From Promethearchaeota archaeon (GTDB taxonomy: Archaea; Asgardarchaeota; Lokiarchaeia; Sigyniarchaeales; SOKP01): DNA of 64,000 nucleotides. This document shows positions 1 to 64,000 of this stretch, in pieces (position 1 is the first letter of the stretch; every line of letters starts with the position of its first letter). Under the pieces are notes generated by a model. It was not told the DNA's origin, did no database searches, and worked only from the letters and a program-made list of their open reading frames with translations. The stretch spans positions 32,001 to 96,000 of the forward strand of contig JAUVXW010000004.1 in NCBI GenBank assembly GCA_030603385.1, in the 5' to 3' direction. Made by a program: the position numbers and the translations under genes.

Positions 1-491
1 AAATCCGCCCATTTTATTCGAAAATGAAAATAATCCCAGTCTAAAGAATCTTTATTTGCAATTATAATTTTCAATACATCATCATTATCGATTGAGCTAC
101 GATCACTTCTTGCCAATTTCGTTAATATATAATCTTCAACAGCAAGAACATAAACATCCCCAAAAAACAACTGTATTTTATCAACCATTTGATCATCCCA
201 TTGAAAAGCATCGCAGGGTTTTAGCCATATTTCTGCCTCACTATTCTTCCCAAATACTGTGAATAAATCATGATCTATTTTTGGTTGTTGCTTTGTATTA
301 ATCTCTTTTTCTTTTAAGGCTTCAATATAAGTATTTAGCTTCTTCTGAGATTTGATTTTAATACAAACATCAATATCTAGAGTTGTTCTTGCAACATTAT
401 AAGCAGGAAGAGCTAACCCTCCGATTATAACAGTCGTAATCTTATAGTGAGATGCAACATCTAAGATAATTTGGAGTATATTACTTATCAA
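1..491 (-). CDS. Nucleotidyltransferase (DUF6036/AbiEii-like), runs off window start
   Basis: Manual translation from TTG 491: ...VIIGGLALPAYNVARTTLDIDVCI...VEDYILTKL...D; GG..R.T.DID motif; no stop before base 1. Confidence 0.75.
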   Translation of the reverse strand, partial: MISNILQIILDVASHYKITTVIIGGLALPAYNVARTTLDIDVCIKIKSQKKLNTYIEALKEKEINTKQQPKIDHDLFTVFGKNSEAEIWLKPCDAFQWDDQMVDKIQLFFGDVYVLAVEDYILTKLARSDRSSIDNDDVLKIIIANKDSLDWDYFHFRIKWAD

Positions 492-642
492 CTTCAATCA
501 ACCTAAGCATATCCTTGAAAATTTGTTCTGGAGTTTTGCCCCTTTCAATTAGACGTTGAAACTCATCTACTTTTTTATATGCTCGTTCTATATCTGCAAG
601 AGTAATATGAATAGGGGCTCTTTTTTCTTTTTCCGGTCTCAT
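481..642 (-). CDS. 53-aa small protein, putative partner of the downstream nucleotidyltransferase
   Basis: MRPEKEKRAPIHITLADIERAYKKVDEFQRLIERGKTPEQIFKDMLRLIEVDK*; overlaps the start of the next gene. Confidence 0.6.
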   Translation of the reverse strand: MRPEKEKRAPIHITLADIERAYKKVDEFQRLIERGKTPEQIFKDMLRLIEVDK

Positions 643-788
643 TTTTTTCTAAGAAACAAATGTTTTTAGTTTCATTTATAATTTTATGTTGTTTAAACCT
701 ATAAATTTATTTTTTCTATTTCTTCTACACTTATTTTATATCTTATTAGTAAAATGTTTTTATTCAATACAATAAAGTATGATATTTA

Positions 789-2501
789 ATGAGAATCGAA
801 GAATTTGATGTATTAGTTGTCGGGGCAGGTCTTAGTGGTTTAAGGGCAGGTTTAGAATTATCGACTAAATGGAATACAGCAGTTATTAGTAAAGTTTTTC
901 CTGTTCGGAGCCACTCTGGAGCTGCTCAAGGAGGGATCAATGCTACCCTAGGTAATTTAGAAGAAGGAAAAGGCGACACTCCCAAAGGACATGCATTTGA
1001 TACCGTAAAAGGTTCTGATTATCTCGCAGATCAAGATATCGTAATGTTTATGTGTGAAGAAGCCCCAAAGATTGTTGTTGAGTTTGAAAGTATGGGTGCT
1101 CCTTTTTCCCGATTGGATTCAGGTTTAATTGCACAGCGACCCTTTGGAGGAGCAGGTTTTCCACGTACATGTTATGCGGGTGATAGAACAGGTCATGCTT
1201 TACTTCACACACTCAATGAACAATCTATTCATAATGGGTTGAATTTTTTTGATGAATACTTTTTAGTAGATCTTTTCAAAGCTGGGGGGAGAATCGCAGG
1301 ATTAATTGCCCTTGATATTGCTAAGGGTGAATTAGTGTCATTTCGAGCACCATATGTTATATTAGCAACTGGAGGGTTCGGACGTATTTTTAAATTCTCT
1401 ACTAATGCTGTTATCAATACAGGTGATGGAGTTGGAGCGGCATTTCGAGCCGGGATCCCAATGCAAGATGTTGAATTTGTTCAATTTCATCCAACAACTT
1501 TATTTGGGACAAATATATTAATAACCGAGGGCGCTCGGGGTGAAGGTGGATATTTATTTAATAACAAAAATCATCGTTTTATGGAAAAGACCGCACCAAA
1601 AGCCATGGAACTCGCCCCACGTGATATTGTAGCACGTTCAATTGAAACAGAAATTATTGAGGAAAGAGGATTTGAAAATTCATATGTTCATTTAGATCTT
1701 ACTCATTTAGGTGCTGAGAGAATTAAGGAGAGACTTCCTGGTATTAGAGAGATTAGTATTTCTTTTGCAGGAATTGACCCAATTGATGAACCAATCCCTG
1801 TACAACCTGGTCAGCATTATTCAATGGGTGGAATTGGAACTAAATTCGATGGAATATATGGGGAAACAGATCTACCAGGACTTTATACTATTGGTGAATG
1901 TTCTTGTTTATCTGTTCATGGTGCTAATCGATTAGGTGGTAACTCGTTATTAGAAACTGCAGTATTTGGGAGATATATAGGAAGAAAATTACTTAAAAAA
2001 GGATTACCTAATAAACCATCATTAAGCGAAATTCAGATTGCTGAAGAAAAGGCAATCAATAATATCGAAAGATTATTTAAGAGCTGGAGTGAAAATACTG
2101 GTAAAAAACCCGTAGAGATTAGAAATGAAATGGGAGAGACTCTGAATAGGAATGTAGGCGTCTATAGAACTGATAAGGATCTTAAGAAAGCGACCACAAC
2201 CCTTCCAAGATTACAAAAAGAATTCTTAAACACACAAGTTTCAACTGAAGATAGAAGATTTAATTACGGACTAATCCGAACTTTAGAACTTAGAAGTATG
2301 TTAGATATTGCAGAAGCAACTTCTTATGCCTCATTATGGAGGAAAGAGAGTAGAGGCGCTCACTTCCGTATTGATTACCCTACGAGAAATGATGATAAAT
2401 ATCTCGTGCATACAATGATTTATAGAGTAAAAGATGGGTTGGAGATAAAGACAAAACCAGTTAAATTAGGAATATTTGAGATCAAGGAGAGGAAATACTA
2501 A
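789..2501 (+). CDS. sdhA: Succinate dehydrogenase/fumarate reductase flavoprotein subunit
   Basis: GAGLSG FAD motif, RSHSGAAQGG covalent-FAD His, QFHPT, HGANRLGGNSL, ESRGAH. Confidence 0.95.
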   Translation: MRIEEFDVLVVGAGLSGLRAGLELSTKWNTAVISKVFPVRSHSGAAQGGINATLGNLEEGKGDTPKGHAFDTVKGSDYLADQDIVMFMCEEAPKIVVEFESMGAPFSRLDSGLIAQRPFGGAGFPRTCYAGDRTGHALLHTLNEQSIHNGLNFFDEYFLVDLFKAGGRIAGLIALDIAKGELVSFRAPYVILATGGFGRIFKFSTNAVINTGDGVGAAFRAGIPMQDVEFVQFHPTTLFGTNILITEGARGEGGYLFNNKNHRFMEKTAPKAMELAPRDIVARSIETEIIEERGFENSYVHLDLTHLGAERIKERLPGIREISISFAGIDPIDEPIPVQPGQHYSMGGIGTKFDGIYGETDLPGLYTIGECSCLSVHGANRLGGNSLLETAVFGRYIGRKLLKKGLPNKPSLSEIQIAEEKAINNIERLFKSWSENTGKKPVEIRNEMGETLNRNVGVYRTDKDLKKATTTLPRLQKEFLNTQVSTEDRRFNYGLIRTLELRSMLDIAEATSYASLWRKESRGAHFRIDYPTRNDDKYLVHTMIYRVKDGLEIKTKPVKLGIFEIKERKY

Positions 2502-3265
2502 TGGTAGAAAAACATAAATTTTTAGTTTATAGAAATTCTGGTAATGGAAAAAGTCATTATGACAAATTCGAATTTCCAGTTTCAAAGGGTATGAGTATTT
2601 TAGATGCTCTTTTTTATATACAGGATTATTTTGATTCAACACTAGCTTTTCGTTATGCGTGTAGGGGAGCAATTTGTGGATCATGTGGAATGACTATAGA
2701 TAAAGTACCCTTGCTCGCGTGTAGAACTCAAGTATCTACCGTTAAAATTGCTAAGAAACCCATTAATTTGCCTGAGTTTAAATTTGGTGATCATCCAGAT
2801 TGGGATCCTGATACTGAAATTTTGGTTGAGCCATTACCGAATATGACAGTTTTAAAAGATTTGGTTGTAGATATGAAACCTTTCTGGAAATTTTATAGAG
2901 AGATTGAACCGTTTTTTGAAAGAGAGTTGAATGATATTGCTCCAGAATCAACACAATCACCATCTCAAATGAAAAAAATTGAACGTCTAGTCTATTGTAT
3001 ATTGTGTGGATTATGCTGGGCTTGCCCTGTTAGCAACAAAAATCCAAAATATTTAGGACCAGCACAATTAGCAAAAGCAGAGAGATTTATAAGTGATTCA
3101 AGAATATCAAATGAGAAACAGAGATCAATTCTTTCACGTGTTTTAAAGGATGATGCAGTTCCTGCATGTGAGAAATTTTTCGTCTGCAATCGGATCTGTC
3201 CTAAGGGAGTTATGCCAGGGACAGCAATTAAGGATATAAGAGATAAAAATATCAGTGAGAGATAA
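2501..3265 (+). CDS. sdhB: Succinate dehydrogenase/fumarate reductase Fe-S subunit
   Basis: CRGAICGSC...C (2Fe-2S), CILCGLCWACP, CEKFFVCNRICP; start overlaps sdhA stop. Confidence 0.93.
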   Translation: MVEKHKFLVYRNSGNGKSHYDKFEFPVSKGMSILDALFYIQDYFDSTLAFRYACRGAICGSCGMTIDKVPLLACRTQVSTVKIAKKPINLPEFKFGDHPDWDPDTEILVEPLPNMTVLKDLVVDMKPFWKFYREIEPFFERELNDIAPESTQSPSQMKKIERLVYCILCGLCWACPVSNKNPKYLGPAQLAKAERFISDSRISNEKQRSILSRVLKDDAVPACEKFFVCNRICPKGVMPGTAIKDIRDKNISER

Positions 3266-3451
3266 GAGTTAAAGATTTTGTTTTTCTTTTTATAGAATTT
3301 TTTATTTCTTTTTTCTATTGTAAATATACAGTAAGATTCATTCAATTATTTTGAAAATCTAAGGGATTCTATAATATTAATAAACCGTTTTTCTATTATT
3401 ATATTTAAAGGAGTTAACAATATAAAGTTAAAATATGGTATGAAAGAATAA

Positions 3452-3688
3452 ATGACATCTGAATCAAATAATAATTTTAGAAAAATTACTAGAGATTTTA
3501 AAGGAAGAATAGAGTTAATGAAAAAAACGGAGTTAAAAAAAATTGAGTCAATTTTCTTAGAAATCTATGAATTAGGATTACAAGATTACATTCAAAAGGA
3601 AAAAGAGAGATATCCTGATAAAACTCATAAAGAAATTATTATAAATATGTATCAGTTCCATGATAAATTACGAGGGAGAAAAAAGTAA
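3452..3688 (+). CDS. Small helical protein, putative antitoxin/partner
   Basis: 78-aa ORF abutting the nucleotidyltransferase gene. Confidence 0.55.
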   Translation: MTSESNNNFRKITRDFKGRIELMKKTELKKIESIFLEIYELGLQDYIQKEKERYPDKTHKEIIINMYQFHDKLRGRKK

Positions 3689-4318
3689 ATGGAAAACACT
3701 TATAAACAAGCATTTTTACAAATAATTGATTTTTTAGAAGGCTTGGAAGAAAACAAGGGTGTTAAATATTATTTAGTAGGAGGTATTTTAGTAAATTTAT
3801 ACTCAGACTTTAGGATTACTCGTGATATTGATATTGTAATAGATTTGCAATCATCTAATATTACTCTTGCCGATTATATTTCACTATTGGAAAAAAATAA
3901 TTTTCATCCATTACAAGATTGGAAAACAACTTTATTTCTGGCTAGAGAAATCAATATTATTCAATTTTTAGACAAAAGCGATACGGTAAGATATGATAAT
4001 CACATAGTAGTAAAAATCAGTAGCAATAAATATAAAAAAATGGGTCCCATTGGATTAAAAAAGAGAGTTCGAGAGAGGGTCTTTGGCATTGAATGCTGGG
4101 TTACTTCAAAAGAAGATTTTATCTTAAGTAAATTAGTATATGGAGGTTGGCAAGATTATACTGATGCTTTGGGGTGTTGGTTACGTTTTCAGAATGAATT
4201 AGATAAGGATTATTTAGAATTTGTTAGCAGTCAATTAGATATAGAACAAGAATATTTATTATTAAAATCTGGAATAGATGATCCAGATGACTTTTTCAAA
4301 AGATTAAAAGGAAAATAA
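3689..4318 (+). CDS. Nucleotidyltransferase (DUF6036/AbiEii-like)
   Basis: LVGGILVNLYSDFRITRDIDIV and EDFILSKL...QDYTD motifs. Confidence 0.75.
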   Translation: MENTYKQAFLQIIDFLEGLEENKGVKYYLVGGILVNLYSDFRITRDIDIVIDLQSSNITLADYISLLEKNNFHPLQDWKTTLFLAREINIIQFLDKSDTVRYDNHIVVKISSNKYKKMGPIGLKKRVRERVFGIECWVTSKEDFILSKLVYGGWQDYTDALGCWLRFQNELDKDYLEFVSSQLDIEQEYLLLKSGIDDPDDFFKRLKGK

Positions 4319-4468
4319 TTATTTCATGGATATTTTTAAGCTTTTAATCCTCGATTTTTTTTCTTGTTTTCAATAATTTAGATATCTTCTTTTTCAAATG
4401 AAGCTTTATTTAATTCTAAATAGTATTAAAAAACAAAAAAAAAATAAATAGCACAAAGTGAGAATTGA

Positions 4469-5935
4469 GTGTCGAAAGAAGAATATTATAAACCTACTTG
4501 GAATTCTTTAAAGAAGCATAGAACTCCGGAGTGGTTAGACGACGCAAAATTTGGGATTTACTACCATTGGGGTGTTTATTCAGTTCCTGCATGTGGCCCT
4601 AACGTCAGTTGGTATCCGCTCTGGATGTATAGAAAAGGTTCTCGACAATATGAATACCATGTTAAACATTATGGAGATCCATCTGAATTTGGTTATAAAG
4701 ATCTAATACCCCTGTTTAAAGCAGAAAAATTCAATCCCGATGAGTGGGCAAAATTATTTAAAGATGCGGGAGCTAAATTCGCCGGTCCTGTTGCGATTCA
4801 TCATGATTCCTTTGCCATGTGGGATAGTAAGGTAACTAAATGGAATGCTACCAATATGGGTCCAAAGAGGGATACTGTCGGTGAAATGGAAAAAGCGATA
4901 AGAAAGCAAGGTATGAAGTTTATGGTTGCATTCCATCATGCTGCAAATTGGTTCTTCTTTCCACATTCTATTCCTGAATATGATACTTCAAATCCAGAAT
5001 TCGCAGGGTTATATGGTGTGAGATACAATGGGAAATATAAACGATATCAGGTATGGCCAAATAAAGAATTTCTTGATTGGTGGAAAGCTATTGTTATTGA
5101 AGTAATTGATAAATATAAACCTGATCTTATATGGTGGGATTTTGGATTGGGAAGGATTAATGAAAAATATAAAAAAGAAGTTTTGGCACATTATTTTAAC
5201 AGCGCTGATGAATGGGGAAAAGAAGTTGAAATACTTTATAAAATGAACAATATTCCCCCCGGAGTGGGGGTAGTTGATTACGAAGTGGGGCGGGCAAATA
5301 AATTAACATATTATAAATGGATAACAGATACTTCTGTAGATATTAATGCTCAAAGTACAGCCTGGGGTTATGCTCGAGAAGCGGGTGTAAAGTCATCTAG
5401 AATACTCGTTCATAATTTCATTGATCGAGTGGCAAAACATGGTTATTTAGTTATTAATGTGGGTCCAAAGGCTGATGGCACTATACCAGAGCTCCATCAA
5501 GAAGCATTACTGGATATGGGAAAGTGGTTGGAACTTAACGGGGAGGCTATTTATGGAAGTACCCCCTGGTCAATTGCTGAAGAAGGACCTACAAAATTGG
5601 ACGAGGGTGGTATGTTTTCTGAAAGAAGTGATCGACCGTACACTCCAGAAGATATCCGGTTCACAGTGAAGGATAATGCACTTTATGCAATTGTATTAGG
5701 ATGGCCTTATAGACCAAAATGGACAATTTCAACCCTTAGAAAATCTTTAATAAATGTAGATCAAAATGAAAATAATTCAATCCATCTTATCACAGAGGAA
5801 GAAATCAAATCTATTAAAATGTTGGGAGTTAATCAAGATCTTAGATGGACATTAGACGATGATGGCTTACATATAGAAGTTCCAGATAAAAAGCCATGCG
5901 ATCACGCAGTAACTTTCAAAATTAGTTGGAATTAG
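4469..5935 (+). CDS. Alpha-L-fucosidase (GH29)
   Basis: WLDDAKFGIYYHWGVYSVP, HHDSF, DLIWWD nucleophile, NVGPKADG. Confidence 0.92.
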   Translation: MSKEEYYKPTWNSLKKHRTPEWLDDAKFGIYYHWGVYSVPACGPNVSWYPLWMYRKGSRQYEYHVKHYGDPSEFGYKDLIPLFKAEKFNPDEWAKLFKDAGAKFAGPVAIHHDSFAMWDSKVTKWNATNMGPKRDTVGEMEKAIRKQGMKFMVAFHHAANWFFFPHSIPEYDTSNPEFAGLYGVRYNGKYKRYQVWPNKEFLDWWKAIVIEVIDKYKPDLIWWDFGLGRINEKYKKEVLAHYFNSADEWGKEVEILYKMNNIPPGVGVVDYEVGRANKLTYYKWITDTSVDINAQSTAWGYAREAGVKSSRILVHNFIDRVAKHGYLVINVGPKADGTIPELHQEALLDMGKWLELNGEAIYGSTPWSIAEEGPTKLDEGGMFSERSDRPYTPEDIRFTVKDNALYAIVLGWPYRPKWTISTLRKSLINVDQNENNSIHLITEEEIKSIKMLGVNQDLRWTLDDDGLHIEVPDKKPCDHAVTFKISWN

Positions 5936-5995
5936 TCTGGTTTTTAAAAATTTTTTTTACTAAATTTTTTTAAGAATATTAGATAACAGATATCT

Positions 5996-8290
5996 ATGAA
6001 TACCAGATTATTAGAATCTAAAAAGATTATTAGAAATACTGTTAATCGAGTTCAATACCTAAAACAAGAAGGAAATTCTTTTATTTTCAAAACCGAGGGG
6101 CGATCTTATCCTAAAAAAATTCAAGAACTTCTTCCTAGGAACAAAGTACAAGAAGTTGATAAATTTAATGGTTTCTTACAAATAGAAAATCTTTCAGATA
6201 CAATTTTTAGAATTCGTTATAAAGAAGCTGATACCATTGAAGAAAATGAAACCCCTATGGTTATTGGCACATTCGAAGGCCCTCAAAATATAGATATTTC
6301 GATATTGAAAGACAAGATTGAAATAAAAACTAATAAGATAAATATAAATATAATTCTATATCCTTTTAGAGTTCAAGTAAACAATTTTACTGAAAAAAAA
6401 TTATGTGGAATTGGGGGTTTTGAAAAACATGATTTCAGGCAATGGGATTCATTTAATGCGGGAATTTGCTATTCACAAAGTGATAAATCTCCAATTGCTG
6501 TTGAATTGTTTGATCTCGATCCTCATGAAGCGATTTATGGATTTGGGGAAAAATTTACGCGATTAAATAAGGTTGGGCAAACTATTGATATATTAACAGA
6601 AGAAGCTAGTAGCACAATATCTCCACGGACTTATAAACCTATACCGTTTTTTGTAAGCACTAAAGGATATGGGGTATTTTTTAACCATTCAAGTCTGATG
6701 ACATGTTGGGTTGGCAGTTTAAGCTCTGGAGATATTCAGATTGCAATCGAAGATAATTTTCTAGATTATTTTGTCATTTTAGGGGATATTAAGGAGATTC
6801 TTTCTCAATATACAGATATTACTGGTAAGGGAGTAGTACCTCCAAAATGGAGCTTTGGCTATTGGCAATCTAAAATCTCGTATAAAAGTGCAGGTGAGAC
6901 TCTGAAAATAGCCCGAAAACTTAGAGAAAATAAAATACCTTGTGATATAATTCATTTAGACACCTATTGGTTTAAAGAAGATTGGTACTGCGATCTTGAA
7001 ATGGATAAAGAGAGGTTCCCAGATCCTGAAGCATATTTTAACGAAATGGCTAAAATGGGTTTTAAAATTTCTTTATGGCAATTACCTTATATTCCTGAAG
7101 GTTCTCAATATTTCGAGGAACTAAAAGCGGTTGATGGTTTTGTAAAAACTAGAGATGGTGAAATATATGATACTGGCATAATTTTTAGCAGAGAAAAAAG
7201 AATCGCGGCATGTATTGATTTTACTAACCCCAAAGCGGTTGAGGTTTATCAAAAATGGATTGGCAGACTCCTTAAATTAGGGGCTAAAGTAATTAAAGTT
7301 GACTTTGGGGAACAAGCACCTATCGATGGTATTTATCATAATGGCAAAACAGGTCGTCGAATGCATAATTTATATCCTCTTCTTTATAACCAAGCAGCAG
7401 CTAAAATAACAAAAGAAATACATGGGATAGGATTTATTTGGGCAAGATCGGCATGGGCAGGTTCACAACGTTATCCTGTTCATTGGGGGGGTGACAGCTC
7501 AGCTAACTGGTTTAATATTATACCAACCCTAGAGGCGGGACTTTCATTTGGACTTTCTGGATTCCAATTTTGGAGTGAAGATATTGGCGGCTTCACAGGC
7601 AATACTGGCGGAGATCTATTAATTCGTTGGATGCAAATGGGATTATTTCATTCTCATAGTAGGATTCATGGGACTTTTAAAAGGGAATTATATAGATTTA
7701 ATAAAAATGTTATAAAGATTTGTCGTGATTACATTAACTTACGATATCGTTTAATCCCATACATTTACGGTTCTGCAATAAAATGTGTTGAAACTTCTTT
7801 ACCGATGACTAGAGCGCTAGTAATTGAATTTCAAGACGATCCAACTGTATGGAATATTGGTGATCAATTTTTATTTGGAGATTTCTTTTTAATAGCACCA
7901 ATTTATAGAGCTGATAATAATAGAGCTATTTATTTTCCTGAAGGGACATGGGTTGATTGGTGGACTAAAGATAAAATTAAAGGAAAGCAATGGATTAACA
8001 TTGATTCAGATATTGACAAACTGCCTCTTTATGTAAGGGAAGGAGCGATAATTCCAATGGGTCCTATCATGCAATACATTGATGAATTTGAAATTAGTGA
8101 AATTGAATTATATATTGCACCCTTTCAAAAAGATGGAACAACTGAATTCACTATACCAGTAAATAATGAAATGATCAAAGTTGAGTATACAGCTTTAAAA
8201 GGAGAGCATAATCTTAAGATCGAAAAGAGTAAAGTTAAATTCAAGATTGTAGTAATGGGGAATGAGGAGTTAAAAATTAATAAGGAATAA
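5996..8290 (+). CDS. GH31 alpha-xylosidase/alpha-glucosidase (YicI-like)
   Basis: YGFGEKF, PPKWSFGYW, KVDFGE nucleophile, WGGD, DIGGF. Confidence 0.9.
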   Translation: MNTRLLESKKIIRNTVNRVQYLKQEGNSFIFKTEGRSYPKKIQELLPRNKVQEVDKFNGFLQIENLSDTIFRIRYKEADTIEENETPMVIGTFEGPQNIDISILKDKIEIKTNKININIILYPFRVQVNNFTEKKLCGIGGFEKHDFRQWDSFNAGICYSQSDKSPIAVELFDLDPHEAIYGFGEKFTRLNKVGQTIDILTEEASSTISPRTYKPIPFFVSTKGYGVFFNHSSLMTCWVGSLSSGDIQIAIEDNFLDYFVILGDIKEILSQYTDITGKGVVPPKWSFGYWQSKISYKSAGETLKIARKLRENKIPCDIIHLDTYWFKEDWYCDLEMDKERFPDPEAYFNEMAKMGFKISLWQLPYIPEGSQYFEELKAVDGFVKTRDGEIYDTGIIFSREKRIAACIDFTNPKAVEVYQKWIGRLLKLGAKVIKVDFGEQAPIDGIYHNGKTGRRMHNLYPLLYNQAAAKITKEIHGIGFIWARSAWAGSQRYPVHWGGDSSANWFNIIPTLEAGLSFGLSGFQFWSEDIGGFTGNTGGDLLIRWMQMGLFHSHSRIHGTFKRELYRFNKNVIKICRDYINLRYRLIPYIYGSAIKCVETSLPMTRALVIEFQDDPTVWNIGDQFLFGDFFLIAPIYRADNNRAIYFPEGTWVDWWTKDKIKGKQWINIDSDIDKLPLYVREGAIIPMGPIMQYIDEFEISEIELYIAPFQKDGTTEFTIPVNNEMIKVEYTALKGEHNLKIEKSKVKFKIVVMGNEELKINKE

Positions 8291-8384
8291 CTTTATTAAA
8301 TTTAAGAAATCTCTCGAATCAAATTAATAACAGTAAAGATTTTTTCCTTCAATTCGGAAGTTTGATAAGGATTTATTAATTCAT

Positions 8385-9233
8385 CTATTTCCATCTATCG
8401 AGAGTAGGATTCCACATTCCTATATATAATTTTTCATCAAAACTATTAAGAAGAGACATATCTTCTTCAGATAGGGTAAAATCGAAGATTTGAGAATTTT
8501 CTATTATATGTTCTTCTTTTGATGATTTAGGGATTACAATGATATTATGTTGTAAATCCCATCGGATTAATATTTGAGCAGTAGTTTTATTATATTTTTG
8601 AGCTACTTCCATGAGCTTTTTGTCGTCTAATTTTCTTCCTTTAGTTAAAGGGCTATAAGCTTCAAGTCTGATGTCATGGTTCTCACAAAAATCCTTTAAA
8701 TCTTTTAAATATAGATAAGGGGTAAGTTCAACTTGATTAACTGTTGGTATAACATCTGCTTCGTTTAGTAATTCTTCAAGATGATGTTGATAGTAGTTAC
8801 TTACGCCTATAGAACGAGCTTTTCCATCTTTATAAATTTTCTCTAGAGCTTTCCACGCATCTTGTCGATGGGTTGGTTCTGGCCAATGTAATAAATAAAG
8901 ATCGACGTAGTCTAAATTTAAACTTTTTAGGCTTCTCTCAAATGCTTTCAGTGCTTTATCATATTGAAATGATGATATCCAAAGCTTAGTTGTAACAAAA
9001 ATTTCCTCTCGTTTTAAATCGCATTCCTGCATTGCATTCTTTATACCTTGACCAACGCCCTTTTCATTACCATATATCGTTGCGGTATCGAAATGCCGAT
9101 ACCCCGCACTAATAGCCCAACGAATGGCATTTACTACGGTATTTCCATCCGAAATTTCCCATGTGCCTAGCCCTAAAAGTGGTATTTCAACACCATTATT
9201 TAATTTAATTTTGGAGTTTATGTTTAAATCCAT
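8385..9233 (-). CDS. Aldo/keto reductase
   Basis: GYRHFDTATIY, TTKLW, DLYLLHWP, IGVSNY, IPKSS. Confidence 0.95.
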   Translation of the reverse strand: MDLNINSKIKLNNGVEIPLLGLGTWEISDGNTVVNAIRWAISAGYRHFDTATIYGNEKGVGQGIKNAMQECDLKREEIFVTTKLWISSFQYDKALKAFERSLKSLNLDYVDLYLLHWPEPTHRQDAWKALEKIYKDGKARSIGVSNYYQHHLEELLNEADVIPTVNQVELTPYLYLKDLKDFCENHDIRLEAYSPLTKGRKLDDKKLMEVAQKYNKTTAQILIRWDLQHNIIVIPKSSKEEHIIENSQIFDFTLSEEDMSLLNSFDEKLYIGMWNPTLDRWK

Positions 9234-9275
9234 AATTTCTCACCTCACTGTTTTTTCAACCAATTTTTCATGTCT

Positions 9276-11066
9276 TTAATCAACTCTTTTTGTTGAAGCT
9301 GCCATTTTATTAGGATCTGACATCACTTCAACAATCGAGGGCTTTCCAGAACTTAAAGCTTGTTCTAAAGCATCATCCATTTTGTCTGGTGTTTCAACTC
9401 TAATTCCAAAGCCTCCACAAGATCGAGCAAACTCAGCAAAATTAGGATTAGGAAACTCGACTCCATAGATTGGATAACCATCACGTATTAATTCTTTTTT
9501 AATATTTTTTAAAACACAGTCATGGAATAAAACAACTACAATGTTCAAATTTTCTCGCACTACTGTTGTAAAATCAGCCATTAGCATAGCGAATCCTCCA
9601 TCGCTCGCAAGGCAAATAACTTGTCTTTCGGGATAATTTATTTTCGCTGCAATTGATGCAGGCAAAGCAAAACCCATACTTGCCATATTTGCATTTAGAT
9701 AAGTTCTATGTCCTTCGCAAATGAATTTCTTATAGAAATGATATGTATGATCACCCACATCCACACAGATTATGGCATCGTTTTCTAAAATTCTCCTCAT
9801 AGATTGAATAACATACCCTGGATTTATTGGAACCGATAAATCTTTTGCTTCTAATTCAAGTTCAGCCATATGTTTTTGTTTCATTTTAAAAACGTGTGAT
9901 AAAAAATTATTGTTTTCCTGTTTTACTTCTACTAAAGGTATTAATTTCTTAAGAGTGAGTTTACCATCACCTATTAATCCAACATCAACATCAAAGGTTT
10001 TACCTATTCGAGTTGGGTCATGATCTATTTGTAATATTTTTACGTTTGAAGGCACGAGATTTGCTTGTCTAAAGCCTGAGCCAATAATAATTATTAAATC
10101 ACATTCTCGAATAGCCATAGCTGAATATTTTGTCCCTATTGAGCCTAATACGCCCACAGCATATCTATGTGTTTCATGAACAACACCTTTAACTCGTGAG
10201 GTAGTGGCAATTGGGGCTTTCAATTTCTCTGAGAGTTCAATAAGTAGTTCTCCAGCATATCTCGATCCCCATCCCCCGAATAATACTGGTCTGGTGCATT
10301 TATTGATTAGATCTGCCGCTTTTTGTATTTCCTCATCAGTTGATATAACATTACTTTTAAACAATCGTTTTTCTGGTTGGATTATTTTATCATCTAATTT
10401 ATCAACAAGAACATCTGTCGGGCAACTTAAAACAGCTACTCCTGGTTTCTTGAGTGCATATTTTGCTGCCATCATTGTAAGCTTAATTGCCTGATTCGAT
10501 CTTGCAATAGTTTCAGCGTATTCTGCAAAGGGTCGAAATAATGTAATTTGGTCTATCTCTTGAAAAGCTTCACTACCTAAGTAAACTTCAGCAATTTGAC
10601 CTACAAGTGCTAAAACGGGGCTTCTATCAGTTGCAGAGTCCATTAATCCAGTAATTAAATTAGTGGCTCCAGGTCCAGCAATAGACATACAAACACCCAA
10701 CTTACCGGTAATCTTCCCGTGAGCAGAAGCAATGAAAGCAGCTGTTTCTTCATGTCTAGTTAAAATAAAATCAATTTTTTCGTTTTCACGAATTGCATTA
10801 ACTAAAGGAAGATTAGAATCTCCAGGAATTCCAAAAACATGCGTAACTCCAAAAGCAACTAATTGTTCAATAATTTTTTCTGCTACATTTGTAGTTATAT
10901 TTTCATCCCCTTTACTCACCCCCTCTGGAACAAAAGCACTTTTAGGTGCACCGCAAACAGGACATGTCCAAGAGTCAGATAAAACGGCAAATTTTTTACC
11001 CTCGTTTTTCTCATCATAAATAAAATTACAGACAGAACATCTAAATCTAGCCAAAATTTTCACCAA
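9276..11066 (-). CDS. Rubredoxin-fused TPP-dependent enzyme (pyruvate oxidase/acetolactate synthase family)
   Basis: N-terminal CSVC...WTCPVCGAPK; FGIPGD, RHEETAAF, GPGATN, ASMGFALP, SDGGF. Confidence 0.85.
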   Translation of the reverse strand: MVKILARFRCSVCNFIYDEKNEGKKFAVLSDSWTCPVCGAPKSAFVPEGVSKGDENITTNVAEKIIEQLVAFGVTHVFGIPGDSNLPLVNAIRENEKIDFILTRHEETAAFIASAHGKITGKLGVCMSIAGPGATNLITGLMDSATDRSPVLALVGQIAEVYLGSEAFQEIDQITLFRPFAEYAETIARSNQAIKLTMMAAKYALKKPGVAVLSCPTDVLVDKLDDKIIQPEKRLFKSNVISTDEEIQKAADLINKCTRPVLFGGWGSRYAGELLIELSEKLKAPIATTSRVKGVVHETHRYAVGVLGSIGTKYSAMAIRECDLIIIIGSGFRQANLVPSNVKILQIDHDPTRIGKTFDVDVGLIGDGKLTLKKLIPLVEVKQENNNFLSHVFKMKQKHMAELELEAKDLSVPINPGYVIQSMRRILENDAIICVDVGDHTYHFYKKFICEGHRTYLNANMASMGFALPASIAAKINYPERQVICLASDGGFAMLMADFTTVVRENLNIVVVLFHDCVLKNIKKELIRDGYPIYGVEFPNPNFAEFARSCGGFGIRVETPDKMDDALEQALSSGKPSIVEVMSDPNKMAASTKRVD

Positions 11067-11200
11067 CTTATAAAGAATACAATATTGATTTAAAGTTATT
11101 TACGGAAATAATGAGAAATAAACTTTAGGCATATAAACTATAAGTTTTTATTAACACCAAAACTAATTCTTTTTAATTCTAATATTAAAATTGATACAAA

Positions 11201-12112
11201 ATGTCTGAAGAAATTATTAGGAAAAAATTTCCTCAATTTAAGAGCGAATTTGCTGAAGTTAACAACATTAAACTTCACTATGTTAAAGCAGGTCCGGAGG
11301 AAGGAAAACTAATTGTTTTTTTGCATGGATTTCCCCAGTTTTGGTATATGTGGAGAGATCAGCTTTTAGATTTTTCAAAAGATTACTTAGCAGTTGCTCC
11401 TGACATGAGGGGATATAATCTCTCATCTAAACCCGAGGAAATTGAACAATATCAACCTCAACATATGGTAGAAGATCTCAGGGCATTAGTCGAGGACCAT
11501 TTTAATCGTAAAGAATTTATATTAGTTGGACATGATTGGGGTGGTGTTGTTGCTTATCCATTTGCGAGTGCGTATCCAAATTTGGTTGAAAAACTAATTA
11601 TTATCAATGCTCCTCATCCAAATGTATTTGCGAAATTATTAGCAAAAAATAAATCTCAACAATCTTCAAGTTCATATGTATTATTTTTTAGATCACAAAA
11701 GGCTGAGGAAGTATTGTCTGCAAATAATTATGCTGCTTTGTTGGGCGTAATTGCTACTCCTGAAATGGAGTTTAGTGATGATGATCGCCAAATGTATATA
11801 GAAGCATGGTCTCAACAAGGTGCTTTAACTGGAGGACTGAATTATTATCGAGCTGGTGGATTACGTCCTCCATCACAAGGAGAAAAAATCTCAGAAGTAG
11901 CGGGTGAGCAGATGGAGATAAATCAAATAATGATAAATGTTCCGACATTAGTAATTTGGGCAGAGAAAGACACCGCTCTAACAGTTCATAATCTTGAAGG
12001 TTTGGATGAATTTGTACCTGAATTAGCTATTAATCGCATTCCAGAAGGATCTCATTGGGTTATTAATGAACAGCCTGAGAGGATAAATAAATTAATTAGG
12101 GATTTTATATAG
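11201..12112 (+). CDS. Alpha/beta hydrolase, epoxide hydrolase-like
   Basis: LHGFP, DMRGY, GHDWGG nucleophile, NYYRA, SHW. Confidence 0.9.
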   Translation: MSEEIIRKKFPQFKSEFAEVNNIKLHYVKAGPEEGKLIVFLHGFPQFWYMWRDQLLDFSKDYLAVAPDMRGYNLSSKPEEIEQYQPQHMVEDLRALVEDHFNRKEFILVGHDWGGVVAYPFASAYPNLVEKLIIINAPHPNVFAKLLAKNKSQQSSSSYVLFFRSQKAEEVLSANNYAALLGVIATPEMEFSDDDRQMYIEAWSQQGALTGGLNYYRAGGLRPPSQGEKISEVAGEQMEINQIMINVPTLVIWAEKDTALTVHNLEGLDEFVPELAINRIPEGSHWVINEQPERINKLIRDFI

Positions 12113-12182
12113 AAATGTTGTAAGCCTAGACAAATAAGTCAAACTTATATATTTTTTTAACATATTTAATCTTTAGATAAAA

Positions 12183-12731
12183 ATGTCAATTCAAGAACTA
12201 GATGATTTTATAGTTTATGAATTAGAAGATACTGGAATGAGAAAACTGGTAGAGAATATTACCCCTCAGAGTTTACAATCCATTTTACATGCAAAACAAG
12301 TTCTTATTATCGTTAGAAGAGATTTAAAAAAGATTTTTATTTGGAAAGGCTCAGCATCTCCAGTAAAGAAAAGATTCATAAGCTCACGAGTAGCTACTGC
12401 CCTTCGGGATGAATTAGAAGAGAATTGCAGAATTATTTCTGTAGATCAAGGCGATGAAGCTCAAGAATTCCTAAATGCATTTGGATTGGAATCAATGCCA
12501 GCAACTGAAGTTTTAGAAGATATGCGTTATGAAAGAAATATTGAAGAAAAGGGGAATCAATTTCAAGAATCTAAAGTTTTAATGCCAACGATGAAGTCTA
12601 AACCTAAAATTAAATTAAAAGAAAGTCCTAAATTAGATCTTACTAAAGTGGATAGAAAGAAGATTATTCAATTATTGATAAACATAAATCAAGATGTAAG
12701 TAGAATAATTGACATTTTAAAAAATTCTTAA
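12183..12731 (+). CDS. Single gelsolin-like domain protein with C-terminal helix
   Basis: IFIWKG...KRF...A...SVDQGDEAQEFL matches the gelsolin repeat pattern. Confidence 0.65.
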   Translation: MSIQELDDFIVYELEDTGMRKLVENITPQSLQSILHAKQVLIIVRRDLKKIFIWKGSASPVKKRFISSRVATALRDELEENCRIISVDQGDEAQEFLNAFGLESMPATEVLEDMRYERNIEEKGNQFQESKVLMPTMKSKPKIKLKESPKLDLTKVDRKKIIQLLININQDVSRIIDILKNS

Positions 12732-12862
12732 ATGATTTCTTCTAAATTCTAAAGCTTAGTTATTGGATTTTAATCACAATTTATTAGATATTAATATAAA
12801 CTTTTTTTATAATTGCTATTCTAATAACCTTATAAGAATTCAATTGAAAGATGAAATGAATT

Positions 12863-14242
12863 TTGAATTATCGTATTGAAAAAGATGTTTTAGGGGAATT
12901 AGAAGTTCCTACTGATGCTTATTGGGGTATAAACACTCAAAGAGCGATTAAAAACTTTCAAATAAGTGGCAAAAAATTTCCTGAGATTTTTATTAGATCT
13001 TTAGCTCAATTGAAGAAAGCTTGCTTATTGGCAAATATGGAATTAGGTTTGATTGACAAAAACAATGGTAATGCAATTGATGATGCTTTAAATGAAGTTT
13101 TGGAAGAAAATAAGCATATAGACCAATTTCCTATTGATATATTTCAAACGGGGTCTGGAACTCAAACTAATATGAATATGAATGAAGTTCTGGCCAATAG
13201 AGCTAATCAGATTCTTGGATTTCCCATGGGAAATAAACAGCCAGTACACCCAAATGATCATGTGAATAAAAGCCAATCATCTAATGATGTAATACCAAGT
13301 ACTATGCATATTTCCACTTTACATATGATTCAAAAACTCCTCCCAACGCTAGAAAGACTTAAAGAATCCTTGGAAACTAAAATTAAAGAGTTTAAGGATA
13401 TTGTAAAAGTAGGGAGGACACATCTACAAGATGCCGTTCCTATACCGTTATCTTTAGAATTCGAAGTGTATAAAAAACAAATCGGGACTAACATAGAAAG
13501 ATTACGAAGCGCTTGTAATGAATTATATTATATTCCAATTGGAGGAACAGCATTAGGAACAGGATTAAATGCCCACGAAGATTTTGCGAAACTTACCATA
13601 GCTCACCTTTCTAAAATTACTAATTTACCTTTTAAGAGTAATCCTGTAAAAGCAGAAGGAATTGCTTCACATAATACTATTGTTAAAGTTAGTGGTGATT
13701 TACGATTATTGTCTTTATCTCTTTTAAAAATGGCAAACGATATTCGTTGGATGGGTAGTGGACCTCGAGCTGGACTATCAGAATTAGAATTACCAAAAAA
13801 TGAGCCAGGATCTTCTATTATGCCCGGAAAAGTAAACCCGACTCAATCTGAGGCTTTAATCCAAGTTTGTCTTCAAGTTTTAGGGAATGATTCTGTAATC
13901 TCTTTTGGGGAAGCATATGGTAGCATTTTAGATTTAAATGTATGTAAGCCTGTTATGATTATAAATTTACTTGAATCCATTGATATCCTTATTGGAGGAA
14001 TCAATTCGTTTAGTGATCATTGTTTAATAAATTTGGAAGCAAATGAAGAACAAATAAATAATCAACTAGATGACATGCTCATGATTGTTACAAATCTATC
14101 ACCTATAATTGGGTATGATAAATGTTCAGAGATCGCGCAGAGGGCATATAAAGAAGGAAAAACGTGTAAAAAAGTAATTAAAGAGATGGGTCTAAAAATA
14201 GATAATTTAGATGAATTACTAGATCCTAAAAAAATGGTATAA
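12863..14242 (+). CDS. fumC: Class II fumarate hydratase
   Basis: QTGSGTQTNMN, SQSSND, GRTHLQDA, GSSIMPGKVNP. Confidence 0.95.
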   Translation: MNYRIEKDVLGELEVPTDAYWGINTQRAIKNFQISGKKFPEIFIRSLAQLKKACLLANMELGLIDKNNGNAIDDALNEVLEENKHIDQFPIDIFQTGSGTQTNMNMNEVLANRANQILGFPMGNKQPVHPNDHVNKSQSSNDVIPSTMHISTLHMIQKLLPTLERLKESLETKIKEFKDIVKVGRTHLQDAVPIPLSLEFEVYKKQIGTNIERLRSACNELYYIPIGGTALGTGLNAHEDFAKLTIAHLSKITNLPFKSNPVKAEGIASHNTIVKVSGDLRLLSLSLLKMANDIRWMGSGPRAGLSELELPKNEPGSSIMPGKVNPTQSEALIQVCLQVLGNDSVISFGEAYGSILDLNVCKPVMIINLLESIDILIGGINSFSDHCLINLEANEEQINNQLDDMLMIVTNLSPIIGYDKCSEIAQRAYKEGKTCKKVIKEMGLKIDNLDELLDPKKMV

Positions 14243-14254
14243 TTTTTGAGGTGA

Positions 14255-15316
14255 ATGTATACGACTGAAATTAAAACAGTAGAAGATGTTCGCAATATTG
14301 CTAGAGAGAAGTTAAAAGGTATATGTGGTGTCTATAAAGATTGTGATGGTGATACACGTAGACTTTGTCAAGGGCAAAGTTATGGAAGAGCTCTAGGGAT
14401 TGGGGGTATTGGGAGTGGTGCTAGTTTTAATAATAACTTCTTAGCACTCAGAAAATACAACTTAAAAATGAAATTAGTGGAAGAAGATTTTACTCCCGAT
14501 ACTTCATACAATTTTTTCGGTAAAGATCTCTCTATGCCTGTCATGGCTGCAAGTGTTGCGGGTGTTAACAGTTTTGGGGGTGATTCGGTGATCACTGAAC
14601 AAGAGTTTTGCCGTTCTGTGGTTCTAGGCTGTAAGGCAGCAGGATCTCTGGGTTGGAGGGGAGATACATATACTTATTCTCTTGAAAAATCCTATGGCAT
14701 TAATGCAATCGCGGAAGCTAACGGATTTGGCGTTAAAATTGTAAAACCACGAGAACAGGAAACAATAATCAAATTTTTTAAAAAAGCTGAAGATATTAGA
14801 TGTATTGCTGTAGGTATTGATACAGATGGTTGCGGTTCATATGCGATGAATACCCATAACAAACCAGTCTTTAAAAAATCAGTTGAAGACATTAAGGAAT
14901 TAGTTTCTGCTACAAACTTACCAGTCATTATTAAAGGTGTAATGTGTGTTGAAGATGCATTAAAGGCAAAAGAATCTGGAGCAGCAGCTATAGTAGTATC
15001 CAATCACGGGGGAAGAGTGTTAGATCATACTTCCGGAACAGCAGATGTTTTACAACCTATAGTTAAAGAACTGAAGGGTAAAATAAAGATTTTAGTTGAT
15101 GGTGGTATTCGTAATGGTTATGATGTACTAAAGATGCTCGCACTTGGAGCTGAATCTGTTCTAATTGGACGTGATATTATTCGAGCTTCTGTTGGAGCAG
15201 GTATTAAAGGAGTACAGATTCATATGGAATACATGCAAAAGACCATTCAGAAAGCAATGAAGATGACGAATTGTAAGACATTGAGAGATGTCTCTTCAGG
15301 CATTTTAAATTATTAA
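14255..15316 (+). CDS. FMN-dependent alpha-hydroxy-acid dehydrogenase family protein
   Basis: IIKGV, VSNHGGRVLD, DGGIRNGYD, IGR. Confidence 0.88.
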   Translation: MYTTEIKTVEDVRNIAREKLKGICGVYKDCDGDTRRLCQGQSYGRALGIGGIGSGASFNNNFLALRKYNLKMKLVEEDFTPDTSYNFFGKDLSMPVMAASVAGVNSFGGDSVITEQEFCRSVVLGCKAAGSLGWRGDTYTYSLEKSYGINAIAEANGFGVKIVKPREQETIIKFFKKAEDIRCIAVGIDTDGCGSYAMNTHNKPVFKKSVEDIKELVSATNLPVIIKGVMCVEDALKAKESGAAAIVVSNHGGRVLDHTSGTADVLQPIVKELKGKIKILVDGGIRNGYDVLKMLALGAESVLIGRDIIRASVGAGIKGVQIHMEYMQKTIQKAMKMTNCKTLRDVSSGILNY

Positions 15317-15372
15317 AATATGCTTAATTATATCCATTTGATAGTGGTTTCACTAATTAAAACTTTAATAGA

Positions 15373-16032
15373 GTGAAAATGGAAAAAGGAGAAGTTATAG
15401 GGAAAGGAAGGACAGCAGAAGTAATATATTGGGGTAATAACAGAGTTTTAAAACTATTCTACAAAGATTTTCCAAGTAGTATAATAGATTATCAATATAA
15501 AGTAGATACCTTGATTGGGAAAATTTTTCCAAATTGTCCTAAAGCTTTAGAGAAAATTGAAGAAAACGGTAGAATTGGTATCCTTTACGAATATATCGAA
15601 GGAATAGTCTTAAGGGAATTCATGGGGAAAAAAATCAAAAGTGTAGGTAAAGCTCTTAGAATGTTAGCAGAAATCCACGTTGAGATGCATAAGTACGAAA
15701 TAAAGGATATCAACTCTCAAAAAAATTCTTTTAAACTATCAATTCAACAGACGGATGTTGCCAGAACTTTTTATGTATTAAAATACGGTTTGGCACCTTC
15801 TGATGAATATACTCTTAAGAAAAGTTTTTTACATAGATTTTTTTTCAAAGCAATTAAATCTCTTGTGGCAAAAACATATATCAAGCATTATCTAAAACTA
15901 ACTGGTAAATCCATGGAAGAGATTAAGAAATGGAATCTTGCTATATTTGCCACGCGCCTTCGTGATCCAGTGCCTTTAGAATATGATAATTTATTGAAAA
16001 TGATCAATAATTCACTTAAACATTATAAATAA
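15373..16032 (+). pseudogene. Aminoglycoside phosphotransferase-like kinase lacking its catalytic core (in-frame deletion)
   Basis: IGKGRTAEV, VLKLF, YEYIEG and DVART are present, but no HGDxHxxN or IDW motif. Confidence 0.6.
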
Positions 16033-16066
16033 ATTTTTAAAATTGTAAAAAAAAAGACGAGTAATT

Positions 16067-16135
16067 TCCCAGAACCCTTGCAAGGTTGTCATCATGTGCC
16101 AATCATTTATGCACATAAATCATTCTTATCTGGGA
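16067..16135 (-). promoter_or_regulatory. Eukaryote-like SECIS element in the 3'UTR
   Basis: Minus strand: CCCAGA..AUGAU-UUAUGUGC-[AUAAAUGAUUG]-GCACAUGA-UGAC..UCUGGG; AUGA/GA quartet, 8-bp upper helix, AAA in loop; begins just after the stop of the UGA-containing gene. Confidence 0.85.
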
Positions 16136-16141
16136 TATTGA

Positions 16142-16657
16142 TTATAAATGTTTTTCGATTGCTTCAACAATTAATTCTATTGATGGTCTATCTGTTTTTG
16201 CCCCAATATATTGCCACACTATGTTTCCTTCTTTATTAATAAGAAATTTTGATGGTATAGCATGACTTATTTGTAATCCATCGTGTACCGCAGACTTTCT
16301 ATCTAAGAAAACATTATAGGCCTTACTAATTCTACCAGCTCGATCAGTAATAAACTGTATTTTATAGTTATTTTTGTACTTCATTTTTATTAGTTTATCA
16401 GGAAGATCTATTGCGATAGATATTAGTTTGACATTATTTTTTTTTAATATTGACAAGTTTTCATTTAGGTAATTGAGATGTTTTTTACAATGAATTCACC
16501 AACTTCCACGAAATAAATCAAGTAAAATACCTTTATACTTTTTTAGCAATTCAGTTAAATTTATGGTATCACCATCTATATCTTCTGTGTCAATCATAGG
16601 TGCTTTAGTTCCTAATGGTAAACCTTTATTTGGTGTTGAAATATGCAATTCTGTCAT
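16142..16657 (-). CDS. Peroxiredoxin-like (AhpC/TSA) selenoprotein, Sec at TGA 16496-16498
   Basis: Two track ORFs are in frame: DLFRGSW-TGA-IHCKKHLNYL gives UxxC in a thioredoxin fold; SECIS downstream. Confidence 0.9.
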
Positions 16658-16789
16658 AATTGAAATAATTATTTTTTCAATACTTAAAGGGTTTTTCAAT
16701 AAATTATAAACGTTTGAGATTAATGTTTTAAAAGCCTAATAATTAAATACCTACTTAATTTACTTAAAGGTAAATTTAAGATTTCAAAA

Positions 16790-18067
16790 ATGAGGGAATA
16801 TTATATGAATCGCGAATTAAAAAGTTGTGAGACAACAGATTCATTTGCGTGTGAAGATTACAAAGAAAAAGAACCTAAGATGTGTGAACTTGACCAATCT
16901 AAGACTTATAAAGGATTAGTTGGAATTTATGTAGATGAAAGTACTATAACCTATATTGATGGACTTAAAGGAGAATTATACTATCGAGGTTATCCTTTAC
17001 ATGATTTAGTTGATAATTCTTCATTTGAAGAAGTTGCATATCTGTTAATATATGGAAAGTTACCTTCGAAATCAGAATTTGAAGCTTTTAATGATGAATT
17101 AATTAAGGAACGAAATATACATGATAATATTTTAACAATTTTAAAAAGCTATCCAAGAAATACTACTAGAATAGAGTTATTAAGAACTTCAGTTTCCGCA
17201 TTATCTCTTTATGACCCAGATGATTATGACTTTTCAGAAGAAGCAAATATTAGGAAAGGTATAAGAATAATCGCGAAAATTCCAACAGTTTTAGCTTTTT
17301 CTCACAGAATTCAGAGTAATCTGCCTTTAATAGAACCTTCAGAAGACCTCTCTCATGCATGTAATTATTATTATATGATGACAGGAGAGGTTCCCAATAA
17401 TGAATTTACTCGTTATTTTGATAAAATATTAATTTGTCACATGGATCACTCGATCAACAGTAGCACTTTCTCCTGTAGGGTTACTGTCTCAACTTTGTCA
17501 GATATGTATAGCGGTATAACAAGTGCCATTGGAACACTTCGAGGGCCTCTTCATGGGGGTGCCAACGAAAGAGTAATAAACTCAATGTTGGGAGAAGTAA
17601 AGAAAATAGAAAATGTTACCCCTTGGGCAAAATCTAAGTTGGAAAACAAAGAAAAGATAATGGGTTTTGGGCACCGAGTTTATAAGACATGGGATCCCCG
17701 AGCTAAAATCTTGCGTGATATAGCTAGGGAATTATGGAATAATCCTGAAATCGTGGAGAAGATTCCAGATTTACAACATGAAGAACATAAAGGTGATATA
17801 GATAATATTTTTGAAATGACAGAAATACTTACAGATTTTATGATCAAAACCAAAAATATTTATCCAAACGTCGATCTATATTCTGCTGGTGCCTTACATG
17901 CATTAGGAATACCTACAGCATTATTTACACCTTTGTTCGCTGCTTCTAGAAGTGCTGGGTGGGTAGCTCATGCCATAGAGCAACTTTCCGACAATAAACT
18001 GATCAGACCACGACTTCGATATGTGGGCGACCTAGATAAGAATTATATTGGTATTGAGAAGAGATAA
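16790..18067 (+). CDS. gltA: Citrate synthase
   Basis: LYYRGY, DHSINSST, GPLHGGANE, MGFGHRVYK, DPR, NVDLYS. Confidence 0.93.
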   Translation: MREYYMNRELKSCETTDSFACEDYKEKEPKMCELDQSKTYKGLVGIYVDESTITYIDGLKGELYYRGYPLHDLVDNSSFEEVAYLLIYGKLPSKSEFEAFNDELIKERNIHDNILTILKSYPRNTTRIELLRTSVSALSLYDPDDYDFSEEANIRKGIRIIAKIPTVLAFSHRIQSNLPLIEPSEDLSHACNYYYMMTGEVPNNEFTRYFDKILICHMDHSINSSTFSCRVTVSTLSDMYSGITSAIGTLRGPLHGGANERVINSMLGEVKKIENVTPWAKSKLENKEKIMGFGHRVYKTWDPRAKILRDIARELWNNPEIVEKIPDLQHEEHKGDIDNIFEMTEILTDFMIKTKNIYPNVDLYSAGALHALGIPTALFTPLFAASRSAGWVAHAIEQLSDNKLIRPRLRYVGDLDKNYIGIEKR

Positions 18068-18082
18068 TGCATAACTGATAAA

Positions 18083-20761
18083 GTGGAAAGAATGGATGAA
18101 GCAGAAATTAAATTAAAAGTCAAAGAAATAATCAAATCAAAATTAGGAAATATTTCAATTTTTAATATTCAAAGACTAAAAGATTTAGATTTAGGAGATC
18201 CAAACAAATTACCCTATTCTCATAAGATTTTACTTGAAAATTTTTTAAGAAATTTAGACGGTAAGCGGGTTAAAACAGATCACTTGCTTTCACTTTGCCA
18301 ATGGGATTGTAAAAGCAAAATCATGAGTGAGGTTCCCTTTATTCCATCGAGAGTTCTCCTTCAAGATTTTACCGGAGTTCCCTCCGTAGTAGATTTAGCA
18401 GCTTTAAGATCAGCCATAAAAAGAGCAGACGGAGACCCATCTAAAATTAACCCATTAATTCCCGTAGATTTAGTTATTGATCACTCTATACAAGTTGATT
18501 ATTATGGGACTAAGGACGCTATAAAATTAAATGAAAAAAAAGAGATGGAGCGCAATCGTGAACGATATACACTACTAAAATGGGCGCAAGAAGTATTCCA
18601 TAACTTTAGAGTAGTACCTATGAGCCGAGGGATTTGTCATCAAGTTAATTTAGAATATTTGGCTTCAGTGATTCACGTTAGAGAAGAAAATGGCGAATTA
18701 ATAGGATTTCCTGACACTTTGGTTGGAACTGATTCTCATACTACAATGATAAATGGTTTATCCGTCCTAGGATGGGGTGTAGGGGGTATAGAAGCCGAAG
18801 CCGTAATTTTAGGTCAACCTTATTATATGAATATACCAAAAGTTGTGGGAGCAAAACTAATAGGGGAAATTAAAGAAGGAATAACTGCAACTGATATTGT
18901 TTTAAATATCACTCAAATTCTTAGAAATCATGGTGTTGTAGGAAAATTCGTAGAATTTTATGGTCCTAGCTTAAAAAAACTTTGTCTTGCTGATCGAGCA
19001 ACTATAGCAAATATGTCTCCAGAATATGGGGCAACAATGGGATTTTTCCCTATTACTGAGGAAACACTGAAATATTTGATAGATAGTGGAAGAAAAAAAG
19101 AACATGTAGATTTTGTAGAACAATACGCAAAAAAAGTAGGACTTTTCTATACAGAAAATGCCCCTATACCAGATTATAGTGAAAATTTGGAAATAAATTT
19201 AAGTGATATTAATCCAAGTCTAGCGGGTCCAAAACGACCTCAAGATCGAATTCCCTTAAAGGAGATGAAACGTGCTTTTATTAATGATATGAAAAAAGTA
19301 TTTGATAAAAAAGAAGATCTTGAGAATATTTCTAATGGAAAGGATTTAAATCATGGTTCCGTTGTTATAGCTGCAATTACTTCTTGTACTAATACATCGA
19401 ATCCATCTGTCATGATTGGGGCTGGACTTTTAGCAAGAAATGCTCTTGAAAAAGGCTTAAAAGTCAAAAGTTTTGTAAAAACAAGTTTTGCCCCTGGATC
19501 TCGAGTGGTTATTGATTACTTAAATGATGCAGGATTAATGCCATATTTAGAAGAATTGGGCTTTAATCTGGTAGGTTATGGTTGTACTACTTGTATTGGA
19601 AATAGTGGTCCTTTGAAAGATGAATTTGTAAAGGATATTAAAAATAATGATTTGGTTGCAACATCAGTTCTTAGTGGAAATAGAAATTTTGAGGGGCGTA
19701 TCAGTCCTCATGTTAAGGCAAACTATCTCGCGTCTCCACCTTTAGTTGTGGCTTTTGCTTTAGCAGGTACTGTAGCAATAAACATGGAAGAAGATCCATT
19801 AGGTTTCGATCCAGAGGGAAATCCTGTTTATTTAAGAGATATATGGCCAAATTCAGAAGAGATTTCCGAGTTAAGTGATAAATTTGTTACCTCAAAGTTA
19901 TTTAATAAAGAATATGAAGAAATCTTCAAAGGATGGGGGTTGTGGAATGAACTCAAACCACCAAAAGAAGAAATTTATCATTGGGATGAAGACTCATCTT
20001 ACATACGAGAACCTCCCTTCTTTATAAATTTTCCATTAGTAGAGCCCCCTTTGAATGATATAAAAGATTCAAGAGTCTTAGCATTGTTAGGTGTTTCGGT
20101 TACAACTGATCACATATCTCCTGCAGGGGCAATCCCTAAAGATATGCCTGCTGGAAATTATCTTATTTCAAGGGGAATAAATGTGAAAGATTTTAACTCA
20201 TTTGGGTCTAGACGAGGAAACCACGAGGTTATGATGCGGGGCACATTTGGAAACATTAGAATAAAAAATAAGTTAGTTGAGAAAGAAGGGGGATGGACAA
20301 AGGATTTTCTTTCTGATGAGATTGTTCCACTATATAATGCTGCAATGGATTATATTTCAAAAGATATTCCATTAATAGTTCTGGCTGGGAAAGATTACGG
20401 TATGGGAAGTTCTCGGGATTGGGCGGCGAAAGGTACACAACTTTTAGGTGTTAAAGCTGTTATTGCAGAATCATTTGAAAGGATTCATAGAAGTAATCTT
20501 GTAGGGATGGGTGTTTTACCGTTACAATTCATAGGAAGTGAGAATACTGAATCTTTGGGCATAGATGGAACTGAAGTGTTTGATATTGTTGGAATTAAAG
20601 ATATTAAACCCTTCTCTGAAGTGGAAGTTACAGCTAGGAAAAGTAATGGTGAAGAAACAAAATTTAAAGCATTAGTACGCCTTGATAGTGCGGTTGATAT
20701 TGAGTATTATCAAAATGGTGGAATATTACATACTGTCTTAAGAAAGATGTTAAAGAATTAA
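18083..20761 (+). CDS. acnA: Aconitate hydratase A
   Basis: QDFTGVP, GTDSHT, ITSCTNTSN, GYGCTTCIGN, GSSRDWAAKG. Confidence 0.96.
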   Translation: MERMDEAEIKLKVKEIIKSKLGNISIFNIQRLKDLDLGDPNKLPYSHKILLENFLRNLDGKRVKTDHLLSLCQWDCKSKIMSEVPFIPSRVLLQDFTGVPSVVDLAALRSAIKRADGDPSKINPLIPVDLVIDHSIQVDYYGTKDAIKLNEKKEMERNRERYTLLKWAQEVFHNFRVVPMSRGICHQVNLEYLASVIHVREENGELIGFPDTLVGTDSHTTMINGLSVLGWGVGGIEAEAVILGQPYYMNIPKVVGAKLIGEIKEGITATDIVLNITQILRNHGVVGKFVEFYGPSLKKLCLADRATIANMSPEYGATMGFFPITEETLKYLIDSGRKKEHVDFVEQYAKKVGLFYTENAPIPDYSENLEINLSDINPSLAGPKRPQDRIPLKEMKRAFINDMKKVFDKKEDLENISNGKDLNHGSVVIAAITSCTNTSNPSVMIGAGLLARNALEKGLKVKSFVKTSFAPGSRVVIDYLNDAGLMPYLEELGFNLVGYGCTTCIGNSGPLKDEFVKDIKNNDLVATSVLSGNRNFEGRISPHVKANYLASPPLVVAFALAGTVAINMEEDPLGFDPEGNPVYLRDIWPNSEEISELSDKFVTSKLFNKEYEEIFKGWGLWNELKPPKEEIYHWDEDSSYIREPPFFINFPLVEPPLNDIKDSRVLALLGVSVTTDHISPAGAIPKDMPAGNYLISRGINVKDFNSFGSRRGNHEVMMRGTFGNIRIKNKLVEKEGGWTKDFLSDEIVPLYNAAMDYISKDIPLIVLAGKDYGMGSSRDWAAKGTQLLGVKAVIAESFERIHRSNLVGMGVLPLQFIGSENTESLGIDGTEVFDIVGIKDIKPFSEVEVTARKSNGEETKFKALVRLDSAVDIEYYQNGGILHTVLRKMLKN

Positions 20762-20863
20762 CATTTTTCTTTTACCTTGTTATATAAAAAAAGTTTAATT
20801 TTTACTATATTAATTATCTAAATATAATTCTATAATTAGGGCAAATAAAAAAGAGAAAAAATG

Positions 20864-21385
20864 TTAAGGATTTTGTTTTTGATTTTTCATAGCAAGCCCC
20901 ATCTTGCGCCAAGATTGCCTTCCGAGCTCCCACATTTTTCCCTGAGTATTTTCCCCTTTTAGTTCGCGCCCAATCCACTTTTGTCCGGCTGGAACATTTT
21001 TTCCCATGCCAACAAAAGAGGTGGCTCCAACCATGGCATCATCTTCAACGGTCACTGTTATCATCAATACTGATTGTATACCTACAACAGTATTATTTTT
21101 AACTGTTGCGCCGTGAACAATAGCACCAAAACCTATTAAATTATTATCTCCAATGGTAGTTTTAAATCCTTCAGCAGTATTTATAATACAAGCATCTTGA
21201 AACACATTTTTAGCCCCGATCTCAACCTTCGCAAAATCCCCACGCATTATTACTCCCTGGTAAACAACATTATCTGGACCCAATGTAACATCACCAACAA
21301 TCCACGCAGATTCAGAAATCCAACACGAGGGATCGATGGTTGGAGTTTTAGCCTTCCCATCAATTTCAATTGAAATAATTGGCAT
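20864..21385 (-). CDS. Gamma carbonic anhydrase-like left-handed beta-helix protein
   Basis: IVGDVTLG, MRGD, QD, IVHGA hexapeptide repeats. Confidence 0.8.
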   Translation of the reverse strand: MPIISIEIDGKAKTPTIDPSCWISESAWIVGDVTLGPDNVVYQGVIMRGDFAKVEIGAKNVFQDACIINTAEGFKTTIGDNNLIGFGAIVHGATVKNNTVVGIQSVLMITVTVEDDAMVGATSFVGMGKNVPAGQKWIGRELKGENTQGKMWELGRQSWRKMGLAMKNQKQNP

Positions 21386-21518
21386 AATATCTTTAAAATT
21401 CTATTTTATAAAAAGTTAAAGTTAGTTCTATGTGTTATTAGTTTAGCCTTTCTATTTGTAAATGTTTAAATGTATATTTTTAAACTATTTTATTACAAAG
21501 TACTTTGTTGAGTTATCT

Positions 21519-23162
21519 ATGTCTGAAACAGGGTTAAAAATATTTAAACTCAATTTTGATGGGTCTTTCAATGAGATTTCTTATGAAAATATAAAAGATG
21601 TTTTTACAATTGTAAACATCTTAGCTATTTATGTGTCCCAAAAGAAAACAATGTATATCTGGATAGGACGCAATGCAACTCAAGCTTTAAAAAATCATAT
21701 TTCAAATATCCGAGTGTTAGTGAAAGAAGAATTTCCTGACTTTCGTATTATTCGTAATTTTACATTTGAAATGAGGGATGAGCCATTTGAATTTTTCCAG
21801 AATTTAAATATATCTAAAGAAGAACTGTATAAAATCATTGATTATCAAGAAAAGGTGATGTTGCCTACCTTAAAGAAAATAGATACATTAAAAACTAAAT
21901 TGGAAAGTCTTATTGATACAGAAGACTATGCCAATGCTATTAAAATATCAGAAGAGATCATTGTGTTAGCAAATCAAATCGATGATAATGCAGTTTTAAC
22001 AGAGCAAAAAAGATTAATAACTGAAATTAAGTTAAAAAATGAAGATAAGCAAATTATCGATGAAATTTCAGAAAAAACATCCACCGTTGATAAAGAATTT
22101 TCTAAATTAATTAAAGCAAAAGAGTTTTTAAAAGCACATCAGTTGGTAGAAGAATTTGAAAAGAGCTTCAGTACTACATATGATTTATCGGCAATACCTA
22201 TAGCTAAGGATTTATTATCAAGAGAAAAGAAAATATGGAAAAAAGAACAAGACCGATTAATAAAATCACTAAATAAGTTAGAGAACGACCTTTTTCTGGC
22301 ACTGAGGAATCTCGAAATCGAAACAGCACTCAACTTATTGGAAAGAGGGAAAGCATTTTTCTTGAATCTTATTAATGAAGAAGTTAAATTGAAATGGAAG
22401 AGATTTGAAACCGATATTCAGATTGCGAAGCAGAAGGTTGAGCTCATCAAAGTCTGCGATAATTTCATTATTGAGTATGTTAAATTAAAAGATAAATTTC
22501 AATTTAACACAATAACTACAAAATTAGGTAGTTTACTCACAAAGGTTCAAAAATTAAAAATTACTGATTATAAGAAGAAATTAGAAGATATTAATAAAGA
22601 AATCAATTCCGCTGAAGACTCTTATAATAAAAAATTAGCAGAAATTGCTGAATTAGAGAAAAAAATAAAATCCAACCAAAAGAACAATCTTTTAGATGAT
22701 ACCTTAAAAAATTGTCAAAGTATTATTAAGCTTGTTAAGTCCATAAATAAGTTAGATTTAGAAGAAAAATACTCTGCAATTTTAATTCAAACCGAGGAAG
22801 CAATTGAAAATAAAAGAATCTTTGAGGAAAAACAAGAAAACTTAAAAGAAGAGCTCACTCAATTAGAAAAAGTGTTTGGTTCTTCACTAAAACGTATGGA
22901 TATAGCCAAAACAGGAGAAATAATTGAGAAATCAAAAATTTTTCTTGTTGAACTTGTTGATGATAAAACAAAAGAGAAGTGGAATGCGTTAGAAAAAAAA
23001 TTTAAGTTAACTAAAAATCTCATTCAAAATGTTGAAAATTTAAGTAGAAACGGGATCACGGCTTTAGAATCGAAATCATATAAAGATTCCCTTAATAATT
23101 ATGAACAGATTATAAATCTAATTCAAGGATACACCAAACAAATACAAGGAAAGGTGGGATAA
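21519..23162 (+). CDS. Gelsolin-like N-domain plus long helical/coiled-coil region
   Basis: MYIWIGRNA...EMRDEPFEFF followed by ~450 aa K/E-rich helical repeats; ATG 21519 is the likely start. Confidence 0.65.
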   Translation: MSETGLKIFKLNFDGSFNEISYENIKDVFTIVNILAIYVSQKKTMYIWIGRNATQALKNHISNIRVLVKEEFPDFRIIRNFTFEMRDEPFEFFQNLNISKEELYKIIDYQEKVMLPTLKKIDTLKTKLESLIDTEDYANAIKISEEIIVLANQIDDNAVLTEQKRLITEIKLKNEDKQIIDEISEKTSTVDKEFSKLIKAKEFLKAHQLVEEFEKSFSTTYDLSAIPIAKDLLSREKKIWKKEQDRLIKSLNKLENDLFLALRNLEIETALNLLERGKAFFLNLINEEVKLKWKRFETDIQIAKQKVELIKVCDNFIIEYVKLKDKFQFNTITTKLGSLLTKVQKLKITDYKKKLEDINKEINSAEDSYNKKLAEIAELEKKIKSNQKNNLLDDTLKNCQSIIKLVKSINKLDLEEKYSAILIQTEEAIENKRIFEEKQENLKEELTQLEKVFGSSLKRMDIAKTGEIIEKSKIFLVELVDDKTKEKWNALEKKFKLTKNLIQNVENLSRNGITALESKSYKDSLNNYEQIINLIQGYTKQIQGKVG

Positions 23163-23163
23163 G

Positions 23164-24117
23164 TTGACTGAAGGAGAAGTAAAACCAATAAAGGAAAAAG
23201 AAGAAAAACGAAAAATAAAACTCATTTCGCAAATTGATGACTTACTTGCGATTCAAGGTCAATGCTATATGAAAGGGCAGTTAAAGGAGGCATTAGATCT
23301 AGCAGATAATATAATAGAGTTAGCAGAAACAGAAAACTTAGAATCATTCATAAGGGAACAAGAAGATTTAAAAGCAAGAATAAAGGGGATATTAAAAAAG
23401 AGAGAAGAAGAGAAACGAGGACAATTAATTGGGCAAATAAAATCTGAATTAGCAAAATTAGAAGTTGATTTTAATAAAGCCTTTAAAGTAGAGGATTTCT
23501 CGAGAGTAGAGTTAATTTTAAATAATGCTAAAAAACCCCTTTTTGAACTTAGTGATGAGAAGGCTAGCTTGAAATGGAGAAAGTTTGAGAATGAATATAT
23601 AGATACCAAGGCAAGAAAAGGAATAATTAAGCAAGTATTGAAATTAATTAAAGAAAGTTCAGAATTAAAATCGAATTTTCAATTTGAAGACTTAAAACTG
23701 AGGTTAACTTATTTAATAGAACAGGTTCAAGATAAAGACATCAAGGATTATTTAGAGAAATTAAGAGAGATCGAAAAAGAAACTATTGCAGCAGAAGATT
23801 CCTACAAAAATACTCAAAACAAAATAAAACAAATTTCAGAAAAAATTACTGTTGAGAGAGAAAGAAAAGAATTTCAATCAGCGATAAAAAACTGTGAAGA
23901 GCTTATTAAACTTGCCAAATCAATTAATAAGAAAGATAAAGTAGAAAAATATTCAGCTATTATAACAGAACTTAAAACTGACCTTGAATTTGAAGAATTA
24001 AAAGAATCTATCAGAAAGCTAAATGATCATGGATTAGGCTCTCTAAAAAATGGTAAAATTCAAACTTCAATTGAAAAATTCAAACAAATTAAGGACGCCT
24101 TAAACAAATACGTATAA
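23164..24117 (+). CDS. Helical protein paralogous to the C-terminal part of the upstream gene
   Basis: Shared motifs LKW(K/R)xFE, FQF, AEDSY, KNC..IIKLxKSINK..EKYSAI. Confidence 0.7.
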   Translation: MTEGEVKPIKEKEEKRKIKLISQIDDLLAIQGQCYMKGQLKEALDLADNIIELAETENLESFIREQEDLKARIKGILKKREEEKRGQLIGQIKSELAKLEVDFNKAFKVEDFSRVELILNNAKKPLFELSDEKASLKWRKFENEYIDTKARKGIIKQVLKLIKESSELKSNFQFEDLKLRLTYLIEQVQDKDIKDYLEKLREIEKETIAAEDSYKNTQNKIKQISEKITVERERKEFQSAIKNCEELIKLAKSINKKDKVEKYSAIITELKTDLEFEELKESIRKLNDHGLGSLKNGKIQTSIEKFKQIKDALNKYV

Positions 24118-24194
24118 GTAAGTATTAAATATCCATCATTTGCCATATAACTCAATTAAATAAAAAAAAAGAATTAAAAAATTTTATTGGTTTA

Positions 24195-26129
24195 TTAAGC
24201 ATGTTTTTGCTTAATATGAGGTAATTTACCACCAGCTTTTAAAACTTCAATTTCAGTTTCGCTCAAAGAATGCGTCAATGGAATGTCAATATTTTTACTT
24301 AGATTTTTCAGTATTACCTTTCCAGTTTGTAATGTTGTTAAGTCAATTTCGAAATTATCTCCTTGTTCAATTCTATTATAATCATCCTTATTTGCGAACG
24401 TTAAAGGTACAATTCCAAAATTCACGAGATTAGCTAAATGAATACGAGCAAAAGATTTAACGATTACTGCTTTAAGACCTAAATATTTTGGAGCAATTGC
24501 GGCATGTTCTCGACTTGAGCCCTGACCATAGTTTTCCCCTCCTACTATAAAACCCCCATTTCTTTCTAATGATCTATCATGAAAGGATTCATCTACATCA
24601 ATGAAAACAAACTTACTTATTTCTGGAATATTGCTCCTTAAAGGAAGTATCTTAGCTCCTGCCGGCATTATATGGTCTGTGGTAATATCATCCTCAACTT
24701 TTAGCAGAACTTCTCCTTCTAACTTTTCTGGTAAAGGATTAAGTTCAGGTAATGGTTTAATATTAGGCCCCCTTACGATTATAACATCTTTAGCCCTTTC
24801 AGGAGGTAAAGGTGGAATTATCATATTATCGTTTACTATAAACTTCTTTGGCATGTCGATTTTAGGAGGTTTTCCGATTGATCTTGGATCTGTTAATTTT
24901 CCAGCAAGAACAGAGGCGGCAGCAGTTTCAGGACTTACTAGATATGCTTGAGCACTTCTCGTTCCTGATCTACCTAGAAAATTCCGATTAAATGTTCTTA
25001 ATGTAACAGCATCAGTTTTAGGTGCAAGTCCCATACCAATACAAGGACCACATGCATTTTCTAATATTCTTGCACCTGATTCAACTAAATAAGCCATCTC
25101 ACCTGATTTTATCATATGATCTACTACTTGCCGAGATCCTGGAGAAACTGTAAGAACTGTGTTTTCACTAATAGTTTTTCCTTTCATAATATTAGCGACT
25201 ACTTTTAAATCTCTTAACGAGGAGTTAGTACAGGATCCAATGCACACTTGATCAACAACTAATCCCTCAATTTCTTTCACAGATTTTACATTACCAGGAC
25301 TATGAGGTTCAGCAATAAGAGGTTCAAGATCATCTAAATTTATCTCTATTCTTTCATCATATTCAGCATCGTTATCAGGTACTAAAGACACCCATTGATC
25401 TCCTCTTTCTTGAGCTTCTAAAAATTCTTTAGTAATATCGTCAGAAGGAAAAATCGAAGTAGTTGCGCCAGTTTCTGTTCCCATATTCGTAATTGTCCCT
25501 CGTTCTGGAACAGTCAAAGTTTTTATTCCTGGTCCAGTATACTCTAAAACTTTATTAACTGCCCCTTTAACACCTATCCTTCTTAATACTTCTAGAATAA
25601 TATCTTTAGCTGAAACGTAATCAGGCAATTTGCCTGTAAGATACACATTAACAACCTTTGGCATTTTTAGTCGGAAAGCTTCACCTGCCATAGCGGCAGC
25701 TACATCAAGACCTCCTGCTCCAATTGCAATTGATCCTACTCCACCTCCTGTTGGAGTATGACTATCGCTCCCTAGTAGTGCCTTTCCAGGTCTTGCGAAT
25801 CTTTCTAAATGAACTTGATGACATATTCCATTTCCTGGGCGTGAAAAATAAAGTCCATATTTAGCAGCAATGCTTTGGAGGTATCTATGATCATCTGGAT
25901 TCTTAAAATCTGTTTGTAAAGTATTATGGTCAACATAGCTTACAGATAATTCTGTTCGTACACGATCAATACCAATAGCTTCAAATTGTAAGTAAGCCAT
26001 AGTGCCTGTTGCATCTTGAGTCAACGTTTGATCGATCTTTATTGCGATATCAGTGCCTTTTTCGAGTTTACCTTCAATTAAATGTTGTTCTATTATTTTT
26101 TCAGTTAGAGTTTTTCCCATTTTAATCAA
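24195..26129 (-). CDS. Second aconitase (compact ~650-aa type)
   Basis: TQDATGT, GICHQVHLE, SDSHT, IGSCTNS, CGPCIG, TTDHI, GSSREHA. Confidence 0.9.
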   Translation of the reverse strand: MIKMGKTLTEKIIEQHLIEGKLEKGTDIAIKIDQTLTQDATGTMAYLQFEAIGIDRVRTELSVSYVDHNTLQTDFKNPDDHRYLQSIAAKYGLYFSRPGNGICHQVHLERFARPGKALLGSDSHTPTGGGVGSIAIGAGGLDVAAAMAGEAFRLKMPKVVNVYLTGKLPDYVSAKDIILEVLRRIGVKGAVNKVLEYTGPGIKTLTVPERGTITNMGTETGATTSIFPSDDITKEFLEAQERGDQWVSLVPDNDAEYDERIEINLDDLEPLIAEPHSPGNVKSVKEIEGLVVDQVCIGSCTNSSLRDLKVVANIMKGKTISENTVLTVSPGSRQVVDHMIKSGEMAYLVESGARILENACGPCIGMGLAPKTDAVTLRTFNRNFLGRSGTRSAQAYLVSPETAAASVLAGKLTDPRSIGKPPKIDMPKKFIVNDNMIIPPLPPERAKDVIIVRGPNIKPLPELNPLPEKLEGEVLLKVEDDITTDHIMPAGAKILPLRSNIPEISKFVFIDVDESFHDRSLERNGGFIVGGENYGQGSSREHAAIAPKYLGLKAVIVKSFARIHLANLVNFGIVPLTFANKDDYNRIEQGDNFEIDLTTLQTGKVILKNLSKNIDIPLTHSLSETEIEVLKAGGKLPHIKQKHA

Positions 26130-26322
26130 ATTCGAGTAAGTTATTGAATATAAGTAGATACAAAAAGTAATGAAAATAAATTTTACTTTAATTTTTAAAA
26201 AAAGAAGAAATTTAATTAAAAAAAATGTTGGAATTTATAGTGCTGTAGGGGTTATAGAAAAAGATATAATCTACAACAAATTTAAATAATTATAATCAAG
26301 TTAAACTATAAGAGTTGAAACC

Positions 26323-26859
26323 ATGAGAGAAGATTTAGAACCACTTACTAAAGGGGAATTATTAGATTACATCGAAGACATCTCCAAAAACTGGCTTGCA
26401 ATCGATGGTACTTGGTTTCAAGCAGTTGAAAAAGAATTTGGCCTTGACAAGGCTATTGAGCTTGATATAGAACAATGGAAAAGATTTACTATAATTGAAG
26501 CGAAAAGAATTAAGAATCGATTCAAAATTCCCGAAAATGGGGGAATTCCCGCTTTAATCCAGGCATTAAAATATAGAGTATATGCAAATATTAACATACA
26601 AGAATTTGTTGAGGTATCTGAAATCCGGTGCGTGTTTAGGATGAAGAATTGTCGTGTACAGTATGCTAGGAAAAGTAGAGGGCTTCCAGACTTCCCATGT
26701 AAATTACTTGGTATACAAGAATATTCACTTTTTGCACAAACAATAGATCCTAGAATTAAAACAAATTGTATAACATGTCCACCAGACCCTCATCCTGAAA
26801 ATTATTGGTGTGCGTGGGAGTTCATACTAGTAGAAGACAACGATTCACAAAAATATTAA
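26323..26859 (+). CDS. DUF6125-like Cys-containing protein
   Basis: NWLAIDGTWF, CRVQ..R, FPC, CITCPPDPH, WCAWEF. Confidence 0.7.
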   Translation: MREDLEPLTKGELLDYIEDISKNWLAIDGTWFQAVEKEFGLDKAIELDIEQWKRFTIIEAKRIKNRFKIPENGGIPALIQALKYRVYANINIQEFVEVSEIRCVFRMKNCRVQYARKSRGLPDFPCKLLGIQEYSLFAQTIDPRIKTNCITCPPDPHPENYWCAWEFILVEDNDSQKY

Positions 26860-26989
26860 GTTATATTAGATTTAAAAAGCGAATTATCTTATTCCTATAA
26901 TAACAAGCCAATAATTTATTAGAATTGGATTACTAACAAAATTATCAATAAATATTATAATTCAATTAATCATAATAAAATGAAATAAA

Positions 26990-27424
26990 ATGTCAGAAGA
27001 GTATATAAGAGGCCAAATAAGCGCCAAGGAAGATGAAATTACGCGAATTGAAGAAGATGCTTCAAAAAAAGACGCTTCAGCAGAAGCAGAAATTGAAGAA
27101 GAATTTGATCCAAAAATAGAAGAAGCGAAAGCAAAAGTAGAGGAAGAAGAAGGTTTGCGAGATGAAGCTATTGAAAAAGCAGCAGAATGGACTGCTAAAA
27201 AGAAAGAAAAAATCGCTGCTGCAAAAGATGCAAATAAAAAGCTTAATACTTTAAAAAGTGATAAAGAAAAATCCCTTAATGTGAAATTAAAAGAAATAGA
27301 AACTGAGAAAAAGTCCCAAATTAAAGAAATTCACGGAGAAATTAAAGCTCTACAAAAACAATTACTCGCTTTAGAAAAAGAAAAAGCTAAACAAGCTAAA
27401 CAAGCTGAACAGGCTGAAGATTAA
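26990..27424 (+). CDS. Coiled-coil protein
   Basis: 144 aa, E/K/A-rich heptads. Confidence 0.7.
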   Translation: MSEEYIRGQISAKEDEITRIEEDASKKDASAEAEIEEEFDPKIEEAKAKVEEEEGLRDEAIEKAAEWTAKKKEKIAAAKDANKKLNTLKSDKEKSLNVKLKEIETEKKSQIKEIHGEIKALQKQLLALEKEKAKQAKQAEQAED

Positions 27425-27532
27425 ATCAATAGGATCTTTCTTGTTATTTTTTTTATTTAATTTTTTTTAATATTTTTTTTATTTTTCTGGAAATCACTTC
27501 TTTATAAATAATCGAAAACCAAGGTTTATTGG

Positions 27533-28084
27533 TTGATATTATTAACGGGTTTTGGTCCATACGATAATTATAAAAGAAATATTAGTAGCGAGATTGTTAA
27601 AAATCTTGAGATTGCAGACTTGGATATAAATATTAGAAAAGAAATATTACCAGTTAGTTGGAAATTTAGCATTAGATCATATCAAGACATATTAAATAAA
27701 TTATCGAGAAAACCAAAAATTGTAATCCTATTAGGAATACATTCAAATAGACATTATCATTTAGAAAACCTTGGTTGGAATTTTGCGTTTGGACAAGATA
27801 TCGATAACTACATTAAAATCGGAATTATTAGATATAATTTACACTTATGGCTGCGAACTATATTAAATGTAAGAAAACTATATTCATTACTAAAGGAGAG
27901 AATTGATATTAAGTTATCAAACTTTGCAGGAACGTATTTATGTAATTATCTCTATTATTGGGCTCTTTCTCTCTCAGATAAAAAATATCCTGTTTTATTT
28001 ATTCATCTTCCCAATAATGAGAAATTAAATAGAGGTGTAGAAATCATTAGTACGATCATTAGAACTATAAATACTATTCTCTAA
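27533..28084 (+). CDS. pcp: Pyroglutamyl-peptidase I family
   Basis: LTGFGPY, LPVSW, LE, AGTYLCN (catalytic Cys), FIHLP. Confidence 0.8.
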   Translation: MILLTGFGPYDNYKRNISSEIVKNLEIADLDINIRKEILPVSWKFSIRSYQDILNKLSRKPKIVILLGIHSNRHYHLENLGWNFAFGQDIDNYIKIGIIRYNLHLWLRTILNVRKLYSLLKERIDIKLSNFAGTYLCNYLYYWALSLSDKKYPVLFIHLPNNEKLNRGVEIISTIIRTINTIL

Positions 28085-28104
28085 TCAAATAGCTATAATT
28101 AAAT

Positions 28105-28272
28105 TTAAAGATTAATGGGTAACTTTTGACCTTTTTCATTGATTTTATCTTTTAAAATATCGGGATGAAGTCTTAATTCATCATAAAGCCAAGACATGAG
28201 CCTTAATTTTGAGTTGTAAATCTCAACTTCTTCTTCAAAAAGTTCCATTCTATGGTTACCTTCTATATTCAT
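28105..28272 (-). CDS. Small hypothetical protein (55 aa)
   Basis: MNIEGNHRMELFEEEVEIYNSKLRLMSWLYDELRLHPDILKDKINEKGQKLPINL*. Confidence 0.4.
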   Translation of the reverse strand: MNIEGNHRMELFEEEVEIYNSKLRLMSWLYDELRLHPDILKDKINEKGQKLPINL

Positions 28273-28393
28273 TATATTCCATGAGATCCAAGAAACATAT
28301 TTATCTGTGTAATATCCGGATATTATCTAATTTGTTTTAAATGGAAAATTTTGAAATTTGAAGAGTTTTTTCAAAATAAAACAACTGGAAAAT

Positions 28394-28807
28394 TTAACTT
28401 TTTAAGTATTTCTTTTTAATATCATCAAGAATATATATTATATCTTCGATTGGATTGCCATCAATTACTTTATCCAATTTTTCAATTAATTCTTTAGGAA
28501 AGATCTCAAATTTTGCAATGTTCTCTCTATATTCTTTTAATTGATCAGAGACTGAATATAATGAATTACTTCTTTTTATTTCTAATTCCCTAGAAACGAC
28601 ATTCCCAAAAGATTCTATCAATTCATTATAAATACTGTTTTCGAATTGTTGTACTTCATAATTCACTTCGAAAATCATGTGATCATATTTTTTATTAACA
28701 TCTTGGATTTCTTTTTCCCTTTCCATATTAATTTCATCGATTTTTGGCTTCAAAGATTTCTTTCTTAAATCTAGCTCTTCAAGTTTGGAATCTAAATGGT
28801 TGGTCAT
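28394..28807 (-). CDS. Coiled-coil hypothetical protein
   Basis: 137-aa ORF, heptad pattern. Confidence 0.65.
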   Translation of the reverse strand: MTNHLDSKLEELDLRKKSLKPKIDEINMEREKEIQDVNKKYDHMIFEVNYEVQQFENSIYNELIESFGNVVSRELEIKRSNSLYSVSDQLKEYRENIAKFEIFPKELIEKLDKVIDGNPIEDIIYILDDIKKKYLKS

Positions 28808-28972
28808 ATTACTTTTTAATAAAGGATTTTATTTAAAGAATTAGCTAAAGCCATTTATGAATAGAAATTTACTTTAAAAATCTATGTTAATACTATAACT
28901 TCTAAAAATAAAAATTATATCTTTAGCATTATTTCAAATAATCAAACCATTTGAAAAACCATTGAGATTTAT

Positions 28973-29881
28973 ATGCCAAAAAAGGTTTTAATCCCAGAAC
29001 CAGAAGACAACTTAAAATATATTGATGTTCATTGCCATATGCCATTTCCACGTCCTAGAAACGACCAGTTGCCAACTGATCAAGAGCAAATTTTAAATTA
29101 TTTTAAATTGGGAGGGCAATATTTGATTACAAGTACAATAGATATGCATACACTTAATCTAACATTAGCATTTATGAAAGAAGGTTACAAGAATTTTGGT
29201 TTTACTTGTGGTTGGGCACCCCAGACTGTAACTTATTCTCCTAAGGTTAAATATGAAACTGAATGGAGAAAGTGGGTAGAATTTATTCAAAATAATCAAG
29301 AAAAATTTTTAGCGATTGGAGAAATAGGATTAGATTTTCATCACGCAAAAACTCTAGAAAAAAGAAATAAGCAAATATATGTTTTCAAACAAATAATAGA
29401 ATTAACTAAGGATTATGATAAACCATATGTTTTACATGTTAGAAATGCAGCTGAACATGAATTCGATAGGAACAATCCTAAACATAGGTTTAATAAAAGA
29501 GATGGTGTCAATAAAGAAGTCCTTAATATTTTAAAAGAATTTAATATTTCACCGAAGAAAGTTTTGTGGCATTGTTTTTCGGGGCCAGAGGATTATGGGA
29601 GAACTCTACCTAATCAGGGTTTTATCATTTCTGTTCCAAGTTCCGCTTATGGTTTTAATAGATGGCGTAGAGTTTCTAAAAACTCTCCTTTAGAATCAAT
29701 AGTAACAGAAACAGATTCTTATTATCAACACCCTTATAAAAGAGGACCTATAAACGTACCTTCAAATGTGAGATATTGTATTGCTGCTATAGCATATTCT
29801 CATAATGTACCTCAAAAATTAGTAAGTGAAAGAACAGTAGAGAATGCAAAAAGGTTTTTCAAATTAGAATTTGAAATTTAG
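28973..29881 (+). CDS. tatD: TatD-family hydrolase
   Basis: IDVHCH, IGEIGLDF, LHVR, WHCFSG, ETDS. Confidence 0.9.
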   Translation: MPKKVLIPEPEDNLKYIDVHCHMPFPRPRNDQLPTDQEQILNYFKLGGQYLITSTIDMHTLNLTLAFMKEGYKNFGFTCGWAPQTVTYSPKVKYETEWRKWVEFIQNNQEKFLAIGEIGLDFHHAKTLEKRNKQIYVFKQIIELTKDYDKPYVLHVRNAAEHEFDRNNPKHRFNKRDGVNKEVLNILKEFNISPKKVLWHCFSGPEDYGRTLPNQGFIISVPSSAYGFNRWRRVSKNSPLESIVTETDSYYQHPYKRGPINVPSNVRYCIAAIAYSHNVPQKLVSERTVENAKRFFKLEFEI

Positions 29882-29939
29882 AAATGTTAAAAAATTAGAT
29901 ACTCATTACTCTAAATACTAATATTAATTTTAATTAGAA

Positions 29940-30464
29940 TTGGTGAATTTATTGAAAATTTTAGTAACCTATTTTTCACAAACTGGAAATACAGAAAAAG
30001 TTGCGAGAAGTATTTATGAAGGATGTCAAGGTGAGGATGTAGATTTAAAACCTATTAAAGAAGTAGATCCTTCAGATTTGAAAAACTTTGATTTAGTCTT
30101 TTTAGGATCTGGTATTTATGCAAGCAGAGTAAATAAAGCACTCTCAGATTTAGTAGCTGCAGCTCAAGAATTACCTCTAAAATTCATATTTTTCTCTACC
30201 CACGCAAGTAAAGAGGCTTATCAAGATGGCTTTAAAGTAGTGAAAAAAAAAATTGCGGAATCATCACAAATAATAGATGAGTTTGATTGCTGTGGTGATA
30301 ATATTGGTGTACCTGAGGCAATGCGTAAAGCTATGTTAGAAAGATTGCCGGAAGATAAACGAAAAGAAGCTGAAGAACATCAACAATGGCTGAAAGGAAG
30401 ACCAAATGAAGAAGATCTACAGAATGCTAAAAATTTTGCTCAATCGGTAATAAAAAAGCTATAA
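29940..30464 (+). CDS. Flavodoxin family protein
   Basis: YFSQTGNTEKVA, FLGSGIY, FSTH. Confidence 0.88.
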   Translation: MVNLLKILVTYFSQTGNTEKVARSIYEGCQGEDVDLKPIKEVDPSDLKNFDLVFLGSGIYASRVNKALSDLVAAAQELPLKFIFFSTHASKEAYQDGFKVVKKKIAESSQIIDEFDCCGDNIGVPEAMRKAMLERLPEDKRKEAEEHQQWLKGRPNEEDLQNAKNFAQSVIKKL

Positions 30465-30514
30465 ATCTAATAATTACTGATTTTTTATTTCTTTTCCTTT
30501 TTAATGAATACTCC

Positions 30515-31885
30515 CTATCTTGTTTTTAATATCGTCATTTGTAATAGAAACAATTTTCTAAAAATCTTTCTTATAATCTCGCTCCTAAATAATGTTCTGA
30601 TCAGTTTCAATAATAAATGATGTTTTGGTTTGAATGTACTCTTGTTTTTATCATAACTAATCCGTTTAATGAAAAAATTGTTTTGTAGTATTGAAATAAT
30701 TAATTGATAGGTTATAATCGCAATTATATCCCAAGCTCGTTTTATATGCTGTTCTGGATATTGTAATTGTTCTCCCATTGCCATCCTTACAATTTCAATA
30801 ATATGATATAAATCAATCTTACTCCCTATAAGTTCACGTGTTGCCCATAATAAATATAAACAGCCACTGCAATAAGAGACTAACGCTTTTGCTCCTGTCT
30901 CTTCTGCTTCTTTGAATTTTTTACATCCTTCTGAAATAAGATCAAATGGAATTGAACTATTTCTTACCCAAGAAGCTCCTGCTCCAAAACCACAGCAGAG
31001 AGAATCTTTTTTAATATGTTTCATTTCCTTAATTTCACAACCGCACATTTCCAAGATTTTTCTTGGTGGGTCCCAATATTTTCCACTTAAAGCTTTTGAA
31101 TAACAGTTGTCGTGAATAGTTACACTAAAGTTTAATTTATTTGTAATCGGTAGTTCTCCAGATTTTAGACTATTTAACATCCAATCATTAAAATTAATAA
31201 AATCTCGATTATGGTTAACTCCCATTTCCTTACGATGTACTTCTGAAAAGATGTATTGAACTGCGTCTACTGTATGAGCAATGTTTTTGACATCCCATTT
31301 ATCAAAATCAGTTTTGCATTTTTCAGCAATTTTCTGAACAACATCTAGATATCCCCCTTGGTATAAATACGCACCGCCTTCCCATTGATCAATTAGATCA
31401 ATCGGTTTAAAAAAGTCTAATAATTTACTACCACCTAGTATAAATGGAAATAGATGTGTGTAATTTCCAATTATCAAGATTGTATCTTCTGGATTAGGTG
31501 TATAACTCATCCAATCAAAAATCCACTTCCGTTCTTGATTAGATAAGAATATATTAAGCAACTGCCAAATATTCGGTACTTCTGTTGGGCAAACAAATTT
31601 ATATAATGGAGGAGCACCCCGTTTCTTATATTTATCATTCCACCTCTCAAGAATTAATTGATAAGGATTAGCATTTTGAGGGCAGTATAAATTACATGAA
31701 AAGCACGTATTGCATTTAGAAAGTACATACTTAGATTCTTTTCTTTTAATTAATCTTTCAATTTCCTTTTTTGATTCTTCTAAGGGTAATTGTAGAACAG
31801 GGCATAGATGAAAGCATTGTCCACATAGATCACACAACTCTTCATTAAAAGCAGAGATTCTTTTACCCGTAGTCATCTTTACCAT
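30515..31885 (-). CDS. 4Fe-4S dicluster + CCG domain protein (HdrD/GlpC-like); first CCG degenerate
   Basis: CDLCGQCFHLCP, CNTCFSCNLYCP, HDNCY, CCGFG, CSGC. Confidence 0.85.
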   Translation of the reverse strand: MVKMTTGKRISAFNEELCDLCGQCFHLCPVLQLPLEESKKEIERLIKRKESKYVLSKCNTCFSCNLYCPQNANPYQLILERWNDKYKKRGAPPLYKFVCPTEVPNIWQLLNIFLSNQERKWIFDWMSYTPNPEDTILIIGNYTHLFPFILGGSKLLDFFKPIDLIDQWEGGAYLYQGGYLDVVQKIAEKCKTDFDKWDVKNIAHTVDAVQYIFSEVHRKEMGVNHNRDFINFNDWMLNSLKSGELPITNKLNFSVTIHDNCYSKALSGKYWDPPRKILEMCGCEIKEMKHIKKDSLCCGFGAGASWVRNSSIPFDLISEGCKKFKEAEETGAKALVSYCSGCLYLLWATRELIGSKIDLYHIIEIVRMAMGEQLQYPEQHIKRAWDIIAIITYQLIISILQNNFFIKRISYDKNKSTFKPKHHLLLKLIRTLFRSEIIRKIFRKLFLLQMTILKTR

Positions 31886-33150
31886 GCCTCTCCGTACATT
31901 GGTGGGTCTTCAGGGATTTCAGCTAATTTAAAAGTCTTTTTAGAAAATATTTTTGGTACTTGCTTCCTAATAGTGCCCCAGAAAAAGTGTTTCGCACGTT
32001 TTTTCTTTACTTTTTTTGTAAGGGAAGGTTTTTCTCCGATTGCTAGTTGCAATAGTTCAATTATATGATACACTTTCAGCTTCCTTGGATATAATTTTTT
32101 ATTTGCAGTAAATGTTGCTAAGCATCCAGCACAATAAACACACACTGCTTCAGCTTTAGATTTTCTAAATTCTTTAAAATTTCTAATAGTTACTCCTCTT
32201 ATTTTAAAGGGTTGATATGAAGAATCCACAGAAAAGCCAGCACCTATTCCACAACATCGCATGTTTTCTCTGCATGCTTCAACTTCTACTATTTTAACCC
32301 CAATTGCGTTGAGGATTCTCCTCGGTAAATCCATATATTCTTCACCAAACATTTTGGCATAACATGAATCTTGGATTGTTACAGATATGTTTAGTTTATT
32401 TTTGATTACAATATTACCACTTTCAATTTCTTCCCATAGATATTGAATATAAGATTTAATCTCTTCAAACTTATACGTAAGACCATAACGCGGTAAAACA
32501 TTCTTGAAGACATTTGTTCCTGCAGTACATAAAACTAATAATTTCTTCGGATTTAGTATTTTAAACCATTTATCTAATCTTTTTGCTACTTGAAATAATT
32601 CATCTCGATATCCTGTACGAAATAATGTCTCACCGCAACAATACTCTAAACGCCCTCTTATATCTAATTCTTTAAAAAAACTTGTTTGAGTTAATTCTGC
32701 GAATGTGATAATATTACAACCCGGATAAGTTAATGTATCACCTTTTAACGGTTTCAAGGATACCCATTCTTTAACTAATTCTTTTGTCTTCTTCGGGAGG
32801 CGTTCCATAACATAAGATCGAAAATTTGGATAATGGGGATATAGAGTCATATAATATTTTCCCCTTTTCCTCAATCCTTCATTTTTATATTGCTCATTCC
32901 ATCTTTGTAAAATCAAGCTTGTAGGATGAGCATTTTCAGGGCAATAGAAATTACATGAAAAGCAACTTTGACATTCAGTTAAAACTTTGTTGGTTTTCTC
33001 TCCTTTAATTAGTTTTGTTATTTCATCAATTGATTCATCTTTAGAAAGACTCATTACTGGACATTTGCTAAAACAATCTCCACATAAAGTACAAACATTT
33101 CTATTAAATGGTGAGAAAAACTCAATCCCCACAGGTTCAATATTAGTCAT
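31879..33150 (-). CDS. 4Fe-4S dicluster + CCG domain protein (HdrD/GlpC-like)
   Basis: CTLCGDCFSKCP, CQSCFSCNFYCP, YPGC, YCCG, QDSCY, CCGIG, CAGC. Confidence 0.85.
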   Translation of the reverse strand: MTNIEPVGIEFFSPFNRNVCTLCGDCFSKCPVMSLSKDESIDEITKLIKGEKTNKVLTECQSCFSCNFYCPENAHPTSLILQRWNEQYKNEGLRKRGKYYMTLYPHYPNFRSYVMERLPKKTKELVKEWVSLKPLKGDTLTYPGCNIITFAELTQTSFFKELDIRGRLEYCCGETLFRTGYRDELFQVAKRLDKWFKILNPKKLLVLCTAGTNVFKNVLPRYGLTYKFEEIKSYIQYLWEEIESGNIVIKNKLNISVTIQDSCYAKMFGEEYMDLPRRILNAIGVKIVEVEACRENMRCCGIGAGFSVDSSYQPFKIRGVTIRNFKEFRKSKAEAVCVYCAGCLATFTANKKLYPRKLKVYHIIELLQLAIGEKPSLTKKVKKKRAKHFFWGTIRKQVPKIFSKKTFKLAEIPEDPPMYGEAW

Positions 33151-33211
33151 ATAATAATAACCAAAGTAAGAAATTATTAAAGATTAATCGTAAAAGCATG
33201 ATTAAAGGAAG

Positions 33212-34462
33212 TCATGGAAAGATACCTCTTAAATCAAAAGCTTTAGCAATCCGGGATACAGCGATAATGTAAGCCGCAGTACGAAGTTGAATCTTTCGTT
33301 CTTCATACACTTTATATACATCTTCAAATGCTTCTAATAGAATTCTTTTAAGTTCCTTATTAATTCTATCTAAATCCCAAAAATAAGCACGAATATCTTG
33401 GACATACTCAAAATATGAGACACAAACGCCACCAGCATTTGCAAGAATATCAGGAATCACATGTATCCCCTTATCAAATAAAATACGATCTGCATCAGGT
33501 GTAGTTGGACCATTAGCGCCTTCTAATATGATTTTGCAATTAATATCATTTGCATTTTCTTTTGTAATTTGATTTTCAATAGCCGCTGGTATTAAGACAT
33601 CGCATTCTGTTGTTAATAATTCAGAGTTGGTAATAAGTTTATACCTATCGTCATCATAATCTTTCAAATAATTACCTTCCCGTGTCCATTCTAATAATTT
33701 ATCGATTTGTAATCCTTCAGAATGATAAAGCCCACCAGATATATCTGAAACAGCTAAAATTTTACAACCCCGTTCATATAACAAACTAGCAATCCAACCA
33801 CCAACATTACCAAATCCCTGAATAACAATAGTTTGTGATTCTAGTTTGCAACTTAATTTTTCACACATAGCATCAATTACAAAGTATAACCCCATTCCTG
33901 TAGCTGAATTTCTACCTACTGATCCTCCAATTTCTATTGGTTTTCCTGTCACAACTCCAGGTACTGACCTCCCCTTATTCATACTGTAGGTATCCATGAT
34001 CCAGGCCATGATTTGTGCATTTGTGTTAACATCTGGCGCAGGTATATCAATATCAGGCCCGATAATATTTATTATCCCCGTTGTAAATCTTCTAGTAAGT
34101 TTTTCTAATTCTTTTCTTGATAATTCTCGAGGATTCACACATATTCCTCCTTTAGCTCCACCTAATGGTAATTTCAAAAGACTACACTTCCAAGTCATCC
34201 ATGTGGCTAATGCTTTGACTTCATCGAGATTAACATTAGGAGCAAACCTTAGACCCCCCTTTCCTGGACCTCGCACAGTTGAGTGGTGAACTCGATAACC
34301 TTCAAAAATTTGAAGTGAACCATCATCCATCATTATAGGAATAGATACTATTAGAGCTCTTTCAATTCTTTTAAGATATTTAGTTATATTTGGATCCAAT
34401 CCCATTTCTTTTGCCACTATATCAATTTGTTTTTTTGCTATTTCAAATGGATTTAATTCCAA
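33212..34462 (-). CDS. gdh: Glutamate dehydrogenase
   Basis: GPGKGGLRF, MTWKC, GGAKGG, PAPDVNT, QGFGNVG, EGANGP. Confidence 0.95.
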   Translation of the reverse strand: MELNPFEIAKKQIDIVAKEMGLDPNITKYLKRIERALIVSIPIMMDDGSLQIFEGYRVHHSTVRGPGKGGLRFAPNVNLDEVKALATWMTWKCSLLKLPLGGAKGGICVNPRELSRKELEKLTRRFTTGIINIIGPDIDIPAPDVNTNAQIMAWIMDTYSMNKGRSVPGVVTGKPIEIGGSVGRNSATGMGLYFVIDAMCEKLSCKLESQTIVIQGFGNVGGWIASLLYERGCKILAVSDISGGLYHSEGLQIDKLLEWTREGNYLKDYDDDRYKLITNSELLTTECDVLIPAAIENQITKENANDINCKIILEGANGPTTPDADRILFDKGIHVIPDILANAGGVCVSYFEYVQDIRAYFWDLDRINKELKRILLEAFEDVYKVYEERKIQLRTAAYIIAVSRIAKAFDLRGIFP

Positions 34463-34511
34463 GTTTTTACACCTTCGATATTTTCTTTTCTTAAAATATA
34501 ATTTTTTGGTT

Positions 34512-35765
34512 TCATGGAAATAACCCTCTTAATTCATGAGCTCTAGCTAATCTTTCTCCTCCTATTGCATATGCTGCAGTACGGTACGTTATATCTTTTT
34601 CGCTTGATAAATTTAAAACAAACTCAAATGCTCTAAGTAAAATTCTTCTCATTTCACTATTAACTCTTTCAAGATTCCAAAAATATGAATGAATATCTTG
34701 AATATATTCAAAATACGAAACACATAAACCACCAGCATTTGCAAGAATATCTGGAATGATAATTATTCCTTTTTCATTCAATATTATATCTGCTTGAGAG
34801 GTTGTAGGGCTATTTGCACCTTCTAATATCATCTTACAATCAATATCGTCAGCATTACCACTAAAAATCTGATTTTCTGTTGCTGCTGGAATAAGAATAT
34901 CACATTTTGTACCAAATAATGCCTCGTTTGTAATGATTTCGACTTTATTCCCTTTATAATCTTTTAAAGATTTGCCTTGTTGTTTCCAACTAATCAGCTT
35001 ATTAATGTTTAAACCTTTATCAGAATGAATCCCTCCCTCTGAATCGGTGATAGCAATTATTTTACAACCAACATCACTTAAAATCTGGGCAACTACACTC
35101 CCTACTTTTCCAAAGCCTTGAATTGCTACTTTACTTGAGGTTAAACTGATATTTTGTCTTTCACATAAAGATTGAAGAATATAATACATTCCAGTTCCAG
35201 GTGCTTCTGTACGTCCCACTGTCCCCCCAATCTCAATTGGTTTTCCAGTTACAACACCAGGAATAGATCTACCTTTATTCATCGAATATGTATCCATAAT
35301 CCAAGCCATCTCGCGCTCTCCAGTGTTCATATCCGGAGCGAGAATATCAATATCAGGTCCAATCATGGTAAGAATTTCGGAAGTATATCTTCTCGTAAGT
35401 TTTCTCAGTTCATCGGTAGATAACTTCTTCCTATCAACACAAATTCCTCCTTTCGATCCTCCTAAAGGTAATTCTAACAAGCTTGTTTTAAACGTCATCA
35501 AAAAGGCTAATGCTTTTATTTCATCTAAAGTTACATCTGGAGAATATCTCAAGCCGCCTTTCGCAGGCCCACGTAAGGTTGAATGATGCACTCTATATCC
35601 TTCAAAAATTTCAAGTGAACCATCATCCATAACGACAGGCATGGACACAATTAAAGATCGTTCTACTTTTTTTAAATATTCAAGAGTGTTAGGCTTTAAA
35701 TCAATTACTTCAGCTGCAATGTCGAGTTTTTTTTTCGCACTTTCAAAAGGGTTAATATCTAACAA
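34512..35765 (-). CDS. gdh: Glutamate dehydrogenase paralogue
   Basis: GPAKGGLRY, MTFKT, GGSKGG, LAPDMNT, QGFGKVG. Confidence 0.92.
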   Translation of the reverse strand: MLDINPFESAKKKLDIAAEVIDLKPNTLEYLKKVERSLIVSMPVVMDDGSLEIFEGYRVHHSTLRGPAKGGLRYSPDVTLDEIKALAFLMTFKTSLLELPLGGSKGGICVDRKKLSTDELRKLTRRYTSEILTMIGPDIDILAPDMNTGEREMAWIMDTYSMNKGRSIPGVVTGKPIEIGGTVGRTEAPGTGMYYILQSLCERQNISLTSSKVAIQGFGKVGSVVAQILSDVGCKIIAITDSEGGIHSDKGLNINKLISWKQQGKSLKDYKGNKVEIITNEALFGTKCDILIPAATENQIFSGNADDIDCKMILEGANSPTTSQADIILNEKGIIIIPDILANAGGLCVSYFEYIQDIHSYFWNLERVNSEMRRILLRAFEFVLNLSSEKDITYRTAAYAIGGERLARAHELRGLFP

Positions 35766-35921
35766 TTTCTATCACTTTGAAATTGTAATTTTAAGATAAT
35801 CTAATTAATACTTATTGTATAATATAATTTTTTCTAAAGTATATATCTTTAATAAAGGGTCTTAATAGAAGTAGTAAAAACGATATTAGAATAGGTAGAG
35901 TTTCAATGTAGTGTATTCAAT

Positions 35922-36068
35922 TTAGAAATGCTTAGTATTGCAATTTTCACATTCAATTTCTTCGAAATCTTCCAAGTCACTACGATAAATTATAATTCTA
36001 CCACTACCTCCACATAATTCACATTTTCCAATGGTTATAGTAGTTATTGTTTTTTCTTGTAAGCTCAT
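35922..36068 (-). CDS. 48-aa zinc-finger microprotein (DnaJ-like CxxCxGxG)
   Basis: MSLQEKTITTITIGKCELCGGSGRIIIYRSDLEDFEEIECENCNTKHF*. Confidence 0.65.
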   Translation of the reverse strand: MSLQEKTITTITIGKCELCGGSGRIIIYRSDLEDFEEIECENCNTKHF

Positions 36069-36287
36069 CATATTATCAAGTAAAATTAAGTATTTTTAAA
36101 TATACATAAATGGAAAATTATAAATATAAAATATTAAATATATTCGATATTATTTGGACAAGTTCTCTAAAACAAGCCAAGTCATTGAAATCAAAGATAG
36201 TCTTTCCTTAGAAGACTTAATTAATGATATATTCATCAAATCTCCTTAATTAGGGAATCATATATAAAAGTAGTCTTAATTATAAAG

Positions 36288-37334
36288 CTAAAGGTTTATA
36301 AGACAATATTGAACAAATTTTAAAGGTTCATTAGCACACCCACCAGAGTCCAAACCCCCCAATTGATCAATTATCTTTTGAGGTATCACGTTATCTGCAA
36401 TCCATAAATCCTTTAAATTAACTAAAGATTCTAACCCTTTAATTTGAATTATTTTATTTTGACCTAAATCGAGTGTTTCTAATTTTGTAAGCGGTTCTAG
36501 TCCCTTAATTTCACCTATATTATTTTCTGAGAGAAAAAGGTTCTCTATATTTGTTAGAGAATATAAACCTTTAATATGGTTTATCTGGTTCTGTTTTAAA
36601 TTTAAGATTTGTAATTCCGTGCTGTTATCTAATCCCCTAATTTCTGAAATCTGGTTTGAATTTAACCATAGTGTCTCCAAATTTTCTAATGGCTCAAGAT
36701 TTTTTATTTCTTGAATTGAATTATTATTAAGATAAAGGCTTTTTAAATTATTTAGATTTTCAAATCCCTCTATGCTTGATATTTGATTTCCTGCTATATT
36801 TAGCACTTCTAAATTCTTTAGATTTTCTAGGTTTTCGATTTTTTGTAATTGATTTCCTGCAACCCACAATACTTCAAGATTACTCAAATTATCAAGCCCA
36901 CTGATTTTTGAGATGTTATTCCAAGATAAATCTAATCTCTGAAGAGATGTAAGATTTTCTAAACCTTTTAATTCTTCAATTTGGTTTCCCCTAAGATATA
37001 ATTCTTTCAAATTAGGTAAATTCTCTAATCCCTTGATTTCTTTTATTTCGTTGCTGATTAAATGTAAGATTTCGAGATTCTCCAGTTTGTCTAACCCTTT
37101 TATTTCTCTTATTTTATTACTCCCTAAATTTAGAATCTCCAATTCTGTTAGATTATCTAATCCTCTAATTATAACAATTTCATTAGAGCTAAGTTCAAGA
37201 TTATTCAAACCTTTAACGTTGTCTAAACCAATAATTTCCTCAATATCTTTGATTTCAAGAAGCCCTAAATCAAGGAAGCCATTTACTATTTCGAATTTAG
37301 TACCAGCCCATTGAACAGATTTCATTAATTTCAC
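36288..37334 (-). CDS. Leucine-rich repeat protein (SDS22-like 22-aa repeats)
   Basis: About 13 LxxLxLxxNxIxxIxGLxx repeats. Confidence 0.92.
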   Translation of the reverse strand: MKLMKSVQWAGTKFEIVNGFLDLGLLEIKDIEEIIGLDNVKGLNNLELSSNEIVIIRGLDNLTELEILNLGSNKIREIKGLDKLENLEILHLISNEIKEIKGLENLPNLKELYLRGNQIEELKGLENLTSLQRLDLSWNNISKISGLDNLSNLEVLWVAGNQLQKIENLENLKNLEVLNIAGNQISSIEGFENLNNLKSLYLNNNSIQEIKNLEPLENLETLWLNSNQISEIRGLDNSTELQILNLKQNQINHIKGLYSLTNIENLFLSENNIGEIKGLEPLTKLETLDLGQNKIIQIKGLESLVNLKDLWIADNVIPQKIIDQLGGLDSGGCANEPLKFVQYCLINL

Positions 37335-37523
37335 TTAATTTGATGTAGTTAGATGATCGTAATATGTAATATCATTAATTAGATTAAATTATAAATTAAT
37401 TATAAAAGCCTTTTAATTTATTTATTTTCTTTATGAAAAACTTATTAAAAGTATAACTGAAATTTTACATTTTTCTAATTTATAACAAGAACTTATTAAA
37501 AATCTATTTATGATAGTTAAAGT

Positions 37524-37676
37524 ATGAATGCTATTGTTTGTAAAGAATGTGGATATTCATTCGAGAATAAGGAACCGGGTAAACATTTTTGCCCTAATTG
37601 CTCAAAAGAAATGAAGTTTTACAAGTTCGAAGCTTTTTGTGGCGCAAAACCAAACGAACTTCATGAGATAAATTAA
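37524..37676 (+). CDS. Zinc-ribbon microprotein 1 (50 aa)
   Basis: MNAIVCKECGYSFENKEPGKHFCPNCSKEMKFYKFEAFCGAKPNELHEIN*. Confidence 0.75.
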   Translation: MNAIVCKECGYSFENKEPGKHFCPNCSKEMKFYKFEAFCGAKPNELHEIN

Positions 37677-37703
37677 ATAATAATCCATAATTGTTTTTAT
37701 TAT

Positions 37704-37862
37704 ATGTCATTGTTTTACGCAGTATGTAAGGAATGTGGTTTTAGTTATAAGAATAAAGAACCAGGTAATTATTTTTGCCCTAATTGTAATAAAGAGAAGA
37801 AATTCTTAAAACTGGAATTGTTTGATGGTGTCAAACCTTCAGAAATCCATGAAAATGATTAA
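37704..37862 (+). CDS. Zinc-ribbon microprotein 2 (52 aa), paralogue of the previous ORF
   Basis: MSLFYAVCKECGFSYKNKEPGNYFCPNCNKEKKFLKLELFDGVKPSEIHEND*. Confidence 0.75.
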   Translation: MSLFYAVCKECGFSYKNKEPGNYFCPNCNKEKKFLKLELFDGVKPSEIHEND

Positions 37863-37900
37863 AAGTTAAAATTTTAAGTTTGCATACATTTTTACTCTTC

Positions 37901-38608
37901 ATGGTAAGAGCTTTATATATGGATGATTCCTATCTTAAAAGTTGGAATGCAAAAATTACTAGTGTGAAAGATGGAAAATTTATTATTCTTGATCAAACTG
38001 CATTCTACCCTAAAGGAGGCGGACAAAATTGGGATGAAGGCTATATAATTAAAGATGATGAAAAATTTAGAGTTGTTTACGTTGGTAAATTTTCTGGTGA
38101 AATTAGCCATGAAGTCGATAAGTCTGGATTAAAAGAAGGTAATGAAGTTTCTTGTGAGCTAGATTGGGAGCGAAGATATGCTTATATGCGATATCATACT
38201 GCTTCTCATCTTATCTCAAACATTCTTTACAGAAGAGCTGATGCTAAAATTACAGGTAATCAAATCGAACTAGACAAAACAAGAATGGATTTCTCTATGA
38301 TTGATTATTCACCTGAAAAATTAAAAGCTTATGTAGATGAAGCCAACGAAATTATAGAACAAAATCTGCCCATTACTGTAGATTACATGTCAAGACAAGA
38401 TGTTTTAGGAAAACCAGAATTAGCTCGCTTAGCTGTAGGATTACCCAAAAATATCAAAGAATTTCGTATTGTTAGAATAGGAGATATCGACGAACAAGTA
38501 GACGGTGGTACTCATATCAATCATTTAAAAGAAATCGGTAAAATTGAAGTAATTAAAACTGTAAACAAAGGTAAAAATAATCGACGTATGTATTTTATAC
38601 TTAAGTAA
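37901..38608 (+). CDS. alaX: Alanyl-tRNA editing protein AlaX-M
   Basis: FYPKGGGQ, MRYHTASH, QVDGGTH. Confidence 0.9.
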   Translation: MVRALYMDDSYLKSWNAKITSVKDGKFIILDQTAFYPKGGGQNWDEGYIIKDDEKFRVVYVGKFSGEISHEVDKSGLKEGNEVSCELDWERRYAYMRYHTASHLISNILYRRADAKITGNQIELDKTRMDFSMIDYSPEKLKAYVDEANEIIEQNLPITVDYMSRQDVLGKPELARLAVGLPKNIKEFRIVRIGDIDEQVDGGTHINHLKEIGKIEVIKTVNKGKNNRRMYFILK

Positions 38609-38735
38609 AAGAAACTTTTTTTCTAAAATTTGAAACTAGATTTTTTAATGAAATGTAAGATTTATAATCAGAAAAAATCTAATAATTCTAATTGCATGAT
38701 TTTTTTAAAAAATAAAAATCACAAGGGATTTTAAA

Positions 38736-40565
38736 ATGTTAGAAATGGCAAAAGCTGATAAATCTAATCTCATCAATGTTGAAGAGTTTAATAAAAGATT
38801 TCAAGAATGGGTTAAAAACCATGCTGAACTCATCCAAGAAATTGGGAAAATTTTTGAAGAAAATAAAATTTCATGGGGATCCATTCTTGAACAAAATGCT
38901 CAAAAATACCCTAATAATCCCGCTATTAAATTTGAAGATACTATTCTTACTTATAAAGAATTTAATGACAAGGTTAACCAGTATGCGAATTATTTTATCT
39001 CTTTAGGTTTGAAAAGAGGTGATGTCGTAAAGGTTTTAATAAAGAACCGCATTGAATTATTGCTGGTTTATACCGCTAATGCTAAAATCGGAGTAATATC
39101 TTCAATGATCAATACTGATCTTCGCAAAAAAACCCTAGTGTATAGTTTAAACCTAACACCTGGCAAGATTGTTGTAATTGGTGAAGAATGTTTTAATGCT
39201 TTTAATAAAATTAAGTCTGATGTCAATTTATCAGATGCCAAACAACTCTGTTTTATAAATGATAGTGGGGACATGAACCTTCCTGATGAATTCATTGACC
39301 TTCCGCAAACTGTAATGGATTTCCCTGTAGAGAATCCACCAACTACAATTGATGTTAAGACTTCAGATGTTATTGCTTATATATTTACTTCCGGTACGAC
39401 GGGCTTACCTAAAGCAGCACTTTTAACACATTATAGAGTAATTGCTGCGGGTTCTGTTTTTGGGAGAATGATCGCAGATTTTTCTTCTGATGATACTATG
39501 TATATTCCACTACCTTTTTTTCACGGTACAGCTCTAATGACGGGATGGCCATCCATCTTTATTTATGGAGGTGCTTTAGCTTTAGCCCGTAAATTCAGCG
39601 TTAGTCTCTTCTGGGAAGATGTTCGTAAATTTAATGCGACTGGCTTTAATTATGTTGGAGAAATATGTCGCTATCTAATGAATCAACCTTCTAAACCAGA
39701 TGATTCAAATAATCCTGTTAGAGTAGTGATTGGGAATGGTCTCCGTCCAGAAATTTGGCTAGATTTTAAAAAACGATTTAAGATCCCTTTTATTGGAGAA
39801 TTTTATGGGTCATCAGAAGGAAACGGAGCATTTGCTAATGTATTAAATTTTGATTGTACATGTGGATATTCTGCTGGCGGTTATGCCATTGTAAGGTACG
39901 ATCTTGAGGAAGATAAACCCATTAGAAACACGAGAGGATTTATGAGAAAAGTACGTAGAGGTGAAGTTGGCTTAGCTCTATTCGAAAGTACGGAAACAAG
40001 CAAATTTAGGGGGTATACTGATAAAAATGCAACTGAAGCGAAGCTGTATCATAATGTTTTTAAAGAAGGAGATGAATGGTTTAATTCAGGCGATTTAATG
40101 CGGAATCAAGGATGTAGTCATGCCCAATTTGTTGATCGTCTCGGAGATACTTTCCGATGGAAGGGACATAATGTTTCAACTACTGAAATAGAACAAATCC
40201 TTAATATATTTGATCAGATCTCAATGTCATCTGTTTATGGGGTTAAAATACCATTGGTAGATGGACGAGCAGGAATGGCAGCAATTGTTCTCTCATCCAT
40301 CGTTAATGAATTTGATTTCAAGGAACTAGCAAGGCTTTTTAATGATAATCTTGCCCCATATGCCATACCAATTTTTCTCAGATTTAAGTCAGATCTCTCA
40401 ATAACGTACACTTTTAAACTTAAAAAAGGAAAACTCAAAGAAGAAGGCTTCGACCCTCAACATATTGAAGATACCCTATATGTTATGCTACCAAACGAGT
40501 CAGAATACATACCTATGACGAAAGATATCTATAAGAACATTCAGAACCAGAAATATAACTTTTAA
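38736..40565 (+). CDS. Long-chain acyl-CoA synthetase (FATP/FadD6-like)
   Basis: YIFTSGTTGLPKAA, YVGEICRYL, GNGLRP, DRLGDTFRWKGHNVSTTE. Confidence 0.92.
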   Translation: MLEMAKADKSNLINVEEFNKRFQEWVKNHAELIQEIGKIFEENKISWGSILEQNAQKYPNNPAIKFEDTILTYKEFNDKVNQYANYFISLGLKRGDVVKVLIKNRIELLLVYTANAKIGVISSMINTDLRKKTLVYSLNLTPGKIVVIGEECFNAFNKIKSDVNLSDAKQLCFINDSGDMNLPDEFIDLPQTVMDFPVENPPTTIDVKTSDVIAYIFTSGTTGLPKAALLTHYRVIAAGSVFGRMIADFSSDDTMYIPLPFFHGTALMTGWPSIFIYGGALALARKFSVSLFWEDVRKFNATGFNYVGEICRYLMNQPSKPDDSNNPVRVVIGNGLRPEIWLDFKKRFKIPFIGEFYGSSEGNGAFANVLNFDCTCGYSAGGYAIVRYDLEEDKPIRNTRGFMRKVRRGEVGLALFESTETSKFRGYTDKNATEAKLYHNVFKEGDEWFNSGDLMRNQGCSHAQFVDRLGDTFRWKGHNVSTTEIEQILNIFDQISMSSVYGVKIPLVDGRAGMAAIVLSSIVNEFDFKELARLFNDNLAPYAIPIFLRFKSDLSITYTFKLKKGKLKEEGFDPQHIEDTLYVMLPNESEYIPMTKDIYKNIQNQKYNF

Positions 40566-40599
40566 AGAGGATAATATTTTAAAACTATATAAAATTTAA

Positions 40600-41573
40600 C
40601 TATATGTTAAAACCATCATCAAAATCATCATAATCTTCAAGGTCAAACCTTTTCCTTTCTTCTTCTTTCTTTTCTCTTTTAAGTTCTTTACGATCCTTAC
40701 GAGTAAGCTCATCTTTTCGTTTAACATAAATTTGTTCATATCTTTCTCTCAAAGCCTCAACATCTTCAACATGACCAATTTTGTCTTCCAATCCATCTTC
40801 AAAGAAAAAGTTCCGTTTGAATTTCTTAGCAGGAACACCCACATATATATAGTTTTTTTCTAAAACTTGTCCAACCGTCGTTACAGAATTAGCTGCTAAA
40901 ATACAATTATGCCCAATTTGAGTGCCTGGCATAACTATTGCGTGTGAACCAATCCTGACCTCATCTTCAATCACTGTCTTCCGTATTATCAACAAATTGC
41001 CTACGATTACAGCAGATTGGATGATTGCACCTTGTCCAACCACTACATCTTTTCCAAAATCTATAAATTCTGTATCAACCCATCCTTCGAACAAACTGTT
41101 CGAGATTTTAGTTTTTACTCCAAACATTTTGAAACAGACATTATCTAAAAATCCAGGGAAAGGGAATCTATGAGCAAGCCAGATTGGCCACCTTTTTATA
41201 GTATTCCGTAAACTCCAGTATCGGTAATCTTTATCTTCTGGAATTCTTAGGAAAACCCCTTCTCGAGGCTTATGAATTGCATTAACAATAAGTAGCAATA
41301 TTTTAGCAAAAATAATTGCTGAAAAAACAAGAGTTATATACATCAGAAATGCTAAAAGTGGTAGAAACGTGTAAAAATGAACGGGTCTTGCATAATTCCA
41401 TAAAAGTTGCCAATACACCCATAATTCCACGAGTATTGGTAATATACTTATCCAAATAAGAAAAATATAAAAAATCAAATAACGTTTCTTTACCAATACC
41501 GTCGGCGTGAATGGCCTTGTGTGAAAATGCGAATCGCATCTTACTCTACACGCATTGTATTTGGAACCGACAT
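40600..41573 (-). CDS. TM + left-handed beta-helix protein, module type C; predicted spliced CDS join(41573-41546,41516-40600), 314 aa
   Basis: AGGAG SD upstream of ATG 41573; spliced N-terminus MSVPNTMRVGPFTPTVLVKKRY is colinear with paralogue MSVPASLNVGPNTTLTLVKKRY; hexapeptide repeats. Confidence 0.85.
41517..41545 (-). other. 29-nt bulge-helix-bulge intron in a protein-coding gene
   Basis: AGTAAGATGCGATTCGCATTTTCACACAA; central helix GUGU/ACAC, bulges AGA and AAG, flanking helices on both sides; removal restores frame and the paralogue-conserved Gly-Pro. Confidence 0.82.
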
Positions 41574-41735
41574 TACTCTTCTCCTTTAACTTACTTATTT
41601 CTGTTTCTTTTTTACTACTTTTTTATTTAATTATTTAATAACTATAGATATTTACTAATATATCTTATTAACTAAAAATAAATCTTATAAATTATAAAAT
41701 CTACTTATAGTTAAAATTAGAAGTCCTCATTTTTG

Positions 41736-42884
41736 TTAGTTATTTAGAGCCATTTTGGTATAAATTGAAATAATATCTCCATCTTCAATTATATGGTTTA
41801 AATTAGCAATTTTTTGACCTGGATGTCTTGCAGAGTTCCCCCATATTAGCGAAAACCGAAAATCTTTTACAAATCTTTTATGAATCTTACGACAAAGAGT
41901 TTTCATGTTATCACCTTTATGAAGAATTATTGGTTCATCCATATCTGCTTCTTTTTTAGGAGGCTTTAAATATACTCGAATTAAATTCAATTCTTGGAAA
42001 ATACGATGGCGAAGTGCATTTATATTTTCTTGATTTTTTGCTGAAATCATGACCCAATGATTGTGCCCAATAGATTCCGTGATTTCTTCTGGTGAGAGTG
42101 GAATCTTCATCAAATCTACTTTATTAATTACAACAAATTCTTTTGTATAAACCCGATTTCCCATTATAAAATCAATTAATTGATCCGGTGTAGTATTTGG
42201 CTCAGAAAAATACACTCCTGCATTAAGAAGACCTAATTCGTTTGATAAAGCTTTAACCTCATTTTTATCCATTAATTGAGGGCCTTTTGAAGTGAAGTGA
42301 ATCCCACCTCGAGTTTATTCTTTAATAGAAATTCGTGATGGTCGACTATTTAAACGGATACCCGCATTATTTAGTTCATTTCTAATTTTTTTCAAATCTA
42401 GAAAATTGATGGTTCCATCTTCTCGAAAACAAATGATTATTAGAATCAATTCAGCTGTCCGTACAGCACCTAAGACTTGTTTCCCTTTACCTTTTCCGGT
42501 GGCGGCTCCTAATATGATACCTGGCAAATCTATCAGCTGTATTTTAGCATCCTCAATATTCATCATACCAGGAATGGCAGTTATTGTAGTAAAATCGTAA
42601 GCTGCTACTTTTGAATGAGTATCACCTTCAGTTAATAGGTTAAGCAATGATGATTTCCCAACGGATGGAAATCCAATAAAAGCTACTTGGGCATCACCCG
42701 ATTTTTTAATCCCAAAGCCCCCGCCACCTCCTTTCTTAGAACTCGCGATTTGAATCAAATTTTCTCGGAGTTTGGCTAATTGGGCTTTAATATAATTTAT
42801 ACTACGCTGAGTGCTCTTATTTGGGATAGTCTCTGCTAACCGTTCCTCAAGCTCCTTAATTCGATCTTCAACTTTTTCACTCAT
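41736..42884 (-). pseudogene. DRG/Rbg-family GTPase with TGS domain, interrupted by in-frame TAA at 42315-42317
   Basis: GFPSVGKS, YDFTT, DLPG, NKVD, SAK, TGS; reads ISIKE*TRGGIHF in one frame. Confidence 0.8.
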
Positions 42885-43125
42885 TCCATGTATATAAAAC
42901 TACTATATCCAAAAAAATTTTCGAAAATTACCTAAGAAAAAGGTTTTTAATAAAGTTGATAATTTAGAAAAACATTTCAGAAGCCATTATGACGATATGG
43001 GTTATTAGTTGATGCCCATTGACCGAAATAATAGTTCGTAGAGGAATTTATTTTAGATAGATGGTAATAAAGAAAATTAAGTACTGAAAATTTTAAAAAT
43101 ATAACAAAAATAAAATAAAAGTTAA

Positions 43126-44343
43126 TTATTCCATTCTTTTCCTTCTGCGTCTTATTAACAGTAGGGCTGCTACACCAATCAATGCCCCTCCACTAATAAC
43201 CGAAATTAAAATAATCAGTTCGATTGGAATTCCACCATCTTGAGCTGAAATTGGACATTTCATTAATGGAAAATTGTCTTGACTTCCTCCAGTAATAATA
43301 TATGGTGTATCCCCAATTCCATCACCATCTTCGTCTGAACCCGTATAATCAGCCCAATAATTACCCTTAATTCCATTATCCCATTCATTAATAGCACCCT
43401 CATCATCAGCATTGAGAGTATTATTAAAACAATTTAGATATATGTTGTTAAATAAAGAAACATGCACGTTTATTCCAGCATCCCCGTTATGATTTACGGT
43501 GTTTCCTGTAATATTGTTATACAAACTACTCCATAAAGATATCCCCCATCTGTTGTTAAAGGAAATAACGCATTCAGATATAATGTTATTATCAGAATCA
43601 GTAATACCAATCCCAATATTATCATTATTATTTACAGTGTTTTCAGAAATAATGTTATTAATACAATCTCCTAAAATTACCCCATTCCAGTTGTTTTCAC
43701 ATATGTTTCCCGAAATGGTATTATTATCACTACTAAGGCCTAATGATATCCCCTCCCCATATTCTGCACCATTTACCGAATTTCCTGAAATTTCGTTATT
43801 ACTACTATGAGTTAAATATATTCCATCCACACTATTATTACTTACTGTATTTCCCGAAATTTCGTTATTGCTACTACTCGATACACGTATACCATGACCG
43901 TTATTATTTGAAACGTTATTGTTTATTAATAATCCATTACTCACTGATGATAATACGATACCCGCATTTGGATATTCAGCAGAATTATAAACTCTACAAT
44001 TTTCTATTTTGAAATACACATTGGAATTTGCAATCCAGATACAACTGCTAGAATTTTTCCCATCGATTATCAAATCTTCTATAACATACGGTTCAGAAAA
44101 GGTACCATTCCCCGTACAATTTCCCGCACTTTTAAAAGCAAGCCACCCAGAATTATCGTCAATATGAATTTTTCCCGAAACTGCTGAGATTTTTGGAATC
44201 TCGTTATTGAAAATAATATCATCGCTATAGCCCGAACTTTTGTTGTAATTGTCCGTAATATAACTAAGATTAGTGGTGATTATTGGTAATAATGCGAAAA
44301 GGATTCCTATGATGATTAAATTTGATTTTACATTTGATTTCAT
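43126..44343 (-). CDS. NosD/pectin-lyase-like right-handed beta-helix surface protein
   Basis: Signal/TM, GIxLxxSSNNxISGN repeats, GNYWADY, DGDGIGDTPY, C-terminal TM + RRRRKR. Confidence 0.85.
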   Translation of the reverse strand: MKSNVKSNLIIIGILFALLPIITTNLSYITDNYNKSSGYSDDIIFNNEIPKISAVSGKIHIDDNSGWLAFKSAGNCTGNGTFSEPYVIEDLIIDGKNSSSCIWIANSNVYFKIENCRVYNSAEYPNAGIVLSSVSNGLLINNNVSNNNGHGIRVSSSSNNEISGNTVSNNSVDGIYLTHSSNNEISGNSVNGAEYGEGISLGLSSDNNTISGNICENNWNGVILGDCINNIISENTVNNNDNIGIGITDSDNNIISECVISFNNRWGISLWSSLYNNITGNTVNHNGDAGINVHVSLFNNIYLNCFNNTLNADDEGAINEWDNGIKGNYWADYTGSDEDGDGIGDTPYIITGGSQDNFPLMKCPISAQDGGIPIELIILISVISGGALIGVAALLLIRRRRKRME

Positions 44344-44612
44344 ATTATTTTCACTATATTAGAAAAATATAATTTGTATGTGATTAGTAATTAAGGTAAT
44401 TTCCTTTATAACATTTCAATCTATTAAGGAATAAATCAATTAACATTTCTGTCAATTAAGTATAACGGGTTATAATAACAAGATTATTTTCTTATTTCAT
44501 AAATGCTCTCAAATGTTAGTTTTTGCCCTCTCTTTTACAATGTGAAACTTTTGGACTAATAAAATATTTAATTTGTTAATAATAAGCTTACTTCGCTGAA
44601 AATACTGATATT

Positions 44613-46505
44613 TTATTCCTCTTCGTCCTTTGTTTTTATTAAATCTTTTTTATCTTCATCTATATTTACTTCATGCGAAACTTCAAATTTTTTTGCTTCA
44701 TCTACATCTCTTTTCATAAGAATTTCTCTTTTTGATTCAGCGTACTTATTTTCTTTCAATTCTATAGCAGGTATACCAAAATATATCCAGCCAGGTTTTA
44801 AAACTTGATCGTAGGTGGTTGAACTAATTGCTCCAATTACAGATTCTTTTTTTATAATAGTTCCTGGTGCAATTGAAGTCTGTCCTCCAACCATAACATA
44901 GTCATCAAATAAAACACCCTTAATTAATAAATATTTTCCAACAACCATGGAAGACATAATGGTTGCCCCCTGTCCGATCAGAACTTTACGACCTAATTTA
45001 ATAAATTCAGAGTCACACCACGTATCAGCTAAATGACTTGAAAAATCCATATCAACCCCAAGTTGCTGAAAAGCTATTACATCTACCCATGGAAATGGTG
45101 AATTCCGTAAAAACCATAAAGAAATCTTCTTTATTTGCGTTCGGAGCTGCCAGAATTCAAAATCTGTGCTTCCTATTTGCGCTTTAAAAACGCCCTCTTT
45201 AGGTTTATGAATTAAATTTACTAATATTAAAAGTAATTTACTGAAAAGAATACACGCTACTATAAAGATGTATAGCAATCCAAATAAGATGACTGGAAAA
45301 AAAAGAAAAAATGGTAAATGAAATCTTATAGAATTTCCATCTATTATATCCCCGGAATACCAATACCATAGGATTGTAATAAGTAAACCTGAAATCCAAA
45401 ATATTGGTATATAGACTAACAAAAACTTTACATTCACTCTGCTTATCGCAGAGCTAGTTGTGAAATCAATCGCCAAATCTTCTTTTGAAAGACTATTAAT
45501 ATCTATTTTTTCTTCTTGTAAGTCATCCAACAATTGTGTGTTATTAGGAACTTTATCTGTTTTCTCTAATCTACGCTCTTTCTCTTTCAATTGATTTAAT
45601 AATTTTTTATCTTTATACTCTTCAATATTCGCATTCTTTTCTAGATCCTTTGGTTTAACATCTAAGTATTCCATAATCTTTCTTCTAAAGATTCTTCTCA
45701 TAGGCATTCCATAATAAAAGTGTTTTCCTCCCTTTAATACACTATGTTTCGGTGTAGAAGCTAGAGGTAATAGATATGAATCATCAAAAATCTCACATCC
45801 TGGGGCAATATTGGCAAATGCAGCAGATGTTACATTATTACCAACTTTAATTTTAAAATAGGAGATATTGCCAAAGATCCCCTCAACAAAATGGCTCGCT
45901 AATGTAGTATTCACACCAATATAACAGTTCTCGCCGCATTCTATAAATTTATCCATACCGACAGACTCCTCAAAGGTTGTACCTTTTCCAATTTTGTTTG
46001 AGCCAACAAAATTAAAAAACCAGTTGCTGAGCCAAGGAAATATACCCTTATTAAAAGTGTTTTTTCCGTATTTTATCATAAAAGCCCTGATATGATAATA
46101 ATTTGCTGTTCTACTTTTTACATTTCGTGGAATAATTCCAGATATCGATGGAGATGTTCTTTCCGTAATTCTCCATATAATTCGTGTGATTAACCCTATC
46201 AGAAATAAGTGAATTAAATAGCACATTATAAGAACTAATGGCATAAATAAAAGAGATATCAACGATTTAAAATCAGTAAAAATTGATATAAAACTAAGAT
46301 TTTCTAAAAAGTATATCCGAAAGGGAAAGAAAAAGTATAACAAAAAAACAAATCCGGGGATTACCCATGAAATGTAATAAATAATAAAGAAAATAATAAT
46401 ATACAAATGAAATTGAACACTTACCTCCTCTTTAATGACTTCATTATTCAATTCATTAGAAGAGGGATGTTCAATTTCACTGTCTTCGTTGTTCATTTCT
46501 ACCAT
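44613..46505 (-). CDS. TM + left-handed beta-helix protein, fused modules A+B
   Basis: Two [2TM + hexapeptide] units; ASHFVEGIFGNISY; SSMVVG. Confidence 0.85.
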   Translation of the reverse strand: MVEMNNEDSEIEHPSSNELNNEVIKEEVSVQFHLYIIIFFIIYYISWVIPGFVFLLYFFFPFRIYFLENLSFISIFTDFKSLISLLFMPLVLIMCYLIHLFLIGLITRIIWRITERTSPSISGIIPRNVKSRTANYYHIRAFMIKYGKNTFNKGIFPWLSNWFFNFVGSNKIGKGTTFEESVGMDKFIECGENCYIGVNTTLASHFVEGIFGNISYFKIKVGNNVTSAAFANIAPGCEIFDDSYLLPLASTPKHSVLKGGKHFYYGMPMRRIFRRKIMEYLDVKPKDLEKNANIEEYKDKKLLNQLKEKERRLEKTDKVPNNTQLLDDLQEEKIDINSLSKEDLAIDFTTSSAISRVNVKFLLVYIPIFWISGLLITILWYWYSGDIIDGNSIRFHLPFFLFFPVILFGLLYIFIVACILFSKLLLILVNLIHKPKEGVFKAQIGSTDFEFWQLRTQIKKISLWFLRNSPFPWVDVIAFQQLGVDMDFSSHLADTWCDSEFIKLGRKVLIGQGATIMSSMVVGKYLLIKGVLFDDYVMVGGQTSIAPGTIIKKESVIGAISSTTYDQVLKPGWIYFGIPAIELKENKYAESKREILMKRDVDEAKKFEVSHEVNIDEDKKDLIKTKDEEE

Positions 46506-46600
46506 TAAAAGCTTTGATTTGCAATTGATCCTTATTATATTTTAATAGATATTTTTTTCCTTTTAAATTTATGAGTCTTAAGCATAGATAAAGATTTGCT

Positions 46601-46996
46601 ATGAATAACAAATGTGAAAACTGTGGAAAATGTTGTTTAGATACAGAAATGATTCTTTCTTTTGAAGATATCGAATTAATAAAGAAAAATTCAATCGATA
46701 ATATAGGAGAAGGTGATTTTGTGTTTAAAAATGAAAATGAGCAATTTCAACTCAAAAACATTGATGGTCATTGCGTTTTTTTAAATTACTCTGCAAAGAA
46801 ATGTAACATTTATGAATTTCGACCTCAAGGATGTAGATTTTATCCATTAATCTATGATATTAACAAAAAAAAATGCTTACTTGATGATGATTGTCCTAAA
46901 AAGGATCAATTTTATAATACAAAACAAAGTCTAAAAATTACATGTTCGAATTTGAAAAGGTTTTTAGAACAACAATTTACTTTGAAAATTGATTAA
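46601..46996 (+). CDS. YkgJ/UPF0153 cysteine-cluster protein
   Basis: CENCGKCC, CVFL, CNIYEFRPQGCRFYP. Confidence 0.88.
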   Translation: MNNKCENCGKCCLDTEMILSFEDIELIKKNSIDNIGEGDFVFKNENEQFQLKNIDGHCVFLNYSAKKCNIYEFRPQGCRFYPLIYDINKKKCLLDDDCPKKDQFYNTKQSLKITCSNLKRFLEQQFTLKID

Positions 46997-47008
46997 AGTT
47001 GAGATATC

Positions 47009-48847
47009 CTAGGTCAGATCTTTTTTGTCTTCTTCAATGTTAATTTTATGCTCAACTTCAAACTTCCTCTCTTCATCTACATCTTTTTTCATAACAATAT
47101 CACGTCTTTCTTCAGCATATCGGTTTTTCTTTAATTTAATGACGGGAATTCCAAAATATATCCATCCTGGTTCGAGGATCTGATTATATGTAGTTGAACT
47201 TATAGCTCCAACGACTGAATCCTTACCTACTATTGTTCCAGGTGCAATGGTTGATTGTCCTCCTATCACTACAAAATCATCAAGAATAACATCTTTAATT
47301 AATAAGTATTTTCCAACGACCATTGATGACATTACGGTAGCACCTTGACCTATTAGAACGGATCTTCCCATTTTTATAAATTCACCATCGCACCACGAGT
47401 CAAATAAGGAACTTGAAAGAGTCATTTTTATACCCATTTTTTTAAAAACTAATATGTCCATCCAAGGAAGAGGCCAATTTCGTATAAGCCATAAAACAAT
47501 TTTTTTTAACTCTGTCCGTAAACACCAAAATTCGAAATCACCATTACCTTTTTCAGCTTTAAAGACCCCCTCTTTTGGTATATGAATTAAATTTATTAAA
47601 ATTAAGAATAATTTAGTAAAAAAGAAACTCGCTATAATAAAAATAAACCACATAAGGATGACCATCGTTGGTAAAAAAAATGCCATAACCAACCACCTAT
47701 TATATCCAACATAATAAGTAAATGTATAAAACATTATGGTTACTAGCATACCAGAAAGCCAAAATATAGGAACATAGACAACTAAAAATTTTAAATTTAC
47801 CCTTGAAATTGCACTACTTGTCGTAAAATCAATTCTTAAATCTTCTTCATTTATATTATTAATATCAATATTATCTTCATTTGAATCTGTGAATTCTTGT
47901 TCATATTTAGGAAAAACTTCAGATTGTTTGATATCTTTCATGGCTTTTAATTTTTTTAACAGATTTTTATCTTTATAGCCGTTAATATTTTCATTTTTTT
48001 CTAAATCCTCTGGTTTAACACCTAAGTATCCCATAATCTTTTTTCTAAAGATTCTTCTCATCGGAATTCCAAAATAAAAGTTTTTTCCTCCCTTTAATAC
48101 ACTATGTTTCGGTGTAGAAGCTAGAGGTAATAGATATGAATCTTCAAACACCTCACTTCCCGGAGCAATGTTAGCCATTGCAGCAGCGGTTACGTTATTA
48201 CCAACTTTAATTTCAAAATAGGAGATATTGCCAAAAATCCCCTCAATTAGATGGCTTGTTAAGCTTGAATTTACTCCAATATAACAATTCTCGCCTATGT
48301 TAATAAATTTATCATTAACACAAGATTCTTCTAATGTTGAACCTTTAGAAATTTTACTAGCTCCAATAAAATTAAAAAACCAGTTGCTGAGCCAAGGAAA
48401 AAGCCCTTTCATAAAAGCATTCTTTCCTTGCTTAATCATAAAACCTCTTATTTGATAGTAATTCAATGTTTTACTTGGGAAATTTCTTGGTATAATCCCT
48501 TCTTTACTTGGTGACCTTTTTTGGCTCAAACTCCAAAAACCACGTGTAATTAGACCTATGAAAAATAACCGGAGAAGATAACAACAAATGAGAACAAAAG
48601 GCATAGAGATTAATGCTAATAAAGGCTTAAACTCGGTAAAAAGTGCCAAAAAATTAGTAGTTTCTAAAAAATGTGGTAAGAAAAAAAGAATCATATAAGT
48701 CATAAATAAAATTGCCGGAATTAATAAAGAAGCTAGAAAAATTGTAAAAAGAATAAAGAGATACCAGAAATATGGATTTTTAATTTCTTCTCTAACAGTT
48801 TTTTCCTCTAAGCTATCCTCAGTCGATTGTTGCTCTATCGTTGTCAA
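47009..48847 (-). CDS. TM + left-handed beta-helix protein, fused modules A+B
   Basis: Paralogue of 44613-46505; TSHLIEGIFGNISY. Confidence 0.85.
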   Translation of the reverse strand: MTTIEQQSTEDSLEEKTVREEIKNPYFWYLFILFTIFLASLLIPAILFMTYMILFFLPHFLETTNFLALFTEFKPLLALISMPFVLICCYLLRLFFIGLITRGFWSLSQKRSPSKEGIIPRNFPSKTLNYYQIRGFMIKQGKNAFMKGLFPWLSNWFFNFIGASKISKGSTLEESCVNDKFINIGENCYIGVNSSLTSHLIEGIFGNISYFEIKVGNNVTAAAMANIAPGSEVFEDSYLLPLASTPKHSVLKGGKNFYFGIPMRRIFRKKIMGYLGVKPEDLEKNENINGYKDKNLLKKLKAMKDIKQSEVFPKYEQEFTDSNEDNIDINNINEEDLRIDFTTSSAISRVNLKFLVVYVPIFWLSGMLVTIMFYTFTYYVGYNRWLVMAFFLPTMVILMWFIFIIASFFFTKLFLILINLIHIPKEGVFKAEKGNGDFEFWCLRTELKKIVLWLIRNWPLPWMDILVFKKMGIKMTLSSSLFDSWCDGEFIKMGRSVLIGQGATVMSSMVVGKYLLIKDVILDDFVVIGGQSTIAPGTIVGKDSVVGAISSTTYNQILEPGWIYFGIPVIKLKKNRYAEERRDIVMKKDVDEERKFEVEHKINIEEDKKDLT

Positions 48848-49010
48848 TTTATTAAATTTTTAATTTTGATTTATATTTAGTAATTAAGATAATTTTTCTA
48901 AAAAACTCAATGTTTTAAAAATATGACCTAATTGTAAAATTGATTACTTGTTAAAAGAGTCTTTATAAAAGCAATTAAATATGAAAATAAATTAAAAAAT
49001 TAGAGGCTTT

Positions 49011-50843
49011 TTAAGCAAGATCTTTTTTGTCCTCATCTACATTGATTTCATATTCAATTTCATACTTTTTCTCTTCGTCTACATCTTTTTTCATAAGGAT
49101 TTCTCTTTGCGATTCAGCGTATTTGTTTTCTTTTAGCTTGATAACAGGAATTCCAAAATAAATCCAGCCTGGTTCGATAATTTGATTATATGTGGTTGTA
49201 CTAATAGCACCAACAACGGAATCTTTACCTATTATTGTTCCAGGTGCAATGGTTGATTGTCCTCCTATCACAGCAAAATCATCGCATATAACCTCTTTAA
49301 TTATTAAATATTTTCCAACGACCATTGAGCTCATAACCACAGCCCCTTGACCTACAAGGTTTTTACGCCCAAATTTAATAAATTCACCATCACACCATGA
49401 ATCATATAAAGTACTGGAAAGAGACATTCTTATTCCCCCAAATTTGAAGGCTAATATGTCCATCCAGGGAAGAGGCCAATTACGTATAAGCCATAGAACA
49501 ATTTTCCTTAATTCGGTCCGTAAACACCAAAATTCCCAATTAGTGTCTCCAACTTCGGATTTAAAGATACCTTCTTTAGGTTTATGTATTAAATTGATTA
49601 AAGTTAAAAATAATTTACTGAAGAAGAAACAAGCCAGTATAAAAACAAACCACATAAGGATGACCATCGTTGGTAAAAAAAATGCTATAACCAACCAGTT
49701 TCGAACATAAAATGTGAACGTATAAAACATTATGGTTACTAGCATACCAGAAAGCCAAAATATAGGAACATAGACAACTAAAAATTTTAAATTTACCCTT
49801 GAAATTGCGCTACTTGTTGTGAAATCAAGTGCTAATTCTTCTTCTGATAATTTATTAATATCTATTTTTTCTTCTTGTAGGTCGTCCAACATTTCTGTGC
49901 TATTAGGAATCTCATCTGTTTTCTCTAATCTACGTTCTTTCTCTTTCAATTGTTTTAATAATTTTTTATCTTTATACCCTTCAATATTCTCATTTTTTTC
50001 TAAATCGCCAGATGTTATCTCTAAATATTCCATAGTTTTTTTTCTAAATATCTTTCTTAATGGAAGCCCCCAATAATAATTATTTCCTTTTAGTGCACTA
50101 TGTTTTGGAGTTGAAGCTATTGGAAGTAAAAAAGAGTTGTCGTAGACTTCTGATCCAGGGCCAACGATATTCATTACTGCTCCAGTAACATTATCTCCCA
50201 CTTTTACCTTAAAGTAAGAAACATTCCCAAAAATTCCCTCAGTAGCGTGGCTGGATATGGCAGAATTAACCCCTATGTAGCAGTTCTTGCCTACTTCAAT
50301 AAATTTATCATTACTTACGGACTCCTCAAAGGTACAACCTTTTCCGAATTTACTTGCTCCGATAAAGGTGAAGAACCAATTACTAAGCCATGGAAAAATA
50401 CCTTTCATAAAGGAATTCTTTCCGTATTTAATCAAAAAGCTCCTAATATGATAATACTTGAGAATTCTACTTGGAAAATTTCTCGGAATTATCCCATCTT
50501 TACTAGGGGATTTTTTTTCACTCGATTTCCAAAAAGCACGAGTAATTAATCCCACGAAAAATAAGCGGATTAAATAACAACCAATAAGAACCAAGGGCAT
50601 AGAGATTAATGCTATAATGGGTTTAAATTCAGTAAAAAGCGTGATAAAACTTGTAGTTTCTAAGAAATGTGGTAAGAAAAAAAATCTCATATAAGTCATA
50701 AATAATATAGCAGGAATGACCAATGAAGCTAAAAAAATCGTAAATAGCATGAAGAGATACCAAAAATATTGATATTTAATTTCTTCTCTAATCATTCCGT
50801 TCTCAGAATCGTTTTCAATTGACTGTAATTTAGTATCTGCCAT
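49011..50843 (-). CDS. TM + left-handed beta-helix protein, fused modules A+B
   Basis: Third paralogue; SSHATEGIFGNVSY. Confidence 0.85.
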   Translation of the reverse strand: MADTKLQSIENDSENGMIREEIKYQYFWYLFMLFTIFLASLVIPAILFMTYMRFFFLPHFLETTSFITLFTEFKPIIALISMPLVLIGCYLIRLFFVGLITRAFWKSSEKKSPSKDGIIPRNFPSRILKYYHIRSFLIKYGKNSFMKGIFPWLSNWFFTFIGASKFGKGCTFEESVSNDKFIEVGKNCYIGVNSAISSHATEGIFGNVSYFKVKVGDNVTGAVMNIVGPGSEVYDNSFLLPIASTPKHSALKGNNYYWGLPLRKIFRKKTMEYLEITSGDLEKNENIEGYKDKKLLKQLKEKERRLEKTDEIPNSTEMLDDLQEEKIDINKLSEEELALDFTTSSAISRVNLKFLVVYVPIFWLSGMLVTIMFYTFTFYVRNWLVIAFFLPTMVILMWFVFILACFFFSKLFLTLINLIHKPKEGIFKSEVGDTNWEFWCLRTELRKIVLWLIRNWPLPWMDILAFKFGGIRMSLSSTLYDSWCDGEFIKFGRKNLVGQGAVVMSSMVVGKYLIIKEVICDDFAVIGGQSTIAPGTIIGKDSVVGAISTTTYNQIIEPGWIYFGIPVIKLKENKYAESQREILMKKDVDEEKKYEIEYEINVDEDKKDLA

Positions 50844-51118
50844 TGCTGTTTAGTATATTGAGAATAATTCAATGATTTTTAAGATATATTAAATTAATAA
50901 GAAAATTTGATGTGCACTATTTAAAACTATTGCAAAATCTAAAAGAGAACTCGATGTCTTAATTTATTGGATCTTGAGATATAGTCTGTACATGTTTTAT
51001 AGTCTGGAATTCTATATCTAAATGGTTCTTCTTCCGCCATTTTTTTAGGAAATTTCGAAAGAAATTTGGATTTAGACTTATTGAATTAAGTTGGGTATCA
51101 AAAAAATCTGTAATTTTA

Positions 51119-51245
51119 GCTTGGATTACTCGGAAATAAAGCATTAAAAAATTAGAGCTTTTTCTAGTTATGCTTATATCCTTCGCAAAAATTTCTATAT
51201 TAATAATGGAGTGTTATTTAGATCTTCTACAGTTGTTTCATTTAA
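51119..51245. repeat. 127-bp direct repeat, copy 1
   Basis: gcttggattactcgg...gtttcatttaa is identical to 53412-53538. Confidence 0.92.
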
Positions 51246-51386
51246 AATTTATTATATTCACCTATAAATGCAATAAATGCGGACACGAACAACAACTCGA
51301 ACTTTACTATGGTATAGACTAGATAAAAATTACTGGGCGGTATAATAATAACAAAAACAAATTAAAGAAAAAAAATGGATTTAAAT

Positions 51387-51827
51387 TTAAGGAGTAACAG
51401 TTATTTGCTTCTTATCAAAATCATCAGGATTTCCTCCATCTTCAAGAAATTCTGCGAAACTCTTTAAGCCTTTTAGTAATAACTCAGCAGCTTTTACGAG
51501 GATCTTTTCATTCTTTTCATCCTCAAAGTCTCCCCATATTGTAGCTTCGACAATATCTCCTTTGGGATTTAAAATATAACCCAATGCATTAAAGATTCCA
51601 CCTTCTATCCTCACTGAAATTTTATCTGGTTCAACGGTCTCAGTTCGAATAGATGTAAAATCCCCCACTGTAGATTTAACAGCGAATTTTCCTTCAGATA
51701 TTTGCGTTATTTCATTTGTAGGCAAATTCCATTTAACTCCTAATAAAGGGTCATCTAAGATATCAAAAATTCTCTTTTGAGACGCTTTAATATCGATCTT
51801 TCTCTCAACACGAACCAATACTTTCAC
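51387..51827 (-). CDS. SRPBCC/START-like protein
   Basis: IDIKASQKRIFDILDD...KW, C-terminal LKGLKSFAE helix. Confidence 0.7.
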   Translation of the reverse strand: MKVLVRVERKIDIKASQKRIFDILDDPLLGVKWNLPTNEITQISEGKFAVKSTVGDFTSIRTETVEPDKISVRIEGGIFNALGYILNPKGDIVEATIWGDFEDEKNEKILVKAAELLLKGLKSFAEFLEDGGNPDDFDKKQITVTP

Positions 51828-51948
51828 ACCTACTATTTTTAAATTGGATTAAGACTTGTGCATTATACAAGTATAACATTTTCCTTTATATACATTTGTA
51901 TGAGAATTATCAGTTCTCGCTTGTAAAAAAGGGGAATTTTTCCATACT

Positions 51949-52343
51949 TCATTGAACATAGATGGTTGTCTTCTTATGTATTTTTACAACTTTAACTTGA
52001 GGCGTGTGATTTACAACGATTAGATCTATTTTTCGCTCCTTCTCTCGAAACGAGAAGATATCTCCTCTAGTCACAAGGCTATTGTTTAATTTTTTAGCTA
52101 AAACTTCTGGATTTTTTATTGCTACCTCCTGATGATAACATTTGTACCACTATCCTTATAATAGCTCGGAAATGCAAATGCTGAGGTTATCTTTTTTGCG
52201 GAATCATTATAAATGCATATAATACTACTGGCTTCGATGATATTATTCAAAAATAGACTTGGATCCACTCGAGCAATTCCCTTTCCGGCATCCTCTTTAA
52301 AAGCTTCCTTAACTCTTAATTTTTTTCCAATAATCTCTATCAC
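51949..52343 (-). pseudogene. Stand-alone CDC48/VAT N-domain protein with internal deletion and frameshift
   Basis: LRVKEAFKEDAGKGIARVDP...GTNVI, then in another frame LAKKLNNSLVTRGDIF...DLIVVNHTPQVKVVKIHKKTTI*. Confidence 0.65.
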
Positions 52344-52358
52344 TATAAATTTTTATCC

Positions 52359-52724
52359 CTATAAATGAAAATAATAATGACTCTTATAATACACTCCCTT
52401 AATCTTTCCCTCATCAACCATACGAATTAGATCTCTTTCCACTTTCTCATCATTTATCTCATAGGATTCTTCTACCCCAAAATGACAATCAATAAATGCT
52501 TGAAGTGTATACGCTTTTTCTCTATTTTCTTCAAAGAATTGGTAAAATTTCGCTTGATTGTGCTCCAAGATTATATCCTTATTTATTCCGTTAAGCTTAT
52601 ACAGATCTTCAACTAGTAATACTCTATGATCTTCACAATAAAGTTCTTTCTTATGGTTTCTGGTGAAGTAAACAGGGTGGTTATCCTCAATTTCTTTAAA
52701 CATACTAACTTTTTCTTCTGACAT
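52359..52724 (-). CDS. Hypothetical protein, possible C-terminal winged helix
   Basis: 121-aa ORF; VERDLIRMVDEGKIKG. Confidence 0.55.
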   Translation of the reverse strand: MSEEKVSMFKEIEDNHPVYFTRNHKKELYCEDHRVLLVEDLYKLNGINKDIILEHNQAKFYQFFEENREKAYTLQAFIDCHFGVEESYEINDEKVERDLIRMVDEGKIKGVYYKSHYYFHL

Positions 52725-52827
52725 TTTTATAACCTTCTTTTTTAGTGACTAATAATTATAGGGAAAGTATTTAAATGAAAAAAAATCTAAAATTGAAAAA
52801 AGGTTAGCCGTAGCCTTTCATGGCACA

Positions 52828-53067
52828 TTATACTGTCTTGCTTTTAGAGAGATTAAACCCAATTTTCCTTAAAATCCAATTTTCGATAAGAAACTCTTGT
52901 AGGATGTTTTCTTTTTTAGAATAGCTCGAGTCGATAAATCGTTTTGGAACCCAGAAAGAAATTCCATTATAAATCCTAATGAGAACTGATTTAGAAGTCT
53001 CATTCATGTAATATCCTTTTATTGTGCTACACAAATTAAAATCTTTTGGGATGATAGATTCTGTCAT
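52828..53067 (-). CDS. Small beta-rich hypothetical protein
   Basis: 79 aa; ETSKSVLI...WVPKRFI...IENWIL. Confidence 0.6.
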   Translation of the reverse strand: MTESIIPKDFNLCSTIKGYYMNETSKSVLIRIYNGISFWVPKRFIDSSYSKKENILQEFLIENWILRKIGFNLSKSKTV

Positions 53068-53411
53068 GAAATAAAGAAATGCCTAAATACATAAAAAAAG
53101 AAAAAGTGTGAAAATTTAGTAATTAAATTTATTCTATCATTTTCAGAAATTCTTCTTCTGTAATGATTTTGGTTTCTTGTCCTTGGGCTTATACATACTT
53201 AGTAAAAAAGATTTAAATACGTTTTCTACAAGTATATATTGAAGACAAATGAAAAAATCAGAAGTAATTTTAAACTAAACCAGATGCAATAATTCAATTA
53301 AAGGATGAGGAGGAAAATGAATAAAAAAATTTTGTTGTTGGATCATATACCTAAAACAACTTTATTTGAACCTGAAAATATTATATTATTTATAAATGAT
53401 TACCAAAAAGT

Positions 53412-53538
53412 GCTTGGATTACTCGGAAATAAAGCATTAAAAAATTAGAGCTTTTTCTAGTTATGCTTATATCCTTCGCAAAAATTTCTATATTAATAAT
53501 GGAGTGTTATTTAGATCTTCTACAGTTGTTTCATTTAA
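53412..53538. repeat. 127-bp direct repeat, copy 2
   Basis: Identical to 51119-51245; includes the stop codon of 53535-54323. Confidence 0.92.
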
Positions 53539-54323
53539 TCCAGATTAAAATTGAATTCACAAATTTTATCATGAATCTTATTCTTTAATTCCCTTGATAT
53601 ATCATTGATAAAATCCTCTGGAATACTCTCTAAATATTCACCTAATACTTTTTCAATTGTAGGAGAAATTTTATTTATAACTATCTCAAGAATTTCATGC
53701 TTCTTTAAATATCTGTTTTGAAATGCCTGTATATAGGTTTTATTTAACTTCTTTAACCATACTTTTCCTTTATTCTCTAAAATTGTAAGAATCCTTCTGG
53801 AATTTGAATCATTAAAATGCTGAAACTCATATTCGTACCTAATTAAAATTTCTTTAAAGTACTGAATAATTTGTTCCTTTTCTTTTAAGTTTAAATCAAC
53901 TTTAGAGTTTAGAAAAATAATTACCATAAACTTATCAAACAGAAAATACAACTGGACTTTAATGTTGGATCCATGAATTTCAAGATTTGATAAGTTTTGG
54001 ATATTAGTTTGCCCAGCAAATGTTTTGAATGAGCTAAAATACATTGAAATTAGATCGATTTCTAATAAACTCTTATTATCTTCAGACAAATACGATTTTA
54101 TTGAGCCGTAATTTTCTTCCGGCTTATTTTCATATTCAAGAACCATGATTGTATTTCCAAATTGATCGGCAATTATCATACCAATAATCGGTGGTATTTT
54201 GTTAAAATTATATGAGAAATTTGCAATTTGGTCTAGTTTTCCATTTATTGATGTTCCGTGGTTTTGAATTCTATTGTAGGTTTTCATAAAATTGTCGTTT
54301 GAAATATTTTTTTGTAAAAACAA
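53535..54323 (-). CDS. Possible longin/roadblock-like domain protein
   Basis: IIGMIIADQFGNTI strand-turn, helix, three-strand run (IHGSNIKVQLYF..FMVIIFLN), helix. Confidence 0.5.
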   Translation of the reverse strand: MFLQKNISNDNFMKTYNRIQNHGTSINGKLDQIANFSYNFNKIPPIIGMIIADQFGNTIMVLEYENKPEENYGSIKSYLSEDNKSLLEIDLISMYFSSFKTFAGQTNIQNLSNLEIHGSNIKVQLYFLFDKFMVIIFLNSKVDLNLKEKEQIIQYFKEILIRYEYEFQHFNDSNSRRILTILENKGKVWLKKLNKTYIQAFQNRYLKKHEILEIVINKISPTIEKVLGEYLESIPEDFINDISRELKNKIHDKICEFNFNLD

Positions 54324-54772
54324 ATAATTAAATTAGCATTTCAAATATTTGCTCAATCATAATAAATCTCAAGGGGGGTGTCGGTTTTAACAAAAAGTGA
54401 ACTTTTCCTTTATAAGTTATTACGACAAAAACCATTTAACAGATAGTAATTAGATTATGGTGATCTTTTTTACTTCCATAAATAAAATTATTTATTTCTC
54501 TTCCTTAAAAGAAGTTATTGAATTCTTAAATACATTTTAACTCTTTTTATTTTGTTTAAATCCAAATAAATATCGAGAAGAGAGGATATGAAAAAATTCG
54601 GTCATAGAGAAAAGAAGATAAAAAGTCCAGAAAGCTCGTATACTGTCTTTACGGCATTAAATTATTTAATGTGCTTTTCTAGGAACTTCTCAATGGATTG
54701 AATCCCATGCAAAATCTTTATATATCATACCATTATCAATAAGCTTGGTAAAAAGATTAGTGAGATCTAAAA

Positions 54773-55201
54773 TTGTTGAGAAGATCAAGAATATCCTTCA
54801 TAGTTGTCTTAGTAAGTATGATTTTATTTCTAGTTCCATTATTCCTTCAAACAGGAATAGAAGAAGTCCCTATTAACCCGGAGGTCCCAGAAATAACAGT
54901 ACTCACCGATAGGTCTTTTATCTCTATTTATTTTTATATCCTTTCCCCAATGGGGCTTTTTATGCATATTGCTTTTCTCTATTTTATTTGGAACGAAAAA
55001 TCTCCGAAATATAGATATAAAAATCCAAGGAATATGGTTATCATGGGGGGAATTGCAGTAGTATTACTTCTCTTTGCCCCAAAGTATCTTTTTCCTGAAT
55101 TTCTTACAGAAGAGCAAGATATTATAATAATAGTATTAATGGCATTGAGTGCGATTTTACTATTTATTAGCGGAATAATCTACAAGAAAACAGAAACTTA
55201 A
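54773..55201 (+). CDS. Four-TM membrane protein
   Basis: Four hydrophobic segments in 142 aa. Confidence 0.65.
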   Translation: MLRRSRISFIVVLVSMILFLVPLFLQTGIEEVPINPEVPEITVLTDRSFISIYFYILSPMGLFMHIAFLYFIWNEKSPKYRYKNPRNMVIMGGIAVVLLLFAPKYLFPEFLTEEQDIIIIVLMALSAILLFISGIIYKKTET

Positions 55202-55342
55202 TGATTACTTAATATTTTTCTCTAAAAATCTCTCAACTTTTCTTCAGGGAAAATAAATTTTTTATAGAATTAACTCTAATCCATTAGATACTGAATAAAA
55301 AAAAAAAGAATTTGTTTATTAAGTATTAAACTCATCAATTAA

Positions 55343-55678
55343 CTACTCAGGCGCTTTCATTCCAACCATTTCTAAAGCTTCCGATACTTTGAAACGAACT
55401 TCTATGTGATATTTATACCCTGGTATGTTATGATAGTTTACCATGTTCTTTTGTTCTAGGAATAAAAATTCCTCTAATTTACCTTCTTTTACATCATAAA
55501 CACTAAAACTTTCAATACCATCATCAGTTGCTTTTACAGCATTTGGAACTATTTCTTTTGCAAATTCTCTATGTTTGGATCGGTAATCTTTGGCAGTTTC
55601 TACATAAATTTTAGCTACCTCGTTTGTCTGATCAAGTGGAAATTTACTAGTTGAAACAACATAAGGCATATTTTTCAC
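55343..55678 (-). CDS. Hypothetical protein (small alpha/beta)
   Basis: 111-aa ORF; GAGGTG SD-like motif overlaps the annotated GTG, so ATG 55669 may be the true start. Confidence 0.65.
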   Translation of the reverse strand: MKNMPYVVSTSKFPLDQTNEVAKIYVETAKDYRSKHREFAKEIVPNAVKATDDGIESFSVYDVKEGKLEEFLFLEQKNMVNYHNIPGYKYHIEVRFKVSEALEMVGMKAPE

Positions 55679-56167
55679 CTCTTTTTACAATTACCATTTA
55701 TTTATTAATTTAGAAAATTGAATTTTCAATTTACAGAAAAGTCAAATAATTATTTAAGATTAACTATTTGACAAAATTAGTGAAGAATTAAATCTCATAT
55801 AAATAATTTGATATTGAACCTAAATCCAACCTAAGTCCAATTTGGGAAGATCCAAGACCTTCTTTATAAAGCCGTAAGCTAAATAAATAAGAAAAAAAAA
55901 GTTTTTTGGATGGGTCTACATTTCTAATTTCCTTTCTAATACAATTCCTTATTTGGGTTATATCATTCATTATTTTTCTACTAATAATTATATTTTCTTC
56001 AATAGAGATAAAAGATTATGAAATCAAAAAGTCTTTTAGCTTTTTCTGGATCTTTAAGCTCCTCGAACTTTTCTGAATTAATCAAAAACATAAATTTCAG
56101 TCTTAATAGGTTTAAATATAAGAGCATCTAAATTATAAATAATCATTTTAATTCATAAAATAGAGAT

Positions 56168-56992
56168 GTGAAATTTATGGTAGAAAATAAAGGTTCGTTA
56201 TTTGGTATTATCGCAATTATTATTGGAGCTTCTGGATTAGGGCTTGGAGCCTTTTCGATAGTGAATTTTCAAGTGGTCGAAGGACCACCTGGAGGTGATG
56301 GGCAGGATGGTACAGATGGTCAAGATGCTCCAATAGGGCTTGTCGTAGGAATTTTAGATCCAGACCAAGATGATACGGTATGGGGGGAAATAGTAATAAG
56401 AGCGTTAGTATATGGAAGTAATAACTATTCAGTGTCCGTGAAAGCAAATCAAACCGAAATTGGAACCCAATTACCCACCTTCTGGGATACATCTTTAGAA
56501 GTAGAAGGGTGGTATAATCTAACGGTTATAATTACAGACTATGAAACTAAAGAAACCGCTTTTGATGAAGTATGGCTCAAGGTGGAGAATCCGGTGAAAA
56601 CTTATTATCTTTCAACCGCAAATGAAATAATATGTACCACATCTTCAGGCGGTTGGCGAAGCGTTTTTGATTTAGACGGAGGATTGGGAGGTATTTTTAT
56701 AGAATTAGAAGAAGGAGAAGCCCTTTATCTAAGTTTTACAGGGTATTTTCGTGAACCGGCGTTTCCTGGCTATTATGATATTAGCTTCTATGATTGGGCT
56801 ATTGGTCCGATTGGGATACCACTTACGGTATATCTCGATGATACTTATCAAAGCGTTACTTTTGTAAGAGAAGTATTCTCTCCCTCTTATCAGATTCCTG
56901 GTATTCATCGGATAGATGTTGCTATATATGATCCACAACTTGGAATCCGGACTAAGGACCGATCTTTGATGGTACAAATCATAGTTCTTTAA
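56168..56992 (+). CDS. Membrane-anchored protein with short collagen-like stretch and Ig-like domain
   Basis: N-terminal TM, GPPGGDGQDGTDGQD, WDTSLEVEGWYNLTV. Confidence 0.7.
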   Translation: MKFMVENKGSLFGIIAIIIGASGLGLGAFSIVNFQVVEGPPGGDGQDGTDGQDAPIGLVVGILDPDQDDTVWGEIVIRALVYGSNNYSVSVKANQTEIGTQLPTFWDTSLEVEGWYNLTVIITDYETKETAFDEVWLKVENPVKTYYLSTANEIICTTSSGGWRSVFDLDGGLGGIFIELEEGEALYLSFTGYFREPAFPGYYDISFYDWAIGPIGIPLTVYLDDTYQSVTFVREVFSPSYQIPGIHRIDVAIYDPQLGIRTKDRSLMVQIIVL

Positions 56993-57392
56993 AGATTCTT
57001 ATTTTTCTTTTAATTATCTTTTTTTTTATTTCATCTAAGTCTCTGATTGGGCATTTTAACGTTATATACTTGGCATGATCAAATTCAATTTTTTACCAAT
57101 AAAATAAATCACTAAATCATTACTCTGTATCCATTTATAAAGACGTTTTTAAACTGAATAGGATATAAGAAGACGTTAAAAGCGAAGGTTCATAACGAAT
57201 CGGACAAAACTATCCAAAGTTTAGTGCAATAACAAACAAATGGTAGATATTAATTCTCCTAAATACAATTCACTGTTATAATTTTCTCCGTCAAATACAG
57301 CAGCTTTCATATCTTGAACATTTTACATAAAATTTAGAAAGAAAACATGCTAGTATTGAAAAGATATAATAACTGTCATTTACTATATTATA

Positions 57393-57668
57393 ATGACAAT
57401 TGAAAAAATGAAGATGCAAATGACTGAAAAAATAATTCAAAAAGTCTCATCAAATGGAAGGATTGTCATACCAAAAAAATGGAGAGACAAGTTAGCTATT
57501 GATGATAAAAATGAGGTTGAGATGGAACTGAAGGATGATAAAACTATTTTAATCAAAAAAAAAATACATCCGCTTGAGATAGAGGATAACTTATTTAAAG
57601 GAGTAGCTCCGTTTACAGAAGAAGAGTTAGATGAAGCAAAAAAATCGTTATTCCCTAGTGAGAAATAA
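57393..57668 (+). CDS. AbrB/MazE-family antitoxin
   Basis: KVSSNGRIVIPKKWRDKLAI. Confidence 0.85.
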   Translation: MTIEKMKMQMTEKIIQKVSSNGRIVIPKKWRDKLAIDDKNEVEMELKDDKTILIKKKIHPLEIEDNLFKGVAPFTEEELDEAKKSLFPSEK

Positions 57669-57696
57669 ACAAAAATTTAGTGGTTTTTGATATAAA

Positions 57697-58098
57697 ATGA
57701 CAGAAAAAGTAGTAATTGATGCTCAGGTCCTATTTTATTTCCATTATGAATATCAAAAGATTCCATTAATTCTCCAACAACTGAAAAAAAAAGTGATAAA
57801 TGGAGAAATAACAGTAATCCTCCCTACAATTGCAATCGCAGAATTATTTTGGAAAATGAGAAGAGCTGGAAAAACAGATGCATTTGAGGAGGCTCTCAAT
57901 CGATGGGAAAACTCAGAAAATATCATTATCGATGATTTTAATTTGGAAATCATTAAATTGATGTTAAAAAATACTGAAAGTCACGAATTGCATGATGAAA
58001 TCATTGCTATGACTTGTAAAAAGCACAATACGGACATTATTTACTCTAAAGACAAAAAATTTAAAGAAATATTCAATTTACTACTAAGATCTTGGTAG
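57697..58098 (+). CDS. vapC: PIN-domain (VapC) toxin
   Basis: VVIDAQ, IAE, LHDEII, YSKD acidic tetrad. Confidence 0.85.
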   Translation: MTEKVVIDAQVLFYFHYEYQKIPLILQQLKKKVINGEITVILPTIAIAELFWKMRRAGKTDAFEEALNRWENSENIIIDDFNLEIIKLMLKNTESHELHDEIIAMTCKKHNTDIIYSKDKKFKEIFNLLLRSW

Positions 58099-58181
58099 TA
58101 GAGAATTGTGTTTTTTCTCGCCTATAATTTAGAAAAAAGATAATTCATTTTAGTATTTCATCAAATTTAAAATGGAAAGAA

Positions 58182-58967
58182 TTAAACTTTGTAAAAATCC
58201 TTCCTTCTATCCTCAAAAATATCATTGAAATTGTTGAGTTTTTTGTCTCTTACTTTTTCTATATCAATTTCTGCAAACCCTGAATAAATCTTGTCGACTG
58301 GTGCTGACGAGAGGATTTGTCCATCATAAGAAGTAATCTGACTAGCCCCTGTAAATACGAAATTATCTTCCCCTCTTATTTCTTCTCCAATTCGATTCGC
58401 TGTAACGGCGTAAATTCGATTTTCTAAACATCGCGTTATCATTGCCTTTTGACAATAGGGAAGTACTAAATTTGCTGGATGAGCAATAATATCCGCACCT
58501 AAGAGTGCAAGTGTCCTGGCTGTTTCTGGAAAGAACCAATCAAAACATATCATTATGCCAATATTAACACCATTTACTTCAAACACTTTTAATGGTTTAT
58601 TGCCCGGAGAAAACCATAATTTCTCTTTATATTATAGATGAATTTTCCTATAAGTGTCAATAACTCCCTTATTTGAAACAATCAATGCCGAATTATATAT
58701 TTTATTGCCTTCTTTTTCTACAAACCCACCAATAATCACAGCTCCAGTATTTTTAGCAATTTTAAGTAAAAATTGAGATGTTTTTCCATTTATTTTTTCA
58801 GCTAAAGAAACTGCTTCTTCTTTTGATATGAAAGTATAACCCGTTGCAAATAACTCAGGTAATACTATTAAATCACCCTTCAAATTAGCAATTAATTTCT
58901 CAATTTCATTAAAATTTTGCTCCTTCTCGCCAAAAATGGGATTTGTTTGAATATAACCAACTTTCAT
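58182..58967 (-). pseudogene. Carbon-nitrogen hydrolase (nitrilase family) interrupted by in-frame TAA at 58632-58634
   Basis: LPELF, YRKIHL*YKEKLWFSPG, ICFDWFFPE (E-K-C triad) all in one frame. Confidence 0.82.
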
Positions 58968-59021
58968 TTTTAATCATTTTTGAATGTATATATTTTCATA
59001 AAATAAGATAATAACTTTATA

Positions 59022-59870
59022 TTAGTCAATTTTAGTTTCTTTGTCCACACGCATTGTATATAACTCTTCAAATTTTTCGTGTGATTCTATTTCCTTTTCT
59101 ATTTGCTTTTCAATTATATCTTCTAATCCTTCTTCAAAAAATACGTTTTTTTTGAACTTTTTTGCGGGAGCTCCTAAGTATATAAAATTTTCTTCTAACT
59201 CTTGACCAACAGTAGTCAAAGAATGCCCTCCTAAAATTGAATTCTTTTTAATATGTGTTCCAGGCATAACAACACTGTGAGCACCAATTACTACATTATC
59301 TTCTATAATTGTTTTTCTTATAATAAATAAATTTCCGACTATTAGAGCTGATTGAACAATAGCACTTTGCCCAACGACTATATTTTTTCCAAATTCAATA
59401 AATTCCGTATCAACCCACCCTTCAAAAAGTGAATTTGAATATTTAATTTTCATACCAAACATTTTTAAACATATATTATTCATAAATGGGAAGGGGAATT
59501 TATGAGATATCCAAATTGGCCATTTCTTTATCGTACTTCTTAAACTCCAGTATCTATAATCTTTATCAGAAGAGTGCCTTAAAAAAATACCCTCTCGCGG
59601 TTTATGAATACGATTGACGATTATGAGAAATATCTTAGCAAAAATTAAGGATACGATAATAGAAGTTAGGTACATTACAAAAACTAAAAGGGGTAAGAAA
59701 AAAAGGAAGTGAATAAATTTTGGCTCATAAAGTTTCCAAAACAACCAAAATTCAAATTGAATTGTAAAAATACTAATCCAGATCAAAAAAATATAGAAAA
59801 TTAAGTATCTCTTTTTTACTAAAGTAAGAGTAGTATTTGGTCCAACATTTAAACTTGCGGGTACTGACAT
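59022..59870 (-). CDS. TM + left-handed beta-helix protein, module type C (intron-less paralogue)
   Basis: MSVPASLNVGPNTTLTLVKKRY...DKDYRYWSLR...SNSLFEGWVDTEFI. Confidence 0.88.
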   Translation of the reverse strand: MSVPASLNVGPNTTLTLVKKRYLIFYIFLIWISIFTIQFEFWLFWKLYEPKFIHFLFFLPLLVFVMYLTSIIVSLIFAKIFLIIVNRIHKPREGIFLRHSSDKDYRYWSLRSTIKKWPIWISHKFPFPFMNNICLKMFGMKIKYSNSLFEGWVDTEFIEFGKNIVVGQSAIVQSALIVGNLFIIRKTIIEDNVVIGAHSVVMPGTHIKKNSILGGHSLTTVGQELEENFIYLGAPAKKFKKNVFFEEGLEDIIEKQIEKEIESHEKFEELYTMRVDKETKID

Positions 59871-59875
59871 AATGT

Positions 59876-60766
59876 TCAATCCTCCGAGTTAATGTGAAGA
59901 AATTTTTTCTTATCTTCATCAATATTAACTTCTTGTTTAACTTCATATTTTATTTCTTCATCCACATGCTTTCTATAAATGAGATCTCTTCTTTGCTCTG
60001 CATATTTATTAGGTTTTAATTTCCTTGCAAATTGAGGGCCTATATAAATCCAGGCTCGTTCTAAAATTTGGCTAGGAATTATAGTAGAAAAAGCTCCAAG
60101 CACAGATTCCTTCTCCATAATAGTACCTGGAGAAACGTGTGATACACCACCAACTAGTATGTGATCTCCTAGGATTACCTTTTTTATTATCAGATAGTTT
60201 CCTACCACCATTGAACTCATTACTACAGCTCCCTGCCCAACGGTAATGTTTCGGCCAAATTCTATAAATTCTCCATCCACCCAAGCATCATGTGCGTGAC
60301 TTGAGAAATCAATTCTTATACCTAACCACTTAAATCCCCACGTAACGACCCACGGGAGCGGACCATTACTCATAAACCAAAATACGAGTTTTTTAAGTTC
60401 TACTCTCAATCTCCAAAATTCATAATCGTTATCACCCTCGATTGCTCTGAAAACACCCTCTTTGGGAGTATGGATCATATTTATTATAAGAAGGAATGCT
60501 TTTGTAAAAATCGCAATACCAAATATAAAGATAAAATATAAAACAAATAACCATATAGGAAGTAAAAACATATTTATATACCATGTAATATTTCGCGATA
60601 TATCGAAAAATATAGCAGCAGCCATGTATCCAGAAATCCATAAGATAGGGATGTATAAAGCTAGAAACTTATAACCAATTCTACTTATTGCACTGGTTGT
60701 TACAAAATCAATCGTATAATCTATTTTGTTAGTCTCGTTTTTTAATCCTTTTCCAACTTTACTCAT
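59876..60766 (-). CDS. TM + left-handed beta-helix protein, module type B
   Basis: DFVTTSAISR...EFWRLRVELKK...SSMVVG; matches the C-terminal half of the fused genes. Confidence 0.88.
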   Translation of the reverse strand: MSKVGKGLKNETNKIDYTIDFVTTSAISRIGYKFLALYIPILWISGYMAAAIFFDISRNITWYINMFLLPIWLFVLYFIFIFGIAIFTKAFLLIINMIHTPKEGVFRAIEGDNDYEFWRLRVELKKLVFWFMSNGPLPWVVTWGFKWLGIRIDFSSHAHDAWVDGEFIEFGRNITVGQGAVVMSSMVVGNYLIIKKVILGDHILVGGVSHVSPGTIMEKESVLGAFSTIIPSQILERAWIYIGPQFARKLKPNKYAEQRRDLIYRKHVDEEIKYEVKQEVNIDEDKKKFLHINSED

Positions 60767-61688
60767 TTAATTTACTCTCAATATTTTTCTTTTTTCTTTT
60801 TTTTGATAAATTCATCTTTTCGTTAAGATCTTCCGCTCTTTTCAAATCTTCTTCTGTGATTTGTAAGAAATCCATTACCCTTCTCTTAAAGATTTTTCTT
60901 AGAGGAGTTCCAAAATAGTAATTATTACCTTTCAAAATATTATATTTTGTTGCTCCTGTCACGGGAAACCACCAAGAATTATTACCAATTTCTACACCAG
61001 GACCAAAACAATTAAAACCTCCAGAAGTAACATTATTACCAATTTTTACTTTTGCAAAAGAAATATTTCCGAAAATCCCTTCTACAGCATGCGAGACCAT
61101 ACCAGGATTTGTTCCAATGTAAGAATTTTCTCCAATTTCTATAAATCGATCACCAGCAAGTTGTTCTTCTATAACCGTTCCTTTTCCAATTTTATTAGTC
61201 CGTGTAAAATTAAACATCCATTTTAATAGCCAGGGAAATGGTCCTCTTGAAAAAGCATTTTTCGGATATTTAATCGTAAAACTACGAAAGTGGTAAAAAT
61301 TTAAAGTTTTACTGGGTATATTTCTTGGAATAATCCCTGATTTTGAAGGGGATCGCTTTTCTGAGATGCCCCAAAACCATCGGGTAATTAATGCTACAAA
61401 AAATAGATGTATTAAGTAGCATACGATAATTACAAGAGGTAGACATAAAGAAGCAATTAGAGAAGGTAAATTGGTAAATATTGAGATAAAATTCCTTACT
61501 TCTAAGAAAAAGGGTAAATAAAATAGCATTATAAACATCATGAAAATTATGGCTGGTACTAGGAAAGAGCCAAAATAAATGACAAAAAATGCAGGTAAAT
61601 ACCAATGCAATTGTAAATTAATTTCTTCTTTAATAAGATTATTAGCAGGATCTACGTTTTTTGTTTCAGTTTCTTTTGTTTCCGCCAC
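60759..61688 (-). CDS. TM + left-handed beta-helix protein, module type A
   Basis: SPSKSGIIPRN...VSHAVEGIFGNISF; matches the N-terminal half of the fused genes. Confidence 0.88.
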   Translation of the reverse strand: MAETKETETKNVDPANNLIKEEINLQLHWYLPAFFVIYFGSFLVPAIIFMMFIMLFYLPFFLEVRNFISIFTNLPSLIASLCLPLVIIVCYLIHLFFVALITRWFWGISEKRSPSKSGIIPRNIPSKTLNFYHFRSFTIKYPKNAFSRGPFPWLLKWMFNFTRTNKIGKGTVIEEQLAGDRFIEIGENSYIGTNPGMVSHAVEGIFGNISFAKVKIGNNVTSGGFNCFGPGVEIGNNSWWFPVTGATKYNILKGNNYYFGTPLRKIFKRRVMDFLQITEEDLKRAEDLNEKMNLSKKRKKKNIESKLNE

Positions 61689-61927
61689 GATTTTTCCCTT
61701 TTAAGTAAAATCTTTCAAATTTCCACTATTTTCTTACGGTTTCTTTTTTTATATACTTGAGAGTATTTAAAAATTTTCAGATTAAAAATCATCGGATAAG
61801 TGGAAAAATAAGAGTGTTAAAAAACAATTATTTAATCTTTTTTTTTCTTTAGAAATTACTGACAAAACTTTATATACTAATCGCTCATTTTTTCCATAAA
61901 AGTCTATATGGCTTCGGCGAATTTAGA

Positions 61928-64000
61928 ATGAATAAAAATTGGAAATCTAAATATTTGGTATATTTAATAATAATAGGTTTTTCGATAGTTATAATTAGCA
62001 AAAATAACGTTAATCTCAACCTAGAACAGGTTAATAATACAGATGTGGTAAAAGATAAATTTGGAACTAAATTGAAACAAGCTTCTGGGTATTGGGATCC
62101 ACAAATTACCAAACCAGTAGGGGATGGACCTCGCAGTGTATTCATAGAAGACACAAACAACGATGGATATAATGATATTTGTACTGCTAATTTTGATGAT
62201 GATAATGTCTCAATACTTTTATGGAATAATACAATTGGTGATTGGAACCCACTGATTACAAGATCTGTAGGGAATACCCCTTTCAGTGTATTCATAGAAG
62301 ACACAAACAATGATGGATATAATGATATTTGTACTGCTAATTTGATTGATGATACTATCTCAATACTTTTATGGAATAATACAATTGGTGATTGGAACCC
62401 ACTGATTACAAGATCTGTAGGGAATGCCCCTTACAGTGTATTCATAGAAGACACAAACAACGATGGATATAATGATATTTGTACAGCTAATTTTTACGAT
62501 AATACTACCTCAATACTTTTAATAATAATACAATTGGTGATTGGAACCCACTGATTACAAGATCTGTAGGGAATTACCCTTTAAGTGTATTCATAGAAGA
62601 CACAAACAATGATGGATATAATGATATTTGTACTGCTAATTTTTTTGATGATACGATCTCAATATTCTTGTGGAATAATATCAGTGCCAATTGGGACCCA
62701 CAGATTACAAGATCTGTAGGAGAGGGACCTCGCAGTGTATTCATAGGAGACACAAACAATGATGGATATAATGATATTTGTACTGCTAATATTAATGATA
62801 ATACTATCTCAATACTTTTATGGAATAATACAATTGGTGATTGGAACCCACAAATTATAAAATCTGGAATAATAAATCTACATAACTTATGTATAGGAGA
62901 TGCTGATAATGATGGGGATAATGACATTGTCACCGCTAGTTCTGCTACAAATAATATCTTAATATTTTTATGGAATAATACGATTAGTGACTGGGATCCA
63001 GAGATTACAAAATCTGTAGGAAATGGCCCAGATATGGTATATATAGGAGATGCCAATAATGATGGGTATAATGACATTATTACTGCCAATCGTCTAGGTA
63101 ATACGGTCTCAATACTTTTATGGGTACCTCATTATGTAAATATTAGTACACCCGAAAATAGCATATATAACAAACCGATGAGTGGATATTACCTTTGTTC
63201 CAACGGATTTGAAAATGATGAAATTGGAAGTGAACCTGAATGGTTTGAACAAATTGGTACTAATGGCGGAACTGTGCAAGTTATTGGAACGCTCGATGGC
63301 CATGAATATGTTCTTGATATTTATGATTCTTCAACAGGTATTTTAAACGCTCACGTAAGAAAATTACTTCCCTCAATGCCGTCTTCCGGGACTGTGGAAT
63401 ATTGGATGAGGGTTGATGATTCTACAAAAGTGTGTGGATTTCGTATTGATCAAGGCGCAATACCTAATGAAATGGTTACTATGCGCACTTTTTTCAATTT
63501 CTTACAATATAATAACGGAACTGATTGGAACACCATTCGATTTATTTCTAATAATACTTGGTATCATATAAGAGTGGATTTCGAATGCACAACTGGGAAC
63601 TACCAAGGTCTTTCACAATACTCATGGCGATTGTATGTAAATGATACTCAATATGGTGATTATCCCTTTGCTAATAATCAATCATATGCATATAGAACCA
63701 CTTGGTATAATGATTATTTACACGCTATGTCAGATTATCATTATTATCTTGATGCTATTGGCTTTTCTTGGGATTCTAAGTATCACATAGGTGATAATTT
63801 AAATGAAGGAATGTTATTGAGCATTGAGGAAAATTTTGACCATGAGTGGATATGCTACTCAATTGATGGTTCGACCAATGTTACAATATTAGGAAATATA
63901 CCATTTGCTTTTCCTAGTGATGGTCAACATTCAATTCAGGTATTTGCACAAGATTCGGCAGGGGATATAATTACGTCAGACTTAAGATATTTTTTTATTG
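61928..64000 (+). pseudogene. Secreted FG-GAP beta-propeller surface protein, frameshifted near 62521, runs off window
   Basis: Signal peptide, seven 50-aa DxNNDGYNDI repeats; after a 1-nt loss the new frame stays open to 64000 (PMSGYY..GFEND, GTVEYW, WYHIRVDF, YSIDG). Confidence 0.75.
62093..63123 (+). repeat. Seven tandem ~150-bp intragenic repeats
   Basis: Near-identical units 1-5 (gtattcatagaagacacaaacaa.gatggatataatgatatttgtac), more diverged units 6-7. Confidence 0.9.

What the first reader, a model, noticed from the sequence alone, without database searches (positions are those of the whole stretch)
41510..41573. Candidate bulge-helix-bulge mRNA intron gating an Asgard protein-coding gene
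Seen: after an AGGAG SD, the minus strand reads ATG TCG GTT CCA AAT ACA ATG CGT GTA G|AGTAAGATGCGATTCGCATTTTCACACAA|GG CCA TTC ACG CCG ACG GTA TTG GTA AAG. Unspliced, this gives only MSVPNTMRVE*. The paralogue at 59022-59870 begins MSVPASLNVGPNTTLTLVKKRY, 29 nt shorter over this stretch. The RNA folds into a strict hBHBh': exon pairs C-G/G-C, 4-bp helix GUGU(41551-48)/ACAC(41522-19), 3-nt bulges AGA and AAG, then G-C plus an 8-bp intron hairpin AAGAUGCG/CGCAUUUU. Cutting after the second nucleotide of each bulge (the established EndA rule) removes exactly those 29 nt and yields MSVPNTMRVGPFTPTVLVKKRY, regenerating the conserved V-G-P. Established: archaeal EndA/RtcB splice BHB introns in tRNA and rRNA, and the well-known mRNA case is crenarchaeal cbf5. 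Inference: this is an mRNA intron in an unrelated Asgard gene, with an in-frame stop that makes full-length expression splicing-dependent. It recalls ligase-dependent non-spliceosomal splicing of eukaryotic XBP1/HAC1.
Basis: partly seen in the sequence, partly recalled or inferred. Interest (0 to 1): 0.96.

Follow-up and report, generated by a model that had tools for sequence, protein, structure and literature searches.

The report
tRNA-type mini-intron in Asgard membrane-protein gene
A 29-base insert shaped like an archaeal tRNA intron breaks codon 10 of a membrane acyltransferase-like gene in this Asgard archaeon. Comparison with 34 related genomes indicates that the tRNA-splicing enzymes cut it out of the mRNA, a kind of splicing so far documented inside only one archaeal coding gene (cbf5).

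Summary
On the minus strand, ATG 41573 follows an AGGAG Shine-Dalgarno (SD) site and runs into TAA after 10 codons. A 29-nt insert (41545-41517) separates it from the 298-codon frame that ends at 40600.

- **Insert is rare and precisely placed:** 35 orthologue copies in 34 same-genus genomes read straight through this site and all keep Gly-Pro. Only one other species has an insert there, and it is 30 nt long.
- **Fold and cut rule fit:** both inserts form a bulge-helix-bulge (BHB): a 4-bp helix GUGU/ACAC flanked by two 3-nt bulges. Cutting after the second bulge base gives the orthologues' Val-Gly-Pro junction in both species. About 1 in 100,000 (position, length) pairs in this genome fold this well.
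- **Gene is still under selection:** four strains carry the 29-nt form. Their exon 2 varies 9/5/44 by codon position, with dN/dS about 0.1. Intron and exon 1 are invariant.
- **Enzymes are present:** two EndA paralogues and RtcB.
- **Missing evidence:** no RNA evidence could be obtained, so splicing is inferred. A regulated "gating" role is untested.
- **Odd history:** the two intron-bearing genes are not sisters, yet their first 44 nt are identical. This hints at lateral spread.

Earlier notes of this scan report similar mini-introns in other genes of this genome. I re-found two of them, in the proteasome alpha gene.

The parts
41581..41585 (-). Shine-Dalgarno-like AGGAG, 7 nt before the ATG
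   Evidence: An SD-like GGAG/GGTGG is kept at this distance in four strain alleles although the leader varies.
41546..41573 (-). Exon 1: ATG plus 8 codons plus the first base of codon 10 (28 nt)
   Evidence: It encodes the same nine residues as the uninterrupted orthologues. It is invariant in 4 strains (0/28 variable).
41517..41545 (-). 29-nt BHB intron. It carries an in-frame TAA (41543-41541) and shifts the frame.
   Evidence: It is absent from 35 orthologue copies. It is identical in the contigs L039, L040 and L044. A 30-nt homologue sits at the same site in G003/L042.
41548..41551 (-). Central helix H, 5' strand (GUGU, in exon 1)
   Evidence: Pairs with 41522-41519. Unchanged in G003.
41519..41522 (-). 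Central helix H, 3' strand (ACAC, in the intron)
41545..41547 (-). 5' bulge AGA; predicted cut between 41546 and 41545
   Evidence: The same cut register restores intact tRNAs in this genome.
41516..41518 (-). 3' bulge AAG (UAG in G003); predicted cut between 41517 and 41516
41523..41544 (-). Inner helix h' and loop: G-C, unpaired U41543, an 8-bp stem, and loop 41534-41532
   Evidence: In G003 an inserted G pairs the U and one G.U becomes G-C, giving a continuous 7-bp stem.
40600..41516 (-). Exon 2: last two bases of codon 10 through the stop. With exon 1 it makes a 314-aa product with an N-terminal hydrophobic, probably membrane-spanning segment and a hexapeptide-repeat (LbH) domain.
   Evidence: dN/dS is 0.09-0.14 among intron-bearing strains. 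Variable sites by codon position are 9/5/44.
41494..41496 (-). TTG, the first possible start in the exon-2 frame (rival start). It has no SD, and the codon is not conserved as a start in orthologues.
41416..41418 (-). GTG used as the start by a public gene call (272-aa product P0147), which truncates the gene
59022..59870 (-). Intron-less paralogue with the same N-terminal pattern

Best explanation
Bases 41545-41517 (minus strand) are an archaeal bulge-helix-bulge (BHB) intron inside the coding sequence of a membrane hexapeptide-repeat protein gene.

Inferred mechanism:
1. The pre-mRNA folds so that the last bases of exon 1 (GUGU) pair with the 3' end of the intron (ACAC). This helix is flanked by two 3-nt bulges and an intron hairpin.
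2. The splicing endonuclease EndA cuts after the second base of each bulge. This genome encodes a Crenarchaeota-like catalytic subunit plus a second paralogue, which suggests the broad-specificity (alpha-beta)2 form.
3. RtcB joins the exons.
4. The join creates codon GGG and a 314-aa protein whose N-terminus equals that of the uninterrupted orthologues.

Unspliced mRNA can give only a 10-residue peptide from the SD-led ATG.

Shown here: the insert, its exact placement relative to orthologues, the fold register, selection on the gene, and presence of the enzymes. Inferred: cleavage and ligation themselves.
For: 1. **Exact indel.** 35 orthologue copies in 34 of 54 same-genus genomes are uninterrupted over this stretch and all read (V/L/I)-G-P at the junction. 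The interrupted gene is the only close copy in G000.
2. **Only the BHB register regenerates Gly.** Shifting the 29-nt removal by one base gives Arg or Glu (sequence).
3. **Chance is low.** A BHB of this quality at a given (position, length) pair has a frequency of about 1e-5 in this genome.
4. **A second species keeps the register.** G003 and metagenome contig L042 carry a homologous insert of 30 nt at the same site. H, both bulge sizes and the outer pairs are kept. All four differences lie in the 3' half: two of them strengthen h', one breaks an apical pair and one lies in the 3' bulge. The unconstrained fold gives H, the 5' bulge and h'. A 29-nt insert would need a frameshift and a 30-nt insert would need stop read-through. 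One cut rule explains both.
5. **The insert is real DNA.** It appears in six assemblies: G000, L039, L040, L044, G003 and L042.
6. **Purifying selection acts within intron-bearing strains.** dN/dS is 0.09-0.14. Exon-2 variable sites are 9/5/44 by codon position, and 19 of 103 four-fold sites vary. The intron shows 0/29 variable sites (P about 0.003 at the four-fold rate) and exon 1 shows 0/28. The three changes between the intron and TTG 41496 are all third-position and synonymous.
7. **SD and ATG are kept** although the leader varies.
8. **The machinery is present.** There are two EndA-domain genes; the better one matches the catalytic chains 3p1z_B/3ajv_B. There is one RtcB. Asgard EndA is reported as (alpha-beta)2 with the L1 loop that confers broad specificity (PMC5829648).
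9. **Positive control.** The same scanner register, applied to tRNA genes of this genome, yields intact tRNA-Ser(CGA), Ser(UGA) and Arg(UCG).
10. **Other examples in the genome.** The scanner also finds two inserts (32 and 29 nt) in the proteasome alpha gene. Its three exons are colinear on PF00227.
Against: - There is no RNA evidence: no spliced read, circular intron or junction peptide.
- The outer exon-exon helix h has only 2 bp.
- In G000 the full BHB is 4.4 kcal/mol above the MFE, and the region's folding z-score is unremarkable.
- Structural support from variation is thin. There are only two intron types and no classical double compensatory change.
- A shorter protein started at TTG 41496 or GTG 41418 cannot be excluded as also being made. 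In G003 a TTG inside the intron lies in the exon-2 frame.
Confidence: 0.85

Rival explanations
1. The insert is not removed. Exon 1 is a dead or regulatory 10-codon upstream ORF, and the working protein starts downstream (TTG 41496 or GTG 41418) without the N-terminal 17 or more residues.
For: TTG 41496 opens the long frame. Public gene calls use GTG 41418. G003 has an in-frame TTG inside its insert. The selection measured on most of exon 2 is equally expected under this reading.
Against: - There is no SD before TTG 41496, whereas ATG 41573 has one that is kept across strains.
- The Leu codon at 41496 varies freely (CTT, CTG, TTA, CTA, CTC) in orthologues, so it is not conserved as a start.
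- The N-terminal segment is conserved in 35 orthologue copies and in the paralogue family.
- The stretch between the intron and the TTG shows only synonymous third-position changes among strains.
- Exon 1 and the intron are invariant where four-fold sites vary by 18%.
- This reading does not explain a BHB in exact register (about 1e-5).
Confidence: 0.1
2. Translational recoding carries ribosomes from the ATG frame into the long frame, by frameshifting, by hopping over the gap as in T4 gene 60, or by stop read-through.
For: A stop codon and a hairpin follow the last sense codons, which superficially resembles the gene 60 coding gap.
Against: - There is no slippery heptamer in exon 1.
- There is no landing codon matching the take-off codon GUA at the 3' end of the gap.
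- Such a product would not keep Gly at the junction.
- The 29-nt and 30-nt versions would need different recoding events.
Confidence: 0.02
3. The gene is a decaying pseudogene hit by a chance insertion, or the insert is an assembly artefact.
For: Only 2 of the 36 genus genomes in which the orthologue's N-terminus was identified carry it. The neighbouring DRG GTPase gene in G000 has a nonsense codon.
Against: - Six independent assemblies carry the insert.
- The 304 downstream codons have no stop or frameshift in any allele.
- dN/dS is about 0.1 within the intron-bearing lineage.
- The insert has no other copy in the genome.
Confidence: 0.02
4. It is a GT...AG (spliceosome-like) intron shifted by one base (41544-41516).
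For: Both versions can be read as GT...AG with a GTAAG start.
Against: That register gives Val-Glu-Pro instead of the invariant Gly. No spliceosome is known in archaea (established knowledge). The GT and AG follow from the bulge bases.
Confidence: 0.01

Closest known systems
BHB intron in the cbf5 (pseudouridine synthase) pre-mRNA of Crenarchaeota (Watanabe 2002; Yoshinari 2006; Yokobori 2009, PMC2738675)
   Same: It is a short BHB intron inside a protein-coding sequence. It occurs in an archaeon with a two-subunit EndA. It is present or absent among close relatives at one exact site, and gain and loss have been inferred.
   Different: The gene, the phylum (Asgard, not Crenarchaeota) and the intron sequence all differ. 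Here the intron sits at codon 10, right after the start. cbf5 splicing was shown by RT-PCR and in vitro cleavage; this case rests on comparative evidence only.
BHB intron in the 5' UTR of HVO_1309, Haloferax volcanii (Schwarz 2020, PMC7714728)
   Same: EndA acts on an mRNA near its 5' end, and removal appears to be needed for good expression.
   Different: That intron (46 nt) lies in the untranslated leader and does not interrupt a reading frame. It was shown by circRNA-seq and an in vitro assay.
BHB introns of archaeal tRNA genes, including the heavily interrupted tRNA genes of Asgard archaea (bioRxiv 10.64898/2026.10.13.758758)
   Same: It has the same motif, the same cut register (control), the same size range and bulge bases like those of this genome's tRNA introns. 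The same enzymes are presumed to act.
   Different: The host is an mRNA. The exon side of the motif is coding sequence, so codons 8-10 serve both the protein and the helix.
HAC1/XBP1 unconventional mRNA splicing (IRE1 plus tRNA ligase/RtcB)
   Same: It is spliceosome-independent removal of a short frame-changing intron by a protein endonuclease, followed by RtcB-type ligation. The full-length protein depends on splicing.
   Different: IRE1 cuts in 7-nt loops of twin stem-loops, not in 3-nt bulges. That system is stress-regulated, and nothing here shows regulation. It is an analogy only.

Membership tests
Archaeal BHB (hBHBh') intron | [quoted passage not shown] | tested here: met
   GUGU/ACAC with bulges AGA and AAG in G000, and AGA and UAG in G003.
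Archaeal BHB (hBHBh') intron | Flanking helices h (exon-exon) and h' (intron) | tested here: met
   h' has 1+8 bp with one unpaired U in G000 and 7 continuous bp in G003. h has only 2 bp, so the motif is at the relaxed end on the exon side.
Archaeal BHB (hBHBh') intron | Cuts in the bulges give a functional joined product | tested here: met
   The joined sequence equals the uninterrupted orthologues at the junction, with Gly-Pro invariant in 35 copies. The same register restores three tRNAs.
Archaeal BHB (hBHBh') intron | Host encodes the splicing endonuclease and an RtcB-type ligase | tested here: met
   Two PF01974 genes and one PF01139 gene score over their cut-offs. PDB matches are to the catalytic EndA chains 3p1z_B/3ajv_B.
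Archaeal BHB (hBHBh') intron | Cleavage by EndA, a ligated exon junction and a circular intron seen in RNA | not testable with these tools
No spliced-form protein from this strain is in the protein collection.
cbf5 intron lineage | Located in cbf5 at the conserved crenarchaeal site | tested here: not met
   The host gene is a hexapeptide-repeat membrane protein. This element works like the cbf5 intron but is not homologous to it.
Programmed translational bypass or frameshift | Matched take-off and landing codons, or a slippery heptamer | tested here: not met
   Neither is present in 41517-41573. The 29-nt and 30-nt versions need different events.
IRE1-type (HAC1/XBP1) splice sites | Cuts in 7-nt loops of twin stem-loops | tested here: not met
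   The predicted cut sites lie in 3-nt bulges beside a 4-bp helix. A search for an IRE1 homologue was not done.
Any curated RNA family (Rfam 15) | Covariance-model match | tested here: not met
   There is no match up to E=1 in 41300-41800.

The most novel reading that the evidence does not exclude
The mini-intron is mobile at the DNA level. It spread between species of this Asgard genus together with a short tract of flanking exon, by homing-like gene conversion or recombination. On this reading it belongs to a population of tRNA-type introns that colonise protein-coding genes in the archaeal lineage closest to eukaryotes.

Basis:
- The two intron-bearing genes are each sister to an intron-less gene (99/99 and 97/94 support). 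A single clade holding both is rejected (p-AU 2e-5).
- Their first 44 nt (exon 1 plus 16 nt of intron) are identical, although the genes are 78% identical overall. No other 46-nt window has fewer than 3 differences.
- At least two more such inserts sit in the proteasome alpha gene.
Probability: 0.35. Interest if true: 0.9.

Novelty: new member of a known kind. Interest (0 to 1): 0.75.

Why it matters
In the papers I could search, EndA-dependent splicing inside an archaeal coding sequence is documented for one gene only, cbf5 in Crenarchaeota. PMC7714728 stated this in 2020, and four full-text searches found no Asgard report.

A second, unrelated host gene in Asgard archaea would have several consequences:
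- It would show that the tRNA-splicing machinery services mRNAs in the closest prokaryotic relatives of eukaryotes.
- It would show that gene callers truncate or misread such genes. Here the public calls give 272 aa or a read-through product instead of 314 aa.
- It offers a small, well-defined substrate (57 nt) for testing Asgard EndA specificity.
- The patchy, non-sister distribution with an identical flanking tract makes intron gain, loss and transfer testable.

Tried and rejected
- **RNA evidence:** I did not try another route.
- **Spliced-form protein in public collections:** I looked for a 314-aa product that would betray a spliced transcript. The nearest uninterrupted protein is only 92.7% identical and comes from another strain. 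The hits from this strain are truncated or read-through calls.
- **Plain MFE folding:** it is not decisive for a protein-recognised motif.
- **Fuzzy regex search for intron copies:** it timed out. blastn-short then showed no second copy in the genome.
- **Genome-wide census by BHB plus ORF restoration:** it is swamped by junctions between neighbouring genes. It returned 5,713 raw and 404 filtered candidates. I do not give an intron count from it. Only the proteasome pair was checked.
- **Long-range pairing:** a possible helix between the start of exon 1 and exon 2 (5-6 bp in G000) is not kept in G003, so I dropped it.
- **Other readings:** the GT...AG register, translational bypass, -1 frameshift, pseudogene and assembly artefact were considered and rejected (see the rival explanations).
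- **Rfam:** no match.

Full report
**What is in the sequence**

Reading the minus strand, an AGGAG sits at 41585-41581, seven bases before ATG 41573. That frame gives nine sense codons, then GAG and TAA (41543-41541). The long hexapeptide-repeat ORF (40600-41496, 298 codons from its first TTG) lies in another frame. It stays open upstream through the insert and has no start codon there. The paralogue at 59022-59870 begins with the same N-terminal pattern and has no insert.

**Is it more than chance?**

I wrote a scanner for strict BHBs. It requires a 4-bp central helix, two 3-nt bulges, at least 2 outer pairs and an inner helix, and it covers intron lengths of 12-80 nt.
- It finds this site as intron 41517-41545 with an inner helix of 1+8 bp.
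- Sites this good make up 5,159 of 5.37e8 (position, length) pairs on both strands of the 3.9-Mb genome, about 1e-5.
- Position and length are fixed independently by homology (next section), so this is the relevant probability.
- As a positive control, the same cut register applied to tRNA genes of this genome yields intact tRNA-Ser(CGA), Ser(UGA) and Arg(UCG).
- Thermodynamics alone is unconvincing. The full BHB lies 4.4 kcal/mol above the unconstrained fold in this genome, and z-scores are near -1.

**Comparison with relatives**

The window is contig C36 of a 3.9-Mb, 58-contig genome. Source names of near-identical proteins place it in the Asgard group (Lokiarchaeota/Promethearchaeota).
- A protein search of 40 relatives and a degenerate pattern scan of all 54 genomes of the genus gave 35 orthologue copies in 34 genomes. 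Each reads uninterrupted from the ATG to the conserved KKRY-type motif, and each has (V/L/I)-G-P at the junction.
- Removing 41545-41517 makes codon 10 GGG and reproduces that N-terminus exactly. Moving the deletion by one base gives Arg or Glu instead.
- Only one other species (G003) has an insert. It is at the same site, 30 nt long, and differs from this one at four positions, all in the 3' half.
- In G003 the central helix, both bulge sizes and the outer pairs are unchanged. An inserted G pairs the U that is unpaired here, and one G.U becomes G-C. One apical pair is lost. The unconstrained fold shows the central helix, the 5' bulge and a 7-bp inner helix.
- A 29-nt insert would need a frameshift and a 30-nt insert would need stop read-through. 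Only the BHB cut rule gives the same Val-Gly-Pro junction in both.

**The insert is real and the gene is alive**

- An exact-word scan of metagenome contigs and a contig look-up found the 29-nt form in three further assemblies (L039, L040, L044). They also found the 30-nt form in one (L042). That makes six assemblies in all.
- Among the four 29-nt alleles, exon 2 shows 9/5/44 variable sites at codon positions 1/2/3, and 19 of 103 four-fold sites vary. Pairwise dN/dS is 0.09-0.14.
- The intron has 0 of 29 variable sites (P about 0.003 at the four-fold rate), and exon 1 has 0 of 28.
- The leader varies but keeps an SD-like GGAG/GGTGG before the ATG.
- The three changes between the intron and TTG 41496 are all synonymous third positions in the exon-2 frame. 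This argues that the stretch is translated. Without splicing no start codon could serve it.
- There is no other close copy of the gene in the genome and no second copy of the insert.

**Machinery**

The genome has two EndA-domain genes of 198 and 200 aa. The first is most similar to the catalytic chains of the Aeropyrum heterotetramer. It also has one RtcB. Published work assigns Asgard archaea an (alpha-beta)2 EndA with the L1 loop, which confers broad substrate range (PMC5829648). That fits a motif whose outer helix has only 2 bp.

**History**

- On a tree of exon 2, G000 is sister to an intron-less gene (G001, support 99/99).
- G003 is sister to another intron-less gene (G017, 97/94).
- A clade holding the two intron-bearing genes together is rejected (p-AU 2e-5).
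- Yet G000 and G003 are identical over the first 44 nt (exon 1 plus 16 nt of intron), at 78% overall identity and dS about 1.1. No other 46-nt window has fewer than 3 differences.

The inserts are homologous and at one site, so they have one origin. The pattern then needs one of three things: several precise losses, lateral transfer of the 5' segment by recombination, or very strong constraint on exon 1 in intron-bearing alleles. I cannot decide among these.

**Context in the genome**

Earlier notes of this scan report similar mini-introns in other genes of this genome. My scanner independently picked up two of them, 32 and 29 nt long, in the proteasome alpha gene on contig C17. The three exons cover PF00227 positions 1-60, 61-96 and 99-189 in order. 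A full census failed, because junctions between neighbouring genes mimic restored ORFs.

**The host gene**

The 314-aa product has an N-terminal hydrophobic, probably membrane-spanning segment and a left-handed beta-helix (Hexapep) domain. It and the neighbouring 610-630-aa paralogues give sub-threshold matches to the terminal domain of Pls/PosA-type synthetases. An AMP-binding enzyme lies next to it, also in other strains. This is a lead only.

**Known relatives and novelty**

- The papers I could search document EndA splicing inside a coding sequence only for crenarchaeal cbf5 (PMC2738675).
- They also document one 5' UTR case, in Haloferax (PMC7714728).
- A 2026 preprint on Asgard tRNA introns does not mention mRNAs.
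- No Asgard mRNA case turned up in four full-text searches.

This is therefore a new member of a known kind, in a lineage where it carries more weight.

**Verdict**

The intron reading is supported at about 85%. What is missing is RNA-level proof. A regulated "gating" role is untested.

Noticed in passing
window 42315-42317 (minus strand), in the gene at 41736-42884: The DRG/Obg-type GTPase gene upstream is read as two ORFs only because of one in-frame TAA. A closely related strain (L039) has CAA (Gln) there and an intact 382-aa gene. This is a strain-specific nonsense mutation or a base error, not an intron.
   Followed up: partly
window 43126-44343 (minus strand): A 405-aa NosD/right-handed beta-helix ORF lies between the GTPase and the first 630-aa hexapeptide gene. 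The related strain contig L039 has only about 175 nt there, so this looks like a strain-specific gene insertion.
   Followed up: partly
window 38736-50843: The host gene and the three 610-630-aa paralogues give sub-threshold matches to TIGR02353 (the Pls/PosA synthetase terminal domain). A 609-aa AMP-binding enzyme lies convergent to the host gene, also in L039 and L044. This may be a split Pls-like membrane synthetase. It is a lead only.
   Followed up: partly
G000 contig C17:41993-42024 and 42137-42165 (locus L046 594-625 and 738-766): Two further BHB-type inserts (32 and 29 nt) split the proteasome alpha gene. The three exons are colinear on Pfam PF00227 (positions 1-60, 61-96 and 99-189).
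   Followed up: partly
window 41416-41418; proteins P0147, P0133, P0146: Public gene calls mis-handle this gene. Two start at an internal GTG (272 aa), and one reads through exon 1 and the intron in the wrong frame (327 aa).
   Followed up: yes
whole genome G000 (tRNA genes, for example C17:36067-36168 and C34:83412-83513): ARAGORN finds only 22 tRNA genes and mis-assigns intron-bearing ones. After removal of the BHB-register intron, its 'Thr(tgt)' becomes Ser(tga) and its 'SeC(tca)' becomes Arg(tcg).
   Followed up: partly
L011 about 1468 (G003 orthologue): In the 30-nt version, a TTG inside the intron lies in the exon-2 frame. ORF finders therefore report a 310-aa ORF that starts within the intron.
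   Followed up: no
window 41530-41573 compared with L011: The first 44 nt of the gene (exon 1 plus 16 nt of intron) are identical between two species whose genes are otherwise 78% identical and not sisters on the tree. The cause is unexplained: lateral transfer or strong constraint.
   Followed up: partly

Follow-up and report, generated by a model that had tools for sequence, protein, structure and literature searches.

Seven Lokiarchaeal genes probably encode split subunits of Pls/PosA-like membrane acyltransferases

Seven genes on the minus strand of the window (the 64,000-nucleotide stretch of Lokiarchaeal DNA that we analysed) encode ten copies of one module, and all seven open reading frames were confirmed (Table 1). 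Each module starts at its N-terminus with two hydrophobic, transmembrane (TM) helices; a linker of helices and a left-handed β-helix (LbH) follow. The copies fall into three types: four A, four B, and two C. A2, B2, and C2 form a packed operon. Type A modules carry the motif S-H-x-x-E-G-I-F-G-N, type B modules carry SAISR, EFWxLR, and SSMVVG, and type C modules carry DKDYRYWSLR and SLFEGWVD; all of these motifs, as quoted in a preliminary description of this DNA, are present in the predicted proteins. That description also proposed a seven-gene family. The relatedness is confirmed, but the set in the genome is larger, with 16 modules in 12 genes, and includes single modules on other contigs. 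Pairwise identities are 48–52% for A-A, 49–51% for B-B, and 63% for C1-C2. Between types, B and C are 35–39% identical, and A is 22–27% identical to B or C (E = 1e-9 to 1e-12). By these comparisons, the modules of the window are related to each other far above chance. All seven proteins match PF00132, and four of the matches are above the 27-bit cut-off.

Table 1. Module genes and neighbouring features, in positions of the window.
Feature	Coordinates	Strand	Remarks
A2, type-A module (2 TM + linker + LbH)	60759..61688	-	His200 and Glu203, numbered from GTG start
B2, type-B module	59876..60766	-	catalytic column without His; 8-nt overlap with A2
C2, type-C module	59022..59879	-	without His; likely start ATG 59870 (282 aa)
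AB3, A + B module fusion	49011..50843	-	610 aa; 4 TM, 2 LbH
AB2, A + B module fusion	47009..48847	-	612 aa
AB1, A + B module fusion	44613..46505	-	630 aa; A part has His205 and Glu208
C1, type-C module	40600..41496	-	uninterrupted ORF from TTG 41496
5' piece of C1	41517..41573	-	ATG 41573, 9 codons, then 29-nt insert 41517-41545
AMP-binding gene	38736-40565		beside C1
CxxCxxCC (PF03692) protein	46601..46996	+	divergent from AB1
Carbon-nitrogen hydrolase	58182..58967	-	directly downstream of C2

The starts of the two C genes need some care. C1 had been placed with its 5' end at 41573, but the ATG there belongs to a short 5' piece that lies before the uninterrupted reading frame. This piece is in frame with the main reading frame only when the 29-nt insert is taken out. 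The insert is missing from the orthologue in the same genus, and deleting it restores the conserved N-terminus. RNA folding of the insert region (z = -1.3) decides neither way on a splicing motif. In the same-genus genome, the orthologue of C1 lies directly downstream of the orthologue of AB1. The true start of C2 is most likely the ATG listed in Table 1, judging from its position 5 nt past the stop of B2 and the GGAGG site within the end of B2.

Across 10 loci from seven related genomes, the gene order is constantly A, B, C or AB then C. Different genera keep this order, and stop codons overlap with start codons. The fusions that we observed are A-B, C-A, and C-A-B. Natural three-unit fusions occur in relatives only (P0130 and P0149), and each gene in the window has one unit or two. 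Members of the module family occur in all 25 genomes of the same taxonomic family and in both genomes of the sister family, and single-module relatives are dispersed over other Asgard families. A search of the ESM Atlas found the same family plus one bacterial Hexapep cluster, and nothing else. In a phylogenetic tree, the A and A' modules form one clade (support 0.97); support for placing X with C (0.36) or Z with B (0.22) was low. With four A, four B, and two C modules in the window, some of the AB proteins must share a C subunit or work otherwise.

The preliminary description compared these modules to the C-terminal region of Pls, the ε-poly-L-lysine synthetase. The Pls/PosA family of single-module non-ribosomal peptide synthetases comprises the synthetases for ε-poly-L-lysine and for δ-poly-L-ornithine. 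The B and C modules have TIGR02353 as their best NCBIfam match, and the match extends upstream of the LbH. Judged by whole-protein scores, the proteins in the window (12.9–43.3 bits) and even the best protein in the genome (55.8 bits) are far below the curated cut-off of 423.1 bits, while the true members P0144, P0145, and P0147 score 425–626 bits. Unit for unit, homology is detected nonetheless. A search of 5.8 billion proteins with C2 found true Pls/PosA non-ribosomal peptide synthetases at E = 2e-5 to 5e-4, and the BLASTP alignment of C2 to Pls/PosA is collinear from TM1 through the end of the LbH. An HMM built from the ten window modules has three matches in each Pls protein, each spanning most of the module, whereas the same HMM matches only the repeat part of a generic LbH protein. 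With hhalign, the probability of homology between the modules and Pls was 99.3% over 202–219 columns, which required a looser setting, as the default local setting aligned the LbH region only.

The likeness to the three Pls units (C1-C2-C3) varies by region: it is strong in the LbH, moderate in TM2 and the linker, and absent in TM1. When HMMs were restricted to the TM helices and linker of 10 or of 163 modules, they had no match to the Pls proteins at E ≤ 10 and matched bacterial triple-module proteins (described below) only; pairwise phmmer comparisons of the pre-LbH pieces of the latter to Pls found nothing. Because the pre-LbH region by itself is not significantly similar to Pls, the case for homology of the membrane part is built on collinearity, on posteriors that are moderate, and on bridging sequences. 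Pairing A, B, and C as one-to-one orthologues with C3, C1, and C2 of Pls was considered and rejected, as the units cluster by lineage in the tree. According to the tree, the three Asgard units would have arisen separately from those of Pls.

The bridging sequences are stand-alone triple-module proteins from Planctomycetales, Omnitrophota, and Elusimicrobia (for instance MBK8576353.1, from an Elusimicrobia MAG). They score 157–184 bits against TIGR02353 and E = 1e-27 to 1e-35 against the Asgard profile, and the Asgard N-terminal HMM also finds their pre-LbH region (E = 6e-8), so in sequence they bridge the Asgard modules and TIGR02353. Like the Asgard set, they have three 2TM+LbH units without adenylation (A) or thiolation (T) domains, and they are likewise uncharacterised; unlike the split Asgard genes, they are single chains of about 650–690 amino acids. 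Their operons contain SDR, glycosyltransferase, nucleotidyltransferase, or AMP-binding genes, and one of the proteins is fused to an SDR.

The predicted structures agree with this comparison. The AlphaFold2 model of the natural 797-aa triple fusion P0149 has a pLDDT of 83.5 and a pTM of 0.84, and each of its units has two long helices, a strand, two to three helices, and an LbH. The published model of PosA has the same layout per unit (PMC10522769). The Pls/PosA C-terminal domain thus shares the unit (two TM helices, a strand, two or three helices, and an LbH of about five turns) and uses it three times, in one chain, whereas the Asgard units are spread over genes that have one or two of them. 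The pTM of the P0149 model would imply a fixed mutual arrangement of its three units, from which we infer that they pack as a trimer. AB1 was modelled less confidently (pLDDT 71, pTM 0.64), with residues 268–358 as a disordered linker. In the models, the LbH parts have regular short strands. The TM1-TM2 loops are poor in lysine and arginine and the segments after TM2 are rich in them, so the LbH is predicted to lie in the cytoplasm, as it does in Pls/PosA. Taken together, the hhalign alignment, the ten-module HMM, and the triple-fusion model bear out the proposal that the modules resemble the C-terminal units of Pls/PosA.

A PDB sequence search and a Foldseek search with the triple-fusion model returned soluble LbH proteins only, with no Pls-like membrane structure among them. 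The closest folds are CoA-dependent O-acetyltransferases (TM-score about 0.6, normalized on the target). Among NCBIfam families, the A modules match NF058585, a heptaprenylglyceryl phosphate O-acetyltransferase, best. Maltose and galactoside O-acetyltransferases (PDB 3igj, 1ocx, and 1kru) have an LbH with a preceding helical element, as the Asgard modules do, but they are soluble homotrimers with three identical active sites and lack the TM hairpin. Also unlike the Asgard set, they have no division of labour among three paralogous subunits.

The likely functional residues differ among the three types. A histidine is invariant in 22/22 type A sequences and is followed, three residues on, by Glu or Asp in 18 of these; G-x-F-G-N is nearly invariant in the same 22. 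All of the B and C modules that we examined lack this His, with Ser, Ala, or Gln in that stretch. The type A histidine aligns with the region of the "ATH" histidine of maltose O-acetyltransferases. It also occupies the same alignment column as the H-x-x-E motif in unit C3 of Pls (3/3 sequences). One unit per trio, that of type A, carries H-x-x-E, as in Pls. The position of this unit varies: the His-bearing unit is third in Pls and first in the Asgard A-B-C operon, and in most of the bacterial triple-module proteins it is the middle one. Among representatives of the single-module relatives, about half keep a histidine at the catalytic position.

As had been proposed, none of the seven proteins has a fused AMP-binding or PP-binding domain, whereas Pls/PosA has adenylation and thiolation domains. 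More broadly, the PP-binding carrier domain (PF00550) was not found in this genome, which is 94% complete; a control search was positive in 11 of 14 genomes. The neighbours of the module genes, as annotated with Pfam in this genome and its relatives, are of mixed and locus-dependent content, with no clear pathway and no substrate named. The AMP-binding gene beside C1 was considered as a conserved adenylating partner and rejected, as its best match in related loci is just 23% identical. In five related loci, a member of the CxxCxxCC (PF03692) family adjoins the AB or the ABC genes; the CxxCxxCC protein is a possible partner. The carbon-nitrogen hydrolase is broken here by a single in-frame TAA (58632-58634), which is a Tyr codon in the orthologue; in two relatives the gene is intact and adjacent to C.

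We propose, with a probability of roughly 0.6, that the seven genes encode subunits of Pls/PosA-like membrane LbH acyltransferases that are split and lack adenylation and carrier domains. It is likely that A, B, and C, or AB and C, assemble as a heterotrimer; this part of the preliminary description fits the fixed A-B-C set, given its order, its recurrent fusions, and the triple-fusion model. In this pseudo-threefold complex, a single module of each type would contribute its two TM helices, six in all, to the membrane part, and the three LbH domains would be packed next to each other on the side of the cytoplasm. It would probably have a single active site, as the catalytic-type histidine and acidic residue are in A only. 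This site would lie at a subunit interface, with B and C as non-catalytic walls. More tentatively, the acyl donor might be a CoA thioester, whose pantetheine arm is the one that Pls recognizes on the T domain. The putative acceptor would be a membrane-associated or exported molecule, such as a lipid, a lipid-linked glycan, or an envelope polymer. The additional AB paralogs would probably give alternative specificities with shared C subunits.

Could these be true poly-amino-acid or polyamide synthases? The ABC core would then polymerise monomers whose activation occurs in trans, perhaps by a stand-alone AMP-binding enzyme or in the form of aminoacyl-tRNA, and export the product via the six-helix bundle, as Pls does. 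The homology to the polymerising domain of Pls/PosA, with H-x-x-E in one unit, is in keeping with this idea. So are the AMP-binding gene beside C1 (one of 23 AMP-binding genes in the genome), the AMP-binding gene that follows the triple-module gene in Elusimicrobia, the FemAB-like gene near the one in Omnitrophota, and the conservation of the carbon-nitrogen hydrolase downstream of C in some relatives. But with no phosphopantetheine carrier domain found, thiotemplate synthesis of a poly-amino acid is unlikely, and without a carrier protein, the chemistry of Pls, as it is known, would not work. Furthermore, the AMP-binding neighbour is not conserved, no Asgard representative that we examined is fused to an A or T domain, and the Asgard modules lie outside the Pls clade in the tree. 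We consider polyamide synthesis to be unlikely, and nothing demonstrates the ligase activity or the poly-amino-acid product that was originally suggested. A bolder version is also unlikely: the ABC proteins would be free-standing Pls-type polymerases that use trans-activated monomers without a phosphopantetheine carrier, and they would build and export a novel polymer of the Lokiarchaeal envelope, either a polyamide or an acylated one, with different products for the AB paralogs.

LbH acyltransferases are mostly homotrimers, so A, B, and C might instead form separate trimers of ordinary membrane-anchored hexapeptide acetyltransferases, and the gene order would be a trace of tandem duplication. 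The single-module relatives in other Asgard families, about half of which keep the histidine, and the lone modules on other contigs of this genome are compatible with homotrimers. However, with the His missing from every B and C sequence examined, homotrimers of B or C would have no catalytic base. The A-B-C order with its overlapping codons is conserved, a heteromer would predict both the recurrent fusions and the confident single-body model of the triple fusion, and Pls itself is a pseudo-heterotrimer. We view homotrimers as quite improbable.

A structural, scaffolding, or transport complex, analogous to the gamma-carbonic-anhydrase-like subunits of complex I, which reuse the LbH trimer fold in a non-enzyme role, might explain the loss of the histidine from two of the three units and the fact that, by sequence, the B halves match gamma-carbonic-anhydrase-like proteins best in the PDB, and a six-helix bundle could conceivably form a pore, but this is very unlikely, as the conservation of the type A histidine and of G-x-F-G-N argues for retained catalysis, the closest folds are CoA-dependent O-acetyltransferases, and across the ten window modules no histidine is invariant and the three zinc ligands of gamma-carbonic anhydrase are not kept.

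No combination of TM helices with the LbH fold other than the Pls/PosA membrane domain is known to have been studied. Searches of the literature found nothing on TIGR02353, on membrane hexapeptide proteins of Asgard archaea, or on a cryo-EM structure of Pls, in line with the earlier statement that no description from archaea was known, although the stand-alone relatives are not confined to archaea. These results place the Pls/PosA membrane domain within a far wider and unstudied family of predicted membrane LbH enzymes that stand alone, with up to 16 or more units in the Lokiarchaeal genomes of one family and three-unit fusions in some bacteria. The split genes are a natural dissection of the pseudo-trimer: the subunits can be separately expressed, mutated, and mixed, so the idea of a single active site in Pls-like enzymes is testable. 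The genes also point to a conserved and expanded membrane acyl-transfer activity, as predicted here, in the archaea that are closest to eukaryotes.

Seven minus-strand ORFs of the window are built on one common module, which comprises two transmembrane (TM) helices, a helical linker, and a left-handed beta-helix (LbH). The preliminary description divided these modules into three types, A, B, and C, of a single family. All of the motifs that it quoted are found in the seven ORFs, and pairwise BLASTP bears out the three types: identity is 48–52% between A modules, 49–51% between B modules, and 63% between C1 and C2, the two C genes of the window, as compared to 35–39% for B versus C and 22–27% for A versus B or C (E = 1e-9 to 1e-12). 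Hexapeptide repeats are the sole Pfam match in the seven proteins. Every module begins with two strongly hydrophobic helices. The loop between TM1 and TM2 is poor in lysine and arginine, while the 35 residues past TM2 are rich in them (4–9 K/R); because of this distribution, the positive-inside rule predicts that the N-terminus and the beta-helix are cytoplasmic. In the packed operon of locus 2, A2 shares 8 nt with B2. C2 probably starts at the ATG at 59870, which is 5 nt past the B2 stop and has a GGAGG site within the last codons of B2.

Module genes of the window, further modules of the source genome, and bacterial relatives linked to SDR genes
Feature	Position	Strand	Location or remark
A2	60759-61688	-	locus 2, packed operon
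B2	59876-60766	-	locus 2, packed operon
C2	59022-59879	-	locus 2, packed operon
AB1, A+B fusion	44613-46505	-	locus 1
AB2, A+B fusion	47009-48847	-	locus 1
AB3, A+B fusion	49011-50843	-	locus 1
C1	40600-41496	-	locus 1, sole C gene there
Second trio: two-module C-A fusion and B-like single module			source genome, one contig outside the window
Two single modules			source genome, another contig
One single module			source genome, third contig
Positions of the six modules in the three rows above (loci L005-L007)	C17 11643-13959; C45 23520-27454; C32 2606-3397		contigs C17, C45, and C32
Bacterial three-unit relatives with SDR links	L018 7971-14604; L020 7063-12411; protein P0252		bacterial loci L018 and L020

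The modules had been proposed to resemble the condensation region of Pls, the epsilon-poly-L-lysine synthetase, and profile searches agree. For the B and C modules, the top-ranking NCBIfam profile is TIGR02353, which describes the membrane domain of Pls and of PosA, the delta-poly-L-ornithine synthetase, and the alignments extend upstream of the repeats, starting from about profile positions 49–77. TIGR02353 also matches 14/14 control genomes at E ≤ 0.01, so weak matches alone are not specific. Among longer proteins, C2 as the query retrieved three, each about 1,300 amino acids long (E = 2e-5 to 5e-4, database of 5.8 billion). These are true Pls/PosA proteins, with TIGR02353 scores of 425–626 bits and with adenylation and PP-binding domains. 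By BLASTP, residues 31–246 of C2 align to residues 604–820 of one of them, and the alignment stays collinear over the TM pair, the linker, and the beta-helix. An HMM of the ten window modules gives three tandem matches per Pls protein that cover most of the module (for instance, model positions 37–255, 29–249, and 23–246 of 288), as compared to positions 144–248 only for a generic LbH protein.

A profile-profile comparison with 190-odd family modules upheld the likeness to all three LbH units of Pls (unit C1, unit C2, and unit C3), with probabilities of 99.3–99.4% over 202–219 columns. The beta-helix and the preceding helix aligned with high confidence, and TM2 and the linker with moderate confidence; for TM1, confidence was low. 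HMMs of the part before the beta-helix alone did not find Pls proteins, but they matched stand-alone proteins with three modules from bacteria (E = 5.6e-8), which in turn match TIGR02353 at 157–184 bits with alignments that pass through the TM regions. Given the profile, BLASTP, and HMM comparisons and these bridging proteins, homology of the Asgard modules to Pls/PosA over the whole unit is well supported, although for TM1 it is not proven. The model of PosA has two helices and a strand before the LbH of each unit (PMC10522769), which is the layout that we predict for the Asgard modules.

The three types seem to belong together. We compared ten loci, drawn from four genera and seven related genomes; all ten keep the transcription order A, B, C, whether the three modules are separate genes or A and B are fused and C comes immediately downstream. 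Another contig of the source genome, and relatives as well, have a second sort of trio, in which a fusion of two modules precedes a single one, and natural three-module fusions of this sort, of 789 and 797 amino acids, also occur. A maximum-likelihood tree places the His-bearing middle unit of these fusions with A (support 0.97). It puts the first unit with C and the last one with B, both with low support (0.36 and 0.22); the pattern W-S-L-R...I-K-K-W-P-I-W, which is common to type C and the first unit, fits this grouping. The fusion types that we found, A-B, C-A, and C-A-B, can all be derived from A-B-C by cyclic permutation, which is what a ring with fixed handedness would give, and no clear counter-example turned up in 25 representatives of the A/B/C kind that have several modules. 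AlphaFold2 models the 797-residue fusion with a mean pLDDT of 83.5 and a pTM of 0.84; judging by its pTM, the model positions the three units with confidence in relation to one another. AB1 (pLDDT 71, pTM 0.64) shows the same layout twice, with a disordered linker.

Just one of the three types carries the putative active site. In type A, the histidine of the S-H-x-x-E-G column is invariant (22/22 sequences), and three positions past it is Glu or Asp in 18/22; the same stretch is S-S-M-V-V in type B and Q-S-A-x-I-V in type C. Unit C3 of Pls has T-H-L-F-E-D or C-H-L-F-E-D in this column (3/3 Pls proteins). Three-unit proteins usually have one His-bearing unit, which is the third in Pls; for the Asgard fusions and for 3/4 bacterial three-unit proteins, it is the middle unit. 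In phmmer alignments, which are weak (E = 0.0065 to 0.5), the histidine of A2 falls on the "ATH" segment of maltose O-acetyltransferases, whose histidine is the catalytic base of that family. The best solved folds from Foldseek are CoA-dependent O-acetyltransferases, and no membrane homolog was found among the solved structures.

In the tree, units cluster by lineage: the three Pls units (0.96), the three units of the bacterial proteins (1.0), and Asgard A/B/C (0.90). Because of this clustering, ancestors with a single module, presumably homotrimers, seem to have given rise to three unlike units on more than one occasion; another explanation is that the units co-evolved within each lineage. 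Given the same clustering, type A is an analog of Pls unit C3 and not a demonstrated ortholog. Literature searches found no paper on these Asgard proteins or on any free-standing relative of the membrane domain of Pls; databases name the Asgard proteins "hypothetical" or "DapH/DapD/GlmU-related".

The nearest homologs carry the names Promethearchaeota or Lokiarchaeota. The source genome (3.89 Mb, 58 contigs, 94% complete) encodes 16 modules in 12 genes, with ten of the modules in the window. Its dispersed single modules may form a third, scattered set, because the metagenomic protein P0176 is a fusion of relatives of two of the three singles. We ran a module profile (E ≤ 1e-20) against 151 genomes sampled from the phylum. 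Matches were found in all 25 genomes from the same family (often 11–15 scored matches), in both genomes from the sister family, and, weakly (about 1e-21 to 1e-26), in some genomes from four other families; the other 21 families had no match at this threshold. The sister family has pairs and singles, and the distant families have dispersed single genes. Type C (E ≤ 1e-70) is limited to its own family (24/25 genomes).

The window has some local peculiarities. In a genome of the same genus, the C1 ortholog directly follows the AB1 ortholog; in the window, a 3-kb block with a DRG-type GTPase and a NosD-like right-handed beta-helix gene (together 41736-44343) separates them, which indicates a local insertion or rearrangement. 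The GTPase gene (41736-42884), the only close copy in the genome, has one in-frame TAA (42315-42317). The carbon-nitrogen hydrolase downstream of C2 also has one (58632-58634), where its ortholog has Tyr. Both genes are conserved, and these stop codons may reflect read-through, pseudogenes, or errors in sequencing. At the start of C1, an ATG at 41573 that is preceded by an SD site opens a stretch of nine codons. In comparison to the same-genus ortholog and C2, a 29-nt insert comes next (41517-41545); it contains a small hairpin, and its removal restores the N-terminus that both of them have. Possible explanations for the insert are an intron, a disabling insertion, and an assembly error. The three AB genes (44613-50843) are unevenly alike at the DNA level, with patches of 86–93% identity on a background of 68–76% and with stretches of 60 and 89 nt that are identical, which suggests gene conversion between the tandem copies.

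The gene neighborhood offers no more than hints as to function. Among the neighbors, a CxxCxxCC gene (PF03692) adjoins AB or ABC genes in the window and five related loci, and a carbon-nitrogen hydrolase lies directly after C in the window and two relatives. Relatives do not conserve the AMP-binding gene that lies next to C1. FG-GAP repeat proteins are encoded upstream of the ABC operon (61928-63999) and another FG-GAP protein near a triple-module gene from Elusimicrobia (L020 4994-6856), and a leucine-rich-repeat protein is encoded upstream of locus 1 (36288-37334); this neighborhood is probably a coincidence.

Pls takes the aminoacyl group that its T domain carries as a pantetheine thioester and transfers it to an amine (reviewed in PMC8506220). 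In the source genome, we found 23 AMP-binding enzymes but no PP-binding domain. Nearly all LbH acyltransferases use acyl-CoA. Because the source genome lacks a detectable PP-binding domain, acyl-CoA would be the simplest donor for the modules. The genes near the bacterial three-unit genes (SDR, glycosyltransferase, GMC oxidoreductase, nucleotidyltransferase, and AMP-binding) point to lipid or sugar modification rather than peptide synthesis. An SDR is tied to these bacterial relatives three times: one is fused, one is adjacent, and one is in the same operon. Of the NCBIfam families, the one that the A modules match best is heptaprenylglyceryl phosphate acetyltransferase, which acts on an ether lipid; this likeness is weak and general to the family. 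Overall, the sequences suggest that these proteins form a heterotrimeric, single-site acyltransferase that probably depends on acyl-CoA and would work on the cytoplasmic side of the membrane, with an acceptor that is either bound to the membrane or exported.
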